The notes beneath the pieces were generated by a model. That model was given only the letters and a program-made list of their open reading frames with translations. It ran no database searches and had not been told where the DNA came from. From an uncultured Gemmatimonadaceae bacterium (GTDB lineage Bacteria; Gemmatimonadota; Gemmatimonadetes; Gemmatimonadales; Gemmatimonadaceae), in NCBI GenBank assembly GCA_963829055.1, contig CAWHHI010000004.1, positions 736,001 through 800,000 on the forward strand: a DNA stretch of 64,000 nt, read 5' to 3'. Each line of letters begins with the position of its first letter. The first letter of the stretch is position 1. Positions 1 through 64,000 of the stretch are shown here, in pieces. The position numbers were made by a program, and so were the translations under genes.

Positions 1-3000
1 GGCGGCGGGTCGATGGTGCTGACGATCAGGAACGAGAAGAACCTCTCGGTCCTCGACTACGCACTGTCGGAGATGGATGTGCGCACGACCCGCTCACGGC
101 TTCGTGGCAGCATGACGTTCGGTGTCGGTGCTCCCGTGCTCATCGTGAAAGACCTCGCGCTGGAAGCGGCGCCGGTCAACTTCGATCTCATTCGGGCGCT
201 GAACGGCAAGCCGTTTCCGTACGACTGGCAGGGTGATCTGACGGGTACCGTCCGCGCGCGCGGCGGACCGGTGAACCGGTTTCACGTTGACGATGCCCGC
301 ATCACATTCGCGGATGCGAACGTGCCGGGAGCGGTGACGCGCGCAACGGGGAAAGGGGATCTCGACATCCTGTTCCCGGCGTTCACCACGTTCCGGGGAC
401 TGGACGTGGACGTAGCGCAACTGGATTTGCGCACGCTGCAGTACCTCAACCCGAACTTCCCGCGCGTCAACGGTATCGTGTCGGGCACCGCCACGCTCGA
501 CTCGATGTGGCTCGACGTCAGGCTCCGGAACGCGGACCTCACGCATCGCGACGGGCCCGGCGACTCCACGCGCGCCACCGGCAGCGGACGTGTCACCATC
601 GGCGACAAGTTCACGAGCTACGATCTCGCATTGAACGCGCAGCCGCTGTCGTTCACGACACTGGCGCGGTCGTATCCGGCACTCCCGCTGCGCGGATCCT
701 ATCAGGGTCCGCTCCGGCTGCAGGGCTCGATCGATGACCTGTCCATCACCACGGAGCTGACTGGCCCGGGCGGAACGTTCTCCTACGATGGCCGCGTCGA
801 CGCGTACCCGCGGAGCTACGCTGCGCGCGGGGCGCTGACGTTCTCGAATCTCGACGTCAGAACGCTGCTCGCCAACGACACGCTTCCGGTGACGTCGCTC
901 AACGGCCGCGTGGACCTCGACGTCGCCGCGGACTCGGCATCGCGTGATTCGACGCTGACGAGCCTCACCGGCCTCGTGTCGGCGACGATCGATCGGTCGG
1001 TCGTCGACAGCATCCGCGTCTATCAAGGGGTGGCGCGCCTCGGATTCGACAAAGGCCGAGTGCGCGTGGATACGCTGCGGATCGAGACGACGGCCGGGGT
1101 GGTGCTCGCCCACGGCGCGTTCGGCCTAACGCCGGTGGTTTCGGACTCGCTCACCTATCGGGTGAGCATCGATTCGCTCGGCGGACTTCGGCGGTACTTC
1201 GGGACCACCGTGACTCAAGGTGTGTCCGTGGCGACGACCGACTCCATCGACGGGTCGGTGGTCGTCACCGGGAGGGTGGGAGGGTCGTTGGATTCACTGG
1301 TCGTGACCGGCGATGTCAATGCGCGGGAGATCTGGGTGCGAGGCGACCAGGCGAAGCACGTGACCGGCGGCTTCGAGGTAGCGCGTGTTCGCAGTGCGCT
1401 CGCCGGGCGATTGAGCCTGCGTGCTGATACCGCGGCGGTCGCAAACGTTGGAGTCACGAGTGCCACGGTCGCGCTCCGCGCGATCGACCGTGAACACGGC
1501 GAATTCCGCGTCGAGGCGACGAGTGCGAATGGGCCACAACTCGCTGTCGTGGGAGCGGCATCGGTTGCGGGCGACACGACGGTCGTCCGATTCGACGAGC
1601 TGGCACTCGGCGTTCGCGAACACAGGCTGAGTCTCGAGCGACCGGCGACACTTACCGTGCGCCCCGATGGCGTGGCGTTGGATTCGCTTCGCATCCGTGA
1701 CGTGAATGCCGGTGTGCTCACCGTCGCGGGCACGCTGCCGACGACTGCGCCGATCGCCTTGACGATTCGCGCGGACAGCGTAGAGCTCGGAGACATCGGC
1801 GAGCTGATTCAGGCAAACGTGCCATTCGGCGGACTCGCCTCGGTGAGCGTGAACATCGCCGGCGTTCGCAGCGCGCCAGAGATCACGATCGACGGATCGC
1901 TGGACCAGCCGCGCTTCGGCGATGTCCGGCTCGATCGCGCGACGCTCGGCGGCAGCTATGTGGCGAGACGCATGCAGGCCAAGGCTGAACTGTTTCGCCG
2001 CGACCGCTCGGTCCTCGCGGTGAACGCGTCGATTCCGGTCGACCTCGCGCTCGCGTCCGTGCCCACGCGAATGCTCGCCGACTCGCTGCGAGGTAACATC
2101 CGCTCCGACAGCGTCGAACTGGCGATTCTCGAGACCGTATCGCCGGCCGTCGTGAACGCCTCCGGAACGTTCGCCGCAAATCTCGACATTGGTGGCGTGT
2201 GGCCACAGCCGACGCTCAATGGCAACCTAACGATCGCCGGCGGCGCGCTCGGACTGGTGCCGTTGGGCCGGGTGAGGCTGACCAATCTCAACGCGAATCT
2301 GAACTTTCTCGGGGACAGCGTTCACGTCGACCGGTTCACAGCGACCACGCGCGAGGAGCGTGTGGGCTCGCTGTCGCTCAGCGGGTTCGCGAGTCTCGCG
2401 AATCGCGATGACCCGCGCTTCGACCTCACCGTATCGGCGCGCGACTTTCACATCATCGACAAGCCACGCGTCGCACATCTCGATGTGTCGGCCTCGAACC
2501 TGCGCCTGGTCGGCTCGTATTCGCGATCGACGCTCACCGGCCTGATCACGGTGGAACGTGGCACCGTGTTCATCCCGGACCTCTTCGAGAAGCAGGTCAT
2601 CAGCCTCGATAGCCCCGAGCTGTACAACATCATCGACACGACGCTGACGACGAACCGCACGCTGTTGCCGAAGGCGCCGCCGGCGCTCGTGAAGAACATG
2701 CTCGTCGAGAACGTGCAGGTCCGGATGGGCAGCGACGTCTGGCTTCGATCGGCCGAGGCGAACATCAATCTGGGCGGAGCCGTTGCGGTCAGGGTGGGCC
2801 ACAGCACGTCGGAGGAGAGTCCATTCGACCAACTCGCGCTCGAGGGAACGCTCACCACGAATCGAGGCACGTACCGTCTCAACCTGGGCATAGCGCAACC
2901 GAAGTTCATCGTCGAGAGCGGGACGGTGCAGTTCCTCGGAGAACCGGATTTCAACGCGATCCTCAACATCAGCGCGTTGAACACTGTGCACCGCGTGTCC

Positions 3001-3612
3001 AGCACCAACCAGGCGGCGCAGGACGTTCGGATTCGCGTGAGGATCGGAGGCACACTCGCGCGACCGCTGCTCACGCTATCAGGCGCCGACAGCCTGCTCA
3101 ACATCTCGCAGACAGACCTGTTCAGCTATCTGCTCACCGGCGGCCCGAGCTTCGCTGTGAACAGTCAGGGCGCGACGGCTAGCCTCCTTCGATCGTTCGG
3201 CAGCTACCTCGGCGACCAACTTCGCGGCTTCGGGCTGTTCGATGTCGTGGACATCGAGCTTGGCCGCCAGGGGATTGTCGCGGGCCAGGGTTTGACCGGC
3301 GGATTGAACAGCATTTTCAGCGGCGCGCGCCTGGGTGTCGGACGCCAGCTTGGCGATCGGGCATTCGTCAGCGCGAATGCGGGACTTTGTCTGGGATCGT
3401 TGCTCGGGGGAAGCTCCAGCAACACCTCCAACCTGTACGAATCGATCGGCGTGAAGATCGACTATCGGCTCAACGAGAACGTCGGCGCGTCAGCGGCGTA
3501 CGAGCCGCCCACGAGCGCGCTGCTGTGTAGCGCGGGCATCGCGGCAGGACGCGGCTTCACGCCAACCCCGCGGCAGTGGGGCTTCGACATTTTCCGAACG
3601 TGGCGGTTTTAA
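1..3612 (+). CDS. TamB/AsmA-like translocation and assembly module protein (5' partial)
   Basis: Frame open from base 1. Long repetitive beta-rich protein with a C-terminal DUF490-like region (GTVQFLGEPDFNAILNISA...VRIGGTLARPLLTLS) ending FDIFRTWRF. Confidence 0.8.
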   Translation, partial: GGGSMVLTIRNEKNLSVLDYALSEMDVRTTRSRLRGSMTFGVGAPVLIVKDLALEAAPVNFDLIRALNGKPFPYDWQGDLTGTVRARGGPVNRFHVDDARITFADANVPGAVTRATGKGDLDILFPAFTTFRGLDVDVAQLDLRTLQYLNPNFPRVNGIVSGTATLDSMWLDVRLRNADLTHRDGPGDSTRATGSGRVTIGDKFTSYDLALNAQPLSFTTLARSYPALPLRGSYQGPLRLQGSIDDLSITTELTGPGGTFSYDGRVDAYPRSYAARGALTFSNLDVRTLLANDTLPVTSLNGRVDLDVAADSASRDSTLTSLTGLVSATIDRSVVDSIRVYQGVARLGFDKGRVRVDTLRIETTAGVVLAHGAFGLTPVVSDSLTYRVSIDSLGGLRRYFGTTVTQGVSVATTDSIDGSVVVTGRVGGSLDSLVVTGDVNAREIWVRGDQAKHVTGGFEVARVRSALAGRLSLRADTAAVANVGVTSATVALRAIDREHGEFRVEATSANGPQLAVVGAASVAGDTTVVRFDELALGVREHRLSLERPATLTVRPDGVALDSLRIRDVNAGVLTVAGTLPTTAPIALTIRADSVELGDIGELIQANVPFGGLASVSVNIAGVRSAPEITIDGSLDQPRFGDVRLDRATLGGSYVARRMQAKAELFRRDRSVLAVNASIPVDLALASVPTRMLADSLRGNIRSDSVELAILETVSPAVVNASGTFAANLDIGGVWPQPTLNGNLTIAGGALGLVPLGRVRLTNLNANLNFLGDSVHVDRFTATTREERVGSLSLSGFASLANRDDPRFDLTVSARDFHIIDKPRVAHLDVSASNLRLVGSYSRSTLTGLITVERGTVFIPDLFEKQVISLDSPELYNIIDTTLTTNRTLLPKAPPALVKNMLVENVQVRMGSDVWLRSAEANINLGGAVAVRVGHSTSEESPFDQLALEGTLTTNRGTYRLNLGIAQPKFIVESGTVQFLGEPDFNAILNISALNTVHRVSSTNQAAQDVRIRVRIGGTLARPLLTLSGADSLLNISQTDLFSYLLTGGPSFAVNSQGATASLLRSFGSYLGDQLRGFGLFDVVDIELGRQGIVAGQGLTGGLNSIFSGARLGVGRQLGDRAFVSANAGLCLGSLLGGSSSNTSNLYESIGVKIDYRLNENVGASAAYEPPTSALLCSAGIAAGRGFTPTPRQWGFDIFRTWRF

Positions 3613-4487
3613 GACGGCGCGTTCTTCTCATCGTAAACCCAGGCTCTCGCCGAGGGGCGCGGCGTCAGGCGCTCGCGACGGCGGCGTTCGCACGGCGCGG
3701 CGTGGCGTGCGACCTCGTTCTCACCGAACGACCCGGCCATGCCGCGGAGATCGCGAACGAGCGCGGACGCGCCTACGATGCGGTGTTCACGCTCGGCGGC
3801 GATGGGACCGTGATGGAGGTGATCGGCACGCTCGCTCACAGCAGCGTGCCGATCGGAGTCCTGCCCGGCGGCACCGGGAACCTCATTGCCCGCGTGCTCG
3901 ACATTCCGCTCGGTATCGCCGACGCGGTCGACGCCCTCCTCGACGGTGATGAGGCGCAGATCGACCTCGGGTCGATAGGCGGCCACCGGTTCGCATTTGC
4001 GGCGGGCGTCGGCGTGGATGCCCGGATGGTCGAGACGACGTCGACGGCGCTCAAGGGGCGATTCGGCGTGCTCGCCTACTTCTGGACCGGAGCGCGCGCC
4101 GCGCTGCAGCAGGAGCGGTTCGCGGTGATCGCCACGGTCGACGGCGTTCGACACGAGCGCACGGCCACCATGGTCATGGTGGCAAACTTCGGCGCGGTCT
4201 TCCGGGATCTCATCACCCTCGGGCCCGGAATCCGACAAGATGACGGATTGCTGGACTTGTGCGTCTTCTCTCCGAGCGGGCTGCGGGATTCGGTCCGGAT
4301 AACCTGGCGATTGCTTCGCAAGGATTTTCGCACCGATCCGTGCATGCTCTACACCGCCGGTCGGCAGATCCGAATCGAGACGGATCCGCGCCGACCAGTG
4401 CAGGCCGATGGAGACCTTGTGGGAATGACGCCGTTCGATGTCGCAGTAGAGCCGCTGGCAGCGCACGTGCTCGTGCCGCGCCGCTAG
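3600..4487 (+). CDS. Diacylglycerol kinase family lipid kinase (YegS/DAGK-like)
   Basis: Motifs IVNPGS, GGDGTVMEV, LPGGTGN, QADGD. Start uncertain (GTG 3600 or 3576). Confidence 0.9.
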   Translation: MAVLRRRVLLIVNPGSRRGARRQALATAAFARRGVACDLVLTERPGHAAEIANERGRAYDAVFTLGGDGTVMEVIGTLAHSSVPIGVLPGGTGNLIARVLDIPLGIADAVDALLDGDEAQIDLGSIGGHRFAFAAGVGVDARMVETTSTALKGRFGVLAYFWTGARAALQQERFAVIATVDGVRHERTATMVMVANFGAVFRDLITLGPGIRQDDGLLDLCVFSPSGLRDSVRITWRLLRKDFRTDPCMLYTAGRQIRIETDPRRPVQADGDLVGMTPFDVAVEPLAAHVLVPRR

Positions 4488-4493
4488 GACCAA

Positions 4494-7400
4494 GTGGCCA
4501 CTCACTCCGAGCCGGTCGCCACGCCGCTCGCCGCAGACGAGCGATGGACATCCGAGGAGACGGCGTTGCTGGAGGCGTTGCCGCCGTCGCTCGGTGGGCG
4601 ACTCCGCACGCTCCTTCGTGACCGGGATCACTATCTGGCGCTGCACGCGTCGTTGATCGACGGCGAGCGCGCGACGTCGCTCGACGAGCGGCTGCGCCTG
4701 TTCGTGCAGGCGATTCATTCGATCGGCTACGGACGGGTCGGGATCGCAATTCAGGAAAGCGACCACGAGTCGGCCCGCTGCATCGCGGTAGGGATGGAGC
4801 AGCACGAGGTGCTGACCCTCAGTAATGGGCGCCCCGGTGCAACCGATTGGAGTGCGAACGGGGTGCACGTGCTTCCGCTGCGCACCCCCGCGGGTCACCT
4901 GGTCGCCACGCTCGTAGTCGGAGAGCCTGTCGACGACGGCTCCGCGGCCGCCGCGCGCCTCCGGACGATCGACCTGTTCGCGCAACAGGTCGTCCATCAC
5001 ATCGAGCAGGTCCGGCTCTCTGAACTGACCGCGCGTCAGGCCGATCACCTTCAGCGGTTGCAGACCGTAAGCAGCGCGCTCGCTCGCTCACTCGACGAAC
5101 GCGAGATCTCCCTCGAACTCGCGCGCGGCGTCTCGCAACTCATCGCGTGCGACAGCGTAGTCGTCGTGCACCCGGACCTCGAGCGGTCGACCGTCACGCC
5201 GCTGGTGCGGCTCATCGGCAACACGGAGTACTCGTCGACGGAAGCACCGCTCGGGGACGGCGTGATCGCGCGTGTCGCGCGGACCGGCCAGCCCGTGCTC
5301 GTCGCGGAACCTCACCCGGCGGCATCCGAGCTCATCGGAGCCGACGCGCTGGTCATCGCAGCGGGAACACCGGTGGCATCGCTGCTCGCCGTGCCGCTGC
5401 GCGTGGGGCTGCGACTCGTGGCGGTGCTCGCCGTTGCAAGTGTCCAACACGATGCGTTCTCGGATTCCGATGCGGACCTGCTGCTGACGATGGGCGCCCA
5501 GGCCGCGAGCGCGTTGAGCAACGCGCGGCTCTACGCGGAGAGTCAGCGCGAACGACGTCAGACGGAAGCGCTCGCCGACGTCGCGAAGGCGGTGAGCGAG
5601 TCACTTCGGATGGGTGAGGTCATGCGCCTCATCATGCGCCACGCGATGTCGCTGCTTGGCGTGGAAGGCGCGTCCGTCGCGCTCCGCCGGGATGACTATC
5701 TCCACGTCGTTGCGGCCGGTGGCATCGGCGATGTACTGGCCGGCATCGTGCTGCCCGTGCGCGGAAGCATCAGCGGCCGAGCGGTCGTCGATCAGCAGGC
5801 GATCATCGTGAACGACGTGCCTAACGACCCGGACGTCAGTCGGCAGGCGATGCGGCTGGTCCGCGTGCGTAACACGCTCGTCGTTCCCCTGTCGACCGCG
5901 CGCGGCGTCATCGGCACGCTGTCTGTCTTCAATCGCGGCACGGACTTCGAAGAGGCGGACGCGCGTATCCTGCAGCGGCTCGCTGACCACGTTGCCGTCG
6001 CGATCGTCAACGCGCGGCTGTACGAGGAGCTGGCCGAGTCGAGTCGCGAGTGGACGGTGGCGTTCAACGCCATCCCCACCGCGATGGTCGTCATCGACGA
6101 CGACGGTCGCATCGTGCGGTACAACTCCCGCGCGCTCCAACTGGGACACTTCGAGACGCATCGCGAGCTCGTGGGCCGGCAGTTCTATGAAGCGGTGCTC
6201 GCCGAGTCGCGAGCGATCGGCGACGGTTGTCCGCTGTCGCGCGCGCTCCAGGACGGTGTGCTCGGACGAGAGACGATGCGGTCTCCCGTGCGCGGGCTCC
6301 TGTTCGATGTCGTCGCATCGCCGCACCCGAACGGCGGCGCGGTCGTGACGTTCGATGACGTGACCGCGGCGCACACGCTGGCCGAGCGCAATCGACTCGT
6401 GCTCGACACGACGAATGACGCGATCCTCGTGCTCGATCCGGAGCGTCGCATCTCGTTCGCGAATCCCGCCGCGACCGAACTGCTCTCCGGGCGAGGTGAG
6501 TTGATCGGCACGGCGCTCTCGGCGCTGGTGCCGCCAGAGCACGCCGATGAGATCGAGGCACACGCAGCGGCGACGGCGAACGGCGAGGCGAGGCGGTATG
6601 ACGCTGTGTTCGTCCGGGCGGACAACGACCGCCGCCAGGTGTCGGTGAGCCAGTCGGCGCTGCGCGATGTCACGCGCGTGATCGGGACAGTCGTCGTGCT
6701 ACGCGACATGACTGACGAGCGACGCGCGCGCGACGCGATGACACAGTCCGAAGCGCGGTATCGCAACATCTTCGAGACCGCCACCGACCCGCTGTTCACA
6801 CTCGATACGCGCGGGAGTGTCACGTCAGCGAACGACGCCACATGTCATCTGTTCGACGCATCTCGCGAGGAGCTGCTCGGGCGTCCGATCGCGGGCTGGG
6901 TCGATTCCTCTGATCGCGATGCGGTGTTGGCGGCGTTCCGCGATTCAGGACTCGGCAGAGGGCACCGGTTCGAGTGCGCCGTCGCACGAGGTAGCGGCGA
7001 GCGGCGTCGCGTGTCGGCGACCACGACGCCCATCCGGCACGGTGGACGCGTAACAGGTGTGCTGGTCCTCGCGCGAGACGTGACGGAGCATCGGGAGCGT
7101 GACGCCGCGCTGGCTCGTTCGGAAGCCCGATACACGGATCTGGTGGAGTCAGCGTCCGACGCGATCTTCACGGTCGATCGCGATGGCAACTTCACGTCGG
7201 TGAATCGCGCGCTCGAGATCGCGACCGGGAAATCGCGCGCCGAGCTTCTTGGCGCGCACTTCAATACGGTGATCGACGCCCGTGACCGCGAGGAGTGCGG
7301 GCAAACGCTGCTCGATGCGCTTCAGGGCCGACGCGAACGGCGCGAGCTTCGCTACCTGGATGGGAACGGCGTCGCGCGACCAGGGGCCATGCTCGCGTCA

Positions 7401-8588
7401 CCGGTGACCGAAGGCGACACGGTCGTTGGCGCGATGGGTGTGGTGCGCGATGTGGGTGAGGAGAAGCTGCTGGTGGAGCAGCTCGTCCAGCAGGAGAAGC
7501 TCGCCGCGATCGGGCAGCTCGTGAGCGGTGTCGCGCACGAGCTGAACAACCCGTTGGCCAGCGTGATGGCGTTCTCGCAACTCGTGCTCACGAGTGTGCA
7601 TAACGACGAGGAGCGTGACGACGCGCTGCGCACGATCAACGGCGAGGCCAAACGCGCCGCGAAGATCGTCTCGAACCTCCTCACATTCGCCCGTCAGCAT
7701 CCGCCGCAGCGCACGACGACGTCGGTCAACGACGTGCTCGCGACCGTGTTGGAGATGCGTCGTTATGTGCTCCGGGTTCACGGCATCGAGCTCGAGGAGC
7801 GACTCGACCCGAACGTGCCGCGGATCTGGGCCGATCAGTTTCAGCTGCAGCAGGTGTTCCTCAATCTCATCGGCAACGCGGAGCAGGCACTGCGCGACTG
7901 GCCGGGTGAGCATCGCATCCACGCGACCACGGAAGTGCGCGGCGGTCGCATCCTCGTCACCGTGCGCGATTCGGGGCCGGGCATTCCGGCGGCCGAGATC
8001 GATCGCGTGTTCAATCCGTTCTACACGACGAAGGCGATCGGGAAGGGCACAGGGCTTGGGCTGTCGGTTTCCGACGGCATCATCCGCGAGCACGGCGGCT
8101 CGATTCGCGTCGAGGCGCGCGATCAGGGCGCGTCGTTCGTCGTCGATCTTCCGATCATCGCGCCGCCTGGCGCCGAGCCGATTGGCGGAGCCGAGCCGGT
8201 TGTACACCCGTCGGGCGATCGTGCGCTGACAATGTTGGTCGTCGACGACGAGCCTGCCATCCGATCGGCCATCGTGCGGTACTTCGGCGGGCTCGGGCAC
8301 ACTGTCGATGCGGCGGGCACAGGAGCGGAGGCGTATGCGCTGCTCGAGAGTCGTCGCTATGATGCACTGCTGCTCGATCTGCGAATGCCGGACACGAGCG
8401 GCGATGCCATCTACCGCGACCTCCTCGAGCGCGATCCGACGCACGCATCGCGAGTCATCTTCCTCACGGGGGATGTGCAGAGCGACTCCACCCAGCGGTT
8501 CATCGAGGAGACCGGGCGCGCGAGTGTCATGAAGCCGTTCACGTTCGACGAGCTCACCCGGGCGGTGCTCGCTCAGGCTGCGCGCTGA
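4494..8588 (+). CDS. Cytoplasmic hybrid sensor histidine kinase (GAF x2, PAS x4, HisKA, HATPase, REC)
   Basis: H-box VAHELNNPL, N-box QVFLNLIGNA, G-boxes DSGPGI and GTGLGL, C-terminal REC (VVDDE...LLDLRMP). No obvious TM helix. Confidence 0.92.
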   Translation: MATHSEPVATPLAADERWTSEETALLEALPPSLGGRLRTLLRDRDHYLALHASLIDGERATSLDERLRLFVQAIHSIGYGRVGIAIQESDHESARCIAVGMEQHEVLTLSNGRPGATDWSANGVHVLPLRTPAGHLVATLVVGEPVDDGSAAAARLRTIDLFAQQVVHHIEQVRLSELTARQADHLQRLQTVSSALARSLDEREISLELARGVSQLIACDSVVVVHPDLERSTVTPLVRLIGNTEYSSTEAPLGDGVIARVARTGQPVLVAEPHPAASELIGADALVIAAGTPVASLLAVPLRVGLRLVAVLAVASVQHDAFSDSDADLLLTMGAQAASALSNARLYAESQRERRQTEALADVAKAVSESLRMGEVMRLIMRHAMSLLGVEGASVALRRDDYLHVVAAGGIGDVLAGIVLPVRGSISGRAVVDQQAIIVNDVPNDPDVSRQAMRLVRVRNTLVVPLSTARGVIGTLSVFNRGTDFEEADARILQRLADHVAVAIVNARLYEELAESSREWTVAFNAIPTAMVVIDDDGRIVRYNSRALQLGHFETHRELVGRQFYEAVLAESRAIGDGCPLSRALQDGVLGRETMRSPVRGLLFDVVASPHPNGGAVVTFDDVTAAHTLAERNRLVLDTTNDAILVLDPERRISFANPAATELLSGRGELIGTALSALVPPEHADEIEAHAAATANGEARRYDAVFVRADNDRRQVSVSQSALRDVTRVIGTVVVLRDMTDERRARDAMTQSEARYRNIFETATDPLFTLDTRGSVTSANDATCHLFDASREELLGRPIAGWVDSSDRDAVLAAFRDSGLGRGHRFECAVARGSGERRRVSATTTPIRHGGRVTGVLVLARDVTEHRERDAALARSEARYTDLVESASDAIFTVDRDGNFTSVNRALEIATGKSRAELLGAHFNTVIDARDREECGQTLLDALQGRRERRELRYLDGNGVARPGAMLASPVTEGDTVVGAMGVVRDVGEEKLLVEQLVQQEKLAAIGQLVSGVAHELNNPLASVMAFSQLVLTSVHNDEERDDALRTINGEAKRAAKIVSNLLTFARQHPPQRTTTSVNDVLATVLEMRRYVLRVHGIELEERLDPNVPRIWADQFQLQQVFLNLIGNAEQALRDWPGEHRIHATTEVRGGRILVTVRDSGPGIPAAEIDRVFNPFYTTKAIGKGTGLGLSVSDGIIREHGGSIRVEARDQGASFVVDLPIIAPPGAEPIGGAEPVVHPSGDRALTMLVVDDEPAIRSAIVRYFGGLGHTVDAAGTGAEAYALLESRRYDALLLDLRMPDTSGDAIYRDLLERDPTHASRVIFLTGDVQSDSTQRFIEETGRASVMKPFTFDELTRAVLAQAAR

Positions 8589-9946
8589 TGTCGTCCGTTC
8601 TCATCGTCGATGACGAGCGTCCCATCACCGACGCGTTCGCGGCGTTCTTCGAGCGTCACGGGAATCACACCGTGACGTGCGCGTACACGGGCGCGGATGC
8701 GATCGCCGCGTTCGAGGCATCGCGCCCGGATCTCGTACTGCTCGACCTGCGGCTTCCGGACATGACCGGCTTCGACGTGTACGCGCGCATTCGCGAGCAC
8801 TCGCCGGCGGTGATCATGATCAGTGGCCACGGCGACATTCCGCTCGCGGTGCAGGCGCTGCAGAGTGGGGCGGAGAACTTTCTGACAAAGCCCGTGGAGC
8901 TGCCGCACCTCGAGGTGGCGGCAGAACGGGCATTCGAGAAAGTTCGCCTGCGACAGCTGAATCAGTACCTCAGCGAGCGCAGAAGCGGTGGCGTTGCCGC
9001 AACGTTCGCGTTGGGCAGGTCGCCAGTGATGCGCGACCTCTCGGCGCAGGTGGAACTGCTCGCGGCGAGCGATCGCACCACCGTGCTGCTGCTCGGCGAG
9101 AGCGGAGCGGGCAAGGGGCGCGTGGCCGAGTTGATCCATGCGCACAGTCCGCGTCGGACGCAGGCGTTCGTCGAGGTGAACTGTGCGGCGCTCACGGCGG
9201 ACGCGCTCGACGTGACGCTCTTCGGCCAGGACACGGTCACGCACGGCGCTGGCGGAGAATCACGCGCGGGACTGTTCGAGGTCGCCGCTGGCGGCACGTT
9301 GTTTCTGGATGAAATCGGCGAGGTCGGGACGCACCTGCAGGCGCGCCTGCTTCGCGTGCTCGAGGGCAAGGCGTCGCGACGGGTTGGAGGAACGCGCGAG
9401 ATCGCGGCCAACGTGCGCATCATCGCGGCGACGAATCGCGATCTCGTCACCGAGGTGAACGAGGGTCGGTTCCGCGAGGATCTGTACTACCGGCTCAGCG
9501 TGATGCCTCTGTACCTTCCTCCGCTCCGTGCCCGGTCGCGTGAAGATCTCGTCGAGCTCATCGGGCGCATCGTGGATGACCTCCGGCCGCACCTCCCGGC
9601 GGCGCCGCACGCTATCAGCGATGAAGCACTCGATCGACTGCTGCGCCACGCGTGGCCTGGGAACATTCGCGAGCTACGGAACGTGCTCGAGCGCGCGATG
9701 ATCGTCGGGCGAGGGATGGAGCACATCGATGCCCAGCATCTGCCGGCGGAGGTTCGCGATTCGTCGGCGCCCAGCACCGACCATCACGTGCCACGCACGC
9801 TCGAGGAAATCGAGCGCTCTCACATCGAGCGAACGCTCAGGGCGCATAACGCGAATCGCACGCACGCGTCGCGCGAGCTGGGGATTTCCCGCGCGACGCT
9901 GATCAAGAAAATCAAGGAATACGGGATCACCTCGCGCGCCCGCTGA
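8588..9946 (+). CDS. NtrC-family response regulator (REC-AAA+-Fis HTH) lacking the GAFTGA loop
   Basis: REC domain, Walker A GESGAGK, Walker B LFLDEIGE, WPGNIREL, C-terminal HTH LGISRATL. Start overlaps the kinase stop. Confidence 0.9.
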   Translation: MSSVLIVDDERPITDAFAAFFERHGNHTVTCAYTGADAIAAFEASRPDLVLLDLRLPDMTGFDVYARIREHSPAVIMISGHGDIPLAVQALQSGAENFLTKPVELPHLEVAAERAFEKVRLRQLNQYLSERRSGGVAATFALGRSPVMRDLSAQVELLAASDRTTVLLLGESGAGKGRVAELIHAHSPRRTQAFVEVNCAALTADALDVTLFGQDTVTHGAGGESRAGLFEVAAGGTLFLDEIGEVGTHLQARLLRVLEGKASRRVGGTREIAANVRIIAATNRDLVTEVNEGRFREDLYYRLSVMPLYLPPLRARSREDLVELIGRIVDDLRPHLPAAPHAISDEALDRLLRHAWPGNIRELRNVLERAMIVGRGMEHIDAQHLPAEVRDSSAPSTDHHVPRTLEEIERSHIERTLRAHNANRTHASRELGISRATLIKKIKEYGITSRAR

Positions 9947-9973
9947 CGGCGCGCGCAATTCTGGGGGAACGAG

Positions 9974-10171
9974 ATGGCCGAGCTGCGCGAGCGAGACGCC
10001 ATGGTGTGCCGGGCGTGCAGGAAGGAGGAGCGCGCGTCGGAGGGCTACCCGTGCTCCGACTGTGGTCGCTTCATCTGCAACATGTGCAACATGCGCGGCG
10101 TGCTCCGGTGTGAGGACTGCGCACAGCCCGCGGGCGCGTCGGCGGTGAAGGCTCCCGCAACCGGCGCGTGA
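9974..10171 (+). CDS. Small Cys-rich putative double zinc-binding protein
   Basis: 65 aa with four CxxC pairs. GGGGG SD-like site upstream. Stop overlaps the next start (GTGA). Confidence 0.7.
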   Translation: MAELRERDAMVCRACRKEERASEGYPCSDCGRFICNMCNMRGVLRCEDCAQPAGASAVKAPATGA

Positions 10172-11160
10172 GCGATCCTATGAGCGCCGACCTGTCCGCG
10201 CTCGGAATCGCTGTTGGCCACGCCACAGACTACGACGGTGCCACCGGGATCACCGTCGTGCGCGGCGTGGATCGCGCGTTCCGATGCGCTGCCGCGGTGA
10301 TCGGTCGGGCGACAGGTACTCGTGAGCTGCATGCCGCCTCGCCGTTCCACCTCGTCGATCGCGTCGACGCCGTCGTGCTCACCGGCGGCTCCGCGTACGG
10401 GCTCGATGCGACAGCCGGCGCGATGCGGTGGATGGAGGCGCGCGGCCGTGGCCATCCGGTCGGCGGGGGCGCCGGTGTGGTGCCCATCATCCCCGCGGCG
10501 GTGATCTTCGACCTGGTCCCGTTAGGCAGCTTCGCGGCGCGGCCGAGCGCGGCCATGGCGTACGAGGCGTGCGACGCCGCGACGTCCTCGGGGATCGCGG
10601 AAGGCAGCGTCGGCGCCGGAACGGGCGCGACGGTCGGAAAGGCTGGCGGGATCGCCGGCGCCATGAAAGGCGGCGTGGGCATCGGCATGGCGTCAGCAGG
10701 CGGCGTCACGGCTGCCGCCGTGGCGGTGGTCAACGCGCTCGGCGACGTCCGCGACGCGAGCGGCAGCATCATTGCTGGCGCGCGCGATGCGAACGGACGA
10801 TTTCTCGACGGCGCGCGGCTGGTCTCCGAAGGGGGCGTGCAGCGAAGGTTCGCGGACACAGCGCTGCAGAACACGACGATCGCCGTCGTCGCGACGAGCG
10901 CGTGTCTCGCGCGCGTCGAGCTTTCACAGCTCGCGCAAGCCAGCTCCGCCGCGCTCTACAGGCGTATCACGCCCACGGGCACGAGCTTCGACGGCGACGT
11001 GATCTTCGCCATTGGTCCACTCGAAGGTCCCACGGCGCCAGCGCCGCAGGTGGAAGGGTTGGCGGTTGCTGCACTGGAGCAGGCGGTGGAGCGCGCCGTT
11101 CGACTCGCGGTCGGCCGCGACGGGATTCCCGGGTTGGCGGACGGCATAGACGGGCGATGA
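10168..11160 (+). CDS. P1/S58 family peptidase (DmpA-like)
   Basis: GTRE, VLTGGSAYGL, EGSVGAGTGAT, VVNALGD, NTTI autoprocessing site, FDGDVIF. Confidence 0.88.
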   Translation: MSDPMSADLSALGIAVGHATDYDGATGITVVRGVDRAFRCAAAVIGRATGTRELHAASPFHLVDRVDAVVLTGGSAYGLDATAGAMRWMEARGRGHPVGGGAGVVPIIPAAVIFDLVPLGSFAARPSAAMAYEACDAATSSGIAEGSVGAGTGATVGKAGGIAGAMKGGVGIGMASAGGVTAAAVAVVNALGDVRDASGSIIAGARDANGRFLDGARLVSEGGVQRRFADTALQNTTIAVVATSACLARVELSQLAQASSAALYRRITPTGTSFDGDVIFAIGPLEGPTAPAPQVEGLAVAALEQAVERAVRLAVGRDGIPGLADGIDGR

Positions 11161-11919
11161 CTGACGTCGCCATCGTTCGGGCGGCGATCGCGCCGATGCA
11201 TGCAGAGGCTCGCGTGTCCAGCGCTCAGATCTCGCAGCGATTGGCCGGTCACGCGGTCACGGTGAAGTTCACCGAAGGCGACTGGATGCGCGTGTTCGGC
11301 GAAGACGGCTACGAGGGCTGGATGCATCGCGGCTACGTCCACTTCGCGACCGACACGCCGGTCTCGCCCGACGACCGCCGTCTCTCGCTCGGATGCGTCG
11401 TTCGTGATCGCGAGCGAGGCTGGTCGCGAGCGCTCCCGTTAGGCGCCTGGCTCAGCTCGAGCGAGACCGTCGTCACGGGCTACGCGCTCGAGCCGCGTGG
11501 GACGCACCGCTGCCTTGCCGCGCGACGCATCGTCGGTTGCCACGACCGCGGTCGAGCGCTTCGCTGGCACGCCATATCAGTGGGGCGGTGTCACGCCGTG
11601 GGGCGCCGACTGCTCGGGGATCGTGCAGACCGCGTTCTGGCTGCACGGTGTGATACTTCCGCGCGACGCGTGGCAGCAGGCGGAGGTGGGTCGCGCGGCG
11701 GGGAGTGACATGTCGCGCTGGGATGCTGGCGATCTGCTGTTCTTCAGCGAACGGGCAGACGGGCGCATCACGCACGTCGGGATCGCGCTCGGCGGCGGCC
11801 GCATGGTGCACCTGGCCCTCGGTCGCGGCGGCTATGCCGTGGAGCAACTCGACCTTCACGACGACGCCTACGTGACGTCGCTCATGTCGCGCTTCGTCAC
11901 GGCGCGCCGCGTGATCTGA
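11157..11919 (+). CDS. SH3b + NlpC/P60 (C40) cell-wall peptidase, YkfC-like; frameshift near 11495
   Basis: N-part (GDWMRVFGEDGYEGWMHRGY) in one frame. C40 motifs GTPYQWGG, DCSG, LPRDAWQQ, GDLLFF, HVGI in the 11497 frame. Confidence 0.85.
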
Positions 11920-11962
11920 CCATCGCCCTGGCCTCACGATCGACGTCGCGAGGCTGGCTCTG

Positions 11963-12394
11963 TCAGCTCACCATGCCGCTCGGCGGCAGGACCGGCGCGC
12001 CCATACGCACCTGTAGCCGCGCGCTCGCGTGCAGCTGGTCGTCGAGCGCGATCTGCATGGTGTAGCCGCCGACTTGATCGAGCGGCAGGTCGATGGCGGC
12101 GATGAGCGGCAGATCCATCTCGGTCGGGATCTGCTGAGGAGGCGCGGCGGCTCCGACGTCGAGCTCGCCGAGTGACGACCAGAGCTCGGTGCCGGATGGG
12201 TTGAGCCAGCGGAGCGACACGGTATGGCGGCCGATGTCGGAGCTGGAACCCTTGAGGCGCAGCACCAGCGTGGCGCGCGGGTGCACCGTGGGCATGGTCG
12301 CAACCTGAACGGCATCGAACACGCCCAGGATGTTGAGCTTTCCTTCTTGCGACAGATTTGCCGCGTCGGCGAACAGCGCAAATGAAACGTGCAT
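11963..12394 (-). CDS. Conserved hypothetical protein (DUF6941-like)
   Basis: N-terminal 'FALFADAANLSQEGKLNILGVFD' pattern; all-beta composition. Confidence 0.65.
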   Translation of the reverse strand: MHVSFALFADAANLSQEGKLNILGVFDAVQVATMPTVHPRATLVLRLKGSSSDIGRHTVSLRWLNPSGTELWSSLGELDVGAAAPPQQIPTEMDLPLIAAIDLPLDQVGGYTMQIALDDQLHASARLQVRMGAPVLPPSGMVS

Positions 12395-12424
12395 CGTGAC
12401 AAGCTAAGCTAGAATCGACGTTTC

Positions 12425-12447
12425 GGGACTGGGGACTTGGGGACTGG
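12425..12447 (+). repeat. GGGACT(G/T) heptamer-type tandem repeat
   Basis: gggactggggacttggggactgg in the divergent intergenic region. Confidence 0.8.
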
Positions 12448-12454
12448 CAACAGC

Positions 12455-12499
12455 GCTGGTGGCTGGGTGGTCGTGCTGGTTGCTGGGTGACGCTGAGTG
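12455..12499 (+). repeat. 45-nt dispersed repeat, copy 1
   Basis: gctggtggctgggtggtcgtgctggttgctgggtgacgctgagtg; matches 19189-19233 and the reverse complement of 57190-57233. Confidence 0.85.
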
Positions 12500-12589
12500 C
12501 AGGCCGATAGTGCCAGCGAGCCTGGATGGCAATCGAGTGCGACCGAGCGACGGCTGATGGCCCGGCCAATCGGCTGTTAGCTTTGGCGC

Positions 12590-13507
12590 ATGCCGGCGAC
12601 CGCCAATTCCGTTGCGACGCCCGGCCGCAGCTCCACGCGGCCGGGCGATTTTGTCACTGACTCGTTGCTCGTCGCGATGGCCGCCATCTGGGCCATCAAC
12701 TACACCGTCGCCAAGTACGGCACCCGGACCGTGCCACCCCTGGCGTACAACGCCGTCCGCATCGTCATGGCGACGGTCGCGCTGCTCGTCATCGGGCGAT
12801 TCCGGTCGCGCGAACAGCCCGTGCGCCGGGACATCATCGCGCTGCTCGTGATCGGCGTCCTCGGCAACGGGCTGTACCAGTTCTGCTTCATCGAAGGGCT
12901 CGCCCGCAGTCGCGCCGGCACCGTGGCGCTCATGCTCGCCGGATCACCCGCCTTCGTCGCCATTGTCGGGCGCCTGTTTCGCGTCGAACGTGTGAACGCT
13001 CGCGGATGGGCGGGCATCGCACTCCAGCTCGTCGGTATCGCGTTCGTGGTGTTCGGCTCGGTCATGCACACCAGCGGTGACGATACCTTGATCGGTAGCG
13101 CGTTCATCGTCGCCGGGTCACTCTGCTGGGCCTTCTTCGCGATTCTCATCAAGCCGTACACCGAGCGCCTCTCGGGCATCGACGTCGGCGCCTACAGCCT
13201 CGCCGGCGGCGCGCTGTTCGTGACGCTGGTTGGCATCCCGAGCATCGTGGCGACGGATTGGCGTGCGGTCACGACGCCCGTGTGGGGTGCCATCGTGTAC
13301 AGCGGCATCGGCGCGCTGGTCGTCGGAAACCTCATCTGGTACCACGGCGTGAGCCGTATCGGCCCGACCCGCGTCTCGATGTTCAGCAACCTCCAGCCAC
13401 TCGTCGCTCTCGCCGTCGCGTGGATCGTGCTGGGAGAGGTCCCAACGATCTGGCAGGGCCTCGGGGCCGGCAGCATCATGACGGGCCTCGTCATCACTCG
13501 AACCTGA
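12590..13507 (+). CDS. DMT/EamA family transporter
   Basis: About 10 hydrophobic helices in two EamA repeats (AIWAINY..., NLQPLVALAVAWIVLGE). Confidence 0.9.
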   Translation: MPATANSVATPGRSSTRPGDFVTDSLLVAMAAIWAINYTVAKYGTRTVPPLAYNAVRIVMATVALLVIGRFRSREQPVRRDIIALLVIGVLGNGLYQFCFIEGLARSRAGTVALMLAGSPAFVAIVGRLFRVERVNARGWAGIALQLVGIAFVVFGSVMHTSGDDTLIGSAFIVAGSLCWAFFAILIKPYTERLSGIDVGAYSLAGGALFVTLVGIPSIVATDWRAVTTPVWGAIVYSGIGALVVGNLIWYHGVSRIGPTRVSMFSNLQPLVALAVAWIVLGEVPTIWQGLGAGSIMTGLVITRT

Positions 13508-13517
13508 ATTCGTCGTC

Positions 13518-14210
13518 GTGAAGCTCGTTCTGTTCGACATCGATGGAACCATTCTCTGGAGCGACGGCGCTGGCCGACGCGCGATGCAGCGCGCCCTCAC
13601 GACAGCCTTCGGCTCGTCCGGGTCCCCGGAGTATCGCTACGACGGAAAAACGGACCGGCAGATCGTGCGCGACCTCATGCGCGCTGAGGGACACGCCGAT
13701 GATCTGATCGACGGGCGCATGCAGACACTGCTCGACGACTATGTCACCGGGCTCCACGAGGAGCTGCGCACGGGTACGTCGATCGTGAAGCGGTTCGACG
13801 GGGTGCTCGAGCTGCTCGATGCGCTCGAGGCCCGCGACGACCGCCGCATCGGATTGCTGACCGGCAACATTGAGGTCGGTGCGAACGCCAAGCTGCGAGC
13901 GGTCGGCATCGACCCGACACGCTTCACCGTGTCGGCGTTCGGGTCGGACCACGAGATCCGGGGCGAATTGCCTGGCATCGCCCAGCGTCGGGCTCGCGAG
14001 CAGCTCGGGCTTCACGTCGAAGGCGACGCCATCGTGATCATCGGCGACACTCCGGCCGACATTGACTGCACCCGAGGCATCGGCGCGCGCGCCATTGCGG
14101 TCGCGACGGGTCGCTATTCCGTGGACGATCTGGCCGAGCACAGTCCGGTCGCGGTGTTCGCGGATCTGCGCGACACCGATGCCGTCATGCGCGCCATCGA
14201 TGCCGCGTGA
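13518..14210 (+). CDS. HAD family hydrolase (phosphoglycolate phosphatase-like)
   Basis: Motif I LFDIDGT, LLTGN, IIGDTPAD. Confidence 0.9.
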   Translation: MKLVLFDIDGTILWSDGAGRRAMQRALTTAFGSSGSPEYRYDGKTDRQIVRDLMRAEGHADDLIDGRMQTLLDDYVTGLHEELRTGTSIVKRFDGVLELLDALEARDDRRIGLLTGNIEVGANAKLRAVGIDPTRFTVSAFGSDHEIRGELPGIAQRRAREQLGLHVEGDAIVIIGDTPADIDCTRGIGARAIAVATGRYSVDDLAEHSPVAVFADLRDTDAVMRAIDAA

Positions 14211-14808
14211 GATGATGGTTCGCGAGGTCGAGCTCAAGAGCGTCGTCGACGACGTGGCGACGCGCCGTCGCCGCATCGAAGCGGCCGGTGCGCAGATGAC
14301 GTTCGACGGACGCCTCGAGGATCGCCGCTACGACACCGCGGACCGCCGCCTGAGCGCCGCCGACGAGGTGCTGCGTTTGCGCGCCTACAGCGACGGTCAC
14401 GGCGTGCGGGCCGCGCTCGAGTGGAAGGGACCCACCCGCCAGGAGGATGGGTACAAGGTTCGTGATGAGCTCAGCACAAACGCCAGCGACTCCACGACGC
14501 TCGCGGCCATCCTCGAGCGGCTCGGCTACTCCGTCATCGGGGAGATCGACCGCCACGTGATCCAGTACGCGCTGGATCACGCCGTGGTCCGCTTCGAGCA
14601 GTATCCGCGAATGGACGCGCTCGTGGAAGTCGAAGGGCCGCCGCCCGCGATCGAACACGCCATCTCGGCGTTAGGCATGCGGCGCGACGCGTTCACCGCG
14701 GAGCGTTTGCTGGCGTTCGTCGATCGCTACGAGGCCCGAACCGGGCTGCGCGCCGCCTTGAGCGATCGCCAGCTCGCGAGCGACAACAGAGCACCGACCG
14801 ATGTCTGA
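14200..14808 (+). CDS. CYTH domain protein (class IV adenylate cyclase-like)
   Basis: N-terminal EVELK (ExExK), LRLR, WKGP, VEVEG. Start 14200 or 14212. Confidence 0.82.
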   Translation: MPREMMVREVELKSVVDDVATRRRRIEAAGAQMTFDGRLEDRRYDTADRRLSAADEVLRLRAYSDGHGVRAALEWKGPTRQEDGYKVRDELSTNASDSTTLAAILERLGYSVIGEIDRHVIQYALDHAVVRFEQYPRMDALVEVEGPPPAIEHAISALGMRRDAFTAERLLAFVDRYEARTGLRAALSDRQLASDNRAPTDV

Positions 14809-15548
14809 TATCCCCCGCATTCCCGTTCGCGTCCGCGGCACCATCCGTGGACTCGCCGTCGATGCCGATGGCGCCGTTCGCCTGGCCGACGAGGTGGTAT
14901 TGATCCACGTCGATGATCGCGAGCATTCGACGCGAGTGGAACGCGTGGACGGCGTCGTGTGGGACATGCCGGTACTGACGCTGCACGTGGCCCGCGAGAC
15001 CGTCGAGCTCAGCGGACACGCGGCACTGCAGTCGCTCGGCACGACAGATCATCACATCCGCGCTCGCACTTCCCGAGCTCACACGGACGATGCACGGCCT
15101 CGGATCTCGTCGCGGACAACCCGGTGCCGATCACGATCGGTTCTTCGCGGGATTGCTCGCCGCCCGGCGCGCCGCGGAAGGCTTTGTCGAACCCGAATCG
15201 CGTCTTGCCGCCTTCGACGCAAGCCGTCTGTCTCAGATGCTCACCACGCTACTCGGCGAGCTCGCCGCGGAGCGCTTTCCGTCGAGCGCTCCCGACCGTC
15301 GCGCGCTCGAGGCAGAGCTGCTCGATCACGGTGAGCGCGTGTACATGGCGCTGGACGCGTTAGGCGAAGCGGCGCAGCAGGTGCGCGAGAGCGCGAACGC
15401 GGTACGCCTCGCGAGCTGGCGCGAATGGACACGTGCGGCCCAACGCGTATTCGAGGCTGCCGACCGCAGTTGGATCGCAATGCTCCCCGCGCTGGCTGCC
15501 GCGCCCGCACCGGTCGAGCGGCGGCGGTTCTGGCGTCGGCCAGCGTGA
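14801..15548 (+). CDS. Hypothetical protein; probable frameshift near 15045
   Basis: ORF 14801 and ORF 15090..15548 join into one coding-like sequence filling the gap between the CYTH gene and acpS. Confidence 0.6.
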
Positions 15549-15955
15549 TCGCCGGCATCGGCATCGACCTGGTCGACATTGCCCGGGTAGACCGGCTCCT
15601 CGACGCAAAGGGTGAACGTGCTCTCCGGCGCCTGTTCACCGCCGATGAGGTCTCCTATGCTCTGGCGCGGGCGCTTCCCGCACAGCACCTGGCTGCTCGA
15701 CTCGCCGCAAAGGAAGCCGCATTCAAGGCGCTCTCGGGAAACGCGCTGGCGCGGGGAATAGGCTGGAGGGAGATCGAGGTCATCCGAGGGGAGATCCGTC
15801 CGACACTCGCCCTGCATGGTCGCGCGGCGGAACGGGCGACCGAGCTCGGGGTGACGTCGATCTGGCTGTCGCTGACGCACAGCGCGACGACTGCCGGGGC
15901 AGTAGTGGTCCTGGAGGGTGATCCCTCGGCCAATGCCGTGACTCGTGCCGACTAG
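15545..15955 (+). CDS. acpS: Holo-[acyl-carrier-protein] synthase
   Basis: GIGIDLV, HLAARLAAKEAAFKAL, LSLTHS. GTG start overlaps the upstream stop. Confidence 0.93.
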   Translation: MIAGIGIDLVDIARVDRLLDAKGERALRRLFTADEVSYALARALPAQHLAARLAAKEAAFKALSGNALARGIGWREIEVIRGEIRPTLALHGRAAERATELGVTSIWLSLTHSATTAGAVVVLEGDPSANAVTRAD

Positions 15956-15989
15956 CGCGGTTTTTGTATAGCCGATAATTTCACTCGGG

Positions 15990-18191
15990 ATGAAATCGCA
16001 AGCCATCTTCGCTGCGGCCTTCGCCGCGCTGATCGCCCTTGGTCCGACCCCGACGCTGGGAGCCCAGGAAGGGCCCGCGAAGCGGCTGTCGAGCATCGTC
16101 GGCGTGGCAGTGGAGGAATACGCGAAGGCGATCGATGCGAGGGGCAATCTCATCTCGGACATCGAGTACGACGAGGCGGTCTCCTTCCTCAAGGACGCGA
16201 AGGAAGTCGCTGCCCGTCTCAGCGGAGCTCGTGCTGCTTCGGCTCAGGCCGTGCTCGACTCACTCACCGCCGCCGTCACGGCGAAGCGCCCCCCGCAGGA
16301 CCTCGCTGGCTTGCACGAACGCTTTGCGGCGGCGCTCGGCACGGAAGGCGCCCTCGACATGCCGACGAAGGCGGTCAACCTCGCCGAAGGCAAGGCGATC
16401 TACGAACGCGCATGCGCGTCGTGTCACGGTTCCCTCGGTCGTGGCGATGGGCCAGCGGCCCGCGGAATGAGTCCTCCGCCGCCGGCGATCGGTACGCGCG
16501 AGGCCATGCACGACGTGTCTCCAGCGCTCATGTACCGGATCGTGTCGGTCGGTGTCGCTGGAACGCCCATGATCGGTTGGGCTGATCGACTCAGCGCCGA
16601 CGAGCGATGGAATACCGTCGCCTACATCAATTCGATGCGTGCCTCGCCTCAGCAGGTGGCCGAGGGTGAGGGGCTCTATACGCAGCGCTGCATCCAGTGC
16701 CATGGCGCGACTGGCTCGGACGACGGCACCGCGGTCGCGAGCCTATCGAAGCTGCCGCCCGAACTCGGCGGATTCGCCTGGCAGGCCGAGCGCAGCGACG
16801 CCGACATCGCGCGCGCGATTCGCGCGGGCGCCCCGGGCACGGCCATGCCCCCGTCGCGCGATCTGACCGACTCCGAGCTGACGACGATGGTCGCGTTCGT
16901 TCGAACGCTTACGAGCAAGCAGCCATCAGCTCAGGCTACCGCGGCGGGGACGCGAAACAAGGATGGAGTGGCAGCATCGCGTGAGGTCATGACGCTGCTG
17001 GACGAAGCGCTCGCGGCGGCGCGCGCAGGCAGGACGGCAGACGCCGGCGATCGCGCCTTCGATGCCTATATCGCATTCGAGCCGCTCGAGACGCCAGCCC
17101 GCGCCAAGAGTCCCGGTCTCGTCGCGAACATGGAGCGACAGTTCGCGGACTTCAAAGGCGCGGTCAAGTCGAGCGACGTTCGTCGCGCGGAACAGGCGCG
17201 GGATGCGATCACCGCTGGTCTGCCGACGATTCTCGATCTCGCCCGACCGACCACGGGCCCGTGGAGCGCGTTCCTGCAGTCGTTCCTGATCATTCTGCGC
17301 GAGGGGTTCGAGGCGATTCTCGTTGTCGGCGCAGTCGTCGCGTTCCTCCTCAAGACCGGACATCGCGAGCGCCTGCGTTCGATCTGGGCCGGCGTCGCGG
17401 CGGCGCTCGTGGCCAGCGCTGCAACGGCGGTCGTTCTCGCGACGGTGCTCAGCGCGATGCCGGCGTCGCGTGAGGTGATCGAGGGCGCGACGATGCTGAT
17501 CGCCGTCGCGGTGCTGTTCTCGGTGAGCTACTGGCTCATCTCGAAGGTGGAAGCGGCGAAGTGGCAGCAGTTCATCCGCGGCAAGGTGAACGCTGCGCTC
17601 GAACGCGGTGGCGGTACCGCGCTCGCATTCGTCGCGTTCCTCGCGGTCTACCGCGAGGGTGCCGAGACGGCGCTGTTCTACCAGGCGCTGTTCAACGAAG
17701 GGCTTGGCAACGGCCTCCCGATCGCGCTCGGAATTCTGGTCGGTTTCGGCGCGCTCGCCATCGTGTTCACGCTGTTCTACCGGTTCGGCGTGCGCATTCC
17801 GCTGCGCCCGTTCTTCGCCACCACGAGCGTGCTGCTGTACTACATGGCGTTCGTGTTCATGGGGAAGGGCATTCGCGAGCTGCAGGAGGGGAATCTCATG
17901 ACCATCACGGTCCTCCCGGGATTCCCGCATGTCGAAGCGCTCGGACTGTTCCCGAGCGTGGAAACATTGCTGGGCCAGGCGCTGCTGATCGCGCTGTTCA
18001 TCTTCGCGCTGGCCAAGACGTTCTGGCCTCGCAGAGCCGTGACGCTGCCGACGATCGAGCCCGCACCCGCTGGCGTTCAGCTCGACGAGCGGGTGGAGCA
18101 TCTGATCCAGCGCGTCAAGGAGCTCGAGGCAAGGCTCGCGCGCATGGAAGAAGAGCCGGAGCTGCAGGCGACCACCACCACGAAGCGGTAG
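15990..18191 (+). CDS. Cytochrome c / FTR1 iron permease fusion (PbrT-like)
   Basis: Signal peptide, two CxxCH motifs (CASCH, CIQCH), FTR1 domain with REGFE and REGAE. Confidence 0.9.
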   Translation: MKSQAIFAAAFAALIALGPTPTLGAQEGPAKRLSSIVGVAVEEYAKAIDARGNLISDIEYDEAVSFLKDAKEVAARLSGARAASAQAVLDSLTAAVTAKRPPQDLAGLHERFAAALGTEGALDMPTKAVNLAEGKAIYERACASCHGSLGRGDGPAARGMSPPPPAIGTREAMHDVSPALMYRIVSVGVAGTPMIGWADRLSADERWNTVAYINSMRASPQQVAEGEGLYTQRCIQCHGATGSDDGTAVASLSKLPPELGGFAWQAERSDADIARAIRAGAPGTAMPPSRDLTDSELTTMVAFVRTLTSKQPSAQATAAGTRNKDGVAASREVMTLLDEALAAARAGRTADAGDRAFDAYIAFEPLETPARAKSPGLVANMERQFADFKGAVKSSDVRRAEQARDAITAGLPTILDLARPTTGPWSAFLQSFLIILREGFEAILVVGAVVAFLLKTGHRERLRSIWAGVAAALVASAATAVVLATVLSAMPASREVIEGATMLIAVAVLFSVSYWLISKVEAAKWQQFIRGKVNAALERGGGTALAFVAFLAVYREGAETALFYQALFNEGLGNGLPIALGILVGFGALAIVFTLFYRFGVRIPLRPFFATTSVLLYYMAFVFMGKGIRELQEGNLMTITVLPGFPHVEALGLFPSVETLLGQALLIALFIFALAKTFWPRRAVTLPTIEPAPAGVQLDERVEHLIQRVKELEARLARMEEEPELQATTTTKR

Positions 18192-18226
18192 TCAGCTCCG
18201 GATCTACTGCTAGTGGAGCACGTTCG

Positions 18227-18284
18227 AGATGTTGAGAGCAGGCGATTCTGGCTATAGGGCCTGCCTCGCCTGCTCTCAACATCT
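18227..18284. terminator. Perfect 19-bp stem hairpin between convergent genes (bidirectional terminator or REP-like element)
   Basis: agatgttgagagcaggcga (18227-18245) pairs with tcgcctgctctcaacatct (18266-18284). No clear U-tract. Confidence 0.55.
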
Positions 18285-18300
18285 GAAGCAGCAGCTCGTG

Positions 18301-19152
18301 CTAGCGAGCTACAGCGGCCTTCGCGTAAATGCCTGGTTTGCCCGGACCAACGTCCTTTCGCATCTGCATCCACACGATGCCTAACGCCGCCAGTGCCAGG
18401 CCAATGGCCTGGGCCGCCGTGAGCGGGCCGAAGAAGCGGTCGTCCTTCGCGCGCAGGAACTCGATCAGGAATCGCTCGATCCCCGCCAGGACCAGATAGA
18501 GACCGAACAGCCATCCCTCGGCGTGCTTGTGATCGCGATAGCGCCACAGAATCGCGAACATGATGAAGCCGAGTATGGTTTCGAACAGCTGCGTCGGATA
18601 GACGGACAGCAGCGTGTCAGGACTCGAGCCTGGCGGCGGCTGGACGCCGAACAGCGCCTGCATGTTCCGCACGGTCGATGGCGGCGCGCCCTCGGGGAAT
18701 GCGACAGCGAGCGGGTTGTTCCACGGGCGCCCGTAGTCATCGCCGACGGCCCAACAGCCAGTGCGCCCGACGCTGTAGCCCGCGGCGATGCAGATCCCCG
18801 CCACGTCGCTGATGCGGATGAAGTTCAGCTTCTTGTACTTGATGGTGAGATAGCAGGCGGCGACCGATCCCATGAACCCGCCCCAGAACACGAAGCCGGC
18901 GCGACTGAAGAAGTCGCGGATGTCGTGGGTGATCACGAGCGTGTAATACAGCTTGCCACCGATGAGCGTCCCGAGCACCGCCGCGAGAATCAGGTCGGGA
19001 ATGGGAGACGGATCGTGTCCGCGGCGCGCGAGCTCGCGTTGCGCGATGATCTGCGAGATCGCGAACGAGAGCAACACCGCTATCCCGAAGCCGGTCAGAG
19101 ACAGCGGGCCAATGTTGAAGTTGAACGGGTGGACTATCGTGGCGTCAGGCAT
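18301..19152 (-). CDS. lgt: Prolipoprotein diacylglyceryl transferase
   Basis: IGGKLYY, GFVFWGG, GRTGC...DDYG, YPTQLFE, RFLIEFLR. Confidence 0.9.
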   Translation of the reverse strand: MPDATIVHPFNFNIGPLSLTGFGIAVLLSFAISQIIAQRELARRGHDPSPIPDLILAAVLGTLIGGKLYYTLVITHDIRDFFSRAGFVFWGGFMGSVAACYLTIKYKKLNFIRISDVAGICIAAGYSVGRTGCWAVGDDYGRPWNNPLAVAFPEGAPPSTVRNMQALFGVQPPPGSSPDTLLSVYPTQLFETILGFIMFAILWRYRDHKHAEGWLFGLYLVLAGIERFLIEFLRAKDDRFFGPLTAAQAIGLALAALGIVWMQMRKDVGPGKPGIYAKAAVAR

Positions 19153-19158
19153 CTAGAC

Positions 19159-19268
19159 GGGAATAGGGAACTGGGAACGGGAACCGCAGCTGGTTGCTGG
19201 GTGGACGTGCTTGTTGCTGGGTGACGCTGGGTGCTCAGCTGATGGCTGATGGCCGATGGCTGATAGCT
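19159..19268 (+). repeat. Composite repeat: GGGAAY heptamer array, 45-nt repeat copy 2 (19189-19233), GCTGATG heptamer array
   Basis: gggaatagggaactgggaacggg, then the 45-mer, then gctgatggctgatggccgatggctgatag. Confidence 0.8.
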
Positions 19269-20325
19269 AACCCACAACCTGTACGGTCCCAGGAATCGGC
19301 ATGGATGCGTACGCGTTCAGCGACAGGGAATCTCGTACACCACGCTCGAAGTGGAAGAGCCCGGCGCGAGCGATCATCGCCGCGTTATCTGTCGCGAGAC
19401 GTGGCGTCGGTGCGAACACGCTGACACCGAGCGGGCCCAGTCGGTCGCGCATCGTGTTGGCCAACGCTCGATTGCACGCGACGCCGCCGCCGAGGACGAT
19501 GCGTTGGCGGCCGAACGACCGTGCCGCGCGCCAGCTCTTTTCGACGAGCGTATCGATCATCGCGTCCTGAAACGCGCGGGCAATCGCACGCCTGTCCCGT
19601 TCGATGTCGGTGCTGGCCCGCACCGCGTTCAGCACGGCCGTCTTGAGGCCACTGAACGAGACATCGAAGTAATCGGGATCGCCCAACTGCTGGTCGCCGC
19701 GCACCATGGGCCGCGTGAAGCGAAACGGGCGCGCTTCCTCCGGGTTCGATTCGCCCGCGAGGCGCTCGATGGGTCGGCCGCCGGGGTACGGCAGCCCGAG
19801 CATCTTCGCGACCTTGTCGAACGCCTCGCCCGCGGCGTCGTCGCGGGTGGCGCCGAGGATGCGGTACGAGCCCCAGTGCTCGACGTCGATGAGCAGCGTG
19901 TGGCCCCCGGACACGAGCAGGGCGGTGAACGGCGGAACGGCGTCGGCGTGCTCGAGCGACGTCGCGAACAGGTGGCCTTCCATGTGATGCACGCCGACCA
20001 GTGCCGCTCCCGTGCCGTACGCGACCGCCTTCCCGAACGAGACGCCCACGAGCAGCGCGCCGACGAGCCCCGGCCCGAACGTGACGGCGACGGCATCGAT
20101 GTCGCCTAACGTGATGGACGCGTCCGCCAGCGCCCGCTCGGCGACCGGGGCGATGCTCGCGAGGTGCGCGCGCGACGCCAGCTCCGGGACGACGCCGCCG
20201 AACACGCGGTGAACGTCCTGCGACAGGATCACGAGCGAGTCGAGGTGCGTGGCGTCGCCGCTGCCCGACAGGATCGCGGCCGACGTCTCATCGCACGACG
20301 TCTCGATGCCGAGGATTACCGGCAC
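19267..20325 (-). CDS. tsaD: tRNA N6-threonylcarbamoyladenosine transferase
   Basis: LGIETSCDETS, GGVVPELASRAH, HHMEGH, LVSGGHT, DDAAGEAFDK, TDNAAMI. Confidence 0.97.
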   Translation of the reverse strand: MPVILGIETSCDETSAAILSGSGDATHLDSLVILSQDVHRVFGGVVPELASRAHLASIAPVAERALADASITLGDIDAVAVTFGPGLVGALLVGVSFGKAVAYGTGAALVGVHHMEGHLFATSLEHADAVPPFTALLVSGGHTLLIDVEHWGSYRILGATRDDAAGEAFDKVAKMLGLPYPGGRPIERLAGESNPEEARPFRFTRPMVRGDQQLGDPDYFDVSFSGLKTAVLNAVRASTDIERDRRAIARAFQDAMIDTLVEKSWRAARSFGRQRIVLGGGVACNRALANTMRDRLGPLGVSVFAPTPRLATDNAAMIARAGLFHFERGVRDSLSLNAYASMPIPGTVQVVG

Positions 20326-20374
20326 GCGGTGGCTCCGGTGCCGGATGAGGCGATGTCGCGCGACGCGCCGCCGA

Positions 20375-21131
20375 TCATCGCGGACGTAACGCCGTCACGC
20401 GCGCCGAATCGCGCGCGACGCGCGTGAGCGGCGGGAACTGCACGAGGAGCCGGATCTCCGCCGGACGAACGGTCACGCCCGCCGCGAGCGCTTTCATGTC
20501 GATCGGGACCACGAAGTCCCCACTGTCCCGGACCGTGACCGTCTGGTCGACCGTGCTCACCGATGACACTGTGTTGACGATGCGGCGAGGACCGGTCACG
20601 GTCACGCTGTCGGGAACCATCCGCGTTAGGTGCTTGCGCGTCATCGTCCGTCCGCTGTCCGCCACGACGTGCACCGCGCTCGCGACCGGAACACGCGCGC
20701 GATGTCGTCACGTCGAACACGAGCACGAGACTGCGCGGCTGCACGTCGCGCACGATGGCGTCGATGTCCGGCGGGATGTAGACGTCCCCTGGTCGCAGGT
20801 CGATCGCGAGGCTATCGGGCGCGTCGTCCGTCACGATGCGACGCACCACCGGCGGCGTGTGATAGAGCTTGATGAGGTCGCGCGCGCGTCCGGCCACGAG
20901 AGCGCGGATCACCGGACGCTGCCCCGTCATGATGCGCGCGGAATCGTACGATGCGTCGAGACGTACGGGGACGAGCTCTTCCGACGGCTCCTCTGCACTG
21001 ACGACGAACCAGAGCACGACGGCGAAGAACAGTGCCGCGCCCTTGTAGCCGAGCCGCTCGGTGAACGCGCCTCTCAGCCATCGCCGGACCGAGGCGCCAG
21101 ATATGGACCGCTCGCCGTCGCGGCCCGGCAT
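20375..21131 (-). CDS. YbbR/CdaR-like membrane-anchored protein; frameshift near 20700
   Basis: N-terminal 'YKGAALFFAVVLWFVVS' anchor. YbbR-type 'PDSVTVTGP' lies in a second frame (20375..20674). Confidence 0.7.
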
Positions 21132-21132
21132 G

Positions 21133-21738
21133 TCAGGGGCGCACGGAAACCGGCGCCGTGTTCGGCGCGTCGGTGCCAGCGTCTCCAGCCGACGCGGGCA
21201 CGCCGAGCATCTGCGCGAAGAGCGCGCGATTCGCGGGCGAATCCCAGTTGTCGGCGGCAATCACTTTCTTTCGGATCACGCCATCTCGGCCAATGACGAA
21301 CGTCTCCGGAACACCGGTCGTCTGATATGCCGTCTTGATGCCACCCGGCGCATCGTACAGGATCTCGAACGTCAGCCCGTACTGATCGCGAAATTTCCTG
21401 ATCTCGTCCTCGAAGCCCGGACTGTCGACGCTCACGGCGACGACCTTGAGTCCGCGCGCGGCGTATCGGTCGTGAAGGGCCTGGATACTTGGCATCTCCG
21501 TGCGGCACGGGATGCAATACGTCGCCCAGATGTTGAGCAGCACCACCTGGCCCTTGTAGTCGGCGAGCGTCTTCGTGACCGGAACGCCGTCCACGGTCTT
21601 CGCCTGGAAGTCGGGTGCCTTCGAGCCGGCGGTGACCGGGAACAGCTCATCGCCCAGGTAGTGCGTGCCCGCGAGGAGCCCGCCTCCCAGGATGAGCACC
21701 ACGATGCCGACGAACGCCCACTGTTGCCTAACGGTCAT
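21133..21738 (-). CDS. TlpA/ResA family thiol-disulfide reductase
   Basis: N-terminal TM, APDF, LNIWATYCIPCRTEMP, GVPETFVI. Confidence 0.9.
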   Translation of the reverse strand: MTVRQQWAFVGIVVLILGGGLLAGTHYLGDELFPVTAGSKAPDFQAKTVDGVPVTKTLADYKGQVVLLNIWATYCIPCRTEMPSIQALHDRYAARGLKVVAVSVDSPGFEDEIRKFRDQYGLTFEILYDAPGGIKTAYQTTGVPETFVIGRDGVIRKKVIAADNWDSPANRALFAQMLGVPASAGDAGTDAPNTAPVSVRP

Positions 21739-22409
21739 ACGCTCACCCCACATCGACCACGCAGTTCACCGATCTCGCCCGCCGGATCGTGTGCGGAAAA
21801 GATCGCGTTTCCAGCGACGAACGTGTCGGCACCCGCGCGCCAGCAATCACCGATCGTATCTCGCGCGACGCCGCCATCGACTTCCAACGCCGCGGCGCTT
21901 CGCGAAGCCGCGAGGAGCGCGCGCGCGCGTCGAATCTTATCGAGCATCGGGCCGATGAACGACTGCCCACCGAATCCCGGATTTACCGTCATAATCAGCA
22001 GAAGGTCCAGGTCACCGGCGACCTCGCTCACCATCTCCAACGGCGTCGATGGATTGAGCGCGACGCCGGCATCGCAGCCGAGCTCCTTGATGCGATAGAT
22101 CTGCCGGTGCATGTGCGGCGCGACTTCAGCGTGAATCGTGAGTCCCGTCGCCCCCGCCTGCGCGAAGTCCTCGAAGTACTTCTCCGGCTGAACCACCATC
22201 ATGTGCACGTCCAGCGGCAGAGTCGTCAGCCGGCGAACGGTCTCGATGACCTTCGTGCCGAACGTCAGGTTCGGTACGAAGCATCCGTCCATGACGTCGA
22301 TGTGAACGAGGTCGGCGCCACCAGCCTCGATGCGCGCGACGTCATCCGCCAATCGCGAAAAATCGGCGCTGAGGATCGATGGGGCAATACGAGCGCGAAC
22401 GCCTTTCAT
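21735..22409 (-). CDS. rpe: Ribulose-phosphate 3-epimerase
   Basis: IAPSILSADF, HIDVMDG, MTVNPGFGGQ, EVDGG. Confidence 0.97.
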   Translation of the reverse strand: MKGVRARIAPSILSADFSRLADDVARIEAGGADLVHIDVMDGCFVPNLTFGTKVIETVRRLTTLPLDVHMMVVQPEKYFEDFAQAGATGLTIHAEVAPHMHRQIYRIKELGCDAGVALNPSTPLEMVSEVAGDLDLLLIMTVNPGFGGQSFIGPMLDKIRRARALLAASRSAAALEVDGGVARDTIGDCWRAGADTFVAGNAIFSAHDPAGEIGELRGRCGVSV

Positions 22410-23128
22410 GGAACGATCGAGAGTGAGACACGCGAGCCTGCGGCAAGCCGACTTCCCGCTGCGGGCGTTTGCGAGATGACGGTCTGTGGGATGCCGGTGG
22501 CGAGCGAATCGGTGGTGACTTCACCAAGGCGCAGACCCACCTGTTCGAGCATTGACCGCGCCGTGGAAAACGATTGGCCGACGACGTCGGGGGTGCTCAC
22601 CGCCGGCGGTCCGCTGCTGACGATGAGGTCGACGCGAGTGGATGGGGATACAGCCGTACCAGCCGCGGGAGCTGTCGCGAGCACGGCGCCTCTCGCGGCA
22701 TCACTCTCCTGCTCGCGCGTTTCGCCCACCTCGAGCCCGGCCTTCTCGATGGCGTCCTGAGCCAGTGCCTGCGTGAGGCCAACGACTGGCGGTACCTGCA
22801 ATTGCCGCTGGCCCGCGCTCACATCGAGAAGGACTTCCGTCCCGCGTGGCTCGGTCGCGCCAGGTGGGGGCGATTGCGCGAGCACGGTCGACTTGGGCGC
22901 GAGCTCCACGAAACGCTGTTCGCCGGTCTTCGCCTTGAAGCCGGCGGCGTCGAGTCTGTTCACGGCTTCATCGTACAGAAGACCCACCACCTGGGGAATC
23001 TTCCCGTCGTCCGGAATGATCTGCGCGGGGAATACGGCGAACGCGACAATCAGGTACGCGAGGAGGAATCCTCCAGCGGCGACCATGGCGTAGGGAAAAA
23101 GACGGCGCGAGGACGCGCGCCAGTTCAC
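22406..23128 (-). CDS. PASTA domain-containing membrane protein (three PASTA repeats, no kinase)
   Basis: TM helix, then IPQVVGL, VPPVVGL and TPDVVGQ repeats. GTG start overlaps the rsmB stop. Confidence 0.88.
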   Translation of the reverse strand: MNWRASSRRLFPYAMVAAGGFLLAYLIVAFAVFPAQIIPDDGKIPQVVGLLYDEAVNRLDAAGFKAKTGEQRFVELAPKSTVLAQSPPPGATEPRGTEVLLDVSAGQRQLQVPPVVGLTQALAQDAIEKAGLEVGETREQESDAARGAVLATAPAAGTAVSPSTRVDLIVSSGPPAVSTPDVVGQSFSTARSMLEQVGLRLGEVTTDSLATGIPQTVISQTPAAGSRLAAGSRVSLSIVP

Positions 23129-24510
23129 GCGCGCGCCCTCCGGAACCGAGCCGCGAACGCACCATCGGTCGCATGCCGCTGGGGAAGCACGCGTAGGCGA
23201 CCCGCATCGAGCACGGCCGAGGGGACCGCGCCATCCGGCGGCGGCTCGAGGACCCACTCCGGGTGCTCGGCCAGGAAGCTTTCCACTTGCGCGTCGTTCT
23301 CCTCGGGCTCGAGCGAGCACGTGCTGTAGATCATGAGCCCACCCGGACGCACGACCGACGCCGCGGCACGGATGATCGCGCGCTGCATCGCGCCCATAAC
23401 GGCCAGGTCGGACACCTTGAGTCGCCACCGCGCATCGGGGTGGCGCCGGAATGTGCCGGTGCCCGTGCACGGCACGTCAATCAACACCGCATCCACTGGT
23501 GCCAACGCCGGCTCCCGCGCGTCGGCGGCGACGGCGTAGATGTTCTTCGCCTCGACGCGGCGCAGGTTACCGGCCATGCGCGTTAGGCGCGCGAACGAGC
23601 GATCCACGGCGACCACCGTCCCGGCGGTACGCGACAGCTCGAGCGCCTTCCCGCCGGGTGCCGCACAGAGGTCGGCGACGGTACTGCCCGGCTCGATCGC
23701 CGCATAACGAGTCACGAGCGTCGCGCCCGGGTCCTGCACGAAGAACAGTCCCTGGCGGTATGCGCCGAGCTCCGCGAGCGAGACGCTGCTGGTAATGCGG
23801 ATGCTGTCGCGAACGAGCGGCACGTCCTCGACGTGCACACCCGCACCTTCGAGCATCGCTTCCAGCTGCTCGCGCACGACGCCGAACGGCCGCAGGATGA
23901 TCGGCGCCTCGGCATTGTTCGCGGAGAGAAGCCGCTCGGTGTCCTCGGCGCCCCAGCGTGCGACCCACCGCGCGACGAGCCAGCGCGGATGCGAGTACGT
24001 GAGCGCGAGTGCGTCGATCGGGTCGGGACGCGGCGCGGCCGGCTCTGCGCGCGGAACGGGCGGGAAGGGAATCATCTCCCGCTCGCGATCCACGCGACGC
24101 AGCACCGCGTTCACCAGCTTGCTCGCACCGAGGCCGTGGCGTCGCTTCGCCAGCTCGACGGACTGCGCGATGGCAGCGTAGGGCGGCACGCTGCGCATGA
24201 ACAGCAGCTGATAGACGCCTAACCGGAGGATGTCGGTGAGGTCGGGATCGAGCCGCGCGAGCCCGCCGCGCACGCGCTCGGACAGCGCCGCGTCGAGCCA
24301 GGCGCGCCGGCGCAGCATCCCGTAGAGCAATTCCTGCGTCCACCTGCGGTCGCGCGCGTCGAGCGACTCGACGCGCCGCTCGAACGACGAGTCCAGCAAC
24401 TCGCCGGCACGCAGGTCGGCGCACACATCGGCGGCCGCGACGCGCGCGTCAGTGACGCCACCGCGAGCAGCGGTCGCGGATCCCGCGTGGTGCTCGGCGT
24501 CTTCGCTCAT
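23125..24510 (-). CDS. rsmB: 16S rRNA m5C967 methyltransferase (NusB-like + SAM MTase)
   Basis: YSHPRWL, VQD, DLCAAPGGK, DVPCTGTG, YSTCSLEPEEN. Confidence 0.93.
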   Translation of the reverse strand: MSEDAEHHAGSATAARGGVTDARVAAADVCADLRAGELLDSSFERRVESLDARDRRWTQELLYGMLRRRAWLDAALSERVRGGLARLDPDLTDILRLGVYQLLFMRSVPPYAAIAQSVELAKRRHGLGASKLVNAVLRRVDREREMIPFPPVPRAEPAAPRPDPIDALALTYSHPRWLVARWVARWGAEDTERLLSANNAEAPIILRPFGVVREQLEAMLEGAGVHVEDVPLVRDSIRITSSVSLAELGAYRQGLFFVQDPGATLVTRYAAIEPGSTVADLCAAPGGKALELSRTAGTVVAVDRSFARLTRMAGNLRRVEAKNIYAVAADAREPALAPVDAVLIDVPCTGTGTFRRHPDARWRLKVSDLAVMGAMQRAIIRAAASVVRPGGLMIYSTCSLEPEENDAQVESFLAEHPEWVLEPPPDGAVPSAVLDAGRLRVLPQRHATDGAFAARFRRARA

Positions 24511-25304
24511 CCGAGCATTCCCGCGATCGGTGAGGATGGCACCGCGATCTCACGTCGCGGCATACGGCCGGCGAGGTGTGCGAGCCGGCCCGCTTCGACC
24601 GCGAGTCGCATGGCCACCGCCATGCGCACCGGATCGCCGGCTGCCGCAATGCCCGTGTTCATCAGGATTCCGTCCACGCCCTGCTCCATCGTGATGCACG
24701 CGTCAGAGGCCGTACCAACACCGGCGTCGACGATCACCGGCACCGAGAGTCGATGCTTGATGGTGCGGATGGCGAAGGGATTCAGCAACCCGAGACCCGA
24801 GCCAATTGGCGAGGCCAACGGCATCACCGCGACGGCGCCGGCGTCCTCCAGCCGGAGCGCGGTGATCAGGTCGTCGTTCGTGTAGGCCATCACCTTGAAG
24901 CCGTCGGCTGCCAACACACGGGTCGCGTCCAGCAACCCCGCCGTGTCGGGAAGCAGACTCTCCTGGTCACCGATGACTTCGAGCTTCACCCACTCGTTGA
25001 ACCCAGCGGCCCGAGCGAGTCGGGCGTAGCGCACTGCGTCATCGGCGGAGTAGCAGCCGGCTGTGTTCGCGAGCAGGAAGTAGCGAGCCGGATCGAGGTG
25101 ATGCAGCACGCCCGCGTCCTTCGTGCGGTCGAGATCGACGCGCCGTACGGCCACGGTCACGACCTCGGCACCGGACGCCTCGATGGCCTGCACCATCACC
25201 GCGTTCGACGGATACTTCCCCGTGCCCACCATCAGACGCGACTGGAATTCGCGCTCGCCGACGATGAACGACGTATCGAGCGTCGGTTGGGTCGCCGTCG
25301 CCAT
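24507..25304 (-). CDS. thiG: Thiazole synthase
   Basis: SRLMVGTGKY, NTAGC, VKLEVIGD, MPLASPIGSG, DAGVG. Confidence 0.97.
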   Translation of the reverse strand: MATATQPTLDTSFIVGEREFQSRLMVGTGKYPSNAVMVQAIEASGAEVVTVAVRRVDLDRTKDAGVLHHLDPARYFLLANTAGCYSADDAVRYARLARAAGFNEWVKLEVIGDQESLLPDTAGLLDATRVLAADGFKVMAYTNDDLITALRLEDAGAVAVMPLASPIGSGLGLLNPFAIRTIKHRLSVPVIVDAGVGTASDACITMEQGVDGILMNTGIAAAGDPVRMAVAMRLAVEAGRLAHLAGRMPRREIAVPSSPIAGMLG

Positions 25305-25307
25305 CGC

Positions 25308-25541
25308 TCAGCCTCCGCCCACGAAGTGCACGATCTCGATCGTGTCGCCGCCCGTGAGCTCAATGTGCCCATACGAGTCACGGTCGCGGAGAATCTCGCG
25401 ATTCCGCTCGACGACCACGAGCCGCGGGTCGAGCTCGAGCGATGTGAGCAGCGATGTGATCGTCGATCCCGCCGGGATGTCCCGCGAATCGCCGTTCACT
25501 GTGATCGCGACCGCGTCGCTACGGACCCCCAAATGCGCCAT
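25308..25541 (-). CDS. thiS: Sulfur carrier protein
   Basis: ITVNG...VVERNREI...IEIVHFVGGG C-terminus; directly upstream of thiG. Confidence 0.93.
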   Translation of the reverse strand: MAHLGVRSDAVAITVNGDSRDIPAGSTITSLLTSLELDPRLVVVERNREILRDRDSYGHIELTGGDTIEIVHFVGGG

Positions 25542-26205
25542 GGGCAGAAAGATAGTCGATGACGGCAGCGCCGGCATCGCGCGCGTGCCACACACCGCGA
25601 ATGACCGCGACGCCATGCGCACCGGCATCACGTAGTGCCCGCACGTGCTCAGGTCGGACGCCGCCGATGGCGAGGATGGGCACGGCGCAATTGGCGGCGA
25701 GCCGCTCGATGAACGCCGTGCCGCGGCCATCCTCTCCGGGGTGCGACTCGGTCTCGAACACATGTCCCGCGACGATCCACTGGACGCCGGCGGCGGTCGC
25801 TGCCTCGGCGTCGTCGGCGGAGTGAACGCTCGCACCCACAGCCAACGTCGGGACGGAACGACGGGCGTCGGTTGGAGACATGGAGCGCGATGTGAGTTGG
25901 ACACCACGTGCGCCTGAAGTCAGAGCGACATCCGCGCGGTCGTTCACGACGAGCCACGCTCCGGTCTCTTGCTGCAGCTCGGCGATCCGACACGACAGGT
26001 CGTAGAGGCGGCGTCCGCCCAGCCTCGGGGCGCGCACGTGGACCGCCACGCGGGGCCCGCCGGCGTGCATGACGCGACGCGCGCGGTCGACGAAATCGGA
26101 GCGCAGCACGATGTCGTCGCTCGTGACGGCGTGAAGCACCGGAATGCGATCAGCATCCCGGACGCCGGATGCTCGCGCGGCTTCCTCAGGTCCCGAGCTG
26201 GTCAC
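25519..26205 (-). CDS. thiE: Thiamine phosphate synthase (ThiE/TenI family)
   Basis: VVNDRADVA, GASVHS, GHVFETESH, AIGGV, GVAVI. The SVHS/GHVF pattern is TenI-like, so the thiE call is moderate. Confidence 0.75.
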   Translation of the reverse strand: MTSSGPEEAARASGVRDADRIPVLHAVTSDDIVLRSDFVDRARRVMHAGGPRVAVHVRAPRLGGRRLYDLSCRIAELQQETGAWLVVNDRADVALTSGARGVQLTSRSMSPTDARRSVPTLAVGASVHSADDAEAATAAGVQWIVAGHVFETESHPGEDGRGTAFIERLAANCAVPILAIGGVRPEHVRALRDAGAHGVAVIRGVWHARDAGAAVIDYLSAHGAFGGP

Positions 26206-27137
26206 CGACCTTGATCCCCCGGCCGCGCGCCAGCTCGCCAATGCTCAATCGTCGCTTCCCGGCCGGCTGTGCATCGACGATGCGCACCACGCCGTCCCCA
26301 CACGCGATCACCGCGCCGTCGTCGTCGATCGCGAGCACGGTGCCTCCGCTGGGAAACGCGGTGCCGTGTGCGATAGCGAGCGTTGCTGCGCGGGCGCCGA
26401 AGACCTTCACGTCGGCGCCACCGAGCGTCGTGAACGCTCCGGGCTTGGGATCGAACGCGCGGATGGCTGTGGCAATCTCGCCAGCAGAACGGGTCCAGTC
26501 GATCCGTGCATCGTCGCGCTCGATCTTGGGCGCCATCGTGGCGGCTGCTTCGTCCTGCGGACGCTCGACGATGGCGCCGATGTCGAGCAGCGACAGTGCC
26601 TCGATGAGCGCGAGGGCGCCGAGCTCCGAGAGGCGCAACTGCAGCTCGCCGTACGTCTCGTCGTGCACGATCGGCGTCGCGCACCTGCAGCAGGATCGGT
26701 CCGGCGTCGAGCTTGGGGACCATCCGCATGATGGTCACGCCGGTCTCGCTCTGCCCGGCGCGAATGGCGGCCTGGATCGGCGCCGCGCCCCGCCATTGTG
26801 GAAGCAGCGAGGCGTGGATGTTCAGCGTGCCGAGCCGCGGAAGGTCGATGACTTCGCGCGGGAGGATGTGGCCATACGCGACGACGACGGAGATATCGGG
26901 CTCGAGGGCGCGGATGGCGTCGACGAACTCCGGACCACGCGGCCGATCCGGCTGCAGCACGGTGAGGGATTCTTCGAGCGCGATCTGCTTGATGGGTGAT
27001 GCGACGAGCGACGAGCGCGATCGACCTCGCGGGCGGTCAGGCTGCGTGACGACGCCGACGACCTCGAACCCTTCGCCGAGCAACGCGCGCAGTGGCGGCG
27101 CCGCGAATTCCGGCGTTCCCCAGAAGAGCACCCTCAT
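26186..27137 (-). CDS. fmt: Methionyl-tRNA formyltransferase; frameshift near 26680
   Basis: FWGTPEFA, VTQPDRP, NIHASLLPQWRGAAPIQ in one frame. C-part (APKIERDDARIDW, QPAGKR) in ORF 26186..26668. Confidence 0.93.
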
Positions 27138-27158
27138 GGGAGCACTCTCATGGCGCGA

Positions 27159-27713
27159 TCAGAGCGCCTCCTCTCCGTGCCTGCCCGCGATCTCGTTAGG
27201 CGGCAGGCGTCGCATGTTCTGCGGGAAATCCTTTTTCATCGACTCCCACTTCGCGAGCGCGGCCCGCCGCTTGAGGAAGCTCAGGTAGTCGATGAACAGC
27301 TTGCCGTGGAGATGATCGATCTCGTGCTGGAGGCAGCGCGCGAGGAGGTCCGTGGCTTCGAGCTCGAATGGCTGACCGTCGCGGTCGAGCGCACGGACGG
27401 TGACGTTGAGCGCGCGATCGACATCGCCGAACACTTCCGGGATCGAGAGACACCCTTCTTCACCGCGGGCGGAGCCTTCGGTGAGAATGATCTCGGGGTT
27501 CACGATGACGATGGGACTGTTCTCGATATCGACGACCGCGATGCGCTCGGTGCGGCCAATCTGCGGCGCAGCGAGTCCGATACCCTTCGCGGCGTACATG
27601 GTCTCGAACATGTCGTCAGTGAGACGCCGCAGCTCGTCGGTCATGCGTTCGACGGGCCGCGTTTCCTGGCGAAGGATCGGAGAACCGAGAACGTGTATTT
27701 CTAGGAGGGACAC
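27159..27713 (-). CDS. def: Peptide deformylase
   Basis: GIGLAAPQIG, EGCLSIP, QHEIDHL. Confidence 0.97.
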   Translation of the reverse strand: MSLLEIHVLGSPILRQETRPVERMTDELRRLTDDMFETMYAAKGIGLAAPQIGRTERIAVVDIENSPIVIVNPEIILTEGSARGEEGCLSIPEVFGDVDRALNVTVRALDRDGQPFELEATDLLARCLQHEIDHLHGKLFIDYLSFLKRRAALAKWESMKKDFPQNMRRLPPNEIAGRHGEEAL

Positions 27714-27760
27714 TGAACTAGCGGGGAACCGGGAACTGGGAACCGATAACTCGCTGACCG

Positions 27761-29367
<1,607 letters not shown>

Positions 29368-29832
29368 TCACTCGCGAGCCGCGCGGCACGGACGATGGTC
29401 GCGGATCATCGGCAGCACCTCGAGCGTGGACGCTGCGACGTTAGGCGCGCAGCTGTACCCCATGCGCAGCCGTCGCGTCGCGGACGTCTTGGTCGTCGCC
29501 CGCAGAGAATCGACCTTGAGCTGTGCAGCCACCGTGCCGAACAGGCCATCCAGGAGCTCGTCGCCCGACGATGACACCAACTCGGCTCGCGTGACGGCGC
29601 CGGTGGTATCGGTGAGAACGGTGACGCGCACGTCGCCGCTCTCGGGCTTGTTCGCCGCCAGCCGCTCGGGGCATTGCACGCGCAGATACTGGTCGAGTGT
29701 CTGCGTCGCGGCATCGAGCTCGAAGCGCGGGTTCTTGGCGTCAGGGAGGTAGTAGCGCGTCACGGTATGCACGCATGCCGCCGCCACGAGCAACATCGCG
29801 ACGCCGAGCATGGTTAGGCGCTGCCGCGTCAT
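29368..29832 (-). CDS. Putative lipoprotein with TonB C-terminal-like domain
   Basis: Signal peptide ending LLVAAAC; 'GDVRVTVLTDTTGAVTRAELVSSSGDELLD' resembles TonB_C. Confidence 0.65.
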   Translation of the reverse strand: MTRQRLTMLGVAMLLVAAACVHTVTRYYLPDAKNPRFELDAATQTLDQYLRVQCPERLAANKPESGDVRVTVLTDTTGAVTRAELVSSSGDELLDGLFGTVAAQLKVDSLRATTKTSATRRLRMGYSCAPNVAASTLEVLPMIRDHRPCRAARE

Positions 29833-29845
29833 CGCGGCCGGCCGC

Positions 29846-30898
29846 TCATAAAATGACCATCGCATCGCCATAGGAATAGAATCGGTAGCCTGTCTCGAGC
29901 GCTGTTCGATACGCGCGCATCGTGAGGTCGTACCCGGCGAACGCAGCGACGAGCATGATCAGCGTGGAGCGCGGAAGATGAAAGTTCGTGATCAGTTTGT
30001 CTACGGCGCGGAACTCGTACGGCGGCCGGATGAAGATACGCGTGTCGCCGCTCGCCGCGGCGAATGATCGGTCTTCGCGCGCCGCGCTCTCGAGCGTCCT
30101 CACCGACGTGGTGCCAACCGCCCAGATATTTCTGCCGTTCGCCCGCGCCGCGTTGAGCGTCTCGGCCGCGGCTTCACTGAGCCGAAACCACTCCTCGTGC
30201 ATCACGTGGTCCGCGGGATCGTCGGTTTCCACTGGCTTGAATGTTCCCGCGCCGACGTGGAGCAGGAGATCGGCGCGCCGGACCCCTTTTGCGGCGAGCG
30301 TGTCGAGAAGCTCCGGCGTGAAATGGAGGCCGGCGGTGGGTGCCGCGACCGATCCCGACTCGTTCGCGTAGACGGTCTGATACCGGTCCGTGTCCGTGGC
30401 TTCATCGCTGCGCGCGATGTAAGGCGGCAACGGAACGTGTCCGACGCGCTCTATCGCTTCGTCTATCGGCAACGGCGATCGCAGTTGCACGATGCGCGAG
30501 CGACGATCGGTCACCTCGAGGACATCAACGTCGAGCTCCGGCGCGATGTGAATCGTGCGGCCGGGTTTCACCTTTCCGCCGGGGTGGACGAGCGCCTCGA
30601 ACCGATCGTCGCCGAGTGGCTTGAGCAGAAACACTTCGGCGGGTGCACCGGAGTCTCGTGTGCCGAGGAGCCGGGCGCGGAAGACGCGCGTGGTGTTGAG
30701 CGCGAGCGCGTCGCCGGGTGCGACGAGCGTGGCAATGTCCGCGAAGCGGCCGTGATCGATCGTACCGGCGGCGCGGTTCACGATCATGAGCCGGCTCTGG
30801 TCGCGCCGCGCCGCGGGCGTCTGCGCTATGCGGTCGCGGGGGAGCTCGAAATCGTAGTCCGAGGTGCGGAGCCCGGGTGTGGCGTTAGGCGCTGTCAT
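29846..30898 (-). CDS. queA: S-adenosylmethionine:tRNA ribosyltransferase-isomerase
   Basis: DYDFELP...IAQTP, PLPPYI, SVAAPTAGLHF, HVGAGTF, TNFHLPRST, YRFYSYGDAM. Confidence 0.97.
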   Translation of the reverse strand: MTAPNATPGLRTSDYDFELPRDRIAQTPAARRDQSRLMIVNRAAGTIDHGRFADIATLVAPGDALALNTTRVFRARLLGTRDSGAPAEVFLLKPLGDDRFEALVHPGGKVKPGRTIHIAPELDVDVLEVTDRRSRIVQLRSPLPIDEAIERVGHVPLPPYIARSDEATDTDRYQTVYANESGSVAAPTAGLHFTPELLDTLAAKGVRRADLLLHVGAGTFKPVETDDPADHVMHEEWFRLSEAAAETLNAARANGRNIWAVGTTSVRTLESAAREDRSFAAASGDTRIFIRPPYEFRAVDKLITNFHLPRSTLIMLVAAFAGYDLTMRAYRTALETGYRFYSYGDAMVIL

Positions 30899-31054
30899 TC
30901 CGAGCGGGTTGTCATTCCGAGCGAGCGTCAGCGAGTCGAGGAATCGCGAGCGTCCCGCTAGAGGGCCCTCTACCGAGGACAGTCTCGATTCCTCGACTCC
31001 GGCCTTCGGCCTCCGCTCGGAATGACACGGATCCCCGCTCGGCTCGGAATGACA
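30893..31054. repeat. GTCATTCCGAGCG...CTCGGAATGAC REP-like palindromic element, copy A
   Basis: Nested inverted repeats tgtcattccgagc/gctcggaatgaca (twice), gagtcgaggaatcg/cgattcctcgactc, central tagagggccctcta. Confidence 0.88.
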
Positions 31055-31057
31055 GGG

Positions 31058-32089
31058 TCACCCTTCGAACAGCGTGCCCTGATTGTGCTGCGCTGGCGGA
31101 GTATAGCCGAAGTGTCGATAGGCGATGGACGTCGCGACGCGGCCGCGAGGTGTGCGCTGGAGGAAGCCGTTCTGAACGAGAAACGGCTCGTACACCTCTT
31201 CGATCGTGCTCGCATCTTCGCCGACAGCGGCCGCGATCGTGTTGATGCCGACCGGCCCGCCCTCGAACTTCTCGATGATCGACTTGAGGATGCGCGAGTC
31301 CATGTCGTCGAGGCCGAACTGGTCGACCTCGAGCAACTGCAACGCGTCGTGCGCAATGTCGCGGGTGATCGTGCCGTTGCCTTTCACCTGCGCGTAGTCG
31401 CGAACACGACGCAGCAGGCGGTTCGCGATGCGCGGCGTACCACGCGAGCGCCGAGACAGCTCCGCCGCGCCCTCCGGAACGATCGGCACCTTGAGCACCT
31501 CGGCCGTTCGATGCACGATGAGCTCGAGGTCTTCAGCCGGGTAGTAATTGAGTCGCTGCTCGATGCCGAACCGTGCGCGCATCGGCGGCGTCAGCATGCC
31601 AAGCCGAGTCGTCGCGCCGATCAGCGTGAACTTCTCGATCGGCATGGTGATCGTCTGCGCCTTCGGTCCTTCGGAGAGCCGGATGTCGATCCGGTAATCC
31701 TCCATCGCGGGATAGAGGAACTCCTCGATGATCGGGCGCAGGCGGTGGATCTCGTCGATGAACAGAATGTCGCCGGCTCGCAGATTCGTGAGCGTGCCTA
31801 CGAGATCACCGGGCTTCTCGAGCGCTGGCCCCGACGTCGTTCGGATGTTCACGCCAAGCTCTCGCGCGATGAGCTCGGCCAGCGTCGTTTTGCCGAGGCC
31901 GGGCGGGCCGAAGAACAGCGTGTGATCGAGCGGCTCACGCCGGCTGAGGGCGGCGTCGATGTAGATACGAAGGCTGTCCTTCACCTTCTGCTGGCCAATG
32001 AATTCGGCGAGCCGCTGCGGGCGGAGGGACAGCTCTACGGGACCTTCTTCGGCGAGCTCTTCCGGGGTCGTGACTTCTCGTGGGGACAT
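31058..32089 (-). CDS. ruvB: Holliday junction branch migration helicase
   Basis: [49 protein letters not shown]. Confidence 0.98.
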
Positions 32090-32155
32090 CGTTCAGCGTC
32101 GCAGGAGGAGCGCGTAATCTAACCGAAGAGATACCGATACGCAGCAGCCACGACG

Positions 32156-32305
32156 CTATGGCTTCGGCGTGGGATTGGGCGCCTGCGCGTTGCCGTCCAG
32201 CGCCGACGATCGCGACGTCGATCGTGGCGTGCAGAGCGTCATCAGGACAGCGATGATCGCTCCCATCACCACGATCGCCGCCACGGGCCGAGTGTATCGC
32301 GCCAT
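32156..32305 (-). CDS. Small membrane-anchored protein, 49 aa (below the ORF-track cutoff)
   Basis: MARYTRPVAAIVVMGAIIAVLMTLCTPRSTSRSSALDGNAQAPNPTPKP; GGAG 5 nt upstream of the ATG; fills the gap in a minus-strand operon. Confidence 0.6.
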   Translation of the reverse strand: MARYTRPVAAIVVMGAIIAVLMTLCTPRSTSRSSALDGNAQAPNPTPKP

Positions 32306-32341
32306 GGTCGCTCCGCCTAACGATGGCCGAAGCTCGAGCGA

Positions 32342-33499
32342 CTAGACCCGAGCGGTGAGCCCCGCCAGGCGCTCCGCAGCTCGGTCGAGCGTCTCCTGCT
32401 TCTTGCAGAACGCGAACCGGATCATGTTCTTGCCGCGTCCGCTGCCGGCGTGGTAGAAGCTCGAGCCTGGAACACCCGCGACGCCGACGTCCGCGGCCAT
32501 CCATTTCGCGAACTCGACGTCGCTCTTGTCGCTCAGCGCCGAGAAGTCCGCGAGCACGTAGTACGCGCCCTCGGGAATCGAGAAAGTGAACCCCGCTTCC
32601 GCGAGGATGGGCAGCAGCGAATCGCGGCGCGCGCGATAGTCGAGCGAGAGGTGATTGTAGTAGTCGGCGTCGAACGCCATGCCGACTGCCGCGGCCGCTT
32701 GCAGTGGAGCGGGCGCGCCGACCGTGAGGAAGTCGTGCACTTTCCGGATCGCGACGCTCTCGCGCTCCGGTGCGATCGCGTAGCCGAGCCGCCAGCCTGT
32801 GCAGCTGAACGTCTTGGACATGCCGGAGATCGTGACCGTGCGGTCGCGCATGCCGGGCCACGTCGCGAGCACGTGGTGTCCGCCAGCGTAGCGAATGTGC
32901 TCGTAGATCTCGTCCGTGATCGCCCACACGTCGTGCTCCACGCACAGCTCGGCGATGACGCCGATCTCTTCACGCGTGAGCACGCGTCCCGTGGGGTTGT
33001 GCGGCGTGTTGACGATGATCGCCTTCGTCTTCTCGTTGAACGCGGCGCGCAGCACTTCGGGATCGAAGCGCCAGCTCGGTGCCTCGAGCGGCACGTAGCG
33101 TGGCGTCGCGTTCGCGAGAATCGCGTCGGGCCCGTAGTTCTCGTACCACGGCTCGAAGATGATGACCTCGTCGCCGGGATTGATCAGGGCGAGGAAGACG
33201 GCGGCCATGGCTTCGGTGGCGCCGCACGTGACGGTGATCTCCTTGTCGGGATCGACCGGCATGTCGTACCAGCGCCGGTACTTCTCCGCGATCCCGAGCC
33301 GGAGCGCCGGTGCGCCCCACGTGATCGCGTACTGGTTGATGTCCCCGTGAATAGCGGCACAGGCGGCTTCCTTCATCGCTTCGGGCATCGGAAAGTCCGG
33401 GAAGCCCTGGGCGAGGTTGATCGCGCCGTGCTGCTGCGCGACGCGCGTCATCTCGCGGATGACGGATTCCGTGAAGCTGGCGGTTCGGATGGCAGGCAT
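32342..33499 (-). CDS. Class I/II PLP-dependent aminotransferase (YbdL/DapC-like)
   Basis: INLAQGFPDF, NTPHNPTG, DEIYEH, SKTFSCTGWRLGY, IRFAFCK. Confidence 0.92.
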   Translation of the reverse strand: MPAIRTASFTESVIREMTRVAQQHGAINLAQGFPDFPMPEAMKEAACAAIHGDINQYAITWGAPALRLGIAEKYRRWYDMPVDPDKEITVTCGATEAMAAVFLALINPGDEVIIFEPWYENYGPDAILANATPRYVPLEAPSWRFDPEVLRAAFNEKTKAIIVNTPHNPTGRVLTREEIGVIAELCVEHDVWAITDEIYEHIRYAGGHHVLATWPGMRDRTVTISGMSKTFSCTGWRLGYAIAPERESVAIRKVHDFLTVGAPAPLQAAAAVGMAFDADYYNHLSLDYRARRDSLLPILAEAGFTFSIPEGAYYVLADFSALSDKSDVEFAKWMAADVGVAGVPGSSFYHAGSGRGKNMIRFAFCKKQETLDRAAERLAGLTARV

Positions 33500-33625
33500 G
33501 AGGGGAAAGTGGCAAGAGCCCGCGGCGCAGGCTAGCCCTTGCCGCGATCTGCGGCCAGACTAGTCGTGGGGCTCGGCTCTCTGTTCGGGCCTCGACCAGA
33601 ATCTCACGCCGTCTGGAGCGCGCCC

Positions 33626-35787
33626 GTGGAACTCACCAGTCCTCGAAATCCAGCGTACCGTCGCGCGTCAGCCATTCCGCTGATCGTCACAGCCCTTGTT
33701 TGTCTCCCCGCGGTGGCTGCGCACGGGCAGTCCGCTGCTTCGACTCAGCCGGCAGCAGGAAGAGCGCTCGCGATCGAGGATTACTACCGGGTGAAAGGGG
33801 TAGGTTCGCCCGAGCTCTCGCCCGACGGTCGATGGGTGGCGTACACCGTTGCGACTCGCGTCGAGGCGACGAACGGCGAGACGAGCGAGGTCTGGCTGAC
33901 CTCGACCGATGCATCCGTGCCGAGTCGCCGCGTGAGCATCGAGGGGACGAATGGGACCGGCGTTCGGTGGACGGATGACGGTCTGCTGCACTTCGTTGCT
34001 GACGGCAAACCGAAGTCCGTCAATCCGGCGCAGCCCGACGTCGTGATCGAAGACTCTGTCGCCGGGCCGCCTGGAGCGAGAGGTGGTCGCGGCGGCGCCT
34101 CGGGCCGCGTGTCGCTCCCGAGCCCCGATGGGAAATGGACGGCCGTCGTGCGCGACACGCCGCCGCCCAAGCGCGAGACCACCTACGCCTCGGACTTCGA
34201 GAAGCGCCACGAGGAGCGGTTCAAGGGCGTCGAGTTCGACTGGCTCGATTTTCAGCGCGACGGTCAGCCGTTCCCGGTGCCGAACCGTCTCGATCCCTCC
34301 GTGAGTCCGCCGCAGGAGATCTTCCTGGTACCTAACGATGGAGGCGCCGAGCGTCAGCTGACGCGCCTGTCGCTGCGGCCGACCGGCGTCGCGTGGAATC
34401 GCGACGGCACGCGGCTGCTCTTCAGCGCCGACTCGAGCTATCGGACCGAGCGGGTGTACGGGGCGACGCAGATCTATTCCGTCTCGCTCGACGGTACCGT
34501 GCGCCGCCTCTCGGCCGACACGAACTACAGCTACACGGGTGCGCGATATTCGCCGGACGGCCGCTGGATTCTCTACACGCGTCAGCTGTCCACCGACGCG
34601 GTGATCCGCCGGAAGCTGGACCATGGCGGCGCGACAGATCTCGCGATCATGCCCGCCGATGGCGGTCCGGAGCGAGTGCTCACGGCCGACTGGGATTTCC
34701 TGCCGGCGTCGCCGGTGTGGAGTCCCGATAGCAAGTACGTGTATTTCACCGGCGGCGTCGGGGGAGCGAATCACCTCTTTCGCGTCCCGCCTAACGGTGG
34801 ACCCGTGGAACAGGTCACGAAGGGCGAGCGCCGCATCAATGGCGTGAGCTTCGACCGGGACTTCACGCGCATCGCATACACGGTTGGGCTCATCGAGTCG
34901 CCGCCGGAGATCTACACGGCGCGCATCGATGGCTCGGGGGAGGCGCGGCTCACGCACGTCAATGACGACTTCACGAGCGAGGTGGCGTTAGGCAAGGCGG
35001 AGCGCCTCCAGTTCAAGAGCAAGGACGGAACGCCGATCGAGGGGTGGCTCCTGTACCCGTATGGGTACCGTCCGAATGGCGGACCGTATCCGCTCGTCGT
35101 GAGCAACCACGGAGGCCCGCACGCGGCGGACGGCTACAGCTTCGACTTCAAGAATCAGCTCTTTGCCGCGAACGGCTACTTCGTGCTCGAAGTGAACTTC
35201 CGGAGCTCGACGGGCTACGGCGAGAAGTTCCTGTGGGGAACGTGGGGCGCGTGGGGCACGAAGGATGGCCAGGACGTCATGGCAGGCGTCGACTACGTGC
35301 TCGGCCGCGTACCGGCGGATCGCCGGCGCGTGGCGACGATCGGCCACTCGTACGGCGGCTTCATGACGAACTGGCTGATCACGCAGTACCCGGATCGCTT
35401 CGCGGCGGCGATTCCGGGCGCAGGCATCGTCAACTGGATGAGCGACTATGGCACGGCGGACATTGCGCGCACGAAGGAGACGGAGTTCTACGGCACTCCG
35501 TGGGAGGAGAAGGCGCGCGACGATCATGATTCGCCAATCACCGCTGACGTACGCGGGGCGGGTCAAGACGCCGACGCTGTTCATCAACGGTGAGATCGAT
35601 CAGCGGGTGCCGTATTCGGAAGCGGAGCAGATGTACGTCGCGCTCAAGAAGAACGGCGTGCCGGCGAAGGTGATTCGGTACGAGAACATGCCGCACAGTA
35701 TCTCGGGGTCGTGGAATCAGATCCACCGGATGCTGAACGAGCTGCACTGGCTGGATACGTATCTCAAAGACGCCGAAGGTGAGCTGA
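33626..35787 (+). CDS. S9 family peptidase (beta-propeller + alpha/beta hydrolase), exported; frameshifts near 35520 and 35767
   Basis: SPDGRW repeats, HGGPH, nucleophile GHSYGG. Catalytic Asp/His (GEIDQRVP, MPHS) lie in the shifted frame. Confidence 0.88.
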
Positions 35788-35802
35788 GGCTGCAGGCTGC
35801 GC

Positions 35803-36371
35803 TGCGTGCTTGCTTCGGCGCGCGCGGGGCTGGTCTGGATCATCGCGGCGCTAGGCGCGGGCACTCGGCTCCGGTGGCCACGCGCTTACACGCCTCGAGC
35901 CGAGCGGGTACCGAACTCCGTGCCGGGAGAGTGGCTCGGCCCCGCTCGTCTCGGGGCTACGCGCGAGGCCCCCTCCGCCGAGCGCCCGCGCCCCCCGGTC
36001 ATGGCGCGCTCCGGGGCCGGCCGCTCGTCACCGCACGCACGCATCGCCGACCGCGCCGCGGAGCGGCGCGCCAGCGTGCAGCAAGTCCGTGGCTCCTCTC
36101 GGCCGGCACGACCCGCGTTAGGGCGCGCACTGGCTGGGTGCTGCTCGCTGCTTGCCCCGACGGTCGGGATGCGTACCAGGAGGCGGGGGTGTCGCGTCGT
36201 AGGCGTCGTTGGCGCGTAGCCCCGAGACGAGCGGGGCCGAGCCACCTGTCCCGTAGCACGGAGTTCGGTACCCGTCGGCTCGAGGCGTGTAAGCGCCTAC
36301 GGCGCCGGAGACGCGACACCCCCGCCGACAAGACAGCGATCCCGATCGTCAGCACGCGAGCAGCACCCAGC
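35803..36371. repeat. Two inverted ~240-nt hairpin units sharing an ~85-nt conserved core
   Basis: 35882-35964 matches the reverse complement of 36212-36296 with a few indels; each core is flanked by its own complementary arms. Confidence 0.85.
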
Positions 36372-36378
36372 ACCCAGC

Positions 36379-36975
36379 TCAGCCGCGAACTTTCGCCAGG
36401 GCGTTCCGGATCAGCTCAGTCGCGCTCTGGGCACGGCCGTTCGTGTCGAGCGCCGCGCGCACGGCCTTGTCCGCATCCGCCAACGTGTAGCCTAACGACA
36501 CCAACGCCCGGATCGCGTCCTCCGCGCCAGCGCCCTCCGGGCGCGGGCCGCCGGTCGGTTCACCGCCCAGATCGTCCAGCTTGTCCGCAAGGTCGAGCAC
36601 CAGCTGCTCCGCCTTCTTGCGTCCAACACGCGGGACACTCTGCAGCGTCACGACGTCTTTCTCCCGGATCGCGCGCACCAGCCGTTCCGCCGAGAGCGCC
36701 GACAGCATACCTAACGCGAGGGAAGGGCCCACCCCCTTCGCATCCAGCACGCGCCGGAACACGCGCCGCTCGTACGGCGTCGTGAAGCCGAAGAGCTGCC
36801 AGCCATCCTCGCGCACGACCAGATGCGTGTGCAGCGTCGCCGTGTCGCCCACCTTGGGCAGGCCCTCGTACGCGCTCAGCGGAATCGAGAGCTCGTACCC
36901 AACGCCGCCTTCCGTGATGATCTCGACGTGGTCGAGCTCCTTCGTCGCGAGCCGCCCGAATACCTGTGAGATCAA
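36379..36975 (-). CDS. ruvA: Holliday junction DNA-binding protein
   Basis: GGVGYEL, HLVVREDGWQLFGF, GVGPSLAL, VPRVGRKKAEQL, ALVSLGY. TTG start overlaps the ruvC stop. Confidence 0.95.
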   Translation of the reverse strand: MISQVFGRLATKELDHVEIITEGGVGYELSIPLSAYEGLPKVGDTATLHTHLVVREDGWQLFGFTTPYERRVFRRVLDAKGVGPSLALGMLSALSAERLVRAIREKDVVTLQSVPRVGRKKAEQLVLDLADKLDDLGGEPTGGPRPEGAGAEDAIRALVSLGYTLADADKAVRAALDTNGRAQSATELIRNALAKVRG

Positions 36976-37538
36976 CGGCGACTCCCGGTCGTGATCGGCT
37001 TCACCGTGACTGGTTTCGGCGCGAACGGCGACGGTGGCAACGCGCTCCCAGGCCCCATCTTCGGAAGCCGCGCGCCCATCAGGTAGGTCAGTGCCGCCGC
37101 AACGCCATCCGCGGCGTCCGACGGAGCTGGGACTGCTTTCAATCTGAGAAGTCGCGTGAGCATGAACTGGACTTGTTCCTTCGTGGCCGCGCCCGAGCCA
37201 ACGACCGTCTTCTTGATCTCGGCCGGCGGAAACTCGTGCACCTCGATGCCGGCCTGCGCACCCGCGAGCAGCACGACGCCGCGTGCGTGGCCGAGCACCA
37301 CGGTCGTCCGCACGTTCTTCGCGTAGAACACGTCCTCGACTGACAGCGCCTGCGGCCGATGACGCAGAATGAGCTCGGTGACACCTTCGTGAATCTCGCG
37401 CAACCGCTGCGGAAGCGAGTCGCGCGGCCGCGTGCGAATGACGCCGCATTCAACGAGCGTCGGAGGGCGAGTGCCGTCGCCACTCACGACGCCGTACCCC
37501 GTGGTCGCCGTTCCCGGATCGATGCCGAGAACGATCAC
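36972..37538 (-). CDS. ruvC: Crossover junction endodeoxyribonuclease
   Basis: LGIDPG, VEDVF, LGHARGV, GAATKEQV, DAADG. Confidence 0.96.
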   Translation of the reverse strand: MIVLGIDPGTATTGYGVVSGDGTRPPTLVECGVIRTRPRDSLPQRLREIHEGVTELILRHRPQALSVEDVFYAKNVRTTVVLGHARGVVLLAGAQAGIEVHEFPPAEIKKTVVGSGAATKEQVQFMLTRLLRLKAVPAPSDAADGVAAALTYLMGARLPKMGPGSALPPSPFAPKPVTVKPITTGSRR

Positions 37539-37545
37539 GGACGGG

Positions 37546-38289
37546 TCACGCCTTCGCCATCTCCGACACGTCCATGTCGAAGTTGGCGTCGACCTTCTGT
37601 ACGTCGTCCAACTCTTCGAGGCCTTCGAGCAACTTGATCAGCGACTCGGCGTCCTTTCCTTCGACGCGAACCGTGTTCTTGGGAATCCAGACGATCTCCG
37701 CGCTCGTCGATGCGAATCCCTTGGCATCGAGCGCGGACTTCACGGCGTGCAGGTCGCCGACGGCTGTTGTGACGACGAACTGATCGTCCTCGCGCTGCAC
37801 GTCTTCCGCGCCGGCCTCGAGCGCGGCCTCGATGAGCGGATCTTCTTCGACGCGAGCGGCGTCGAGGTAGATCTGTCCGCGACGATCGAACATCCAGGAC
37901 ACGGAGTTCGCGGCGCCCAGGTTTCCACCGCCGCGCGAGAGCTTGAACCGGATTTCAGCGACCGTGCGGTTCGGGTTGTCGGTCACTGTCTGGATCATGA
38001 GGGCGACGCCCGCGGGCCCGTAGCCTTCGTACAGGATTTCCTGGTACTCGACGCCCTCGAGCTCACCCGTGCCCTTCTTTACCGCGCGCTCGATGTTCTC
38101 CTTGGGCATCGAGTTGCCCTTGGCGGTCTCGATGGCCGTGCGCAGTCGCGGGTTGCCGTCGGGGTCACCGCCGCCCTGCTTCGCGGCCATGGTGATCTCG
38201 CGGATGAGCTTCGTGAACAAGGCACCACGCTTGGCGTCAGTGGCAGCCTTGTAGTGCTTGATCTGCTTCCATTTACTGTGGCCGGCCAT
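37546..38289 (-). CDS. YebC/PmpR family regulator
   Basis: MAGHSKW, NPRLR, YEGYGPAG, TDNPNRT, DDVQKV; usual position upstream of ruvC. Confidence 0.96.
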   Translation of the reverse strand: MAGHSKWKQIKHYKAATDAKRGALFTKLIREITMAAKQGGGDPDGNPRLRTAIETAKGNSMPKENIERAVKKGTGELEGVEYQEILYEGYGPAGVALMIQTVTDNPNRTVAEIRFKLSRGGGNLGAANSVSWMFDRRGQIYLDAARVEEDPLIEAALEAGAEDVQREDDQFVVTTAVGDLHAVKSALDAKGFASTSAEIVWIPKNTVRVEGKDAESLIKLLEGLEELDDVQKVDANFDMDVSEMAKA

Positions 38290-38362
38290 AAGCAACTCTT
38301 GAAGTGCGAGTACGGTCTGCGGTCGAGGCGGAAATATATCACCGAGTCCCGATCGGGCGCCC

Positions 38363-38499
38363 TGTCATTCCGAGCGGAGCTTGTCATTCCGAGCGAACGA
38401 AGTGAGTCGAGGAATCCTTGGCCTGCAGGGTAGAGGGCTCTCTACCGGGACGCCAACGATTCCTCGACTCCGCCGCTTCGCGGCTGCGCTCGGAATGAC
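38363..38499. repeat. GTCATTCCGAGCG REP-like element, copy B
   Basis: Same modules as copy A: doubled tgtcattccgagcg, gagtcgaggaatc/gattcctcgactc, gtagagggctctctac, cgctcggaatgac. Confidence 0.88.
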
Positions 38500-38501
38500 G
38501 A

Positions 38502-39500
38502 CTATCGTCGTGTCCGTAATTGCATGGCTTCCGGTGGCCAATCGCCCCCGAGAAAACGAGCGAGTGCCGGCAACACGCGATCGCCCCGCTCCACGTACGC
38601 GAGGTGGCCCGCACCTGACAGCATGATGAGCCTCGCATCCGGAATGAGCTCCGCCCAGCGACGCGCGCCGTCGGGCGACACCGCGAGATCGCGGTCTCCC
38701 TGGATCACGAGCGTCGGCGCGCGGATCGCCAACGCCTTCCGCGTGAAATCCCACCGCCGAGGCAGCGACCGCATCGTCTGATCGTTTCGCCACGCAAGCC
38801 GCGCCGGTGACTCGTTTCGCAGTTCACAGAAATCCGTCGCGACCTGCGACACCTGTGCGGAGTCACCGAGGTATATCGGCAGGTACGCGGCATTCCACCG
38901 CCGACAGTCGCCCGCAAAATCCGCGGTGTCGGACGCGGCGGCGCGCGCGCGTGCGAGCCGCGCCGCCGCCGAATCTTCCTTCACCCTTCGCTCGGCCGGT
39001 GCATAACGCGAGCTCGTCTGCTCGTCGGGCGCCATCGGACCGAGCAGCGCGAGTCGGCTCACCCGCTCGGGATGATCTGCCGCGTAGAGAGCCGTGACGA
39101 GTCCGAGATAGGAGAACCCCACCAGTGCTACTCGCGAGATGCCGAGCCCTGATCGGATCGCCTCGAGGTCTCGCACCTCGTCGGCCATCGTGAGGCGGTT
39201 CGCGTCAGGCACCCAGTCCGACTGTCCGCGCCCGCGCGGATCGTAGAACACCACGGTCACGTCTTCGCGCAATGGTGACAGGTACAGCGCCAGCAGCACG
39301 CCCGCGGGGACGACGACCGTATCGCGACCCTTGCCGTAGATCGCGTAGTACAGACGCGCGCCGTCGCCACTGGCGATGAAGCCTGACGAGTCGGGGCGAG
39401 GCTGCGACCATGCGGTTCTCGGGACCGCGAACGTACAGGCGATCGCGAGCGCCGATAGCGACTGCCTTACGCGAGCACCGCGACGAGTGGCCGGATTCAT
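38502..39500 (-). CDS. Exported alpha/beta hydrolase
   Basis: Signal peptide, YDPRGRGQS, GFSYLG nucleophile elbow, IQGDRD, GAGH. Confidence 0.88.
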   Translation of the reverse strand: MNPATRRGARVRQSLSALAIACTFAVPRTAWSQPRPDSSGFIASGDGARLYYAIYGKGRDTVVVPAGVLLALYLSPLREDVTVVFYDPRGRGQSDWVPDANRLTMADEVRDLEAIRSGLGISRVALVGFSYLGLVTALYAADHPERVSRLALLGPMAPDEQTSSRYAPAERRVKEDSAAARLARARAAASDTADFAGDCRRWNAAYLPIYLGDSAQVSQVATDFCELRNESPARLAWRNDQTMRSLPRRWDFTRKALAIRAPTLVIQGDRDLAVSPDGARRWAELIPDARLIMLSGAGHLAYVERGDRVLPALARFLGGDWPPEAMQLRTRR

Positions 39501-39534
39501 CCGAGACCTCCGTGGCTCTTACCGGCGTCGCTTG

Positions 39535-40377
39535 TCAGCGATCCGGTTCCAGCATGTCCTCGAACCGCATCCACTGCTTGTAGAAAAAGAGATCCACGTA
39601 CCCGCGCGCACCGTTGCGGTTCTTGAGGACGAGCAACTCCGTCGCGCCGTCGACGTCGGGTGCGCTGTCGTACATCTCGTGACGATACAGACCGAGCACG
39701 ACATCGGCGAACTGCTTGAGTGCACCGAGCGCGCCGAAGTCGTCCAGGTGTGGCCGCGGGTCCTTGCGATCGCGGGCGATCGCCGGGAGATGCGTGGTCG
39801 CGATCACGCACACATCGAACTCCACCGCGATGCGCTTGAGCGCCCGTGCGGACGTGGCGAGGTCTTCGTCCAGTGACCGAGCGCCCGTCGCGAGCGACTG
39901 CAACGGATCGACGATCAGCAGATCGACGCTGCGCAGCCGCGCCGTTTCCTGCTCGAGCGCGGCGGCTCCGCCAGAGTCCACTGACCCGAACGACGGAAAC
40001 TGCTGATCGAGCCGTCGAGCGGCGGCCTCCAATCGGCTACGAGATTCATCGTCGAGGTTGCCGCGACGCAGATCGTCGACCCGAACGCGCGCTTCGATCG
40101 CCAACGCGCGTTCGGCGGCGCGCGTCTGGTCCATCTCGCCCGAGAGGAAACGCGTTTTCACTCCGGCCTCGCTCGCCCGGAGGGCAATGGCGAGCGTGAG
40201 CGCGGACTTTCCACTCCCGACCTCGCCTCCCAGGACGACCAGGTCTCCACGTCTGACTCCGCCGCCGAGCGCGTTGTCGACGCTCGGAAATCCCGTCGCG
40301 ATCGTATCGCGCGGCGCAGTGCCTCCGGCGATGGTTTCGATCGCGCGACGCGCCCGTGCTTCGTCGATGTCGCTCAT
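39535..40377 (-). CDS. DnaB-like helicase C-terminal (RecA-fold) domain only
   Basis: IATGFPSVDNALGGG, Walker A GEVGSGKS, SGEM, IVDPLQ, KNRNG. ~280 aa with no DnaB N-terminal domain. Confidence 0.85.
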   Translation of the reverse strand: MSDIDEARARRAIETIAGGTAPRDTIATGFPSVDNALGGGVRRGDLVVLGGEVGSGKSALTLAIALRASEAGVKTRFLSGEMDQTRAAERALAIEARVRVDDLRRGNLDDESRSRLEAAARRLDQQFPSFGSVDSGGAAALEQETARLRSVDLLIVDPLQSLATGARSLDEDLATSARALKRIAVEFDVCVIATTHLPAIARDRKDPRPHLDDFGALGALKQFADVVLGLYRHEMYDSAPDVDGATELLVLKNRNGARGYVDLFFYKQWMRFEDMLEPDR

Positions 40378-40775
40378 GCTGTCGGCACGGCGAAGGCACG
40401 CATCAGTTCGTGCAGCTCGGCGATGGCCATTGCGTCGAGCGGCGGGGTGCACGCCTCCACCACGGCGCGAAATGCCGGCTCCACCCCGTCACGGTCGACC
40501 GAAGCCGTGGCATCCACCAGGCGGGCGAGCAACTGCCGCAATGCGGCCGGGAGTGCGAGCGACGCGAGCCACGTGCGAGCACCAACCGCTCGTGTCATGC
40601 GAACGCCTTGAGGCAGGGGCTGCGGTGGCAGCGCGCCGACGACGAGCCGTGCCGCCAGGAGCGTCGCCAGCGCTACCTCACGATCGCCACCGAGCGCCGA
40701 ACGCCCGACGAGGGAAGCGAGTGCACGGAAGCGAAAGCGCGGCGTGGAGAGCGCGTAGGGGGGTAGTAATGGCAC
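40374..40775 (-). CDS. Hypothetical helical protein translationally coupled to the DnaB-like gene
   Basis: Stop overlaps the downstream ATG (ATGA). Start uncertain (GTG 40775; frame open to 40844). Confidence 0.6.
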   Translation of the reverse strand: MPLLPPYALSTPRFRFRALASLVGRSALGGDREVALATLLAARLVVGALPPQPLPQGVRMTRAVGARTWLASLALPAALRQLLARLVDATASVDRDGVEPAFRAVVEACTPPLDAMAIAELHELMRAFAVPTA

Positions 40776-40905
40776 GGCGCCAAATCTACGGGCGGGCGCG
40801 AGCACAGCAACGCGTCGACGCCATGTCGTCAGTTCGACCGGCAACCCACGTCACGGTGACCAATCTTGCTGTCGCCGTCGTCCCCGCGACGGCTAGATTC
40901 ACTAC

Positions 40906-42465
40906 ATGGCTCCCCCCGTAAAGTCTGTGCTGTGGGTCGATGACGAGGCTGACCTTCTCGAGTCGCACCGCATTTTCCTGCGCGAGAAGGGCTACGAGGT
41001 CGAAACCGCGACCAACGCCGACGATGCCGTCGAGCTGCTGAGGCGGCGTCCTTTCGACATCCTGCTGCTCGACGAGCAGATGCCAGGCAAACGCGGTCTC
41101 GAGACGTACAAGGAAGTTCGCGAGCTCGCGCCGAATCTGCCGGTCGTCATGGTGACGAAGAGCGAGGAAGACGCGACGCTCCGCGAAGCCCTGGGCGCGA
41201 ACATCCGCGACTACCTCGTCAAGCCGATCAATCCGCGACAGGTCCTCACTGTCATCACGCGGATTCTCGAAGGCCCACGCATTCGCCAACAGGCGATCGC
41301 GCGTCGTTTCGTCGAGCGGTTCCGCGCGATCGAGGTCGAGCGTGGGCGTGTCCTCGACTGGCGCGGTTGGGTAGAGCGCTACATCGAGCTGATGCAGTGG
41401 GACGTCGACCTCGCTTCCGCAGGAGAGTCTGGGTTATACGAGTCGCTGCGAGGCTTGTATCCGGACATGCATCGCGAGTTCGCCGAGTACATGCGTCAGG
41501 CATATCCGGCGTGGCTGCGCGATCTCGAGGGCGACCGGCCGCCGCTGTCGATCGACATCGTCGGGGAGTTCCTGCTCCCGATGCTGCAGCGCGCACGCTC
41601 CGCGGTGTTCATCGTCGTGGACTGCCTGCGGCTCGATCAGTGGCTCATCATCGAGCCGCTGCTGGCGCCGATGTTCGATGTCGAGCGCACGCACTACTAC
41701 TCGGTGCTGCCGACGGCGACGCCGTATTCGCGGAACGCACTCTTCAGCGGGCTCTTTCCCGGTGAGATCGCGGCGCGTTTTCCGGATTGGTGGGGCGAGC
41801 GCGAGGACGAGACGCTGAACGCCCACGAGCGCGAACTGCTCGAGGCGCATCTGCAGGAGCTCAACTCGCCGCGGGCGGTCAGGTACGCGAAGATCTCGAC
41901 CGCCGCGGACTCGGATGAGCTCGAGCGGCACATGCACAGCGCCATCGCGCCCGAAGGCGTGAGCGCGTTCGTATTCAACTTCGTCGATCTGCTGACGCAC
42001 GGACGCAGCGAGTCGGCGATCCTGTACGAAGTGGCGCGCGACGAGATCGCGTTACGGCAGCTCACTCTCCAATGGTTCCAGCGCTCTGCGCTCCTCGGCG
42101 TACTGCGTGAGGCGGCTCGACGGAAAGTGTCGGTGCTGCTGACGAGCGACCACGGCTCGATTCACTGCCAGACTCCCGCGACGGTGTTCGCGAAGCGCGA
42201 TGCGTCTGCGAATCTCCGCTACAAGTTCGGCGAGGACCTGCGCGCCGAACGACCGGAGCAGGCGCTGTTGTTCCCTAACGAGGATCTGCTGCGCCTGCCT
42301 CGGCGCGGCCTGGGCGCGAACACGCTGCTCGCGGTCTCGGACGGATTCTTCGTCTATCCGACGAAGCTGCGCGAGTACCAGAGCCGATATCGCGGATCAT
42401 TTCTCCACGGCGGCGTTACGCCGGAAGAATGCATCCTGCCGGTCGCGCTGCTGACGCCGAAATGA
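40906..42465 (+). CDS. PorX-like response regulator: REC + PglZ/alkaline-phosphatase-superfamily domain
   Basis: LWVDDE, LLDEQMPG, MVTKSEE, then VDCLRLDQW, LPTATPYSRNALFSG, NFVDLLTH, TSDHG, FLHGGVTPEE. Confidence 0.9.
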   Translation: MAPPVKSVLWVDDEADLLESHRIFLREKGYEVETATNADDAVELLRRRPFDILLLDEQMPGKRGLETYKEVRELAPNLPVVMVTKSEEDATLREALGANIRDYLVKPINPRQVLTVITRILEGPRIRQQAIARRFVERFRAIEVERGRVLDWRGWVERYIELMQWDVDLASAGESGLYESLRGLYPDMHREFAEYMRQAYPAWLRDLEGDRPPLSIDIVGEFLLPMLQRARSAVFIVVDCLRLDQWLIIEPLLAPMFDVERTHYYSVLPTATPYSRNALFSGLFPGEIAARFPDWWGEREDETLNAHERELLEAHLQELNSPRAVRYAKISTAADSDELERHMHSAIAPEGVSAFVFNFVDLLTHGRSESAILYEVARDEIALRQLTLQWFQRSALLGVLREAARRKVSVLLTSDHGSIHCQTPATVFAKRDASANLRYKFGEDLRAERPEQALLFPNEDLLRLPRRGLGANTLLAVSDGFFVYPTKLREYQSRYRGSFLHGGVTPEECILPVALLTPK

Positions 42466-42484
42466 TCTCGTCGCCTCGCGACTG

Positions 42485-44317
42485 ATGTATCGGCGCCTTC
42501 TGGTCTTCCTCAGGCCACATTGCTGGCGGATGGTGGGCACGCTCGCGTGCAACATCATCGCCGCCGTGCTGGACGTGTTCAGCCTGACGCTGCTGATCCC
42601 GTTCCTCAACCAGCTGTTCGGTCAGCCGAACATCTCGTCGGTCTCGGAGTTCCAGCGCCGCCTGCTCGGCAATCTGTTCGACGTCTCGAATCGGCACGTG
42701 GCACTGAGGAACATCATCGCCGTGATCCTCACGGCGGTCGTCCTCAAGAACCTGTTCGTGTGGGCGAGCGGACAACTCGGTGCGCGGCTCCAGGAGTACG
42801 TCACGCGTGACCTGCGAAATGCCCTGTACTCGCATCTGCAGCGCCTGCCGCTTGGTTACTTCATTCGTGTGAAGACGGGCGACATCCTCGCCCGCGTGCT
42901 GAACGACACGCAGCAGACGAAGCAGGTCATCACGCAGGCGGTCACGCAATCCGTGCAGAGCGTCGCGAACGTCCTGGTCGCGGTCGTGACGCTGCTGTTC
43001 ATGTCGTGGCGTCTCTTCCTGCTCGCCGCCGTCGTCGCGCCGCTGCTGATCGCGACACTCCAGCCGCTGCTGCGCCGGTTGCGGCGCGGCCATCGCCGAC
43101 TGAGCAACCAGTACGGTGAGATGACGGCCGTCGTTCAGGAGTCGGTGAGCGGCATCAGGCTCGTGAAGTCGTTCGCGGGCGAGGCCTACGAGGAGTCCCG
43201 CTTTCGCGAGGAGAGCAGCCGTTACGCACGAGGCATGGTCCGGGTGACCCGGATCTCGGTCCTCGCGCAGCCCATCACCGAAACGCTCGGAACCGCGATT
43301 GCCGTCGCCATTCTGTGGGTCGGTGCGCGAATGGTCGACAACGGTGCGATGGACGGCGCTACGCTCATCGCGTTCCTCCTCATCGTCATGCGCACCCTTC
43401 AGCCGCTCAAGCAGCTATCGCAGGTGCCGACGACCGCACAGCAATCACTCGCCTCTGCCGAGCGGATCTTCGAGGTCCTCGACAGCCCGACCGAGGCGAG
43501 CCTGGACCGCGGAACCGTCGCGCCGGCGCGATTCGAGCGAGCGCTCGAGTTCGAGCGTGTCTCGTTCGCGTACGACAAGGAGCTGGTCCTCACGGATGTC
43601 TCGCTCGTGGCCGCCAAAGGCGATGTCATCGCGCTCGTCGGCGCGAGCGGAGCCGGGAAGAGCACGCTCGTCGATCTCATCCCGCGCTTCTACGAACCGA
43701 CCTCGGGGCGCATCCTGCTCGACGGCGTCGACACGCGCGAGATCGCGTTGCCTGCACTTCGATCGTTCATCGGGATCGTGAGTCAGGATACGGTGCTGTT
43801 CAACGATACCGTTAGGCACAACCTCGCGTACGGCGCCGCCGGCAAGTATTCGGACGAGCAGATCGAGCAAGCCGCGCGTGCGGCGAACGCGCACAAGTTC
43901 ATCGCCGAGCTTCCCGACGGCTACAATACGGTGCTCGGCGAGCGCGGGACGCGGCTGTCCGGCGGTCAACGGCAGCGGCTGTCGATCGCCCGCGCACTGC
44001 TCGTCGACCCGCCGATTCTCATCCTCGACGAGGCGACGTCCGCGCTCGACACGGAGTCCGAACGGCTCGTGCAGGAAGCGATCGACCGACTGCTCGAAGG
44101 GCGGACTGTGTTCGTCATCGCGCACCGGCTATCCACGATCGCCCATGCCGATCAAATTCTGGTGATGGATCGTGGGCGGGTGGTCGAGCACGGAACGCAC
44201 AGCGCTCTGCTGGCGCGCCGTGGCCATTATCATCGCCTGCACACCCTGCAGTTTGCCGACGGTCACAATGCCGACGCCATGTTTCAGCCGGCCGAGTCCC
44301 CAGTCCCCAGTCCCTGA
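42485..44317 (+). CDS. MsbA-like ABC exporter (fused TMD + NBD)
   Basis: Multiple TM helices, GASGAGKS, LSGGQRQR, ILDEATSALD, IAHRLST; LPS gene context. Confidence 0.92.
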   Translation: MYRRLLVFLRPHCWRMVGTLACNIIAAVLDVFSLTLLIPFLNQLFGQPNISSVSEFQRRLLGNLFDVSNRHVALRNIIAVILTAVVLKNLFVWASGQLGARLQEYVTRDLRNALYSHLQRLPLGYFIRVKTGDILARVLNDTQQTKQVITQAVTQSVQSVANVLVAVVTLLFMSWRLFLLAAVVAPLLIATLQPLLRRLRRGHRRLSNQYGEMTAVVQESVSGIRLVKSFAGEAYEESRFREESSRYARGMVRVTRISVLAQPITETLGTAIAVAILWVGARMVDNGAMDGATLIAFLLIVMRTLQPLKQLSQVPTTAQQSLASAERIFEVLDSPTEASLDRGTVAPARFERALEFERVSFAYDKELVLTDVSLVAAKGDVIALVGASGAGKSTLVDLIPRFYEPTSGRILLDGVDTREIALPALRSFIGIVSQDTVLFNDTVRHNLAYGAAGKYSDEQIEQAARAANAHKFIAELPDGYNTVLGERGTRLSGGQRQRLSIARALLVDPPILILDEATSALDTESERLVQEAIDRLLEGRTVFVIAHRLSTIAHADQILVMDRGRVVEHGTHSALLARRGHYHRLHTLQFADGHNADAMFQPAESPVPSP

Positions 44318-44328
44318 CCCCCGTCTGA

Positions 44329-45439
44329 TTGCGCGTTCTGTTCTACTACTCGCCGGGTGAGTGGTCGGGAAGCGCACGCGCGTTTGCCGCCGCCGCGGTC
44401 GCGATGGCTGGCCGCGGCTACCAGTGCACGTACGTGTGCCGGGCGGACAGCACGGTCGAGGATCGCCTAACGCCGGGCGCGGAGAAGCTGCCGGGTGTGG
44501 AGCTGACCCCGATGCCGATGGGCGGCCCGTGGATGCACGAGAGTCTGCGACTGCGGCAGGTACTGCTCGAGCACTACGTCGAAGTCGTGTTCGTGCATTC
44601 GGAACGCGAGCAGCTGGTGGCGTCGCTCGCGATTCGTCTCGCCGAACGGGCGGCGCTCGTGCGCCGCGTGCCGGCGGGGATGAAGCTCGCGCGCGGGCCC
44701 GAAGCGAAGCTGGGCGAACGGCTGGCCGCCACCGGCTATCTGTTCACGACGGAGCCGCCAGGCGGGAACGGCTGCGGTGTCGCGGGGTGCCTTCGAGCCG
44801 GTCGCGGCTGACGTCGGCGTCTCCGTCGAATCGATCGAACAGGTTCGCCCCGCACCACTCGCCGCGATCGGCGCGAGCGGTGGGAATCAGCTCATCGCGT
44901 GCGTGTACGATCCGACCGCTCGACGCCGCGTAGGCGCGCTTCTTCGCGCGGTGGCATTGCTCGCGCCGCGCCACCCCGGGCTTCGCCTCGCCATCGTTGG
45001 CCCCGGGTCCGAGGACGAAGACCTGCGCATGCATGCCGCCGCGTTAGGGATCACCGAGATCGTTGCGCACCTCGGCCAGCGCCCGGACCAGCAGTCGGTG
45101 CTCTCGGCCGCGGAGCTCGCGTGGGTTGCCGCCGGAGGGGACAACGCCGCGTTCGGCTACCTCGACCTCATGGCGCTTCGCGTCCCGGTTCTCGCGGAGC
45201 GCGACACACTGTCGCAGCGGTACGTCGCCGACGGCATCTCGGGGATGCTGCTGGCGCAGCCGGATCCCGGCACCATGGCGGCGCGGATCGCCGTGCTGCT
45301 CGCGCACGAAGAGCGACGCGTCGCCATGGGGAGCGCCGGCCGCGCGCGGGTGAGCCGTGATTTCTCCGAGGAAGGGATGATCGACGGCTTCGAGCGCGCC
45401 ACGGAGATCGCTCGGGACCGGAAGCGTTGGCGAACGTGA
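44329..45439 (+). CDS. Glycosyltransferase family 4 (GT-B); frameshift near 44760
   Basis: ORFs 44329..44811 and 44777..45439 join. C-domain has IVGPG, 'MALRVPV', 'VADGISGML', 'MGSAGRARV'. Catalytic motifs look degenerate. Confidence 0.75.
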
Positions 45440-46293
45440 CCCGTGCGCCGATGACGCCCGGCGGCGACCGCGTTCCGTGCTCTGTCATCATCGCCGCGAA
45501 GGACGAGGCCGACGAGATCGCCGAGTGCATCGCGAGCGTCGCGTGGGCCGCGGAGATCATCGTCGTCGAGAACGATTCGACGGACGACACGGTTGCGATC
45601 GCGCGGGAGGCTGGGGCGATCGTCTTCAGCCATCCATTCGAGACCATCGGCTGCCAGCGCAACGCCGCAATCGCGCGCGCGCGGCACCCGTGGATTCTGG
45701 TCGTCGATGCGGATGAGCGCGGTACGCTTCCGCTCCGCGAGGAGATCGCGGGCGTGATCGCCGCCGGCGGTTCGGACGTCGCCTTTCGCGTTAGGCGACG
45801 CAATATGTTCCTCGGCCGCGAGATCAAGCATGGCGGTTGGGAGCGTGACCGGCCGGTGCGTCTCTTCCGGAATCGCATGCGCTACGACGAGCGCCCCGTC
45901 CACGAGCACGTGATGACGGACGGCCCGGTCGGCGAGCTGAAGCAGCCGCTGATTCATTTTCCCTATGCGACACTGGCCGAGTACTTCGCGAAGCTCGATC
46001 GCTACAGTCGCTGGTGGGCCGAGCAGAACTTCGCGCGCGGTCGTCGGACGAGTGCGTGGACGATCGCGCTCAAGCCTCCGGCGCGCTTCCTGTCCATGTA
46101 CGTGATACGCGCGGGCTTTCTCGACGGCACGCCAGGCGTGATCGTCGCGGCGCTCGCCGCGATGAGCGTGGCGGCGAAGTATGCCCGCCTGTGGGAACTG
46201 CAACGGGGATTGGGGACTGGGGACTCGGGACTGGGAGCGCGTCGACTCGGCGAAGACGCGGAGCGACCGGAAGAACTCGCGAGTCCAAAATGA
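45436..46293 (+). CDS. Glycosyltransferase family 2 (WaaE/KdtX-like)
   Basis: SVIIAAKDEA, DSTDDT, QRNAAI, WILVVDADE, VHEH, GFLDG. Confidence 0.9.
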   Translation: MTRAPMTPGGDRVPCSVIIAAKDEADEIAECIASVAWAAEIIVVENDSTDDTVAIAREAGAIVFSHPFETIGCQRNAAIARARHPWILVVDADERGTLPLREEIAGVIAAGGSDVAFRVRRRNMFLGREIKHGGWERDRPVRLFRNRMRYDERPVHEHVMTDGPVGELKQPLIHFPYATLAEYFAKLDRYSRWWAEQNFARGRRTSAWTIALKPPARFLSMYVIRAGFLDGTPGVIVAALAAMSVAAKYARLWELQRGLGTGDSGLGARRLGEDAERPEELASPK

Positions 46294-46327
46294 CGTCGCC
46301 GGTCCCCAGTCCTCCGTCCCCAGTCCC
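46205..46327. repeat. Inverted GGGGACT/CCCCAGT heptamer arrays spanning a gene junction
   Basis: ggggattggggactggggactcgggactggg (46205-46235) and gtccccagtcctccgtccccagtccc (46302-46327); a further array at 44295-44315. Confidence 0.78.
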
Positions 46328-47240
46328 TGTCTCGTTCGCTCACCGCGCCGAGTTCACGGCGCTGCGCGCAGTCGTGAGCACGTTAGGTGCGCTCGACTGG
46401 GAGACAGCGGGAAACATCGGAGCCCGGATCGGCGCACTCGGCTATCGTCCACTGGGCATCCGTCGCGGTGTCGTCGAGCGCCAGATCGCGGCGGCCTTCC
46501 CGGAGCTCGCTGAGGCCGATGTCCGACGTATCGCGCTCGGCGCCTACGAGAACCTCGGCCGCTCATCCATCGAGGCCGCGATCCTGCCGCGACTCGGGCC
46601 TAACGCCGTACTCGACAAGTTCGAGGGCGCCGATGACTACGACATCGTCGAGGAAGCCAGAAGCAAGGGCCGCGGCCTGATCTTCGTCACGGGCCACCTC
46701 GGCAACTGGGAGCTCGCCGGCGCGTACGTCGCGGCGCGTGGCATTCCGCTCGACGCCATTGCGCGCCGCATGAAGAATCCACTGTTCGATCGCTATCTCA
46801 CGGAGACTCGCTCGCAGATCGGCATGCACGTCGTGCACGACTCGGAAGCCGTGCGTCGGACGCCGCGGTCGTTGCGAGAAGGGAGGGCCGTCGCGTTTCT
46901 CTCGGACCAGGGCGTGCTCGGCCTCGCGTCCACGTTCGTGCCGTTCTTCGGTCGCCCCGCGAAGACGCCGCGAGGACCGGCGGTCTTTGCGCTGCGCCTC
47001 GACGTTCCCGTCGTGTTCGGTGCCGCTGTGCGTCAGCCGAGCGGCAAGTATCGCCTCGTATTCGAGCGCGTCGCGGTCGAGGACACCGGCGATCGCGACC
47101 GCGATGTCGACGCGATCGTTGCACGTTACACCGCGGCGCTCGAGCGCTGGGTGAGGCGCTACCCGGAGCAGTATTTCTGGCACCACCGCCGCTGGCGCCG
47201 CCAGCCGCCTGACACTCCGCCCGAGCTGCGCGAGCCATGA
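46290..47240 (+). CDS. Lipid A late acyltransferase (LpxL/HtrB family)
   Basis: TGHLGNWE, LSDQ, FVPFFG, YPEQYFWHHRRWR. Confidence 0.92.
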   Translation: MTSPVPSPPSPVPVSFAHRAEFTALRAVVSTLGALDWETAGNIGARIGALGYRPLGIRRGVVERQIAAAFPELAEADVRRIALGAYENLGRSSIEAAILPRLGPNAVLDKFEGADDYDIVEEARSKGRGLIFVTGHLGNWELAGAYVAARGIPLDAIARRMKNPLFDRYLTETRSQIGMHVVHDSEAVRRTPRSLREGRAVAFLSDQGVLGLASTFVPFFGRPAKTPRGPAVFALRLDVPVVFGAAVRQPSGKYRLVFERVAVEDTGDRDRDVDAIVARYTAALERWVRRYPEQYFWHHRRWRRQPPDTPPELREP

Positions 47241-47256
47241 CGCCGAAGCGCTCGTC

Positions 47257-48147
47257 GTGAATCGGTCCGTGTGGGCGACGCTCCGGCGCGATACGCGTTC
47301 GTTGATCGGCCTCGTGGTCATCGCGCTGATCGTCGCGGGGGCAGTGTTCGCGCCGCTGATCGCCACGGACGATCCGTTGCGGATCGACCTCGTTCGCCGC
47401 CTCACGGCGCCGTCGGCCGCGCACTGGATGGGTACGGACGTACAGGGGCGTGACATCTGGTCGCGGCTCGTCTACGGCGCGCGCGTCTCGCTCGCCGTCG
47501 GGTTGATCTCGCAGATCATCGCGCTCACGCTCGGCGTCGTGTTCGGCCTTCTGGCTGGGTACTATGGCCGCTGGGTCGACGAGCTCGTCATGCGGCTCGC
47601 GGACATCACGCTCGCATTCCCGACGCTGCTCCTGCTCATCGCGATGGTCGCGGCGCTCAACCCGTCGCTCGGTGTGGTGCTGCTCACCATCGGCATCGTC
47701 GGCTGGGCCGGAATGGCGAGGCTCGTGCGAGGACAGGTACTCGTGGTGCGCCAGCTCGAGTACGTGCAGGCCGTGCGCGCGCTGGGTGCGCGCGACACGC
47801 GCATCATCGCCCGTCACGTGCTGCCTAACGTCGTCGCGCCGGTCGTCATCGCCGCGACCCTCGGCGTTGCCGGCGCGATCATGGCGGAGGCCGCGCTCTC
47901 GTTCCTCGGCCTCGGCGTCCAGCCGCCGACGCCGAGCTGGGGCGGCATGATCGCCGACGGACGCGACCTCAATCTCCTGCGCAACGCACCGTGGACGTCC
48001 GTCTTCCCCGGGCTCGCGATCGGTGCGGCGGTGTTGGGCTTCAACCTGCTCGGCGACGCGCTCCGTGACGCGCTCGACCCGCGCCGCATCGACGTCGCCG
48101 CGCCGCCTGCGACCGCCGGAGTCCCGACAGCCGAGGTAGAACCGTGA
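47257..48147 (+). CDS. Peptide/nickel ABC transporter permease (DppC/OppC-like)
   Basis: HWMGTDVQGRD, GARVSL, EAA loop, EAALSFLGLG, FNLLGDALRDALDP. Confidence 0.92.
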   Translation: MNRSVWATLRRDTRSLIGLVVIALIVAGAVFAPLIATDDPLRIDLVRRLTAPSAAHWMGTDVQGRDIWSRLVYGARVSLAVGLISQIIALTLGVVFGLLAGYYGRWVDELVMRLADITLAFPTLLLLIAMVAALNPSLGVVLLTIGIVGWAGMARLVRGQVLVVRQLEYVQAVRALGARDTRIIARHVLPNVVAPVVIAATLGVAGAIMAEAALSFLGLGVQPPTPSWGGMIADGRDLNLLRNAPWTSVFPGLAIGAAVLGFNLLGDALRDALDPRRIDVAAPPATAGVPTAEVEP

Positions 48148-49296
48148 TCGATCAGTTGCGCGAGCTTCGCGCGCGTGAATTTCCGTGGGCTGTGCGCGGC
48201 GACCAGACATTCTCTGAATCACGCGTCGACCGGGCCGCTGCCTCAGCGCGCGGTCGACGCATTGCAGGAGCTCACGGCGCTGCGCGCGACGCCGTGGCGG
48301 TACAGCCAGGAGATCCAGTTCGGCACGCTGGCAAAAGCGCGCGCCGGTTGTGCGCGGCTCATTGGTGCCGCGCCGAGCGAGATCGCGTGCATGGTGAACA
48401 CGTCCTATGGCCTGAACCTCGCGGCGCGTGCGTTGCCGTTTGAACCCGGCGACGTCGTGATCACGAGCGATCGTGAGTATCCCTCCAACATCTACCCGTG
48501 GATGGAGCTCGAGGCGGCGCGGGGTGTGACGCTCGCGCGCGTGCCCTGCGCGGGTACGTTGCCTGACGAGGAAGCGATCCTCGCGGCGCTCGACGGTCCA
48601 CGCGTGCGGGCGCTCGTGCTGTCGTGGGTCTCGTTCGCGACGGGCTACCGGATCGACGTCGCTCGGCTCGGTCGCGCCTGTCGCGAGCGCGGGATCTGGT
48701 TCGTGCTCGATGCCATTCAGGGCGTCGGTGCGGCGCCGCTGGATGTCGCCGCGGAGCAGGTGGACATCGTCGCGTGCGGCGCGCAGAAGTGGCTGCTGTC
48801 GCCGTGGGGAACCGGGTTCGTCTGGGTGCGCCCTGACCTCGTGCAGTCGCTGCGTCCCGTGGACGTGAGCTGGATGGCCACGCGCAACTCCGATGACTTC
48901 ACTCGGCTGATCGACTACGACTTCACGTACCGCGATGACGCACGTCGTTTCGAGATGATCACGCTGCCGTACCAGGACTTCGGGGGGCTGAACGCGAGTC
49001 TCGATCTCTTCCTCGAGGTGGGCCTCGCCGAGGTGTACGAGCAGGTCGCGAGGCTGACCGGGCGAATCGTGCAGTGGGCGTTAGGCAGCGCCGACGTCCG
49101 GCTGGTGACGCCGGCCGACCCGACTCGTCGCGCGGGCATCGTGGCCGTGGCACCGCGCGACCCAGTCGCGGCGTCGGATCGCCTCACGGCCGCCGGTGTG
49201 ACGCACTCGTTGCGTGAGGGGGCGATCCGCTTGTCGCCCCATTTCTATAACACCGATGAGGAGATCGACACGGCGCTGGCGCTGCTCGAGGGCTAG
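48144..49296 (+). CDS. Class V PLP-dependent aminotransferase (cysteine desulfurase-like); frameshift near 48205
   Basis: LNHASTGP, EYPSN, LDAIQGVG, GAQKWLLSPWGTGF, IRLSPHFYN. N-terminus lies in the 48144 frame. Confidence 0.88.
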
Positions 49297-49301
49297 ATGG
49301 C

Positions 49302-49479
49302 CGTCATTCCGAGCGAGCCGGGAAGCGAGTCGCGGAATCGAGAGCTGTACTGGCAGAGTGACGCCTGTCGCACGAGACTGATCGCGAATTGCCTCGGACT
49401 GCGGCCCTGCGGCGCCTTCGCGTCAGGAATGAGCAAAGCCGTCCGCTCGGTCATCCGACACATGCCGCTCGGAATGTAC
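49302..49479. repeat. GTCATTCCGAGCG REP-like element, degenerate copy C
   Basis: cgtcattccgagcg...gagtcgcggaatcg...cgctcggaatg between convergent genes. Confidence 0.7.
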
Positions 49480-49488
49480 AGCCGCCGC

Positions 49489-50835
<1,347 letters not shown>

Positions 50836-50871
50836 AGCGGTAAGATATTCCAGCGTTACCTTCCCCGCCCG

Positions 50872-53093
50872 ATGAAAAAACCTTCCCGTCTGCGCCGATT
50901 CACCGAAGCGCACCCGAGACTCGTTCGCTCCGTTCTCTTCGCGCTGACGTTCGGCATCGCGTTCGCGGGGGGCATCGCGTACTCGAGCTGGACCCTCGTC
51001 TGCCAGGGCGGCCGCTGCCCGACGATCCAGATTCTGGATACCTACACGCCGCGGCAAACGTCGAAGGTCTACGCGGCGGACGGACGCTTCGTCTCCGAGA
51101 TCGGTCTCGAGCGACGCACGCTCGTCAAGATCGCGGAGATCCCGAAGGTCGTCCGCGACGCGTTCGTCCTCACCGAGGACAAGCGCTTCTACAAGCACTC
51201 CGGGATCGACTGGATCCGCGTTCCGGGCGCGGCACTCAAGAACCTCCGCGCCGGATCGTGGGATGAAGGCTTCTCCACGATCACCATGCAGCTCGCCCGC
51301 AACGTCTTTCCAGACCGCATCTCGCGGGAGAGGAGAGGCATGGCGGGGCTCGTTCGGAAGGTCAAGGAAGCGAAAGTCGCGCGCCTGATCGAATCGCGAT
51401 ACTCGAAGGACAAGATCCTCGAGCTCTATCTCAATCAGATCAACCTCGGCAACGGTGCGTACGGCGTCGAGACGGCTTCGCAGCGCTACTTCGGGAAATC
51501 CGTTCACGACCTGAACCTCGCCGAGGCGGCGACGCTTGCCGCGTTGCCAAAAGCCCCAGCGCGCTATAACCCGCGTCGCTTCCCCGAGCGCGCGATCCAG
51601 CGACGCAACCTCGTCGTCGAGCTCATGCGACGGAACGGCGCGATCAACGACGCCGACGCCAGCCTCGCGAAAGCCTATCCGTTGCAACTTGGAAGTAAGA
51701 CGGAATCAGGCGAGGTCGCACCGTATTTCATCGAGTGGGTCCGCCAGCAGCTCGACGAAAAGTTCGGCGCCAGACTGTACGAGCAGGGCCTCAAGGTCTA
51801 CACGACGCTGGACTTCGACATGCAGTCCGCGGCGGAGCGCGCGCTCGAGAATCAGCTGCGCGCGATCGAGGGCGGGAAGTACGGCAAGTTCCCGCACCCG
51901 ACCTACGAGCAGCTCGCCGCGCGCGCGGCGAGTGGCGACGAGAGCGCGACGCCCAACTCTCCGTACCTGCAGGGCGCGTTCATCGTCATGGACCCCCGCG
52001 ACGGATCGGTGCGGGCGCTCATCGGTGGACGCCAGTTCGACGACTCGAAGTTCAATCGCGCGACGCAGGCGCTCCGTCAGCCGGGCTCGACGTTCAAGCC
52101 CATCGTCTATTCCGCGGCCATCGAGAACGGCCGCACACCGGCGACGATCGTCCTCGACTCGGCCGTGACGGTGCCGCAGGTGGGCGAAGCGTGGACGCCG
52201 CAGAACTACGACGGCAAGTTCGAGGGCCCGATCCCGTTGCGTCGCGCGCTCTACATGTCGCGCAACCTGCCCGCGATCCGCACCGGCATGGAGCTCGGCG
52301 AGCAGACCGTGATCAACATGGCGAAGCGGTTCGGCATCTCGTCGACCATTCCGCCGTACCCGTCGATCCACATCGGCTCAGCCGACGTGTTCCCGCTCGA
52401 GATGGTTTCCGCGTACACGACGTTCGCGAATCTTGGTGTGCGTGCGCAGGCGAACCCGATCCGTCGCGTCGAGAATCAGAAGGGCGAGGTGTTGTGGGAG
52501 CCGCAACCGGTTCGCTCGCAGGTGCTCACCCCGCAGGAAGCGTGGCTCATGGTGAGCATGATGAAGGACGTCGTGCAGCGCGGCACTGCCGCCGGGAGTG
52601 TGGGCTCGCGCTTCTACGTGCCGTCAGGCGGAAAGACGGGCACCACGAACGACGGCGCTGACGTCTGGTACATCGGCTACACGGCGGACCTCGTTGCCGG
52701 CGTCTGGATGGGCTTCGACCGGCCGCAGAAGATCAAGGCGAACGCCCAGGGCGGCGAGCTCGCCGCGCCGGCCTACACGTCGTTCATGACGGAAGTCTAC
52801 CGTCGCAGGCCGGCGTCGCCTGACTGGCCGCGCCCGGACGGTATCACGACCCGCGACATCGATCGCACCACGGGCCAGCTCGCGAACCCGTACTGTCCGG
52901 TGGACGTGGTGGTCACGGAATACTTCATCGCCGGCACAGAGCCGGTGCAGGAATGCACCGAGCACTCGCCGTTCAACATGGGTCAGGCGTTCGACACGGC
53001 TGGGCGCCCCATTCCACCCGGAACGCGACCGGGAACGCCCTGCCGCCGGGGAAGGCCCCGCGCGACACGACGAATCCGTTCAAGATCCCGTAG
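50872..53093 (+). CDS. Class A penicillin-binding protein (PBP1A family); probable C-terminal frameshift near 53040
   Basis: TM anchor, EDKRF, STITMQL, RKVKE, YLNQI, then STFK, SRN, KTG. As sequenced it reads to 53142; a one-base fix ends at TAG 53093. Confidence 0.93.
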
Positions 53094-53095
53094 CA

Positions 53096-53836
53096 ATGGC
53101 GTGGACGCCGGCCGACTGCCACGCGCATTCGACCATGTCTGACGGCGCGCTCGACGTGGCCGAGCTCGTCGAGCGCGTCACCGCCCGTGGCGTTAGGCCG
53201 AGCGTGAGCGATCACGTGTCGCGTGACGTCACTGGCGCCGTCGATTCCGTCGACGCCGTCCGCGAATACCTCGATGTGCTCGACCGTTACCCCGTGGCGC
53301 GGGGCGGCGAGTTCTGCTGGCACGACACGCTCTGGCGTGAGCTTCCCGACGACCTCGCGGCGCGATTCACCCATCGCCTGGGCTCTCTGCACGCGATCTT
53401 CCTCGACGACGGCATGCTGGTGCACGCGTTCTCCAAGCGGTATCCGACATCGCTGTCCCCTGCGGCGTATATGAACGCGCTCATCGCGAACGCCGAGCGA
53501 ATGGCGGCGACCATGCCCGTCGACATCCTGGCGCATCCCACGCTCGTCACGCTGTCGCTCCGCAACCTGCCGGTGGAGGAGCTGTGGACCGAGGAGCACG
53601 AGGAGCGTCTCGTGAACGCGCTGTTCGAGGCCGGCAAGGCGTTCGAGGTATCGTCGCGATACAAGCCGCACGAGCGGCTCGTTAGGCGCGCCGTCGACCG
53701 GGGCGTTCGCCTCTCGCTCGGGTCCGACGGGCACACCGCCGAGCAGGTCGGGGATCTCACCTTTTCGCTCACGCTCGCGCGCCATTGCGGCGCGCGGGAC
53801 GAGGATCTCTTCGATCCGTACGAGCGAGGCCCGTGA
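53096..53836 (+). CDS. PHP domain protein
   Basis: DCHAHSTMSDG, SDH, GSLH, ILAHP, LGSDGH. Confidence 0.85.
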   Translation: MAWTPADCHAHSTMSDGALDVAELVERVTARGVRPSVSDHVSRDVTGAVDSVDAVREYLDVLDRYPVARGGEFCWHDTLWRELPDDLAARFTHRLGSLHAIFLDDGMLVHAFSKRYPTSLSPAAYMNALIANAERMAATMPVDILAHPTLVTLSLRNLPVEELWTEEHEERLVNALFEAGKAFEVSSRYKPHERLVRRAVDRGVRLSLGSDGHTAEQVGDLTFSLTLARHCGARDEDLFDPYERGP

Positions 53837-53861
53837 ACGCAGCGAACGCAGTGAACGCACC

Positions 53862-55310
53862 ATGATCCGCTACCACGCACGCTGGGTGTTACCCATATCA
53901 CGACCGCCGCTCGAGAACGCGACGGTCGTCGAGCATGAGGGCCGAATCGTGTTTGTCGGCGGCCCCGCTGACGCCCCACCCGGCACGGACGTGGACCTCG
54001 GCGACGTCGCGCTGCTCCCCGGTCTCGTGAACGCGCACACTCACCTCGAGCTCACCGTGATGCGCGGTTTCCTCGAGGACCTCGCGTTTCGCTCGTGGAT
54101 CACGCGCCTCACACGGGCGCGCCGCGCCGCACTCTCGCCCGACGCGCTCGTCGAGTCGGCTCGCGCCGGAATCGCCGAGGGGCTGCTCGCTGGCATTACC
54201 ACGTACGCAGACACGAACGAATCCGGCGCTCCGTTTCGAGCGCTGCTACAGATGGGCGTGCGCGGCATCGCGTATCAGGAAGTGTTTGGTCCTGACCCGG
54301 CGCAATGCGCGGAGGCGCTCGGCGGATTGCGCGCCAAGGTCGACGTGCTCCGTCGCGACGAAAGCACGCTGGTGAGCGTTGGCGTGTCTCCGCATGCGCC
54401 ATATTCGGTGTGCGACGCGCTGTTCGAGGCGACTGCGAAGTACGCACGCGAGGACGGGCTGCCGGTCGCCGTCCACATCGCCGAGAGCGAGGACGAATCC
54501 AGTCTGGTTCGGCATGCCACGGGGCTCTGGGCCGACGATCATCGGCAGCGGGGAATACCGACGGTTTCGCGCGGTGCCTCTCCGATTCGCATGCTGGAGC
54601 GGACCGGTGTGCTCGACGCCCGGCCCCTGCTCATCCACTGCGTTCGCGCGGACGCCGACGACATCGGCGTCATCGCTCGTCACGACTGCTCGGTCGCCCA
54701 CTGTCCGGCATCGAACGCGAAGCTGGGCCACGGGATCGCGCCGCTGTTCGCGATGCTCGAAGCCGGAATCCGCGTCGGCCTCGGCTCGGACTCGGTCGCG
54801 AGTAACAACCGAATGGATCTGCTCGACGAAGCCCGTCTGGCGATCCTCATGCAGCGAGCGGTGCTCGAGCGCCACGACATCGTCAGCGCGTCGGTGGCGC
54901 TCGAGCTCGCGACGTTAGGCAGCGCACGCGCGATCGGCCTTGGCGCGGAGATCGGGTCGCTGGACGTCGGCAAGGCGGCAGACCTGGCTGCGTTCCGGCT
55001 CGATCAGCCGCGGTCGATGCCGGTCTACGATCCCGCGACGGCCCTCGTGTTCTCGACTTCAGGACCCGCGGCGACGTTCGTTGCCGTGGCCGGCCGGCCG
55101 CTCGTGCGCGATGGACGCCTCGTCGGCGATGCCGCCAAGCGCACCAAGCGTCGATGCCGCCGCCAACGCGCTCGCCGACTGGTCGCGTCGCGACCCCGGC
55201 GCGTTCCCGGCGCCCACCGCCATTACCCGTTAGGTACCGGAGCCCGCCACCGCCTCCTCGAGGGCAAGAAATTCCGCGCCGGGCTGGTCAGGCATGTGGG
55301 CTGCTCCTGA
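53862..55310 (+). CDS. Amidohydrolase family protein (MtaD/5'-deoxyadenosine deaminase-like); C-terminus possibly frameshifted near 55140
   Basis: PGLVNAHTHL, SPHAPYS, HIAES, HCPASNAKL, LGSDS, GSLDVGKAADL. Confidence 0.88.
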   Translation: MIRYHARWVLPISRPPLENATVVEHEGRIVFVGGPADAPPGTDVDLGDVALLPGLVNAHTHLELTVMRGFLEDLAFRSWITRLTRARRAALSPDALVESARAGIAEGLLAGITTYADTNESGAPFRALLQMGVRGIAYQEVFGPDPAQCAEALGGLRAKVDVLRRDESTLVSVGVSPHAPYSVCDALFEATAKYAREDGLPVAVHIAESEDESSLVRHATGLWADDHRQRGIPTVSRGASPIRMLERTGVLDARPLLIHCVRADADDIGVIARHDCSVAHCPASNAKLGHGIAPLFAMLEAGIRVGLGSDSVASNNRMDLLDEARLAILMQRAVLERHDIVSASVALELATLGSARAIGLGAEIGSLDVGKAADLAAFRLDQPRSMPVYDPATALVFSTSGPAATFVAVAGRPLVRDGRLVGDAAKRTKRRCRRQRARRLVASRPRRVPGAHRHYPLGTGARHRLLEGKKFRAGLVRHVGCS

Positions 55311-55370
55311 GCGGCGTTTCGTGCGGGTCGTTATCATCCAAGCTGCCCCATCACCTACAGGGTTACACCG

Positions 55371-56324
55371 ATGACCGATCGCTCTGCCGGACCAACCGCG
55401 AAGATCTGGCGAGACGGCGAGCTCGTGAACTGGGAGGACGCGACCATCCACGTGATGAGTCATGTCGTCCATTATGGATCGAGTGTCTTCGAGGGAATTC
55501 GCTGCTACGAGACGCCCTCAGGCGGCGCCATCTTCCGTCTGCGCGAGCACATGCGCCGGCTCCACGGCTCCTGCAAGATCTACCGGATGCCGATGAAGTG
55601 GTCGGTCGAGGAGCTGATGCAGGCGACGGTCGACACCGTTGCGGCGAACGATCTCCGTACGTGCTACCTGAGACCGGTTGCGGTCCGGACCGGCGAGCAG
55701 ATGGGATTTTACCCCATCGGCATTCCCGTCGAAACGTTCATCATCGCGTACAACTGGGGCGCTTACCTCGGCCATGAGGCGCTCGTCAACGGAGTAGACG
55801 TGCATGTGTCGAGCTGGCGTCGAGCCGCACCAGACACGTTCCCCACGCTGGCCAAGGCTGGCGGCAACTACCTGAACTCCCAGCTTTCCAAGGCGCAGGC
55901 CCGGGTCGACGGGTACGCTGAGGGAATCATGCTCGATTCGTTCGGGTACGTGGCGGAAGGCAGCGGCGAGAACCTGTTCCTCGTTCGTGACGGAGCGTTG
56001 TACACGTCGCCGGTCGCGGCGGGGATCCTGCACGGCATTACACGCGACTCCGTGATGCGCATTGCGCGCGATCTCGGCTACGAGGTCCGAGAGCAGAATA
56101 TCCCGCGCGAGATGCTTTATCTCGCCGACGAGCTATTCTTCTCTGGTACAGCGGCAGAGCTCACCCCGATTCGTTCGGTCGATCGGATCGAGATCGGGAG
56201 TGGAAAGCCGGGTCCGATCACGCTTGCGATTCAGGAGCGGTACATGGCGATCGTGAAAGGACGAGTCCCTGATCCGTATGGCTGGCTAACGCCGGTCCCG
56301 ACGCCCGTTGCGGCCGGCGCCTGA
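55371..56324 (+). CDS. ilvE: Branched-chain amino acid aminotransferase
   Basis: HYGSSVFEGIRCY, YLRP, AKAGGNY, EGSGENLF, LHGITR, GTAAE. Confidence 0.95.
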   Translation: MTDRSAGPTAKIWRDGELVNWEDATIHVMSHVVHYGSSVFEGIRCYETPSGGAIFRLREHMRRLHGSCKIYRMPMKWSVEELMQATVDTVAANDLRTCYLRPVAVRTGEQMGFYPIGIPVETFIIAYNWGAYLGHEALVNGVDVHVSSWRRAAPDTFPTLAKAGGNYLNSQLSKAQARVDGYAEGIMLDSFGYVAEGSGENLFLVRDGALYTSPVAAGILHGITRDSVMRIARDLGYEVREQNIPREMLYLADELFFSGTAAELTPIRSVDRIEIGSGKPGPITLAIQERYMAIVKGRVPDPYGWLTPVPTPVAAGA

Positions 56325-56513
56325 ACCGGATGATGATGCAGGGACTTGGGTCGGGAGGAGTCATCTTGTTCTCCCATCGGCACTTTACTACGTTGCGAGG
56401 GGTCTAACACTCGGCGAGAGCCAGCCTCGTCGATGGACGGTGCCGCAAGAGAACTCGCACTCCCGCGCGGATGGTTCCGGCGGGAGTTCGCATACGCACC
56501 GACGGAGGTGTGC

Positions 56514-57104
56514 GTGATCCTTGGGTGTCTGGCACTAAACGCGTCGTTCGAACCGCTGACCATGGTTCCCATGCGTCGGGCGCTTCGGCTCGTCATTGAC
56601 GGGAAGGCCGAGATCGTCGAGGCCGATCCCGATCGTGTCGTGCGCTCCGAGCGGCTGACCATGCCCCGCCCGGCGGTGATCCGGCTCACGAAGTTCATCC
56701 ACGTGCCGCGACGCTTCCGACGCCAGGTGACGAACACCTTCCTGTTCGCCCGGGATCACTACCGCTGCCAGTACTGTGGACGCACGCAGGCCGAGCTTCG
56801 TCTGCGTGAGTCGCTGACTCGGGATCACCTTATTCCGCTGTCGCGGGGCGGCACGAACGACTGGAGCAACGTCGTGACGGCCTGCAGCCCGTGCAACACG
56901 CGTAAGGCGAACCGTCTGCCGAGCGAGATCGGGATGCACCCGATGACGCACCCGGTCGAGCCGCACTTCGTGCACCTGAGCTGGGCGGTCCGACGCCTCA
57001 CGCCGACACAGGCGCGCTATATCCGTCTCTTCTACGGTGCCGAGGTCTTGCACCAGATAGAGGAACTGGAAGGAAGAAGCCGCTCAGTCGGGAATCGGGA
57101 ATAG
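56514..57104 (+). CDS. HNH endonuclease (McrA/HNH_5-like)
   Basis: LNASFEPL, RDHYRCQYCG, DHLIPLSRGG, NVVTACSPCNTRK; GGAGG upstream of GTG 56514. Confidence 0.9.
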   Translation: MILGCLALNASFEPLTMVPMRRALRLVIDGKAEIVEADPDRVVRSERLTMPRPAVIRLTKFIHVPRRFRRQVTNTFLFARDHYRCQYCGRTQAELRLRESLTRDHLIPLSRGGTNDWSNVVTACSPCNTRKANRLPSEIGMHPMTHPVEPHFVHLSWAVRRLTPTQARYIRLFYGAEVLHQIEELEGRSRSVGNRE

Positions 57105-57107
57105 AAG

Positions 57108-57175
57108 GATTGGGTCAGAGTAAAAACGGGGTCAGAGTCAACCGACTCTGACCCCGTTTTTACTCTGACCCAATC
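57108..57175. repeat. Perfect 32-bp inverted repeat (GGGTCAGAGT modules) between convergent genes
   Basis: gattgggtcagagtaaaaacggggtcagagtc - aacc - gactctgaccccgtttttactctgacccaatc. Confidence 0.9.
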
Positions 57176-57189
57176 GCGCCTTCGGTGTT

Positions 57190-57233
57190 CACTCAGCGTC
57201 ACCCGCAACCAGCACGACCACCCAGCGACCAGC
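57190..57233 (-). repeat. 45-nt dispersed repeat, copy 3
   Basis: Reverse complement gctggtcgctgggtggtcgtgctggttgcgggtgacgctgagtg. Confidence 0.85.
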
Positions 57234-57240
57234 GTGCAGT

Positions 57241-57939
57241 TTACTTCCCGGTTCTGAATGTTTCGGTCCGCTGCTCATACCGGCGCTTTTCGCCCCCGAG
57301 CAGCCGAGTTGCCAGAGTGGAAAGTCCCCGGCCTAACGCGGTCCCCGGATTTCGTTTGCCGCGCACCGCGGGACGCAGCTCGCCGCTCAGCCAGCGTTCC
57401 ACTTCATCGAGATCGGACATCGACAGCACTTCGACCTCGAGGGACACGATGTAGTACTGACGGGCGCGGGCGCGTCGGGCCGGAAGCGGCGCCGTGTACG
57501 GGCGAGCGATCGCCGCCTGCGCGTCCTCATAGCGTTCGAAGCGGCCGAGGTTCTCTGCCTTGTTCCCGATCACCCTCGCCACCCGGTACGTCTTGGTCAG
57601 CGGCTCGTAGCGAACGAACACGTCCCACTCGATCGACGCCTCGATGTCATCGAACCAGCCACCGCGCGACCACAGATCGGCACGGTAATGCAGGTTCGCG
57701 GGGAAGCCGTTCTGCAGCAGCTTCTGCAGTTCGCGATCGGCGATGACGTTCGCGGTGCGAATGACCGGTCCGGCGGGAGCGGGCGATGCGGCAGGCAGCG
57801 ATACGTCGATTCCCGCAGCCTGCTGCACAATGGCAGGCGCGTCCGCGCGATCAGGCTGGTCGCGGCGCGCCGACTGCTGCGCAATCGCAGCAGTGGCCAT
57901 GGATACCACCAGAACCAGCGCGCCCGCGAACGATTGCAC
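57241..57939 (-). CDS. Exported DUF4390-like protein
   Basis: Signal peptide; 'LQKLLQNGFPANLHY...W.D...RYEPLTKTYRV' pattern. Confidence 0.6.
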   Translation of the reverse strand: MQSFAGALVLVVSMATAAIAQQSARRDQPDRADAPAIVQQAAGIDVSLPAASPAPAGPVIRTANVIADRELQKLLQNGFPANLHYRADLWSRGGWFDDIEASIEWDVFVRYEPLTKTYRVARVIGNKAENLGRFERYEDAQAAIARPYTAPLPARRARARQYYIVSLEVEVLSMSDLDEVERWLSGELRPAVRGKRNPGTALGRGLSTLATRLLGGEKRRYEQRTETFRTGK

Positions 57940-57942
57940 GGT

Positions 57943-59688
57943 CTAGAACCGTTTGCCAACGCGAATAAAAAAGTTCGGCGGTTCCTTCGAGTCCGACACG
58001 GACTTCGCGACGTACAGCCCGAAGAGGCCGGCGTCGAACCCAGCGCCGATGTCCGTCTTGAACGTACCGAGCGACGGCAGGTCACCCTTCGGATATTGCA
58101 AGTCGCCGATGCGCTCGCCGACGAGCCACCCGCGTCCGGCGTCCGTGAACACCACCCACTGAGCGCGGTGCTGCCAGCCGCTGTTGCGCCACGAATTGAA
58201 GTGGAGATTGTCGAACAGCGACATCCAGAGATCGCCGCGATACTCCGCCTGCACGAGCACCATCCGCTCGCACTGCGCCGGCACGCCTAACGGGATGGTG
58301 GCACCATCGCTGCATTGACGAACGTCAGTGTCGGACCCGGTTCGCCGGAACGGAAACCCGTCGAGCGCTCCAGGCCCGCCAAGAGAAAACCGGCGCTGGA
58401 GTGGTAGCTCGTCTCCGTTCAGCCAACCGCCGGCCACGACGCGGAAGTTGAGCTGTCCTTCGGGCGACAGACGGTTATAGCGCCGGAGATCGAGGAACCC
58501 ACGCGAATAGGCCATGGAACCAGCCGACGCTGCGTCGCGTACGCCGGGTGACGTCGGACCTAACGCCGTGAGTGCGCCGGTGCCCCGCTCGTAATCAGCC
58601 GTGATCTTCCAGCCCGATCGCGGATCATCATTATCGCTGCGCGTATCGATGCGCAGGGTCCCATTCGCGACGTGCAGCGTGCCTTCGTCGAGCGTGGGGT
58701 TCGGACGCCAGTCCTGGCCGTTCCGGAAGAGCGTGAATGGATCGAGCGTGTTCAGTGATACCCAGCGCTCATCGCTGAGGGACGCGGTGACGTCGACGCT
58801 CCTCGAGAGCGAGAACCTGACGTAACCGGACCCGCCGTGGCGGCTGTAGTAGTCGCGGAAGTCTCGGTGCAGGAAGAACGATGACAGCCCGACCTCGGCA
58901 TCGGACAACTGCCACGCCTCCACCGGATCCACCACGTCGAACAGCCGCCCGCCGATCGCCAGGCCCTCGGCACGGCCAAACGACAGCTCGGTCTTCAGGT
59001 TGTGGCCGACGGTCTGCGAGTTCCACTCGAGCTGATCGCCCGTCCTGAACACGCCGAGCGCATCGATCTCGAAGCGGCCGTCGCCGAAGCGATGACCGAA
59101 TGACGGGCCGATGAGAATCGGCAGGCCCTCGACGCGATTGTAGGTCTTGGCCGACACGAGGCGCAGTTGACTGTAGTTGCGCGAGTGCCAGTTCTGACGC
59201 CATCGCCACCAGCGTGCATCCTCCTCGCTCGACCCGGACGCGATCAGGTGGTCCCCTTCGCGCCGGTACGTGAGGCGTTGCTTGTACGTCCGGACGTCTC
59301 CGCCAATGAACGCGTCGTCCTTCCCATCGACGCCTCCGCCGACGACGATGATCTGCCCTTCGACGCGCGCACCTGGCTTGAGGATCACGTCCGAGTTGAT
59401 CGCGACCACGCGTCCGTTCACGCGCCCGGCAATCGTGAGCGGCCCGTTCAGAACCGCGACGTCACCGGGGATGACGCGGTCCGCTTCGATCTCGTAGGCG
59501 CCGGTGGCGCGGACGGTCGTCCCCGAGTTGAACGCGTCCGTGACCTCGCGCTCGATCTCAGGAGGTAAAAGCCGGGTATCGAGAACCGTGTCGCGCGGCG
59601 TTGCCGGCTGCTGCGCGCCGACCGGCGTGAGAGGAGCGACCGCGCACATCAACGTGGCGAGTGCGCGAGTCGCGAAGAGCTTCTTCAT
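57943..59688 (-). CDS. Omp85/BamA-TamA-like outer membrane beta-barrel with an N-terminal beta-helix (bactofilin-like) segment
   Basis: Signal peptide; GDVAVLNGPLTIAGRVNGRVVAINSDVILKPGARVEGQIIVVGG; YNRVEG; 'LPLQRRFSLGGPGALDGF'; C-terminal FFIRVGKRF. Confidence 0.75.
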   Translation of the reverse strand: MKKLFATRALATLMCAVAPLTPVGAQQPATPRDTVLDTRLLPPEIEREVTDAFNSGTTVRATGAYEIEADRVIPGDVAVLNGPLTIAGRVNGRVVAINSDVILKPGARVEGQIIVVGGGVDGKDDAFIGGDVRTYKQRLTYRREGDHLIASGSSEEDARWWRWRQNWHSRNYSQLRLVSAKTYNRVEGLPILIGPSFGHRFGDGRFEIDALGVFRTGDQLEWNSQTVGHNLKTELSFGRAEGLAIGGRLFDVVDPVEAWQLSDAEVGLSSFFLHRDFRDYYSRHGGSGYVRFSLSRSVDVTASLSDERWVSLNTLDPFTLFRNGQDWRPNPTLDEGTLHVANGTLRIDTRSDNDDPRSGWKITADYERGTGALTALGPTSPGVRDAASAGSMAYSRGFLDLRRYNRLSPEGQLNFRVVAGGWLNGDELPLQRRFSLGGPGALDGFPFRRTGSDTDVRQCSDGATIPLGVPAQCERMVLVQAEYRGDLWMSLFDNLHFNSWRNSGWQHRAQWVVFTDAGRGWLVGERIGDLQYPKGDLPSLGTFKTDIGAGFDAGLFGLYVAKSVSDSKEPPNFFIRVGKRF

Positions 59689-59916
59689 GCGATCTCCGAG
59701 GAGGAATCGAGTCGCGCACACGCTAGGCACTGTCCATACCGGTGCCTGACCAGAGTCCTGAGGCACGGTACCGACAAACACCGCAACGGGTTCCCGAATC
59801 CGCAAGATACCACCCGCCTTGTCCCGGTGTCCTTTCGTGAGGTCGTGGGTGTGTCGGGCCGTTACGCCGTCCGCAGTAAGCGTGTCACACGCACCGAGCC
59901 CGGAACGGCGCGCGGG

Positions 59917-61357
59917 CTAGGCGCGGCGCGACTCGACGGGCGAGCTCGACGGCGTGTCTGCACGCTCGCTCCGATCCCCTCGATCGGGTTCGACGATGCC
60001 GAGTCGCTTCATCCTGCGGTACAGGTTCGGCCGATCCGTTTGCAGCCTGCGCGCGGCCTCTGCGATGTTGCCGCCCGCGACGGAGAGTGCGCGTGTGATG
60101 AGAACGCGCTCGTATTCATCGAGCGTATCGGTAAGCGGAGTATCCAGCGCCGCCGCGTTAGGTAGCGTCGGAGGGTGCGGGGAACGCGCTGACGCCACCG
60201 GCAGCACTTCACGCACGTCGTCACTCGTGACCTGGCGGCCGGGGTAGAGAATCGCGAGTCGCTCCACGATGTTCGCGAGCTCGCGGATGTTCCCTGGCCA
60301 GCGATGCCGCGCGAGCGCGTCGAGCGCGTCGGCGCTCCACGACGTGAGCGGCTGCCCGGTGCGTCCGCGGTGCAGGGCGGAGAAATGGCGTACGAGGGCT
60401 GGGATGTCGTCCGGCCGTTCGCGCAGTGGGGGGATCGCGAGCGGAATGACGTTCAGCCGAAAGAACAGGTCCTCGCGGAACGTGCCGTCCTCGACAGCGC
60501 GCGTGAGGTCCTTGTTCGTTGCCGAGAGGATGCGAACGTCGATCCGGATGGGTTTTCCCCCGCCGACGCGCTCGATCTCACCGGACTCGATCGCCCGCAA
60601 CAGCTTTGCCTGGGCCTCGGCACCGAGGTCCCCAACCTCGTCCAGGAGCAGCGTGCCGCGGTCTGCCAGCTCGAAGCGGCCGATGCGGCGCTCTGTCGCA
60701 CCGGTGAACGCGCCTCGCTCGTGACCGAACATTCTCGCTCTCGACGAGATCGCGTGGAATGGCCGCGCAGTTGACCCGAATGAACGGCCGATCCTTGCGT
60801 GCTCCTCCGGCGTGAATCGCCGCAGCGACGAGCTCCTTGCCCGTTCCTGATTCCCCGGTGATCAGCACGCGCGCGTCCGACGGTGCGACGCGCGCGATCA
60901 TGTCGCGCACTCGCCGGAGCGCAGGGCTCTGGCCGATCATCTCGCCGGCGAGCCCGAGGTCGGCGCGCAGGACGCGTGCTTCTCGCCTTGCGTGCCGCAG
61001 CTCGAGCGCCGATGACAGTGCCAGCAGCACGCCTTCAGGCGTGAGCGGCTTCTCGAGGAAGTTGAACGCACCGAGCTTGGTGGCGTGCACCGCATCGCTC
61101 AGCCCGGCGCGACCGCTCATCATGACGACAGGCAACTCGGGCGTGCGCTCGCGAAGGGCGGCGAGAACGGCCATGCCGTCCATCTCGCCGGGCATCATGA
61201 GGTCGACGAGCGCGACGTCGGGCTCCGCCTCGGTCGCGAGCGCGACACCGCGGGCGCCATCGGGCGCCTCACGGACCTCGTAGCCTTCCGAAGTGAGCAA
61301 CGCGCCCACCATGCGGCGGATGTTCGGCTCGTCGTCAACGATGAGGACGGAGGGCAC
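59917..61357 (-). CDS. Sigma54-dependent response regulator (NtrX/NtrC family); frameshift near 60733
   Basis: REC, GESGTGKE and VNCAAIP in one frame. MFGHERGAFTGA, LLDEVGD, WPGNIREL and HTH in the next frame. Confidence 0.92.
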
Positions 61358-61363
61358 GACCGC

Positions 61364-61943
61364 CTAACGTGCTTCGCGCGCGCGCAGCGGAACAGCGACG
61401 CGGTCGGCGCCGGGATCTCCCTGCGGGAGCGAGCGCATCTCGGCCATGACCTTCGTCGTGAAGCGCTGGCCTTCGGAGATGCGCTCGACCTCTACGGCGA
61501 TCGATTCTACCGCCTGCTCGATGCGCTCGAGTCGTGCGCGCGTATCGGAATCGGCTCCGGGCGTAACCGCGTTGCGCCTGTCCATGCGTCGCGCGATTGC
61601 CCGTGCGATGGGGAATCCGATCGCGATCACGGCGCACATGATGAAGAACGCCACGGAGATGATGATCGCCCCTTCAGGAACCTGCGGCCCGGAGTTCGGA
61701 AACGGCGGGAACATTATTTCCGGCCGTCCATTCCGCCCGGCACGCCCGGCCTCGCGTTGCGCGTCGCGAATGGCGCGCGCCGCTTCACGGGCGGCCTCGC
61801 GTGCAGCCTGCGCGGCCTCCTGCGCAGCCTGCTGCGCTTCCTGTTGGGCGGCGGCTGCTTGCTGTTGCGCCGCCTGCTGCCTGTGTCTGCGCCTGTGCCT
61901 GCGCCTGCTGCGGGCCTGCCACTGCGATCGGTTCAACGGCCAT
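61364..61943 (-). CDS. EGQRF-motif membrane/coiled-coil protein, paralog 1 (Q/A-rich N-terminal extension; frameshift near 61880)
   Basis: GGAGG + ATG at 61943; TM helix; ARLERIEQAVESIAVEVERISEGQRFTTKVM. Confidence 0.75.
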
Positions 61944-62268
61944 GGTTTCCTCCATTTCCATTCGTTCCATCGGCGCCCAGGCGACGGTTTGCGGACGACC
62001 CGACGCCCTCACCGAAACGCTCGGCCAGCAACTTTGTCGTGAAACGCTGGCCCTCCGACATCCGCTCCACCTCGATCGCAATGGTGTCGACGGCCTGTTC
62101 GATGCGCGACATGCGATCCTGAACGTCCGGCGAGAGATCGGGTTGCGAGGCCTTCTTGCGAACTTGCAGACTCTGCACGTACGCCTGCCCGATCGAGACG
62201 ACCGTGATGGCGACGGTCGCACAGACGCCCAACGCGATGATCGCTTGTGCTGCGTCGTTCATGAGCAT
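61933..62268 (-). CDS. EGQRF-motif membrane/coiled-coil protein, paralog 2
   Basis: GGAGG RBS; TM helix; DRMSRIEQAVDTIAIEVERMSEGQRFTTKLL. Confidence 0.8.
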   Translation of the reverse strand: MLMNDAAQAIIALGVCATVAITVVSIGQAYVQSLQVRKKASQPDLSPDVQDRMSRIEQAVDTIAIEVERMSEGQRFTTKLLAERFGEGVGSSANRRLGADGTNGNGGNHGR

Positions 62269-62289
62269 GATCCGGGTCCTCCGCGTTCT

Positions 62290-62583
62290 CTACGAGTTAC
62301 GATTCGCGTCCGAGAGCGGCAAGGCAACGCGCTCCGGTGATCGATCGGTCATGAGCCGCGTCACGAACCGCTGCCCCTCGGCGATCCGCTCCACCTCGAT
62401 CGACATTGCGTCGATCGCCTGCTCGATGCGCTCGAGCCGCGCCGCGGTATCGGGCTGCTGGGCGGGCAGGGCACTCTGGCGATCCCACCGCCTCACGAGA
62501 CCCCGGACCAGCGGAATCCCGATCGACAGGATGATCGCCGTCACGAAGAACGCAATCGGCACGACAATGTCTTCATCCCACAC
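62290..62583 (-). CDS. EGQRF-motif membrane/coiled-coil protein, paralog 3
   Basis: GAGGA + GTG; TM helix; ARLERIEQAIDAMSIEVERIAEGQRFVTRLM. Confidence 0.8.
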   Translation of the reverse strand: MWDEDIVVPIAFFVTAIILSIGIPLVRGLVRRWDRQSALPAQQPDTAARLERIEQAIDAMSIEVERIAEGQRFVTRLMTDRSPERVALPLSDANRNS

Positions 62584-62596
62584 TGGTTTGATCCTC

Positions 62597-62893
62597 TCAG
62601 TCTCTGCGCGCGAGCGCGCTGTCGGGTCGACCGGCATCGGCGCGACCCGCGAGGAGCTTCGACGTGAAACGTTGTCCCTCGGCGATTCGCTCGACCTCTA
62701 CCGCAATGGCATTGATCGCCTGCTCCATACGCTCGAGCCTCGCGCCTATCTCGTTAGGCACCGATTCCGGCGAGCCGCCACGAACACCGTGTTCGATTCG
62801 TCGCGCGATGGCCCGCGCGATCGGCGCGCCGATGACGGTGATCGGAACCATTGTGAAGAGCACGATCGGGATCAGCTCACCGGGAATCCGCAC
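62597..62893 (-). CDS. EGQRF-motif membrane/coiled-coil protein, paralog 4
   Basis: GGAGG + GTG; TM helix; ARLERMEQAINAIAVEVERIAEGQRFTSKLL. Confidence 0.8.
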   Translation of the reverse strand: MRIPGELIPIVLFTMVPITVIGAPIARAIARRIEHGVRGGSPESVPNEIGARLERMEQAINAIAVEVERIAEGQRFTSKLLAGRADAGRPDSALARRD

Positions 62894-64000
62894 TGACAGC
62901 CTCCGTTGCGTCGATGCCCGCCGCGGGCAGGGTGAAACGAATCTCGGTTCCATCGCCCACCGAGCTACTCGCGTGGACCGCACCATTGTGTGCGAGCACG
63001 GTCTGCCGCGCGATCGCCAGGCCCAGGCCGGTACCGCCAGGTTTATGCGTCACATACGGCTCCCAGATACGAGCCAGGCGATCGGCGGGAATTCCGCAGC
63101 CCGAGTCGCGCACCGAGATGATGATGCCGTCATCGCCATTCCGACGCTCGCGCGCGACTGTGACGCCGATCCGCGCAGGGCGGTCCGGTCGGCTCGTGCG
63201 TTCGGTGCGACACGCGTCCACGGCGTTGAGCAAGACGTTGGACAGCGCGCGGGCGAGTGCATCGTGATGGCCGCGAACCATAGGTACGTCTCCCTCGACG
63301 CGAACATTGGCTTCCACATCAGGAGGGACCGACGCCCTGGTCGTGTAGCGCACGAGCTCTGCGACATTGATCTCTGCCGCCGGACCCTCGGGGAGTCGCC
63401 CGAACTGCGAGAAGCTGCGCGCCATGTCTTCGAGCCGCTTCGACTCCACGTCCAGCACATCGACCGCATCGGAGACCGATGCCGGCGCTTCGCGCCGCAG
63501 GCGCGCGATCGCGAAGCGAATGGGGGTCAGCGGATTCTTCAGCTCGTGCGCCACTTGTCTCGCTGATTCACGGAAGGCACGTAGACGTTCAGCATCGATT
63601 TCACGAGCACGTGCGTCTCGCAGCTCGCGCGCGACGGACCGCATGCGAGACCGTAGCACCGCGAACTCCGGCGCGCCCTTTCGCGCCACTCCTTCGGGAA
63701 GCTCCTCGCCTCGCCCGAGCCGATCGGTCCAGCCGACCAATTCGTCGATTGGGCGGCTGAGCTGGCGACTCAGGTGACCTGCCACGCGCGATGCCACCAC
63801 GATCAACAATCCCATCGCGATAACGGCGATCAACGCGATCACCGGCACCGCGCGCTGGGCAATGAACCCGAACCGTCGAGCCTGCGTGAGCGATTCCTGG
63901 AGCTCGAGCTCATGAGCCCGAAGCGCCGCTCGGTCAGCCGGCGAAAGCGGCGCCTGCTGCGCCGCCGCTATCGCTCTGCCGCCGGTCGTGGCCGCGCGTT
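62877..64000 (-). CDS. Membrane sensor histidine kinase with HAMP domain (NtrY-like), 5' partial
   Basis: Frame open to the window end; TM, HAMP, RQVAHELKNPLTPI, NVLLNAVDA, DSGCGI, GTGLGL. Confidence 0.92.
   Translation of the reverse strand, partial: RAATTGGRAIAAAQQAPLSPADRAALRAHELELQESLTQARRFGFIAQRAVPVIALIAVIAMGLLIVVASRVAGHLSRQLSRPIDELVGWTDRLGRGEELPEGVARKGAPEFAVLRSRMRSVARELRDARAREIDAERLRAFRESARQVAHELKNPLTPIRFAIARLRREAPASVSDAVDVLDVESKRLEDMARSFSQFGRLPEGPAAEINVAELVRYTTRASVPPDVEANVRVEGDVPMVRGHHDALARALSNVLLNAVDACRTERTSRPDRPARIGVTVARERRNGDDGIIISVRDSGCGIPADRLARIWEPYVTHKPGGTGLGLAIARQTVLAHNGAVHASSSVGDGTEIRFTLPAAGIDATEAVSADSR

Follow-up and report, generated by a model that had tools for sequence, protein, structure and literature searches.

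The hyper-abundance of the DNA octamer CGTTAGGC (opposite-strand form GCCTAACG) in this soil bacterium is real and specific to its lineage, and the best reading of the word, although a tentative one, is that of an uptake-sequence-like self-tag with a putative reader. No published description of this word was found in the literature, as the original prediction had supposed. In the assembly from which the analyzed window (the whole stretch of 64,000 nucleotides) was taken (G000, 86% complete), the heptamer CGTTAGG is present in 6391 copies in 7.78 Mb, or 0.82 per kb (3237 on the plus and 3154 on the minus strand). The consensus consists of the core GTTAGG with a flanking C at 89% and 78%, and CGTTAGGC itself is found 5004 times against 102-131 copies expected under order-1 and order-2 Markov models, which makes it, at 38-49 times expectation, by a wide margin the top over-represented 8-mer of G000 and the commonest among the 1680 permutations of the same letters. 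The near-neighbour words are scarce, namely CGTTAAGC (24 copies) and CCTTAGGC (9 copies), the two one-mismatch neighbours that had been named beforehand, and CGTTAGAC (24 copies). Within the window, there are 42 CGTTAGG sites (22 plus, 20 minus), whereas 100 dinucleotide-preserving shuffles gave 2.45 on average and never more than 6.

Every coordinate and strand originally listed for these 42 exact copies (22 CGTTAGG, 20 CCTAACG) was correct. Of the 42, 31 read CGTTAGGC; 30 are within ORFs to which a Pfam family was assigned, among them lgt, tsaD, rsmB, def, ruvA and tyrS, as originally stated. A crude gene map based on GC3 places 6 more in ORFs, and the other 6 are unassigned or intergenic. 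In the following 7-mer coordinates, the form is CGTTAGGC unless indicated otherwise. The TamB-like ORF 13-3612(+) contains 1125..1131(-) and 2226..2232(-; CGTTAGGT); then follow 5820..5826(-) in the PAS/GAF histidine kinase ORF 4494-8588(+), 10520..10526(+) in the peptidase S58 ORF 10168-11160(+), 11437..11443(+) in ORF 10428-11708(+) with an SH3_3 domain, 14669..14675(+) in the CYTH-domain ORF 14062-14808(+), and 15358..15364(+), located among overlapping ORFs without a family and with no gene assigned. Sites are further found at 18380..18386(-) in lgt (18301-19152(-)), at 20105..20111(-) in tsaD (19267-20325(-); intact in 5 of 5 genomes of the genus), at 20624..20630(+; CGTTAGGT) in the crude ORF 20378-20707(-) without a family, at 21727..21733(-) in the AhpC/TSA ORF 21133-21753(-), at 23581..23587(+) in rsmB (23125-24510(-); intact in 4 of 5 genomes of the genus) and at 27194..27200(+) in def (27159-27713(-)), where the five genus genomes have CGTCAGG or CGTCCGG, indicating a gain in G000. 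The crude ORF 29371-29958(-) encompasses 29439..29445(+), the 5' end of the queA ORF 29846-30898(-) has 30883..30889(+), which adjoins a MITE-like repeat, and 32316..32322(-) is intergenic, directly 3' of the aminotransferase ORF 32342-33499(-). Three sites fall into the peptidase S9 ORF 33539-35593(+), namely 34331..34337(-; CGTTAGGT), with the 7-mer intact in 5 of 5 genus genomes and varying flanks, 34790..34796(-) and 34986..34992(+), followed by 36116..36122(+; CGTTAGGG) in the crude ORF 35788-36216(+) of a dispersed repeat region and by 36491..36497(-) and 36710..36716(-; CGTTAGGT) in ruvA (36394-36972(-)).

In the second half of the window, the response-regulator/PglZ ORF 40906-42465(+) includes 42274..42280(-; CGTTAGGG) and the ABC transporter ORF 42485-44317(+) includes 43810..43816(+); 44466..44472(-) has no gene assigned. 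The glycosyltransferase-1 ORF 44777-45439(+) contains 45042..45048(+; CGTTAGGG), the glycosyltransferase-2 ORF 45427-46293(+) 45789..45795(+), the lipid A acyltransferase ORF 46014-47240(+) 46381..46387(+; CGTTAGGT) and 46599..46605(-), the ABC permease ORF 47257-48147(+) 47824..47830(-), the class-V aminotransferase ORF 48175-49296(+) 49079..49085(+), and the 3' end of tyrS (49489-51687(-)) 49501..49507(-). After the PBP1 ORF 50524-53142 comes 53191..53197(+), with no gene assigned; 53680..53686(+) is in the upstream part of the crude ORF 53616-55307(+), and 54913..54919(+) and 55228..55234(+; CGTTAGGT) are in the amidohydrolase ORF 53862-55310(+). The remaining sites are 57332..57338(-) in the DUF4390 ORF 57241-57939(-), 58286..58292(-) and 58559..58565(-; CGTTAGGT) in ORF 57943-59805(-) without a Pfam family, 60156..60162(+; CGTTAGGT) in the sigma-54 activator ORF 59917-60732(-), the intergenic 61363..61369(-), 6 nt upstream of the response-regulator ORF 60578-61357(-), and 62752..62758(+), with no gene assigned.

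The word is embedded in ordinary genes contrary to the codon habits of the host. In 4988 genes of the crude map, 3826 copies were observed compared to a mean of 310 after a synonymous-codon shuffle, a 12-fold excess that bears out the predicted enrichment over a codon-preserving null. The predicted use of several reading frames extends to every frame genome-wide: the four non-stop frames yield x-Leu-Gly (1411), Pro-Asn (1101), Leu-Thr (740) and Val-Arg (556), and in the two stop frames the word provides 222 of the 631 TAA (35%) and 169 of the 1340 TAG stop codons. The four codons that had been called rare indeed are, with TTA at 1.48 per 1000 codons (55% of them within the word), CTA at 2.16 (20%), AGG at 4.66 (7%) and CCT at 5.08 (12%). 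The flanks of the copies are not conserved. What is maintained is the DNA word rather than any protein sequence, through a putative sequence-specific reader.

The two strands are used equally on all 20 contigs tested; no link to GC skew (strand counts 569/526 and 814/839) and no bias toward the gene strand were detected in G000. The strand balance by which the word had been distinguished from Chi and KOPS is thus confirmed, and identity with either is ruled out by the absence of strand, GC-skew and gene-strand bias. Copies are spaced more evenly than random, with a deficit of close pairs (408 gaps below 200 nt versus 977 expected) and an excess of gaps of 400-1600 nt. An excess of terminator-type inverted pairs was not found, the counts within 60 nt being 15 for +-, 13 for -+, 29 for ++ and 24 for --.

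The distribution of the word is patchy and confined to one order of Gemmatimonadota: its count exceeds that of a reversed-word control in 14 of 41 relatives, in 13 of 199 genomes of the order and in 0 of 102 genomes belonging to the phylum's other orders. Hyper-abundance in each of the 7 assemblies of the genus, in further genera, on the megaplasmids of a cultured strain and on phage contigs obtained from other samples excludes a platform artefact. Within the genus, sites are conserved: 37 of 62 site-genome pairs are intact, whereas the figure for 7-mers in general is 20-24%, at a DNA identity of about 79%. Between genera they are not, 9 of 60 sites of G014 being common to G000 against a background of 11%. 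Gains by single-base change usually start from CGTCAGG, CGTTCGG or CGCTCGG. One genus is discordant, with 66 copies in G293 and about 4000 in the congeneric G240 and G297. In G010, a dialect, CGTTTGGC, is present in 925 copies (control 110) alongside 605 of CGTTAGGC, and the core shared in genus g46 is precisely the 7-mer GTTAGGC (87 copies versus 53 with the 5' C). Hyper-abundance, frame independence, symmetry, conservation and presence in relatives support the original view of a genome-wide DNA-level signal of the HIP1/DUS/USS kind.

Under the uptake reading, a component of the DNA-exchange machinery would favour DNA bearing the word, so that word-bearing alleles would enter conspecific genomes by uptake and recombination at a higher rate than word-less ones; as a consequence, word-creating single-base changes would spread, up to about one copy per kb in every kind of sequence that tolerates the word. 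The abundance of the word, its DNA-level nature, symmetry and spacing, its conservation within the genus and turnover between genera, the dialect and the phyletic pattern have all been observed and count for this reading; we infer biased uptake or recombination as the driver, together with a putative receptor. Also in its favour are three stretches of 31-50 kb in the G000 assembly that lack any copy and appear foreign to the genome, and the competence and pilus machinery of G000 (ComEC, DprA, a secretin, a PilB-type ATPase, and a ComEA-like HhH protein adjoining two PilT-type ATPases). The figures match those published for DUS, which number 2000-6000 copies at a density of one per 400-1100 bp, have eight dialects and are scarce in certain islands (PMC7371117). 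ComEC is encoded in 40 of 41 relatives and a ComEA-type domain in 18 of 18, including the word-poor G293, G016 and G007; because they are equally present in word-poor relatives, the competence genes explain nothing of the patchy pattern. Counted against uptake are the failure to find a ComP_DUS-type pilin, the lack of an inverted-pair excess, the match to the integron R box and the phylum itself: we know of no uptake bias or natural transformation in Gemmatimonadota, and our search retrieved no paper on either.

An unlikely alternative, yet one that accounts more easily than uptake of chromosomal fragments for the word load of a phage, is an intracellular self-tag: a cytoplasmic reader, for example a nuclease, helicase-nuclease or defence system, would spare or process DNA by its word content, Chi-like but without orientation dependence, such that host chromosomes, megaplasmids and the phages surviving in these hosts would all be selected for the word. 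The bona fide phage contig L305 (portal, E 3e-131; terminase; scaffold) carries 35 copies in 16,975 bp, a host-like or higher density of 2.06 per kb, 31 of them with the 5' C, located in the portal, terminase and scaffold genes outside any attC context; dispersed copies are present on three other viral contigs (L249, 12; L276, 12; L278, 9). Both megaplasmids of the cultured Gemmatirosa strain, from a finished genome, bear the word (0.78 and 0.50 per kb), and the DNA appearing foreign to G000 is free of it. Against such a tag, no candidate reader was found, the word is unskewed whereas all Chi sequences known to us are strongly skewed with replication, and the viral contigs show no close similarity to G000. 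Moreover, mobile elements that have long co-evolved with a DUS host also gain its DUS (PMC7371117), and therefore phage carriage does not exclude uptake.

Somewhat less probable still is that an abundant nucleoid-associated or chromosome-organising protein binds the word, with weak selection on each copy, from which regular spacing would follow. The even spacing with few close pairs, the lack of orientation dependence and the presence of the word on chromosome, megaplasmids and phage alike fit this explanation. However, we know of no bacterial protein with thousands of specific 8-bp sites inside genes, selection on single sites would have to prevail, at some 6400 places, over codon bias and in some cases over the choice of amino acid, site turnover between genera is nearly complete, and G293 manages without the word that its congeners carry.

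Equally doubtful is the possibility that the copies are functional or by-product sites of the integron integrase IntI, resembling attI or attG, or the targets of a protein that shares its specificity. The original prediction was silent on the match of the word to the integron core site GTTRRRY. The R-box consensus GTTRRRY/RYYYAAC is bound and cleaved by integron integrases (consensus from PMC12901181 and PMC10127599); GTTAGGC and its complement GCCTAAC fit it exactly, as does the g46 core, and because only 16 of 16384 heptamers per strand fit GTTRRRY, coincidence is unlikely, a match that the uptake model leaves unexplained. Real integrons of G000 and its relatives use exactly CGTTAGGC as R': in the word-poor G027, G025 and G029, the word forms the R' end of attC hairpins of about 90 nt in same-orientation cassette arrays adjoining an IntI gene fragment, and the full-length G000 integrase (C20:208041-208958; TIGR02249, 266 bits, cut-off 265) is flanked by attC-like sites ending in GCGTTAGGC. 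Nevertheless, IntI presence does not track the word, given that IntI was found in 29 of 41 relatives, many of them word-poor, and in 8 of 8 further genomes including the poor G293, but the rich G002 and G004, as well as G010, yielded none and G014 no more than fragments. Convergent RCCTAAC...GTTAGGY pairs number at most 57 in G000 (36 in a control arrangement), hence less than 2% of the 6491 copies can be attC sites; the enrichment ignores the degeneracy of the consensus, as the rarity of CGTTAGAC and CGTTAAGC indicates, and the G010 dialect GTTTGGC violates it. Thousands of IntI sites should also be harmful, because off-target IntI recombination at such sites leads to inversions and deletions (PMC10127599), and we found no way in which recombination could convert neighbouring words into the motif through point substitutions.

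Of the three mechanisms originally proposed, an uptake sequence and a DNA-binding protein still stand, and the third, a HIP1-like product of a methyltransferase or very-short-patch-type repair over-correcting near-cognates into the word, is weakened to an improbable option. Like HIP1 with its G-CGATCG-C architecture, the word spans eight bases, with a core of six and partly specified flanks; CCTAAC shares with BREX or type IIG sites an A at position 5, and G000 encodes two methylase-like genes, one with an Eco57I/MmeI-like domain and one of the D12 class. Conversely, G000, at 86% completeness, yielded no PF00145, PF01555, PF02384 or Vsr (PF03852), and word creation is usually GC-to-AT (CGTCAGG to CGTTAGG), the opposite of T:G-to-C:G patch repair. 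The Eco57I-domain protein is kept in 40 of 41 relatives, word-rich and word-poor alike, and the D12 gene is missing from the rich G014 and from G010 and present in the word-poor G007, G009, G013, G015, G017, G018 and G023. As with IntI, neither the methylase genes nor the competence genes track the word across relatives. We found nothing in favour of chance, codon usage or an artefact of assembly or sequencing, and these are virtually eliminated by the shuffles (42 sites in 0 of 100), the 12-fold codon excess, the independent assemblies, finished genome and viral contigs with the word, and the long word-free stretches inside the same assembly.

Among known systems, Chi (RecBCD/AddAB) and KOPS/SRS (FtsK/SpoIIIE) are likewise short, over-represented, asymmetric octamers, read by a motor protein, but they are strongly skewed with replication direction whereas the present word is unskewed and several-fold denser. 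Integron core sites (attC R'/R'', attI R box) have the same sequence as the word, used as R' by the integrons found here; unlike them, more than 98% of the G000 copies are without partner box, hairpin or cassette structure, the copies sit in conserved housekeeping genes and their number is unrelated to IntI presence. The cyanobacterial HIP1 (GCGATCGC) is also a hyper-abundant 8-mer at about one copy per kb, located within genes, conserved beyond expectation and with only candidate mechanisms, but it is palindromic and associated with methyltransferases recognising its core, whereas the present word is asymmetric and its cognate methylase was not found in G000. From the DUS of Neisseriaceae, a 12-mer read by the minor pilin ComP, and the USS of Pasteurellaceae, with a 9-mer core, the word differs in being shorter (8 bp, core 6), in lacking a terminator-forming inverted-pair excess, in its host-like density on a phage, in its identity with the integron core site and in its phylum, which has no known natural transformation, and from DUS also in that a ComP_DUS homologue was not found. 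Like DUS and USS, it occurs in thousands of copies at about one per kb, with equal use of both strands, in several gene frames and between genes, is specific to a lineage while a related genus has a dialect of it, is missing from DNA that appears foreign to the genome and turns over between genera.

All 42 sites of the 7-mer CGTTAGG/CCTAACG that the original prediction had placed in the window were recovered at exactly the predicted coordinates and strands (22 CGTTAGG, 20 CCTAACG), compared with a mean of 2.45 and a maximum of 6 in 100 dinucleotide-preserving shuffles of the window. At 31 of the 42 sites, the motif extends to the 8-mer CGTTAGGC (hereafter, the word). The gene content of the window is ordinary housekeeping (a TamB-like gene, lgt, tsaD, rsmB, def, tgt, queA, ruvA, tyrS, PBP1 and others), and the closest relative of its Tgt protein comes from a Gemmatimonadota MAG (69% identity). 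The sites had been described as embedded in genes, and indeed 30 of them lie inside ORFs with a Pfam family and 6 in further ORFs of our own crude, GC3-based gene map, the other 6 being unassigned or intergenic.

The complete assembly (G000; 7.78 Mb in 20 contigs, 66.6% GC, 85.9% completeness, 3.95% contamination) contains 6391 copies of CGTTAGG (3237 on the plus and 3154 on the minus strand; 0.82 per kb). The word itself occurs 5004 times, against 131 and 102 copies expected under order-1 and order-2 Markov models, respectively, a 38-49-fold excess that makes it by far the top 8-mer of the genome; the remaining top-scoring words are its sub-words or extensions. This ranking was done at lower orders, given that a maximal-order model masks the word because it dominates its own sub-words (7103 of the 7392 TTAGG pentamers lie within GTTAGG). 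No other permutation of its letters (1680 in all) is as common as the word (median permutation count, 269; its reverse, 373 copies). One-mismatch neighbours are rare in this genome except for the GC-richer CGTCAGGC (1763 copies) and CGTTCGGC (1720), which are ordinary for a 67% GC genome, and CGTTAGGT (827), CGTTATGC (583) and TGTTAGGC (435); the two neighbours named in the original prediction, CGTTAAGC and CCTTAGGC, have 24 and 9 copies, far below the word. Outside the 8 bases, the flanks carry almost no information and yield a flat logo.

The signal resides in DNA, not in proteins. In the crude map of 4988 ORFs, which covers 67% of the genome, the word is used in all four non-stop frames (x-Leu-Gly 1411, Pro-Asn 1101, Leu-Thr 740, Val-Arg 556) and next to diverse amino acids; 2583 copies fall outside the crude ORFs; and in the stop frames the word supplies 222 of 631 TAA and 169 of 1340 TAG stops, 391 in total among 4981 crude genes. 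Together, these features rule out a protein-level explanation. The word also accounts for 55% of the TTA codons, and the predicted excess over codon usage persists in within-gene synonymous-codon shuffling, where 3826 observed copies compare with 280-326 (mean 310) in 10 shuffles that retain the rare codons brought in by the word itself. The two orientations are even on 20 of 20 contigs, in agreement with the strand balance inferred from the window. Across 143 bins of 50 kb, orientation shows virtually no correlation with GC skew (r = 0.08) or with gene strand (r = 0.01); the bins with GC skew above 0.01 (28) contain 569 plus and 526 minus copies, and those below -0.01 (41) contain 814 and 839. 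Given this independence, a Chi- or KOPS-like signal, which would be skewed with the direction of replication, is excluded. The gaps between copies (mean 1201 nt, median 883 nt) include only 408 shorter than 200 nt compared with 977 expected under random placement, with an excess of gaps of 400-1600 nt; inverted pairs within 60 nt are not enriched in the genome (+- 15, -+ 13, ++ 29, -- 24).

Three stretches of 31-50 kb in the assembly contain no copy at all (contig C6, 5440-55038 and 591808-623330; contig C11, 1-44055). They are located at contig ends and carry genes for housekeeping enzymes, not phage genes; these include second copies of FtsK, AroC, TrpBA, TrpG and PepA that share 47-56% identity with their counterparts in the rest of the genome, which argues against a prophage or island origin. 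These stretches probably represent chimeric or contaminant DNA of another bacterium. Given that motif-free DNA is present in the same assembly, the word is a property of the lineage rather than of the sample or the sequencing platform. Many ORFs in the motif-free stretches look fragmented.

The window also contains dispersed repeats. A palindromic MITE/REP-like element at 30892-31062, with the terminal inverted repeats GTCATTCCGAGC...GCTCGGAATGAC, belongs to a family of about 215 elements (389 BLAST hits) in G000 and dozens in each genome of the genus, and explains the other enriched k-mers (TCGGAATGA, AGTCGAGGAA and TCCGCTCGGA). The GTTAGG core lies within 30 nt of an end in 32 of the 215 copies, compared with 2.3% per random 30-nt window, which we read as intergenic co-location, not targeting. 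The word itself is not a small mobile element or MITE, given that its flanks are unconserved; the MITE-like repeat proper forms a family of its own. Another dispersed repeat region, with long inverted arms, lies at approximately 35820-36380 between a peptidase S9 gene and ruvA; BLAST finds 35 hits to it in G000, and each of the five other genus genomes has matches. Elsewhere in the window, a sigma-54 activator (59917-61357, minus strand) is divided between two overlapping ORFs, one with the receiver and the first 69 profile positions and the other with positions 70-167 and the HTH, and the peptidase S9 gene (33539-36785, plus strand) is split in a similar manner; these could be frameshifts or assembly indel errors. 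At 40906-42465 (plus strand), a response-regulator receiver fused to a PglZ domain stands alone amid housekeeping genes.

Alignment of positions 18000-37999 of the window to five other genomes of the genus (about 79% DNA identity) supports the expected conservation of sites in orthologs: of 62 site-genome pairs, which are not independent because the five genomes are kin, 37 retain the 7-mer intact, compared with 20-24% of all 7-mers. The bases flanking an intact word often vary, and the usual state where the word is absent is CGTCAGG. Between genera, in the 72.7 kb alignable at 72% identity with the word-rich genome G014, G000 shares the word at only 9 of 60 CGTTAGGC sites of G014, where the background is 11%; in word-poor genomes, the orthologous states are CGTTCGGC, CGCTCGGC, CGTGCGGC and similar. 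Conservation within the genus combined with turnover between genera implies that each lineage builds up the word independently of the others and at its own set of positions. The aligned states indicate that it is gained via point substitutions, often against GC pressure and sometimes changing amino acids.

Among the 41 closest genomes, CGTTAGGC exceeds the reversed-word control in 14. All 7 genomes of the genus are rich (2501-5112 copies), as is G014 from another genus (6360 copies in 5.1 Mb at 62% GC, with the word on top in a 260-kb sample); G010, G019, G020, G036, G038 and G040 show intermediate levels, and in most of the others the word is rarer than the control. A draw of 301 genomes across the phylum comprised 199 of the window's order, 13 of which have the word above the control, and 102 of other orders, none of which does; the distribution is patchy and confined to one order. 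Counted among the poor genomes are the unpublished G013 (both the 41- and the 301-genome sets) and G085, G124 and G203 (the latter set only), none of which is word-rich, and the conclusions do not depend on them. The genus g46 is discordant, with 3896 copies in G240, 4141 in G297 and only 66 in G293. A 130-kb sample of G293 contains one copy and no other dispersed hyper-abundant word, and a substitute word was sought and not found in this sample or in 213 kb of the poor relative G016. The same G293 sample (L211-L220) contains the heptad CTTTCTG in overlapping 9-mers, with 27 copies compared with 0.5 expected, probably a tandem or dispersed repeat of that genome. The 5' C of the word is relaxed in g46: in G297 the core is the 7-mer GTTAGGC, with 53 of 87 copies preceded by C. 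A dialect was detected in G010, where CGTTTGGC occurs 925 times (control, 110) alongside 605 copies of CGTTAGGC; among the 41 genomes, enrichment of CGTTTGGC is limited to G010. In the cultured Gemmatirosa kalamazoonensis KBS708, GTTAGGC ranks first among the 7-mers over the initial 50 kb of megaplasmid 1 and of megaplasmid 2 (39 and 25 copies compared with 1.7 and 0.7 expected).

A scan of IMG/VR for two word copies 400-430 nt apart yielded 80 readable loci of two kinds. The first comprises attC arrays, in which inverse-core and core boxes alternate as pairs separated by 50-110 nt or, on low-GC contigs, form a one-strand array; such arrays, with perfect GCCTAAC/GTTAGGC boxes, are found on virus-classed contigs at L266/L267, L256, L272, L238, L259 and L268, and the low-GC virus-classed contigs L242, L233 and L265 bear them as well. 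L266 additionally encodes phage DNA-ejection, tail-spike, exonuclease and methyltransferase proteins. The second kind comprises dispersed copies without any attC context. The clearest case is a 16,975-bp phage contig (L305) with genes for a portal protein (E 3e-131), both terminase subunits (large and small) and a scaffold protein; it contains 35 GTTAGGC (2.06 per kb), 31 of them with the 5' C, sited within the portal, terminase and scaffold genes; three further loci on two viral contigs (L249, L276 and L278) have 12, 12 and 9 dispersed copies. The viral contigs with dispersed copies show no close similarity to G000.

The core sites of integrons are 5'-GTTRRRY-3' (R') and 5'-RYYYAAC-3' (R''), according to excerpts of PMC12901181 and PMC10127599. 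GTTAGGC fits the former and its complement GCCTAAC the latter; at the level of sequence, the hyper-abundant word is exactly an integron core site and, given that only 16 of 16384 heptamers per strand fit the consensus, coincidence is doubtful. Integrons are on record in Gemmatimonadota (an excerpt of PMC8618304). In word-poor genomes of a sister family, the few copies are in one orientation and clustered at 500-650-bp spacing, the 8-mer being the 3' end of a conserved repeat that folds as a typical attC, with GCCTAAC about 80-90 nt upstream of GTTAGGC and paired inner boxes; one such array adjoins a fragmentary integron integrase gene (TIGR02249, E 2e-64). Word-poor relatives have large cassette arrays whose attC sites, about 90 nt long, are highly homogeneous (L195-L200: G027 contigs C95, 1-24000, C43 and C80; G025 contig C3; G029 contig C113); those of G027 adopt the fold expected of attC. 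G000 itself has a chromosomal integron outside the window (contig C20, 190546-208958), with a full-length integrase gene at 208041-208958 (TIGR02249, 266 bits; cut-off 265) and, on one side, attC-like hairpins in the same orientation as intI that end in GCGTTAGGC and fold as expected for attC. IntI was found in 29 of the 41 relatives and in all 8 of the additional genomes of the order that were searched, so that a chromosomal integron is the norm in this order.

The competence set of G000 comprises ComEC, DprA, a secretin, a PilB-type ATPase and a ComEA-like HhH gene adjacent to two PilT-type ATPases. Those compared across genomes do not track the word: ComEC is present in 40 of 41 relatives, and ComEA-type domains in 18 of 18 rich and poor genomes. 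A ComP_DUS-type pilin (PF16732) was not found at E <= 0.1 in this 85.9% complete genome. In its anatomy the word corresponds point by point to uptake sequences, and the best-supported reading is an uptake-sequence-like mechanism, in which word-bearing alleles would be preferentially taken up or recombined and would spread as a result. We hold it tentatively, at less than even confidence, because the word is unrelated to the competence genes, is copied by a phage and coincides with the integron R box. An intracellular self-tag, recognized by a nuclease or defence system, could instead be envisaged for a word that is dense in the host genome and occurs on phages; we consider this unlikely.

The identity of the core site suggests that the reader might be the integron recombination machinery itself, or something of the same specificity; for example, the cassette core site might have been the source, or else the derivative, of a self-tag for uptake or recombination. 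If so, the chromosomes, megaplasmids and phages of these lineages would be saturated with working R-box sites, and the integron system would be linked to their exchange of DNA. None of the tests for such a direct link succeeded. Convergent inverse-core/core pairs number no more than 57 among 6491 sites, compared with 36 in the control, and, like the flat flanks, give no sign of attC/attI structure around the bulk of the copies; IntI is found in many poor genomes, including G293, as well as in rich ones, and could not be detected in G010 or in the rich G002 and G004; in G000 there is no enrichment of other GTTRRRY variants; and the G010 dialect CGTTTGGC breaks the consensus. Furthermore, inversions are reported to result from IntI acting off-target at sites of this kind (excerpt of PMC10127599). 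Accordingly, we regard an integron-linked reader as quite improbable, and assign an equally low standing to an architectural DNA-binding protein that would recognize the word.

The remaining candidates involve methylation or repair. Domains PF00145 (C5 methylase), PF01555 (N4/N6) and PF02384 (N6_Mtase), as well as Vsr, were not detected in G000 (85.9% complete). In G000 there is a D12-class methylase gene; several poor genomes have it too, and a search of G010 and of the rich G014 did not recover it. Contig C8 (73751-77791; L176/L179) encodes an approximately 1075-residue protein in which an MmeI/Eco57I-like N6-adenine methylase domain is recognizable, followed by an SNF2/ResIII helicase ORF; this protein is found as one long ORF in 40 of 41 relatives spread over the order, whatever their word content. 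Both methylase-like genes on C8 look frameshifted, like the split sigma-54 activator and peptidase S9 genes. Neither the D12 nor the Eco57I-domain gene co-varies with the word, which weakens a methylase link, and very-short-patch repair is disfavoured by the undetected Vsr and by word-creating changes that often run against GC pressure; we consider a HIP1-like product of repair or methylation highly unlikely. None of the tested candidate readers tracks the word.

We found no description of the word among the publications listed, nor any publication on DNA uptake sequences in Gemmatimonadota, in literature outside subscription journals. To our knowledge, experimentally established hyper-abundant self-words are limited to the uptake sequences of two proteobacterial families, the other known case being cyanobacterial HIP1, for which no mechanism has been agreed. 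The same kind of signal is now seen in a new phylum that is widespread in soil. A cultured carrier (Gemmatirosa kalamazoonensis), the integron identity and natural experiments at hand, namely a congeneric species that lacks the word, a genome whose dialect differs by one letter and a word-copying phage, make the question testable. The identity of the reader would reveal either sequence-selective DNA exchange in soil bacteria or a new form of self-DNA marking, and could also tie such marking to gene-cassette capture. In practical terms, the word offers a sharp marker with which to bin these genomes and to recognize chimeric or foreign DNA in them.

Compared with known systems, the word is unlike Chi and KOPS in its lack of orientation skew with replication direction, unlike HIP1 in that CGTTAGGC is not its own reverse complement, and unlike HIP1-type signals in that a cognate DNA methyltransferase was not found in G000 by the families searched. 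It resembles integron attC/attI sites in the fit of its core to GTTRRRY/RYYYAAC, but most copies lack a hairpin or paired box and do not track IntI. It differs from DUS and USS in showing no enrichment of inverted pairs that could act as terminators, and from DUS, the only one of the two to which the ComP comparison applies, in that a ComP-type minor pilin was not found in G000. The likeness to DUS and USS encompasses the density of about one copy per kb, strand symmetry, frame independence, even spacing, dialects and lineage specificity, the presence of the word in several frames of coding DNA as well as in non-coding DNA, and the competence machinery, which is present in G000 and equally in word-poor relatives.
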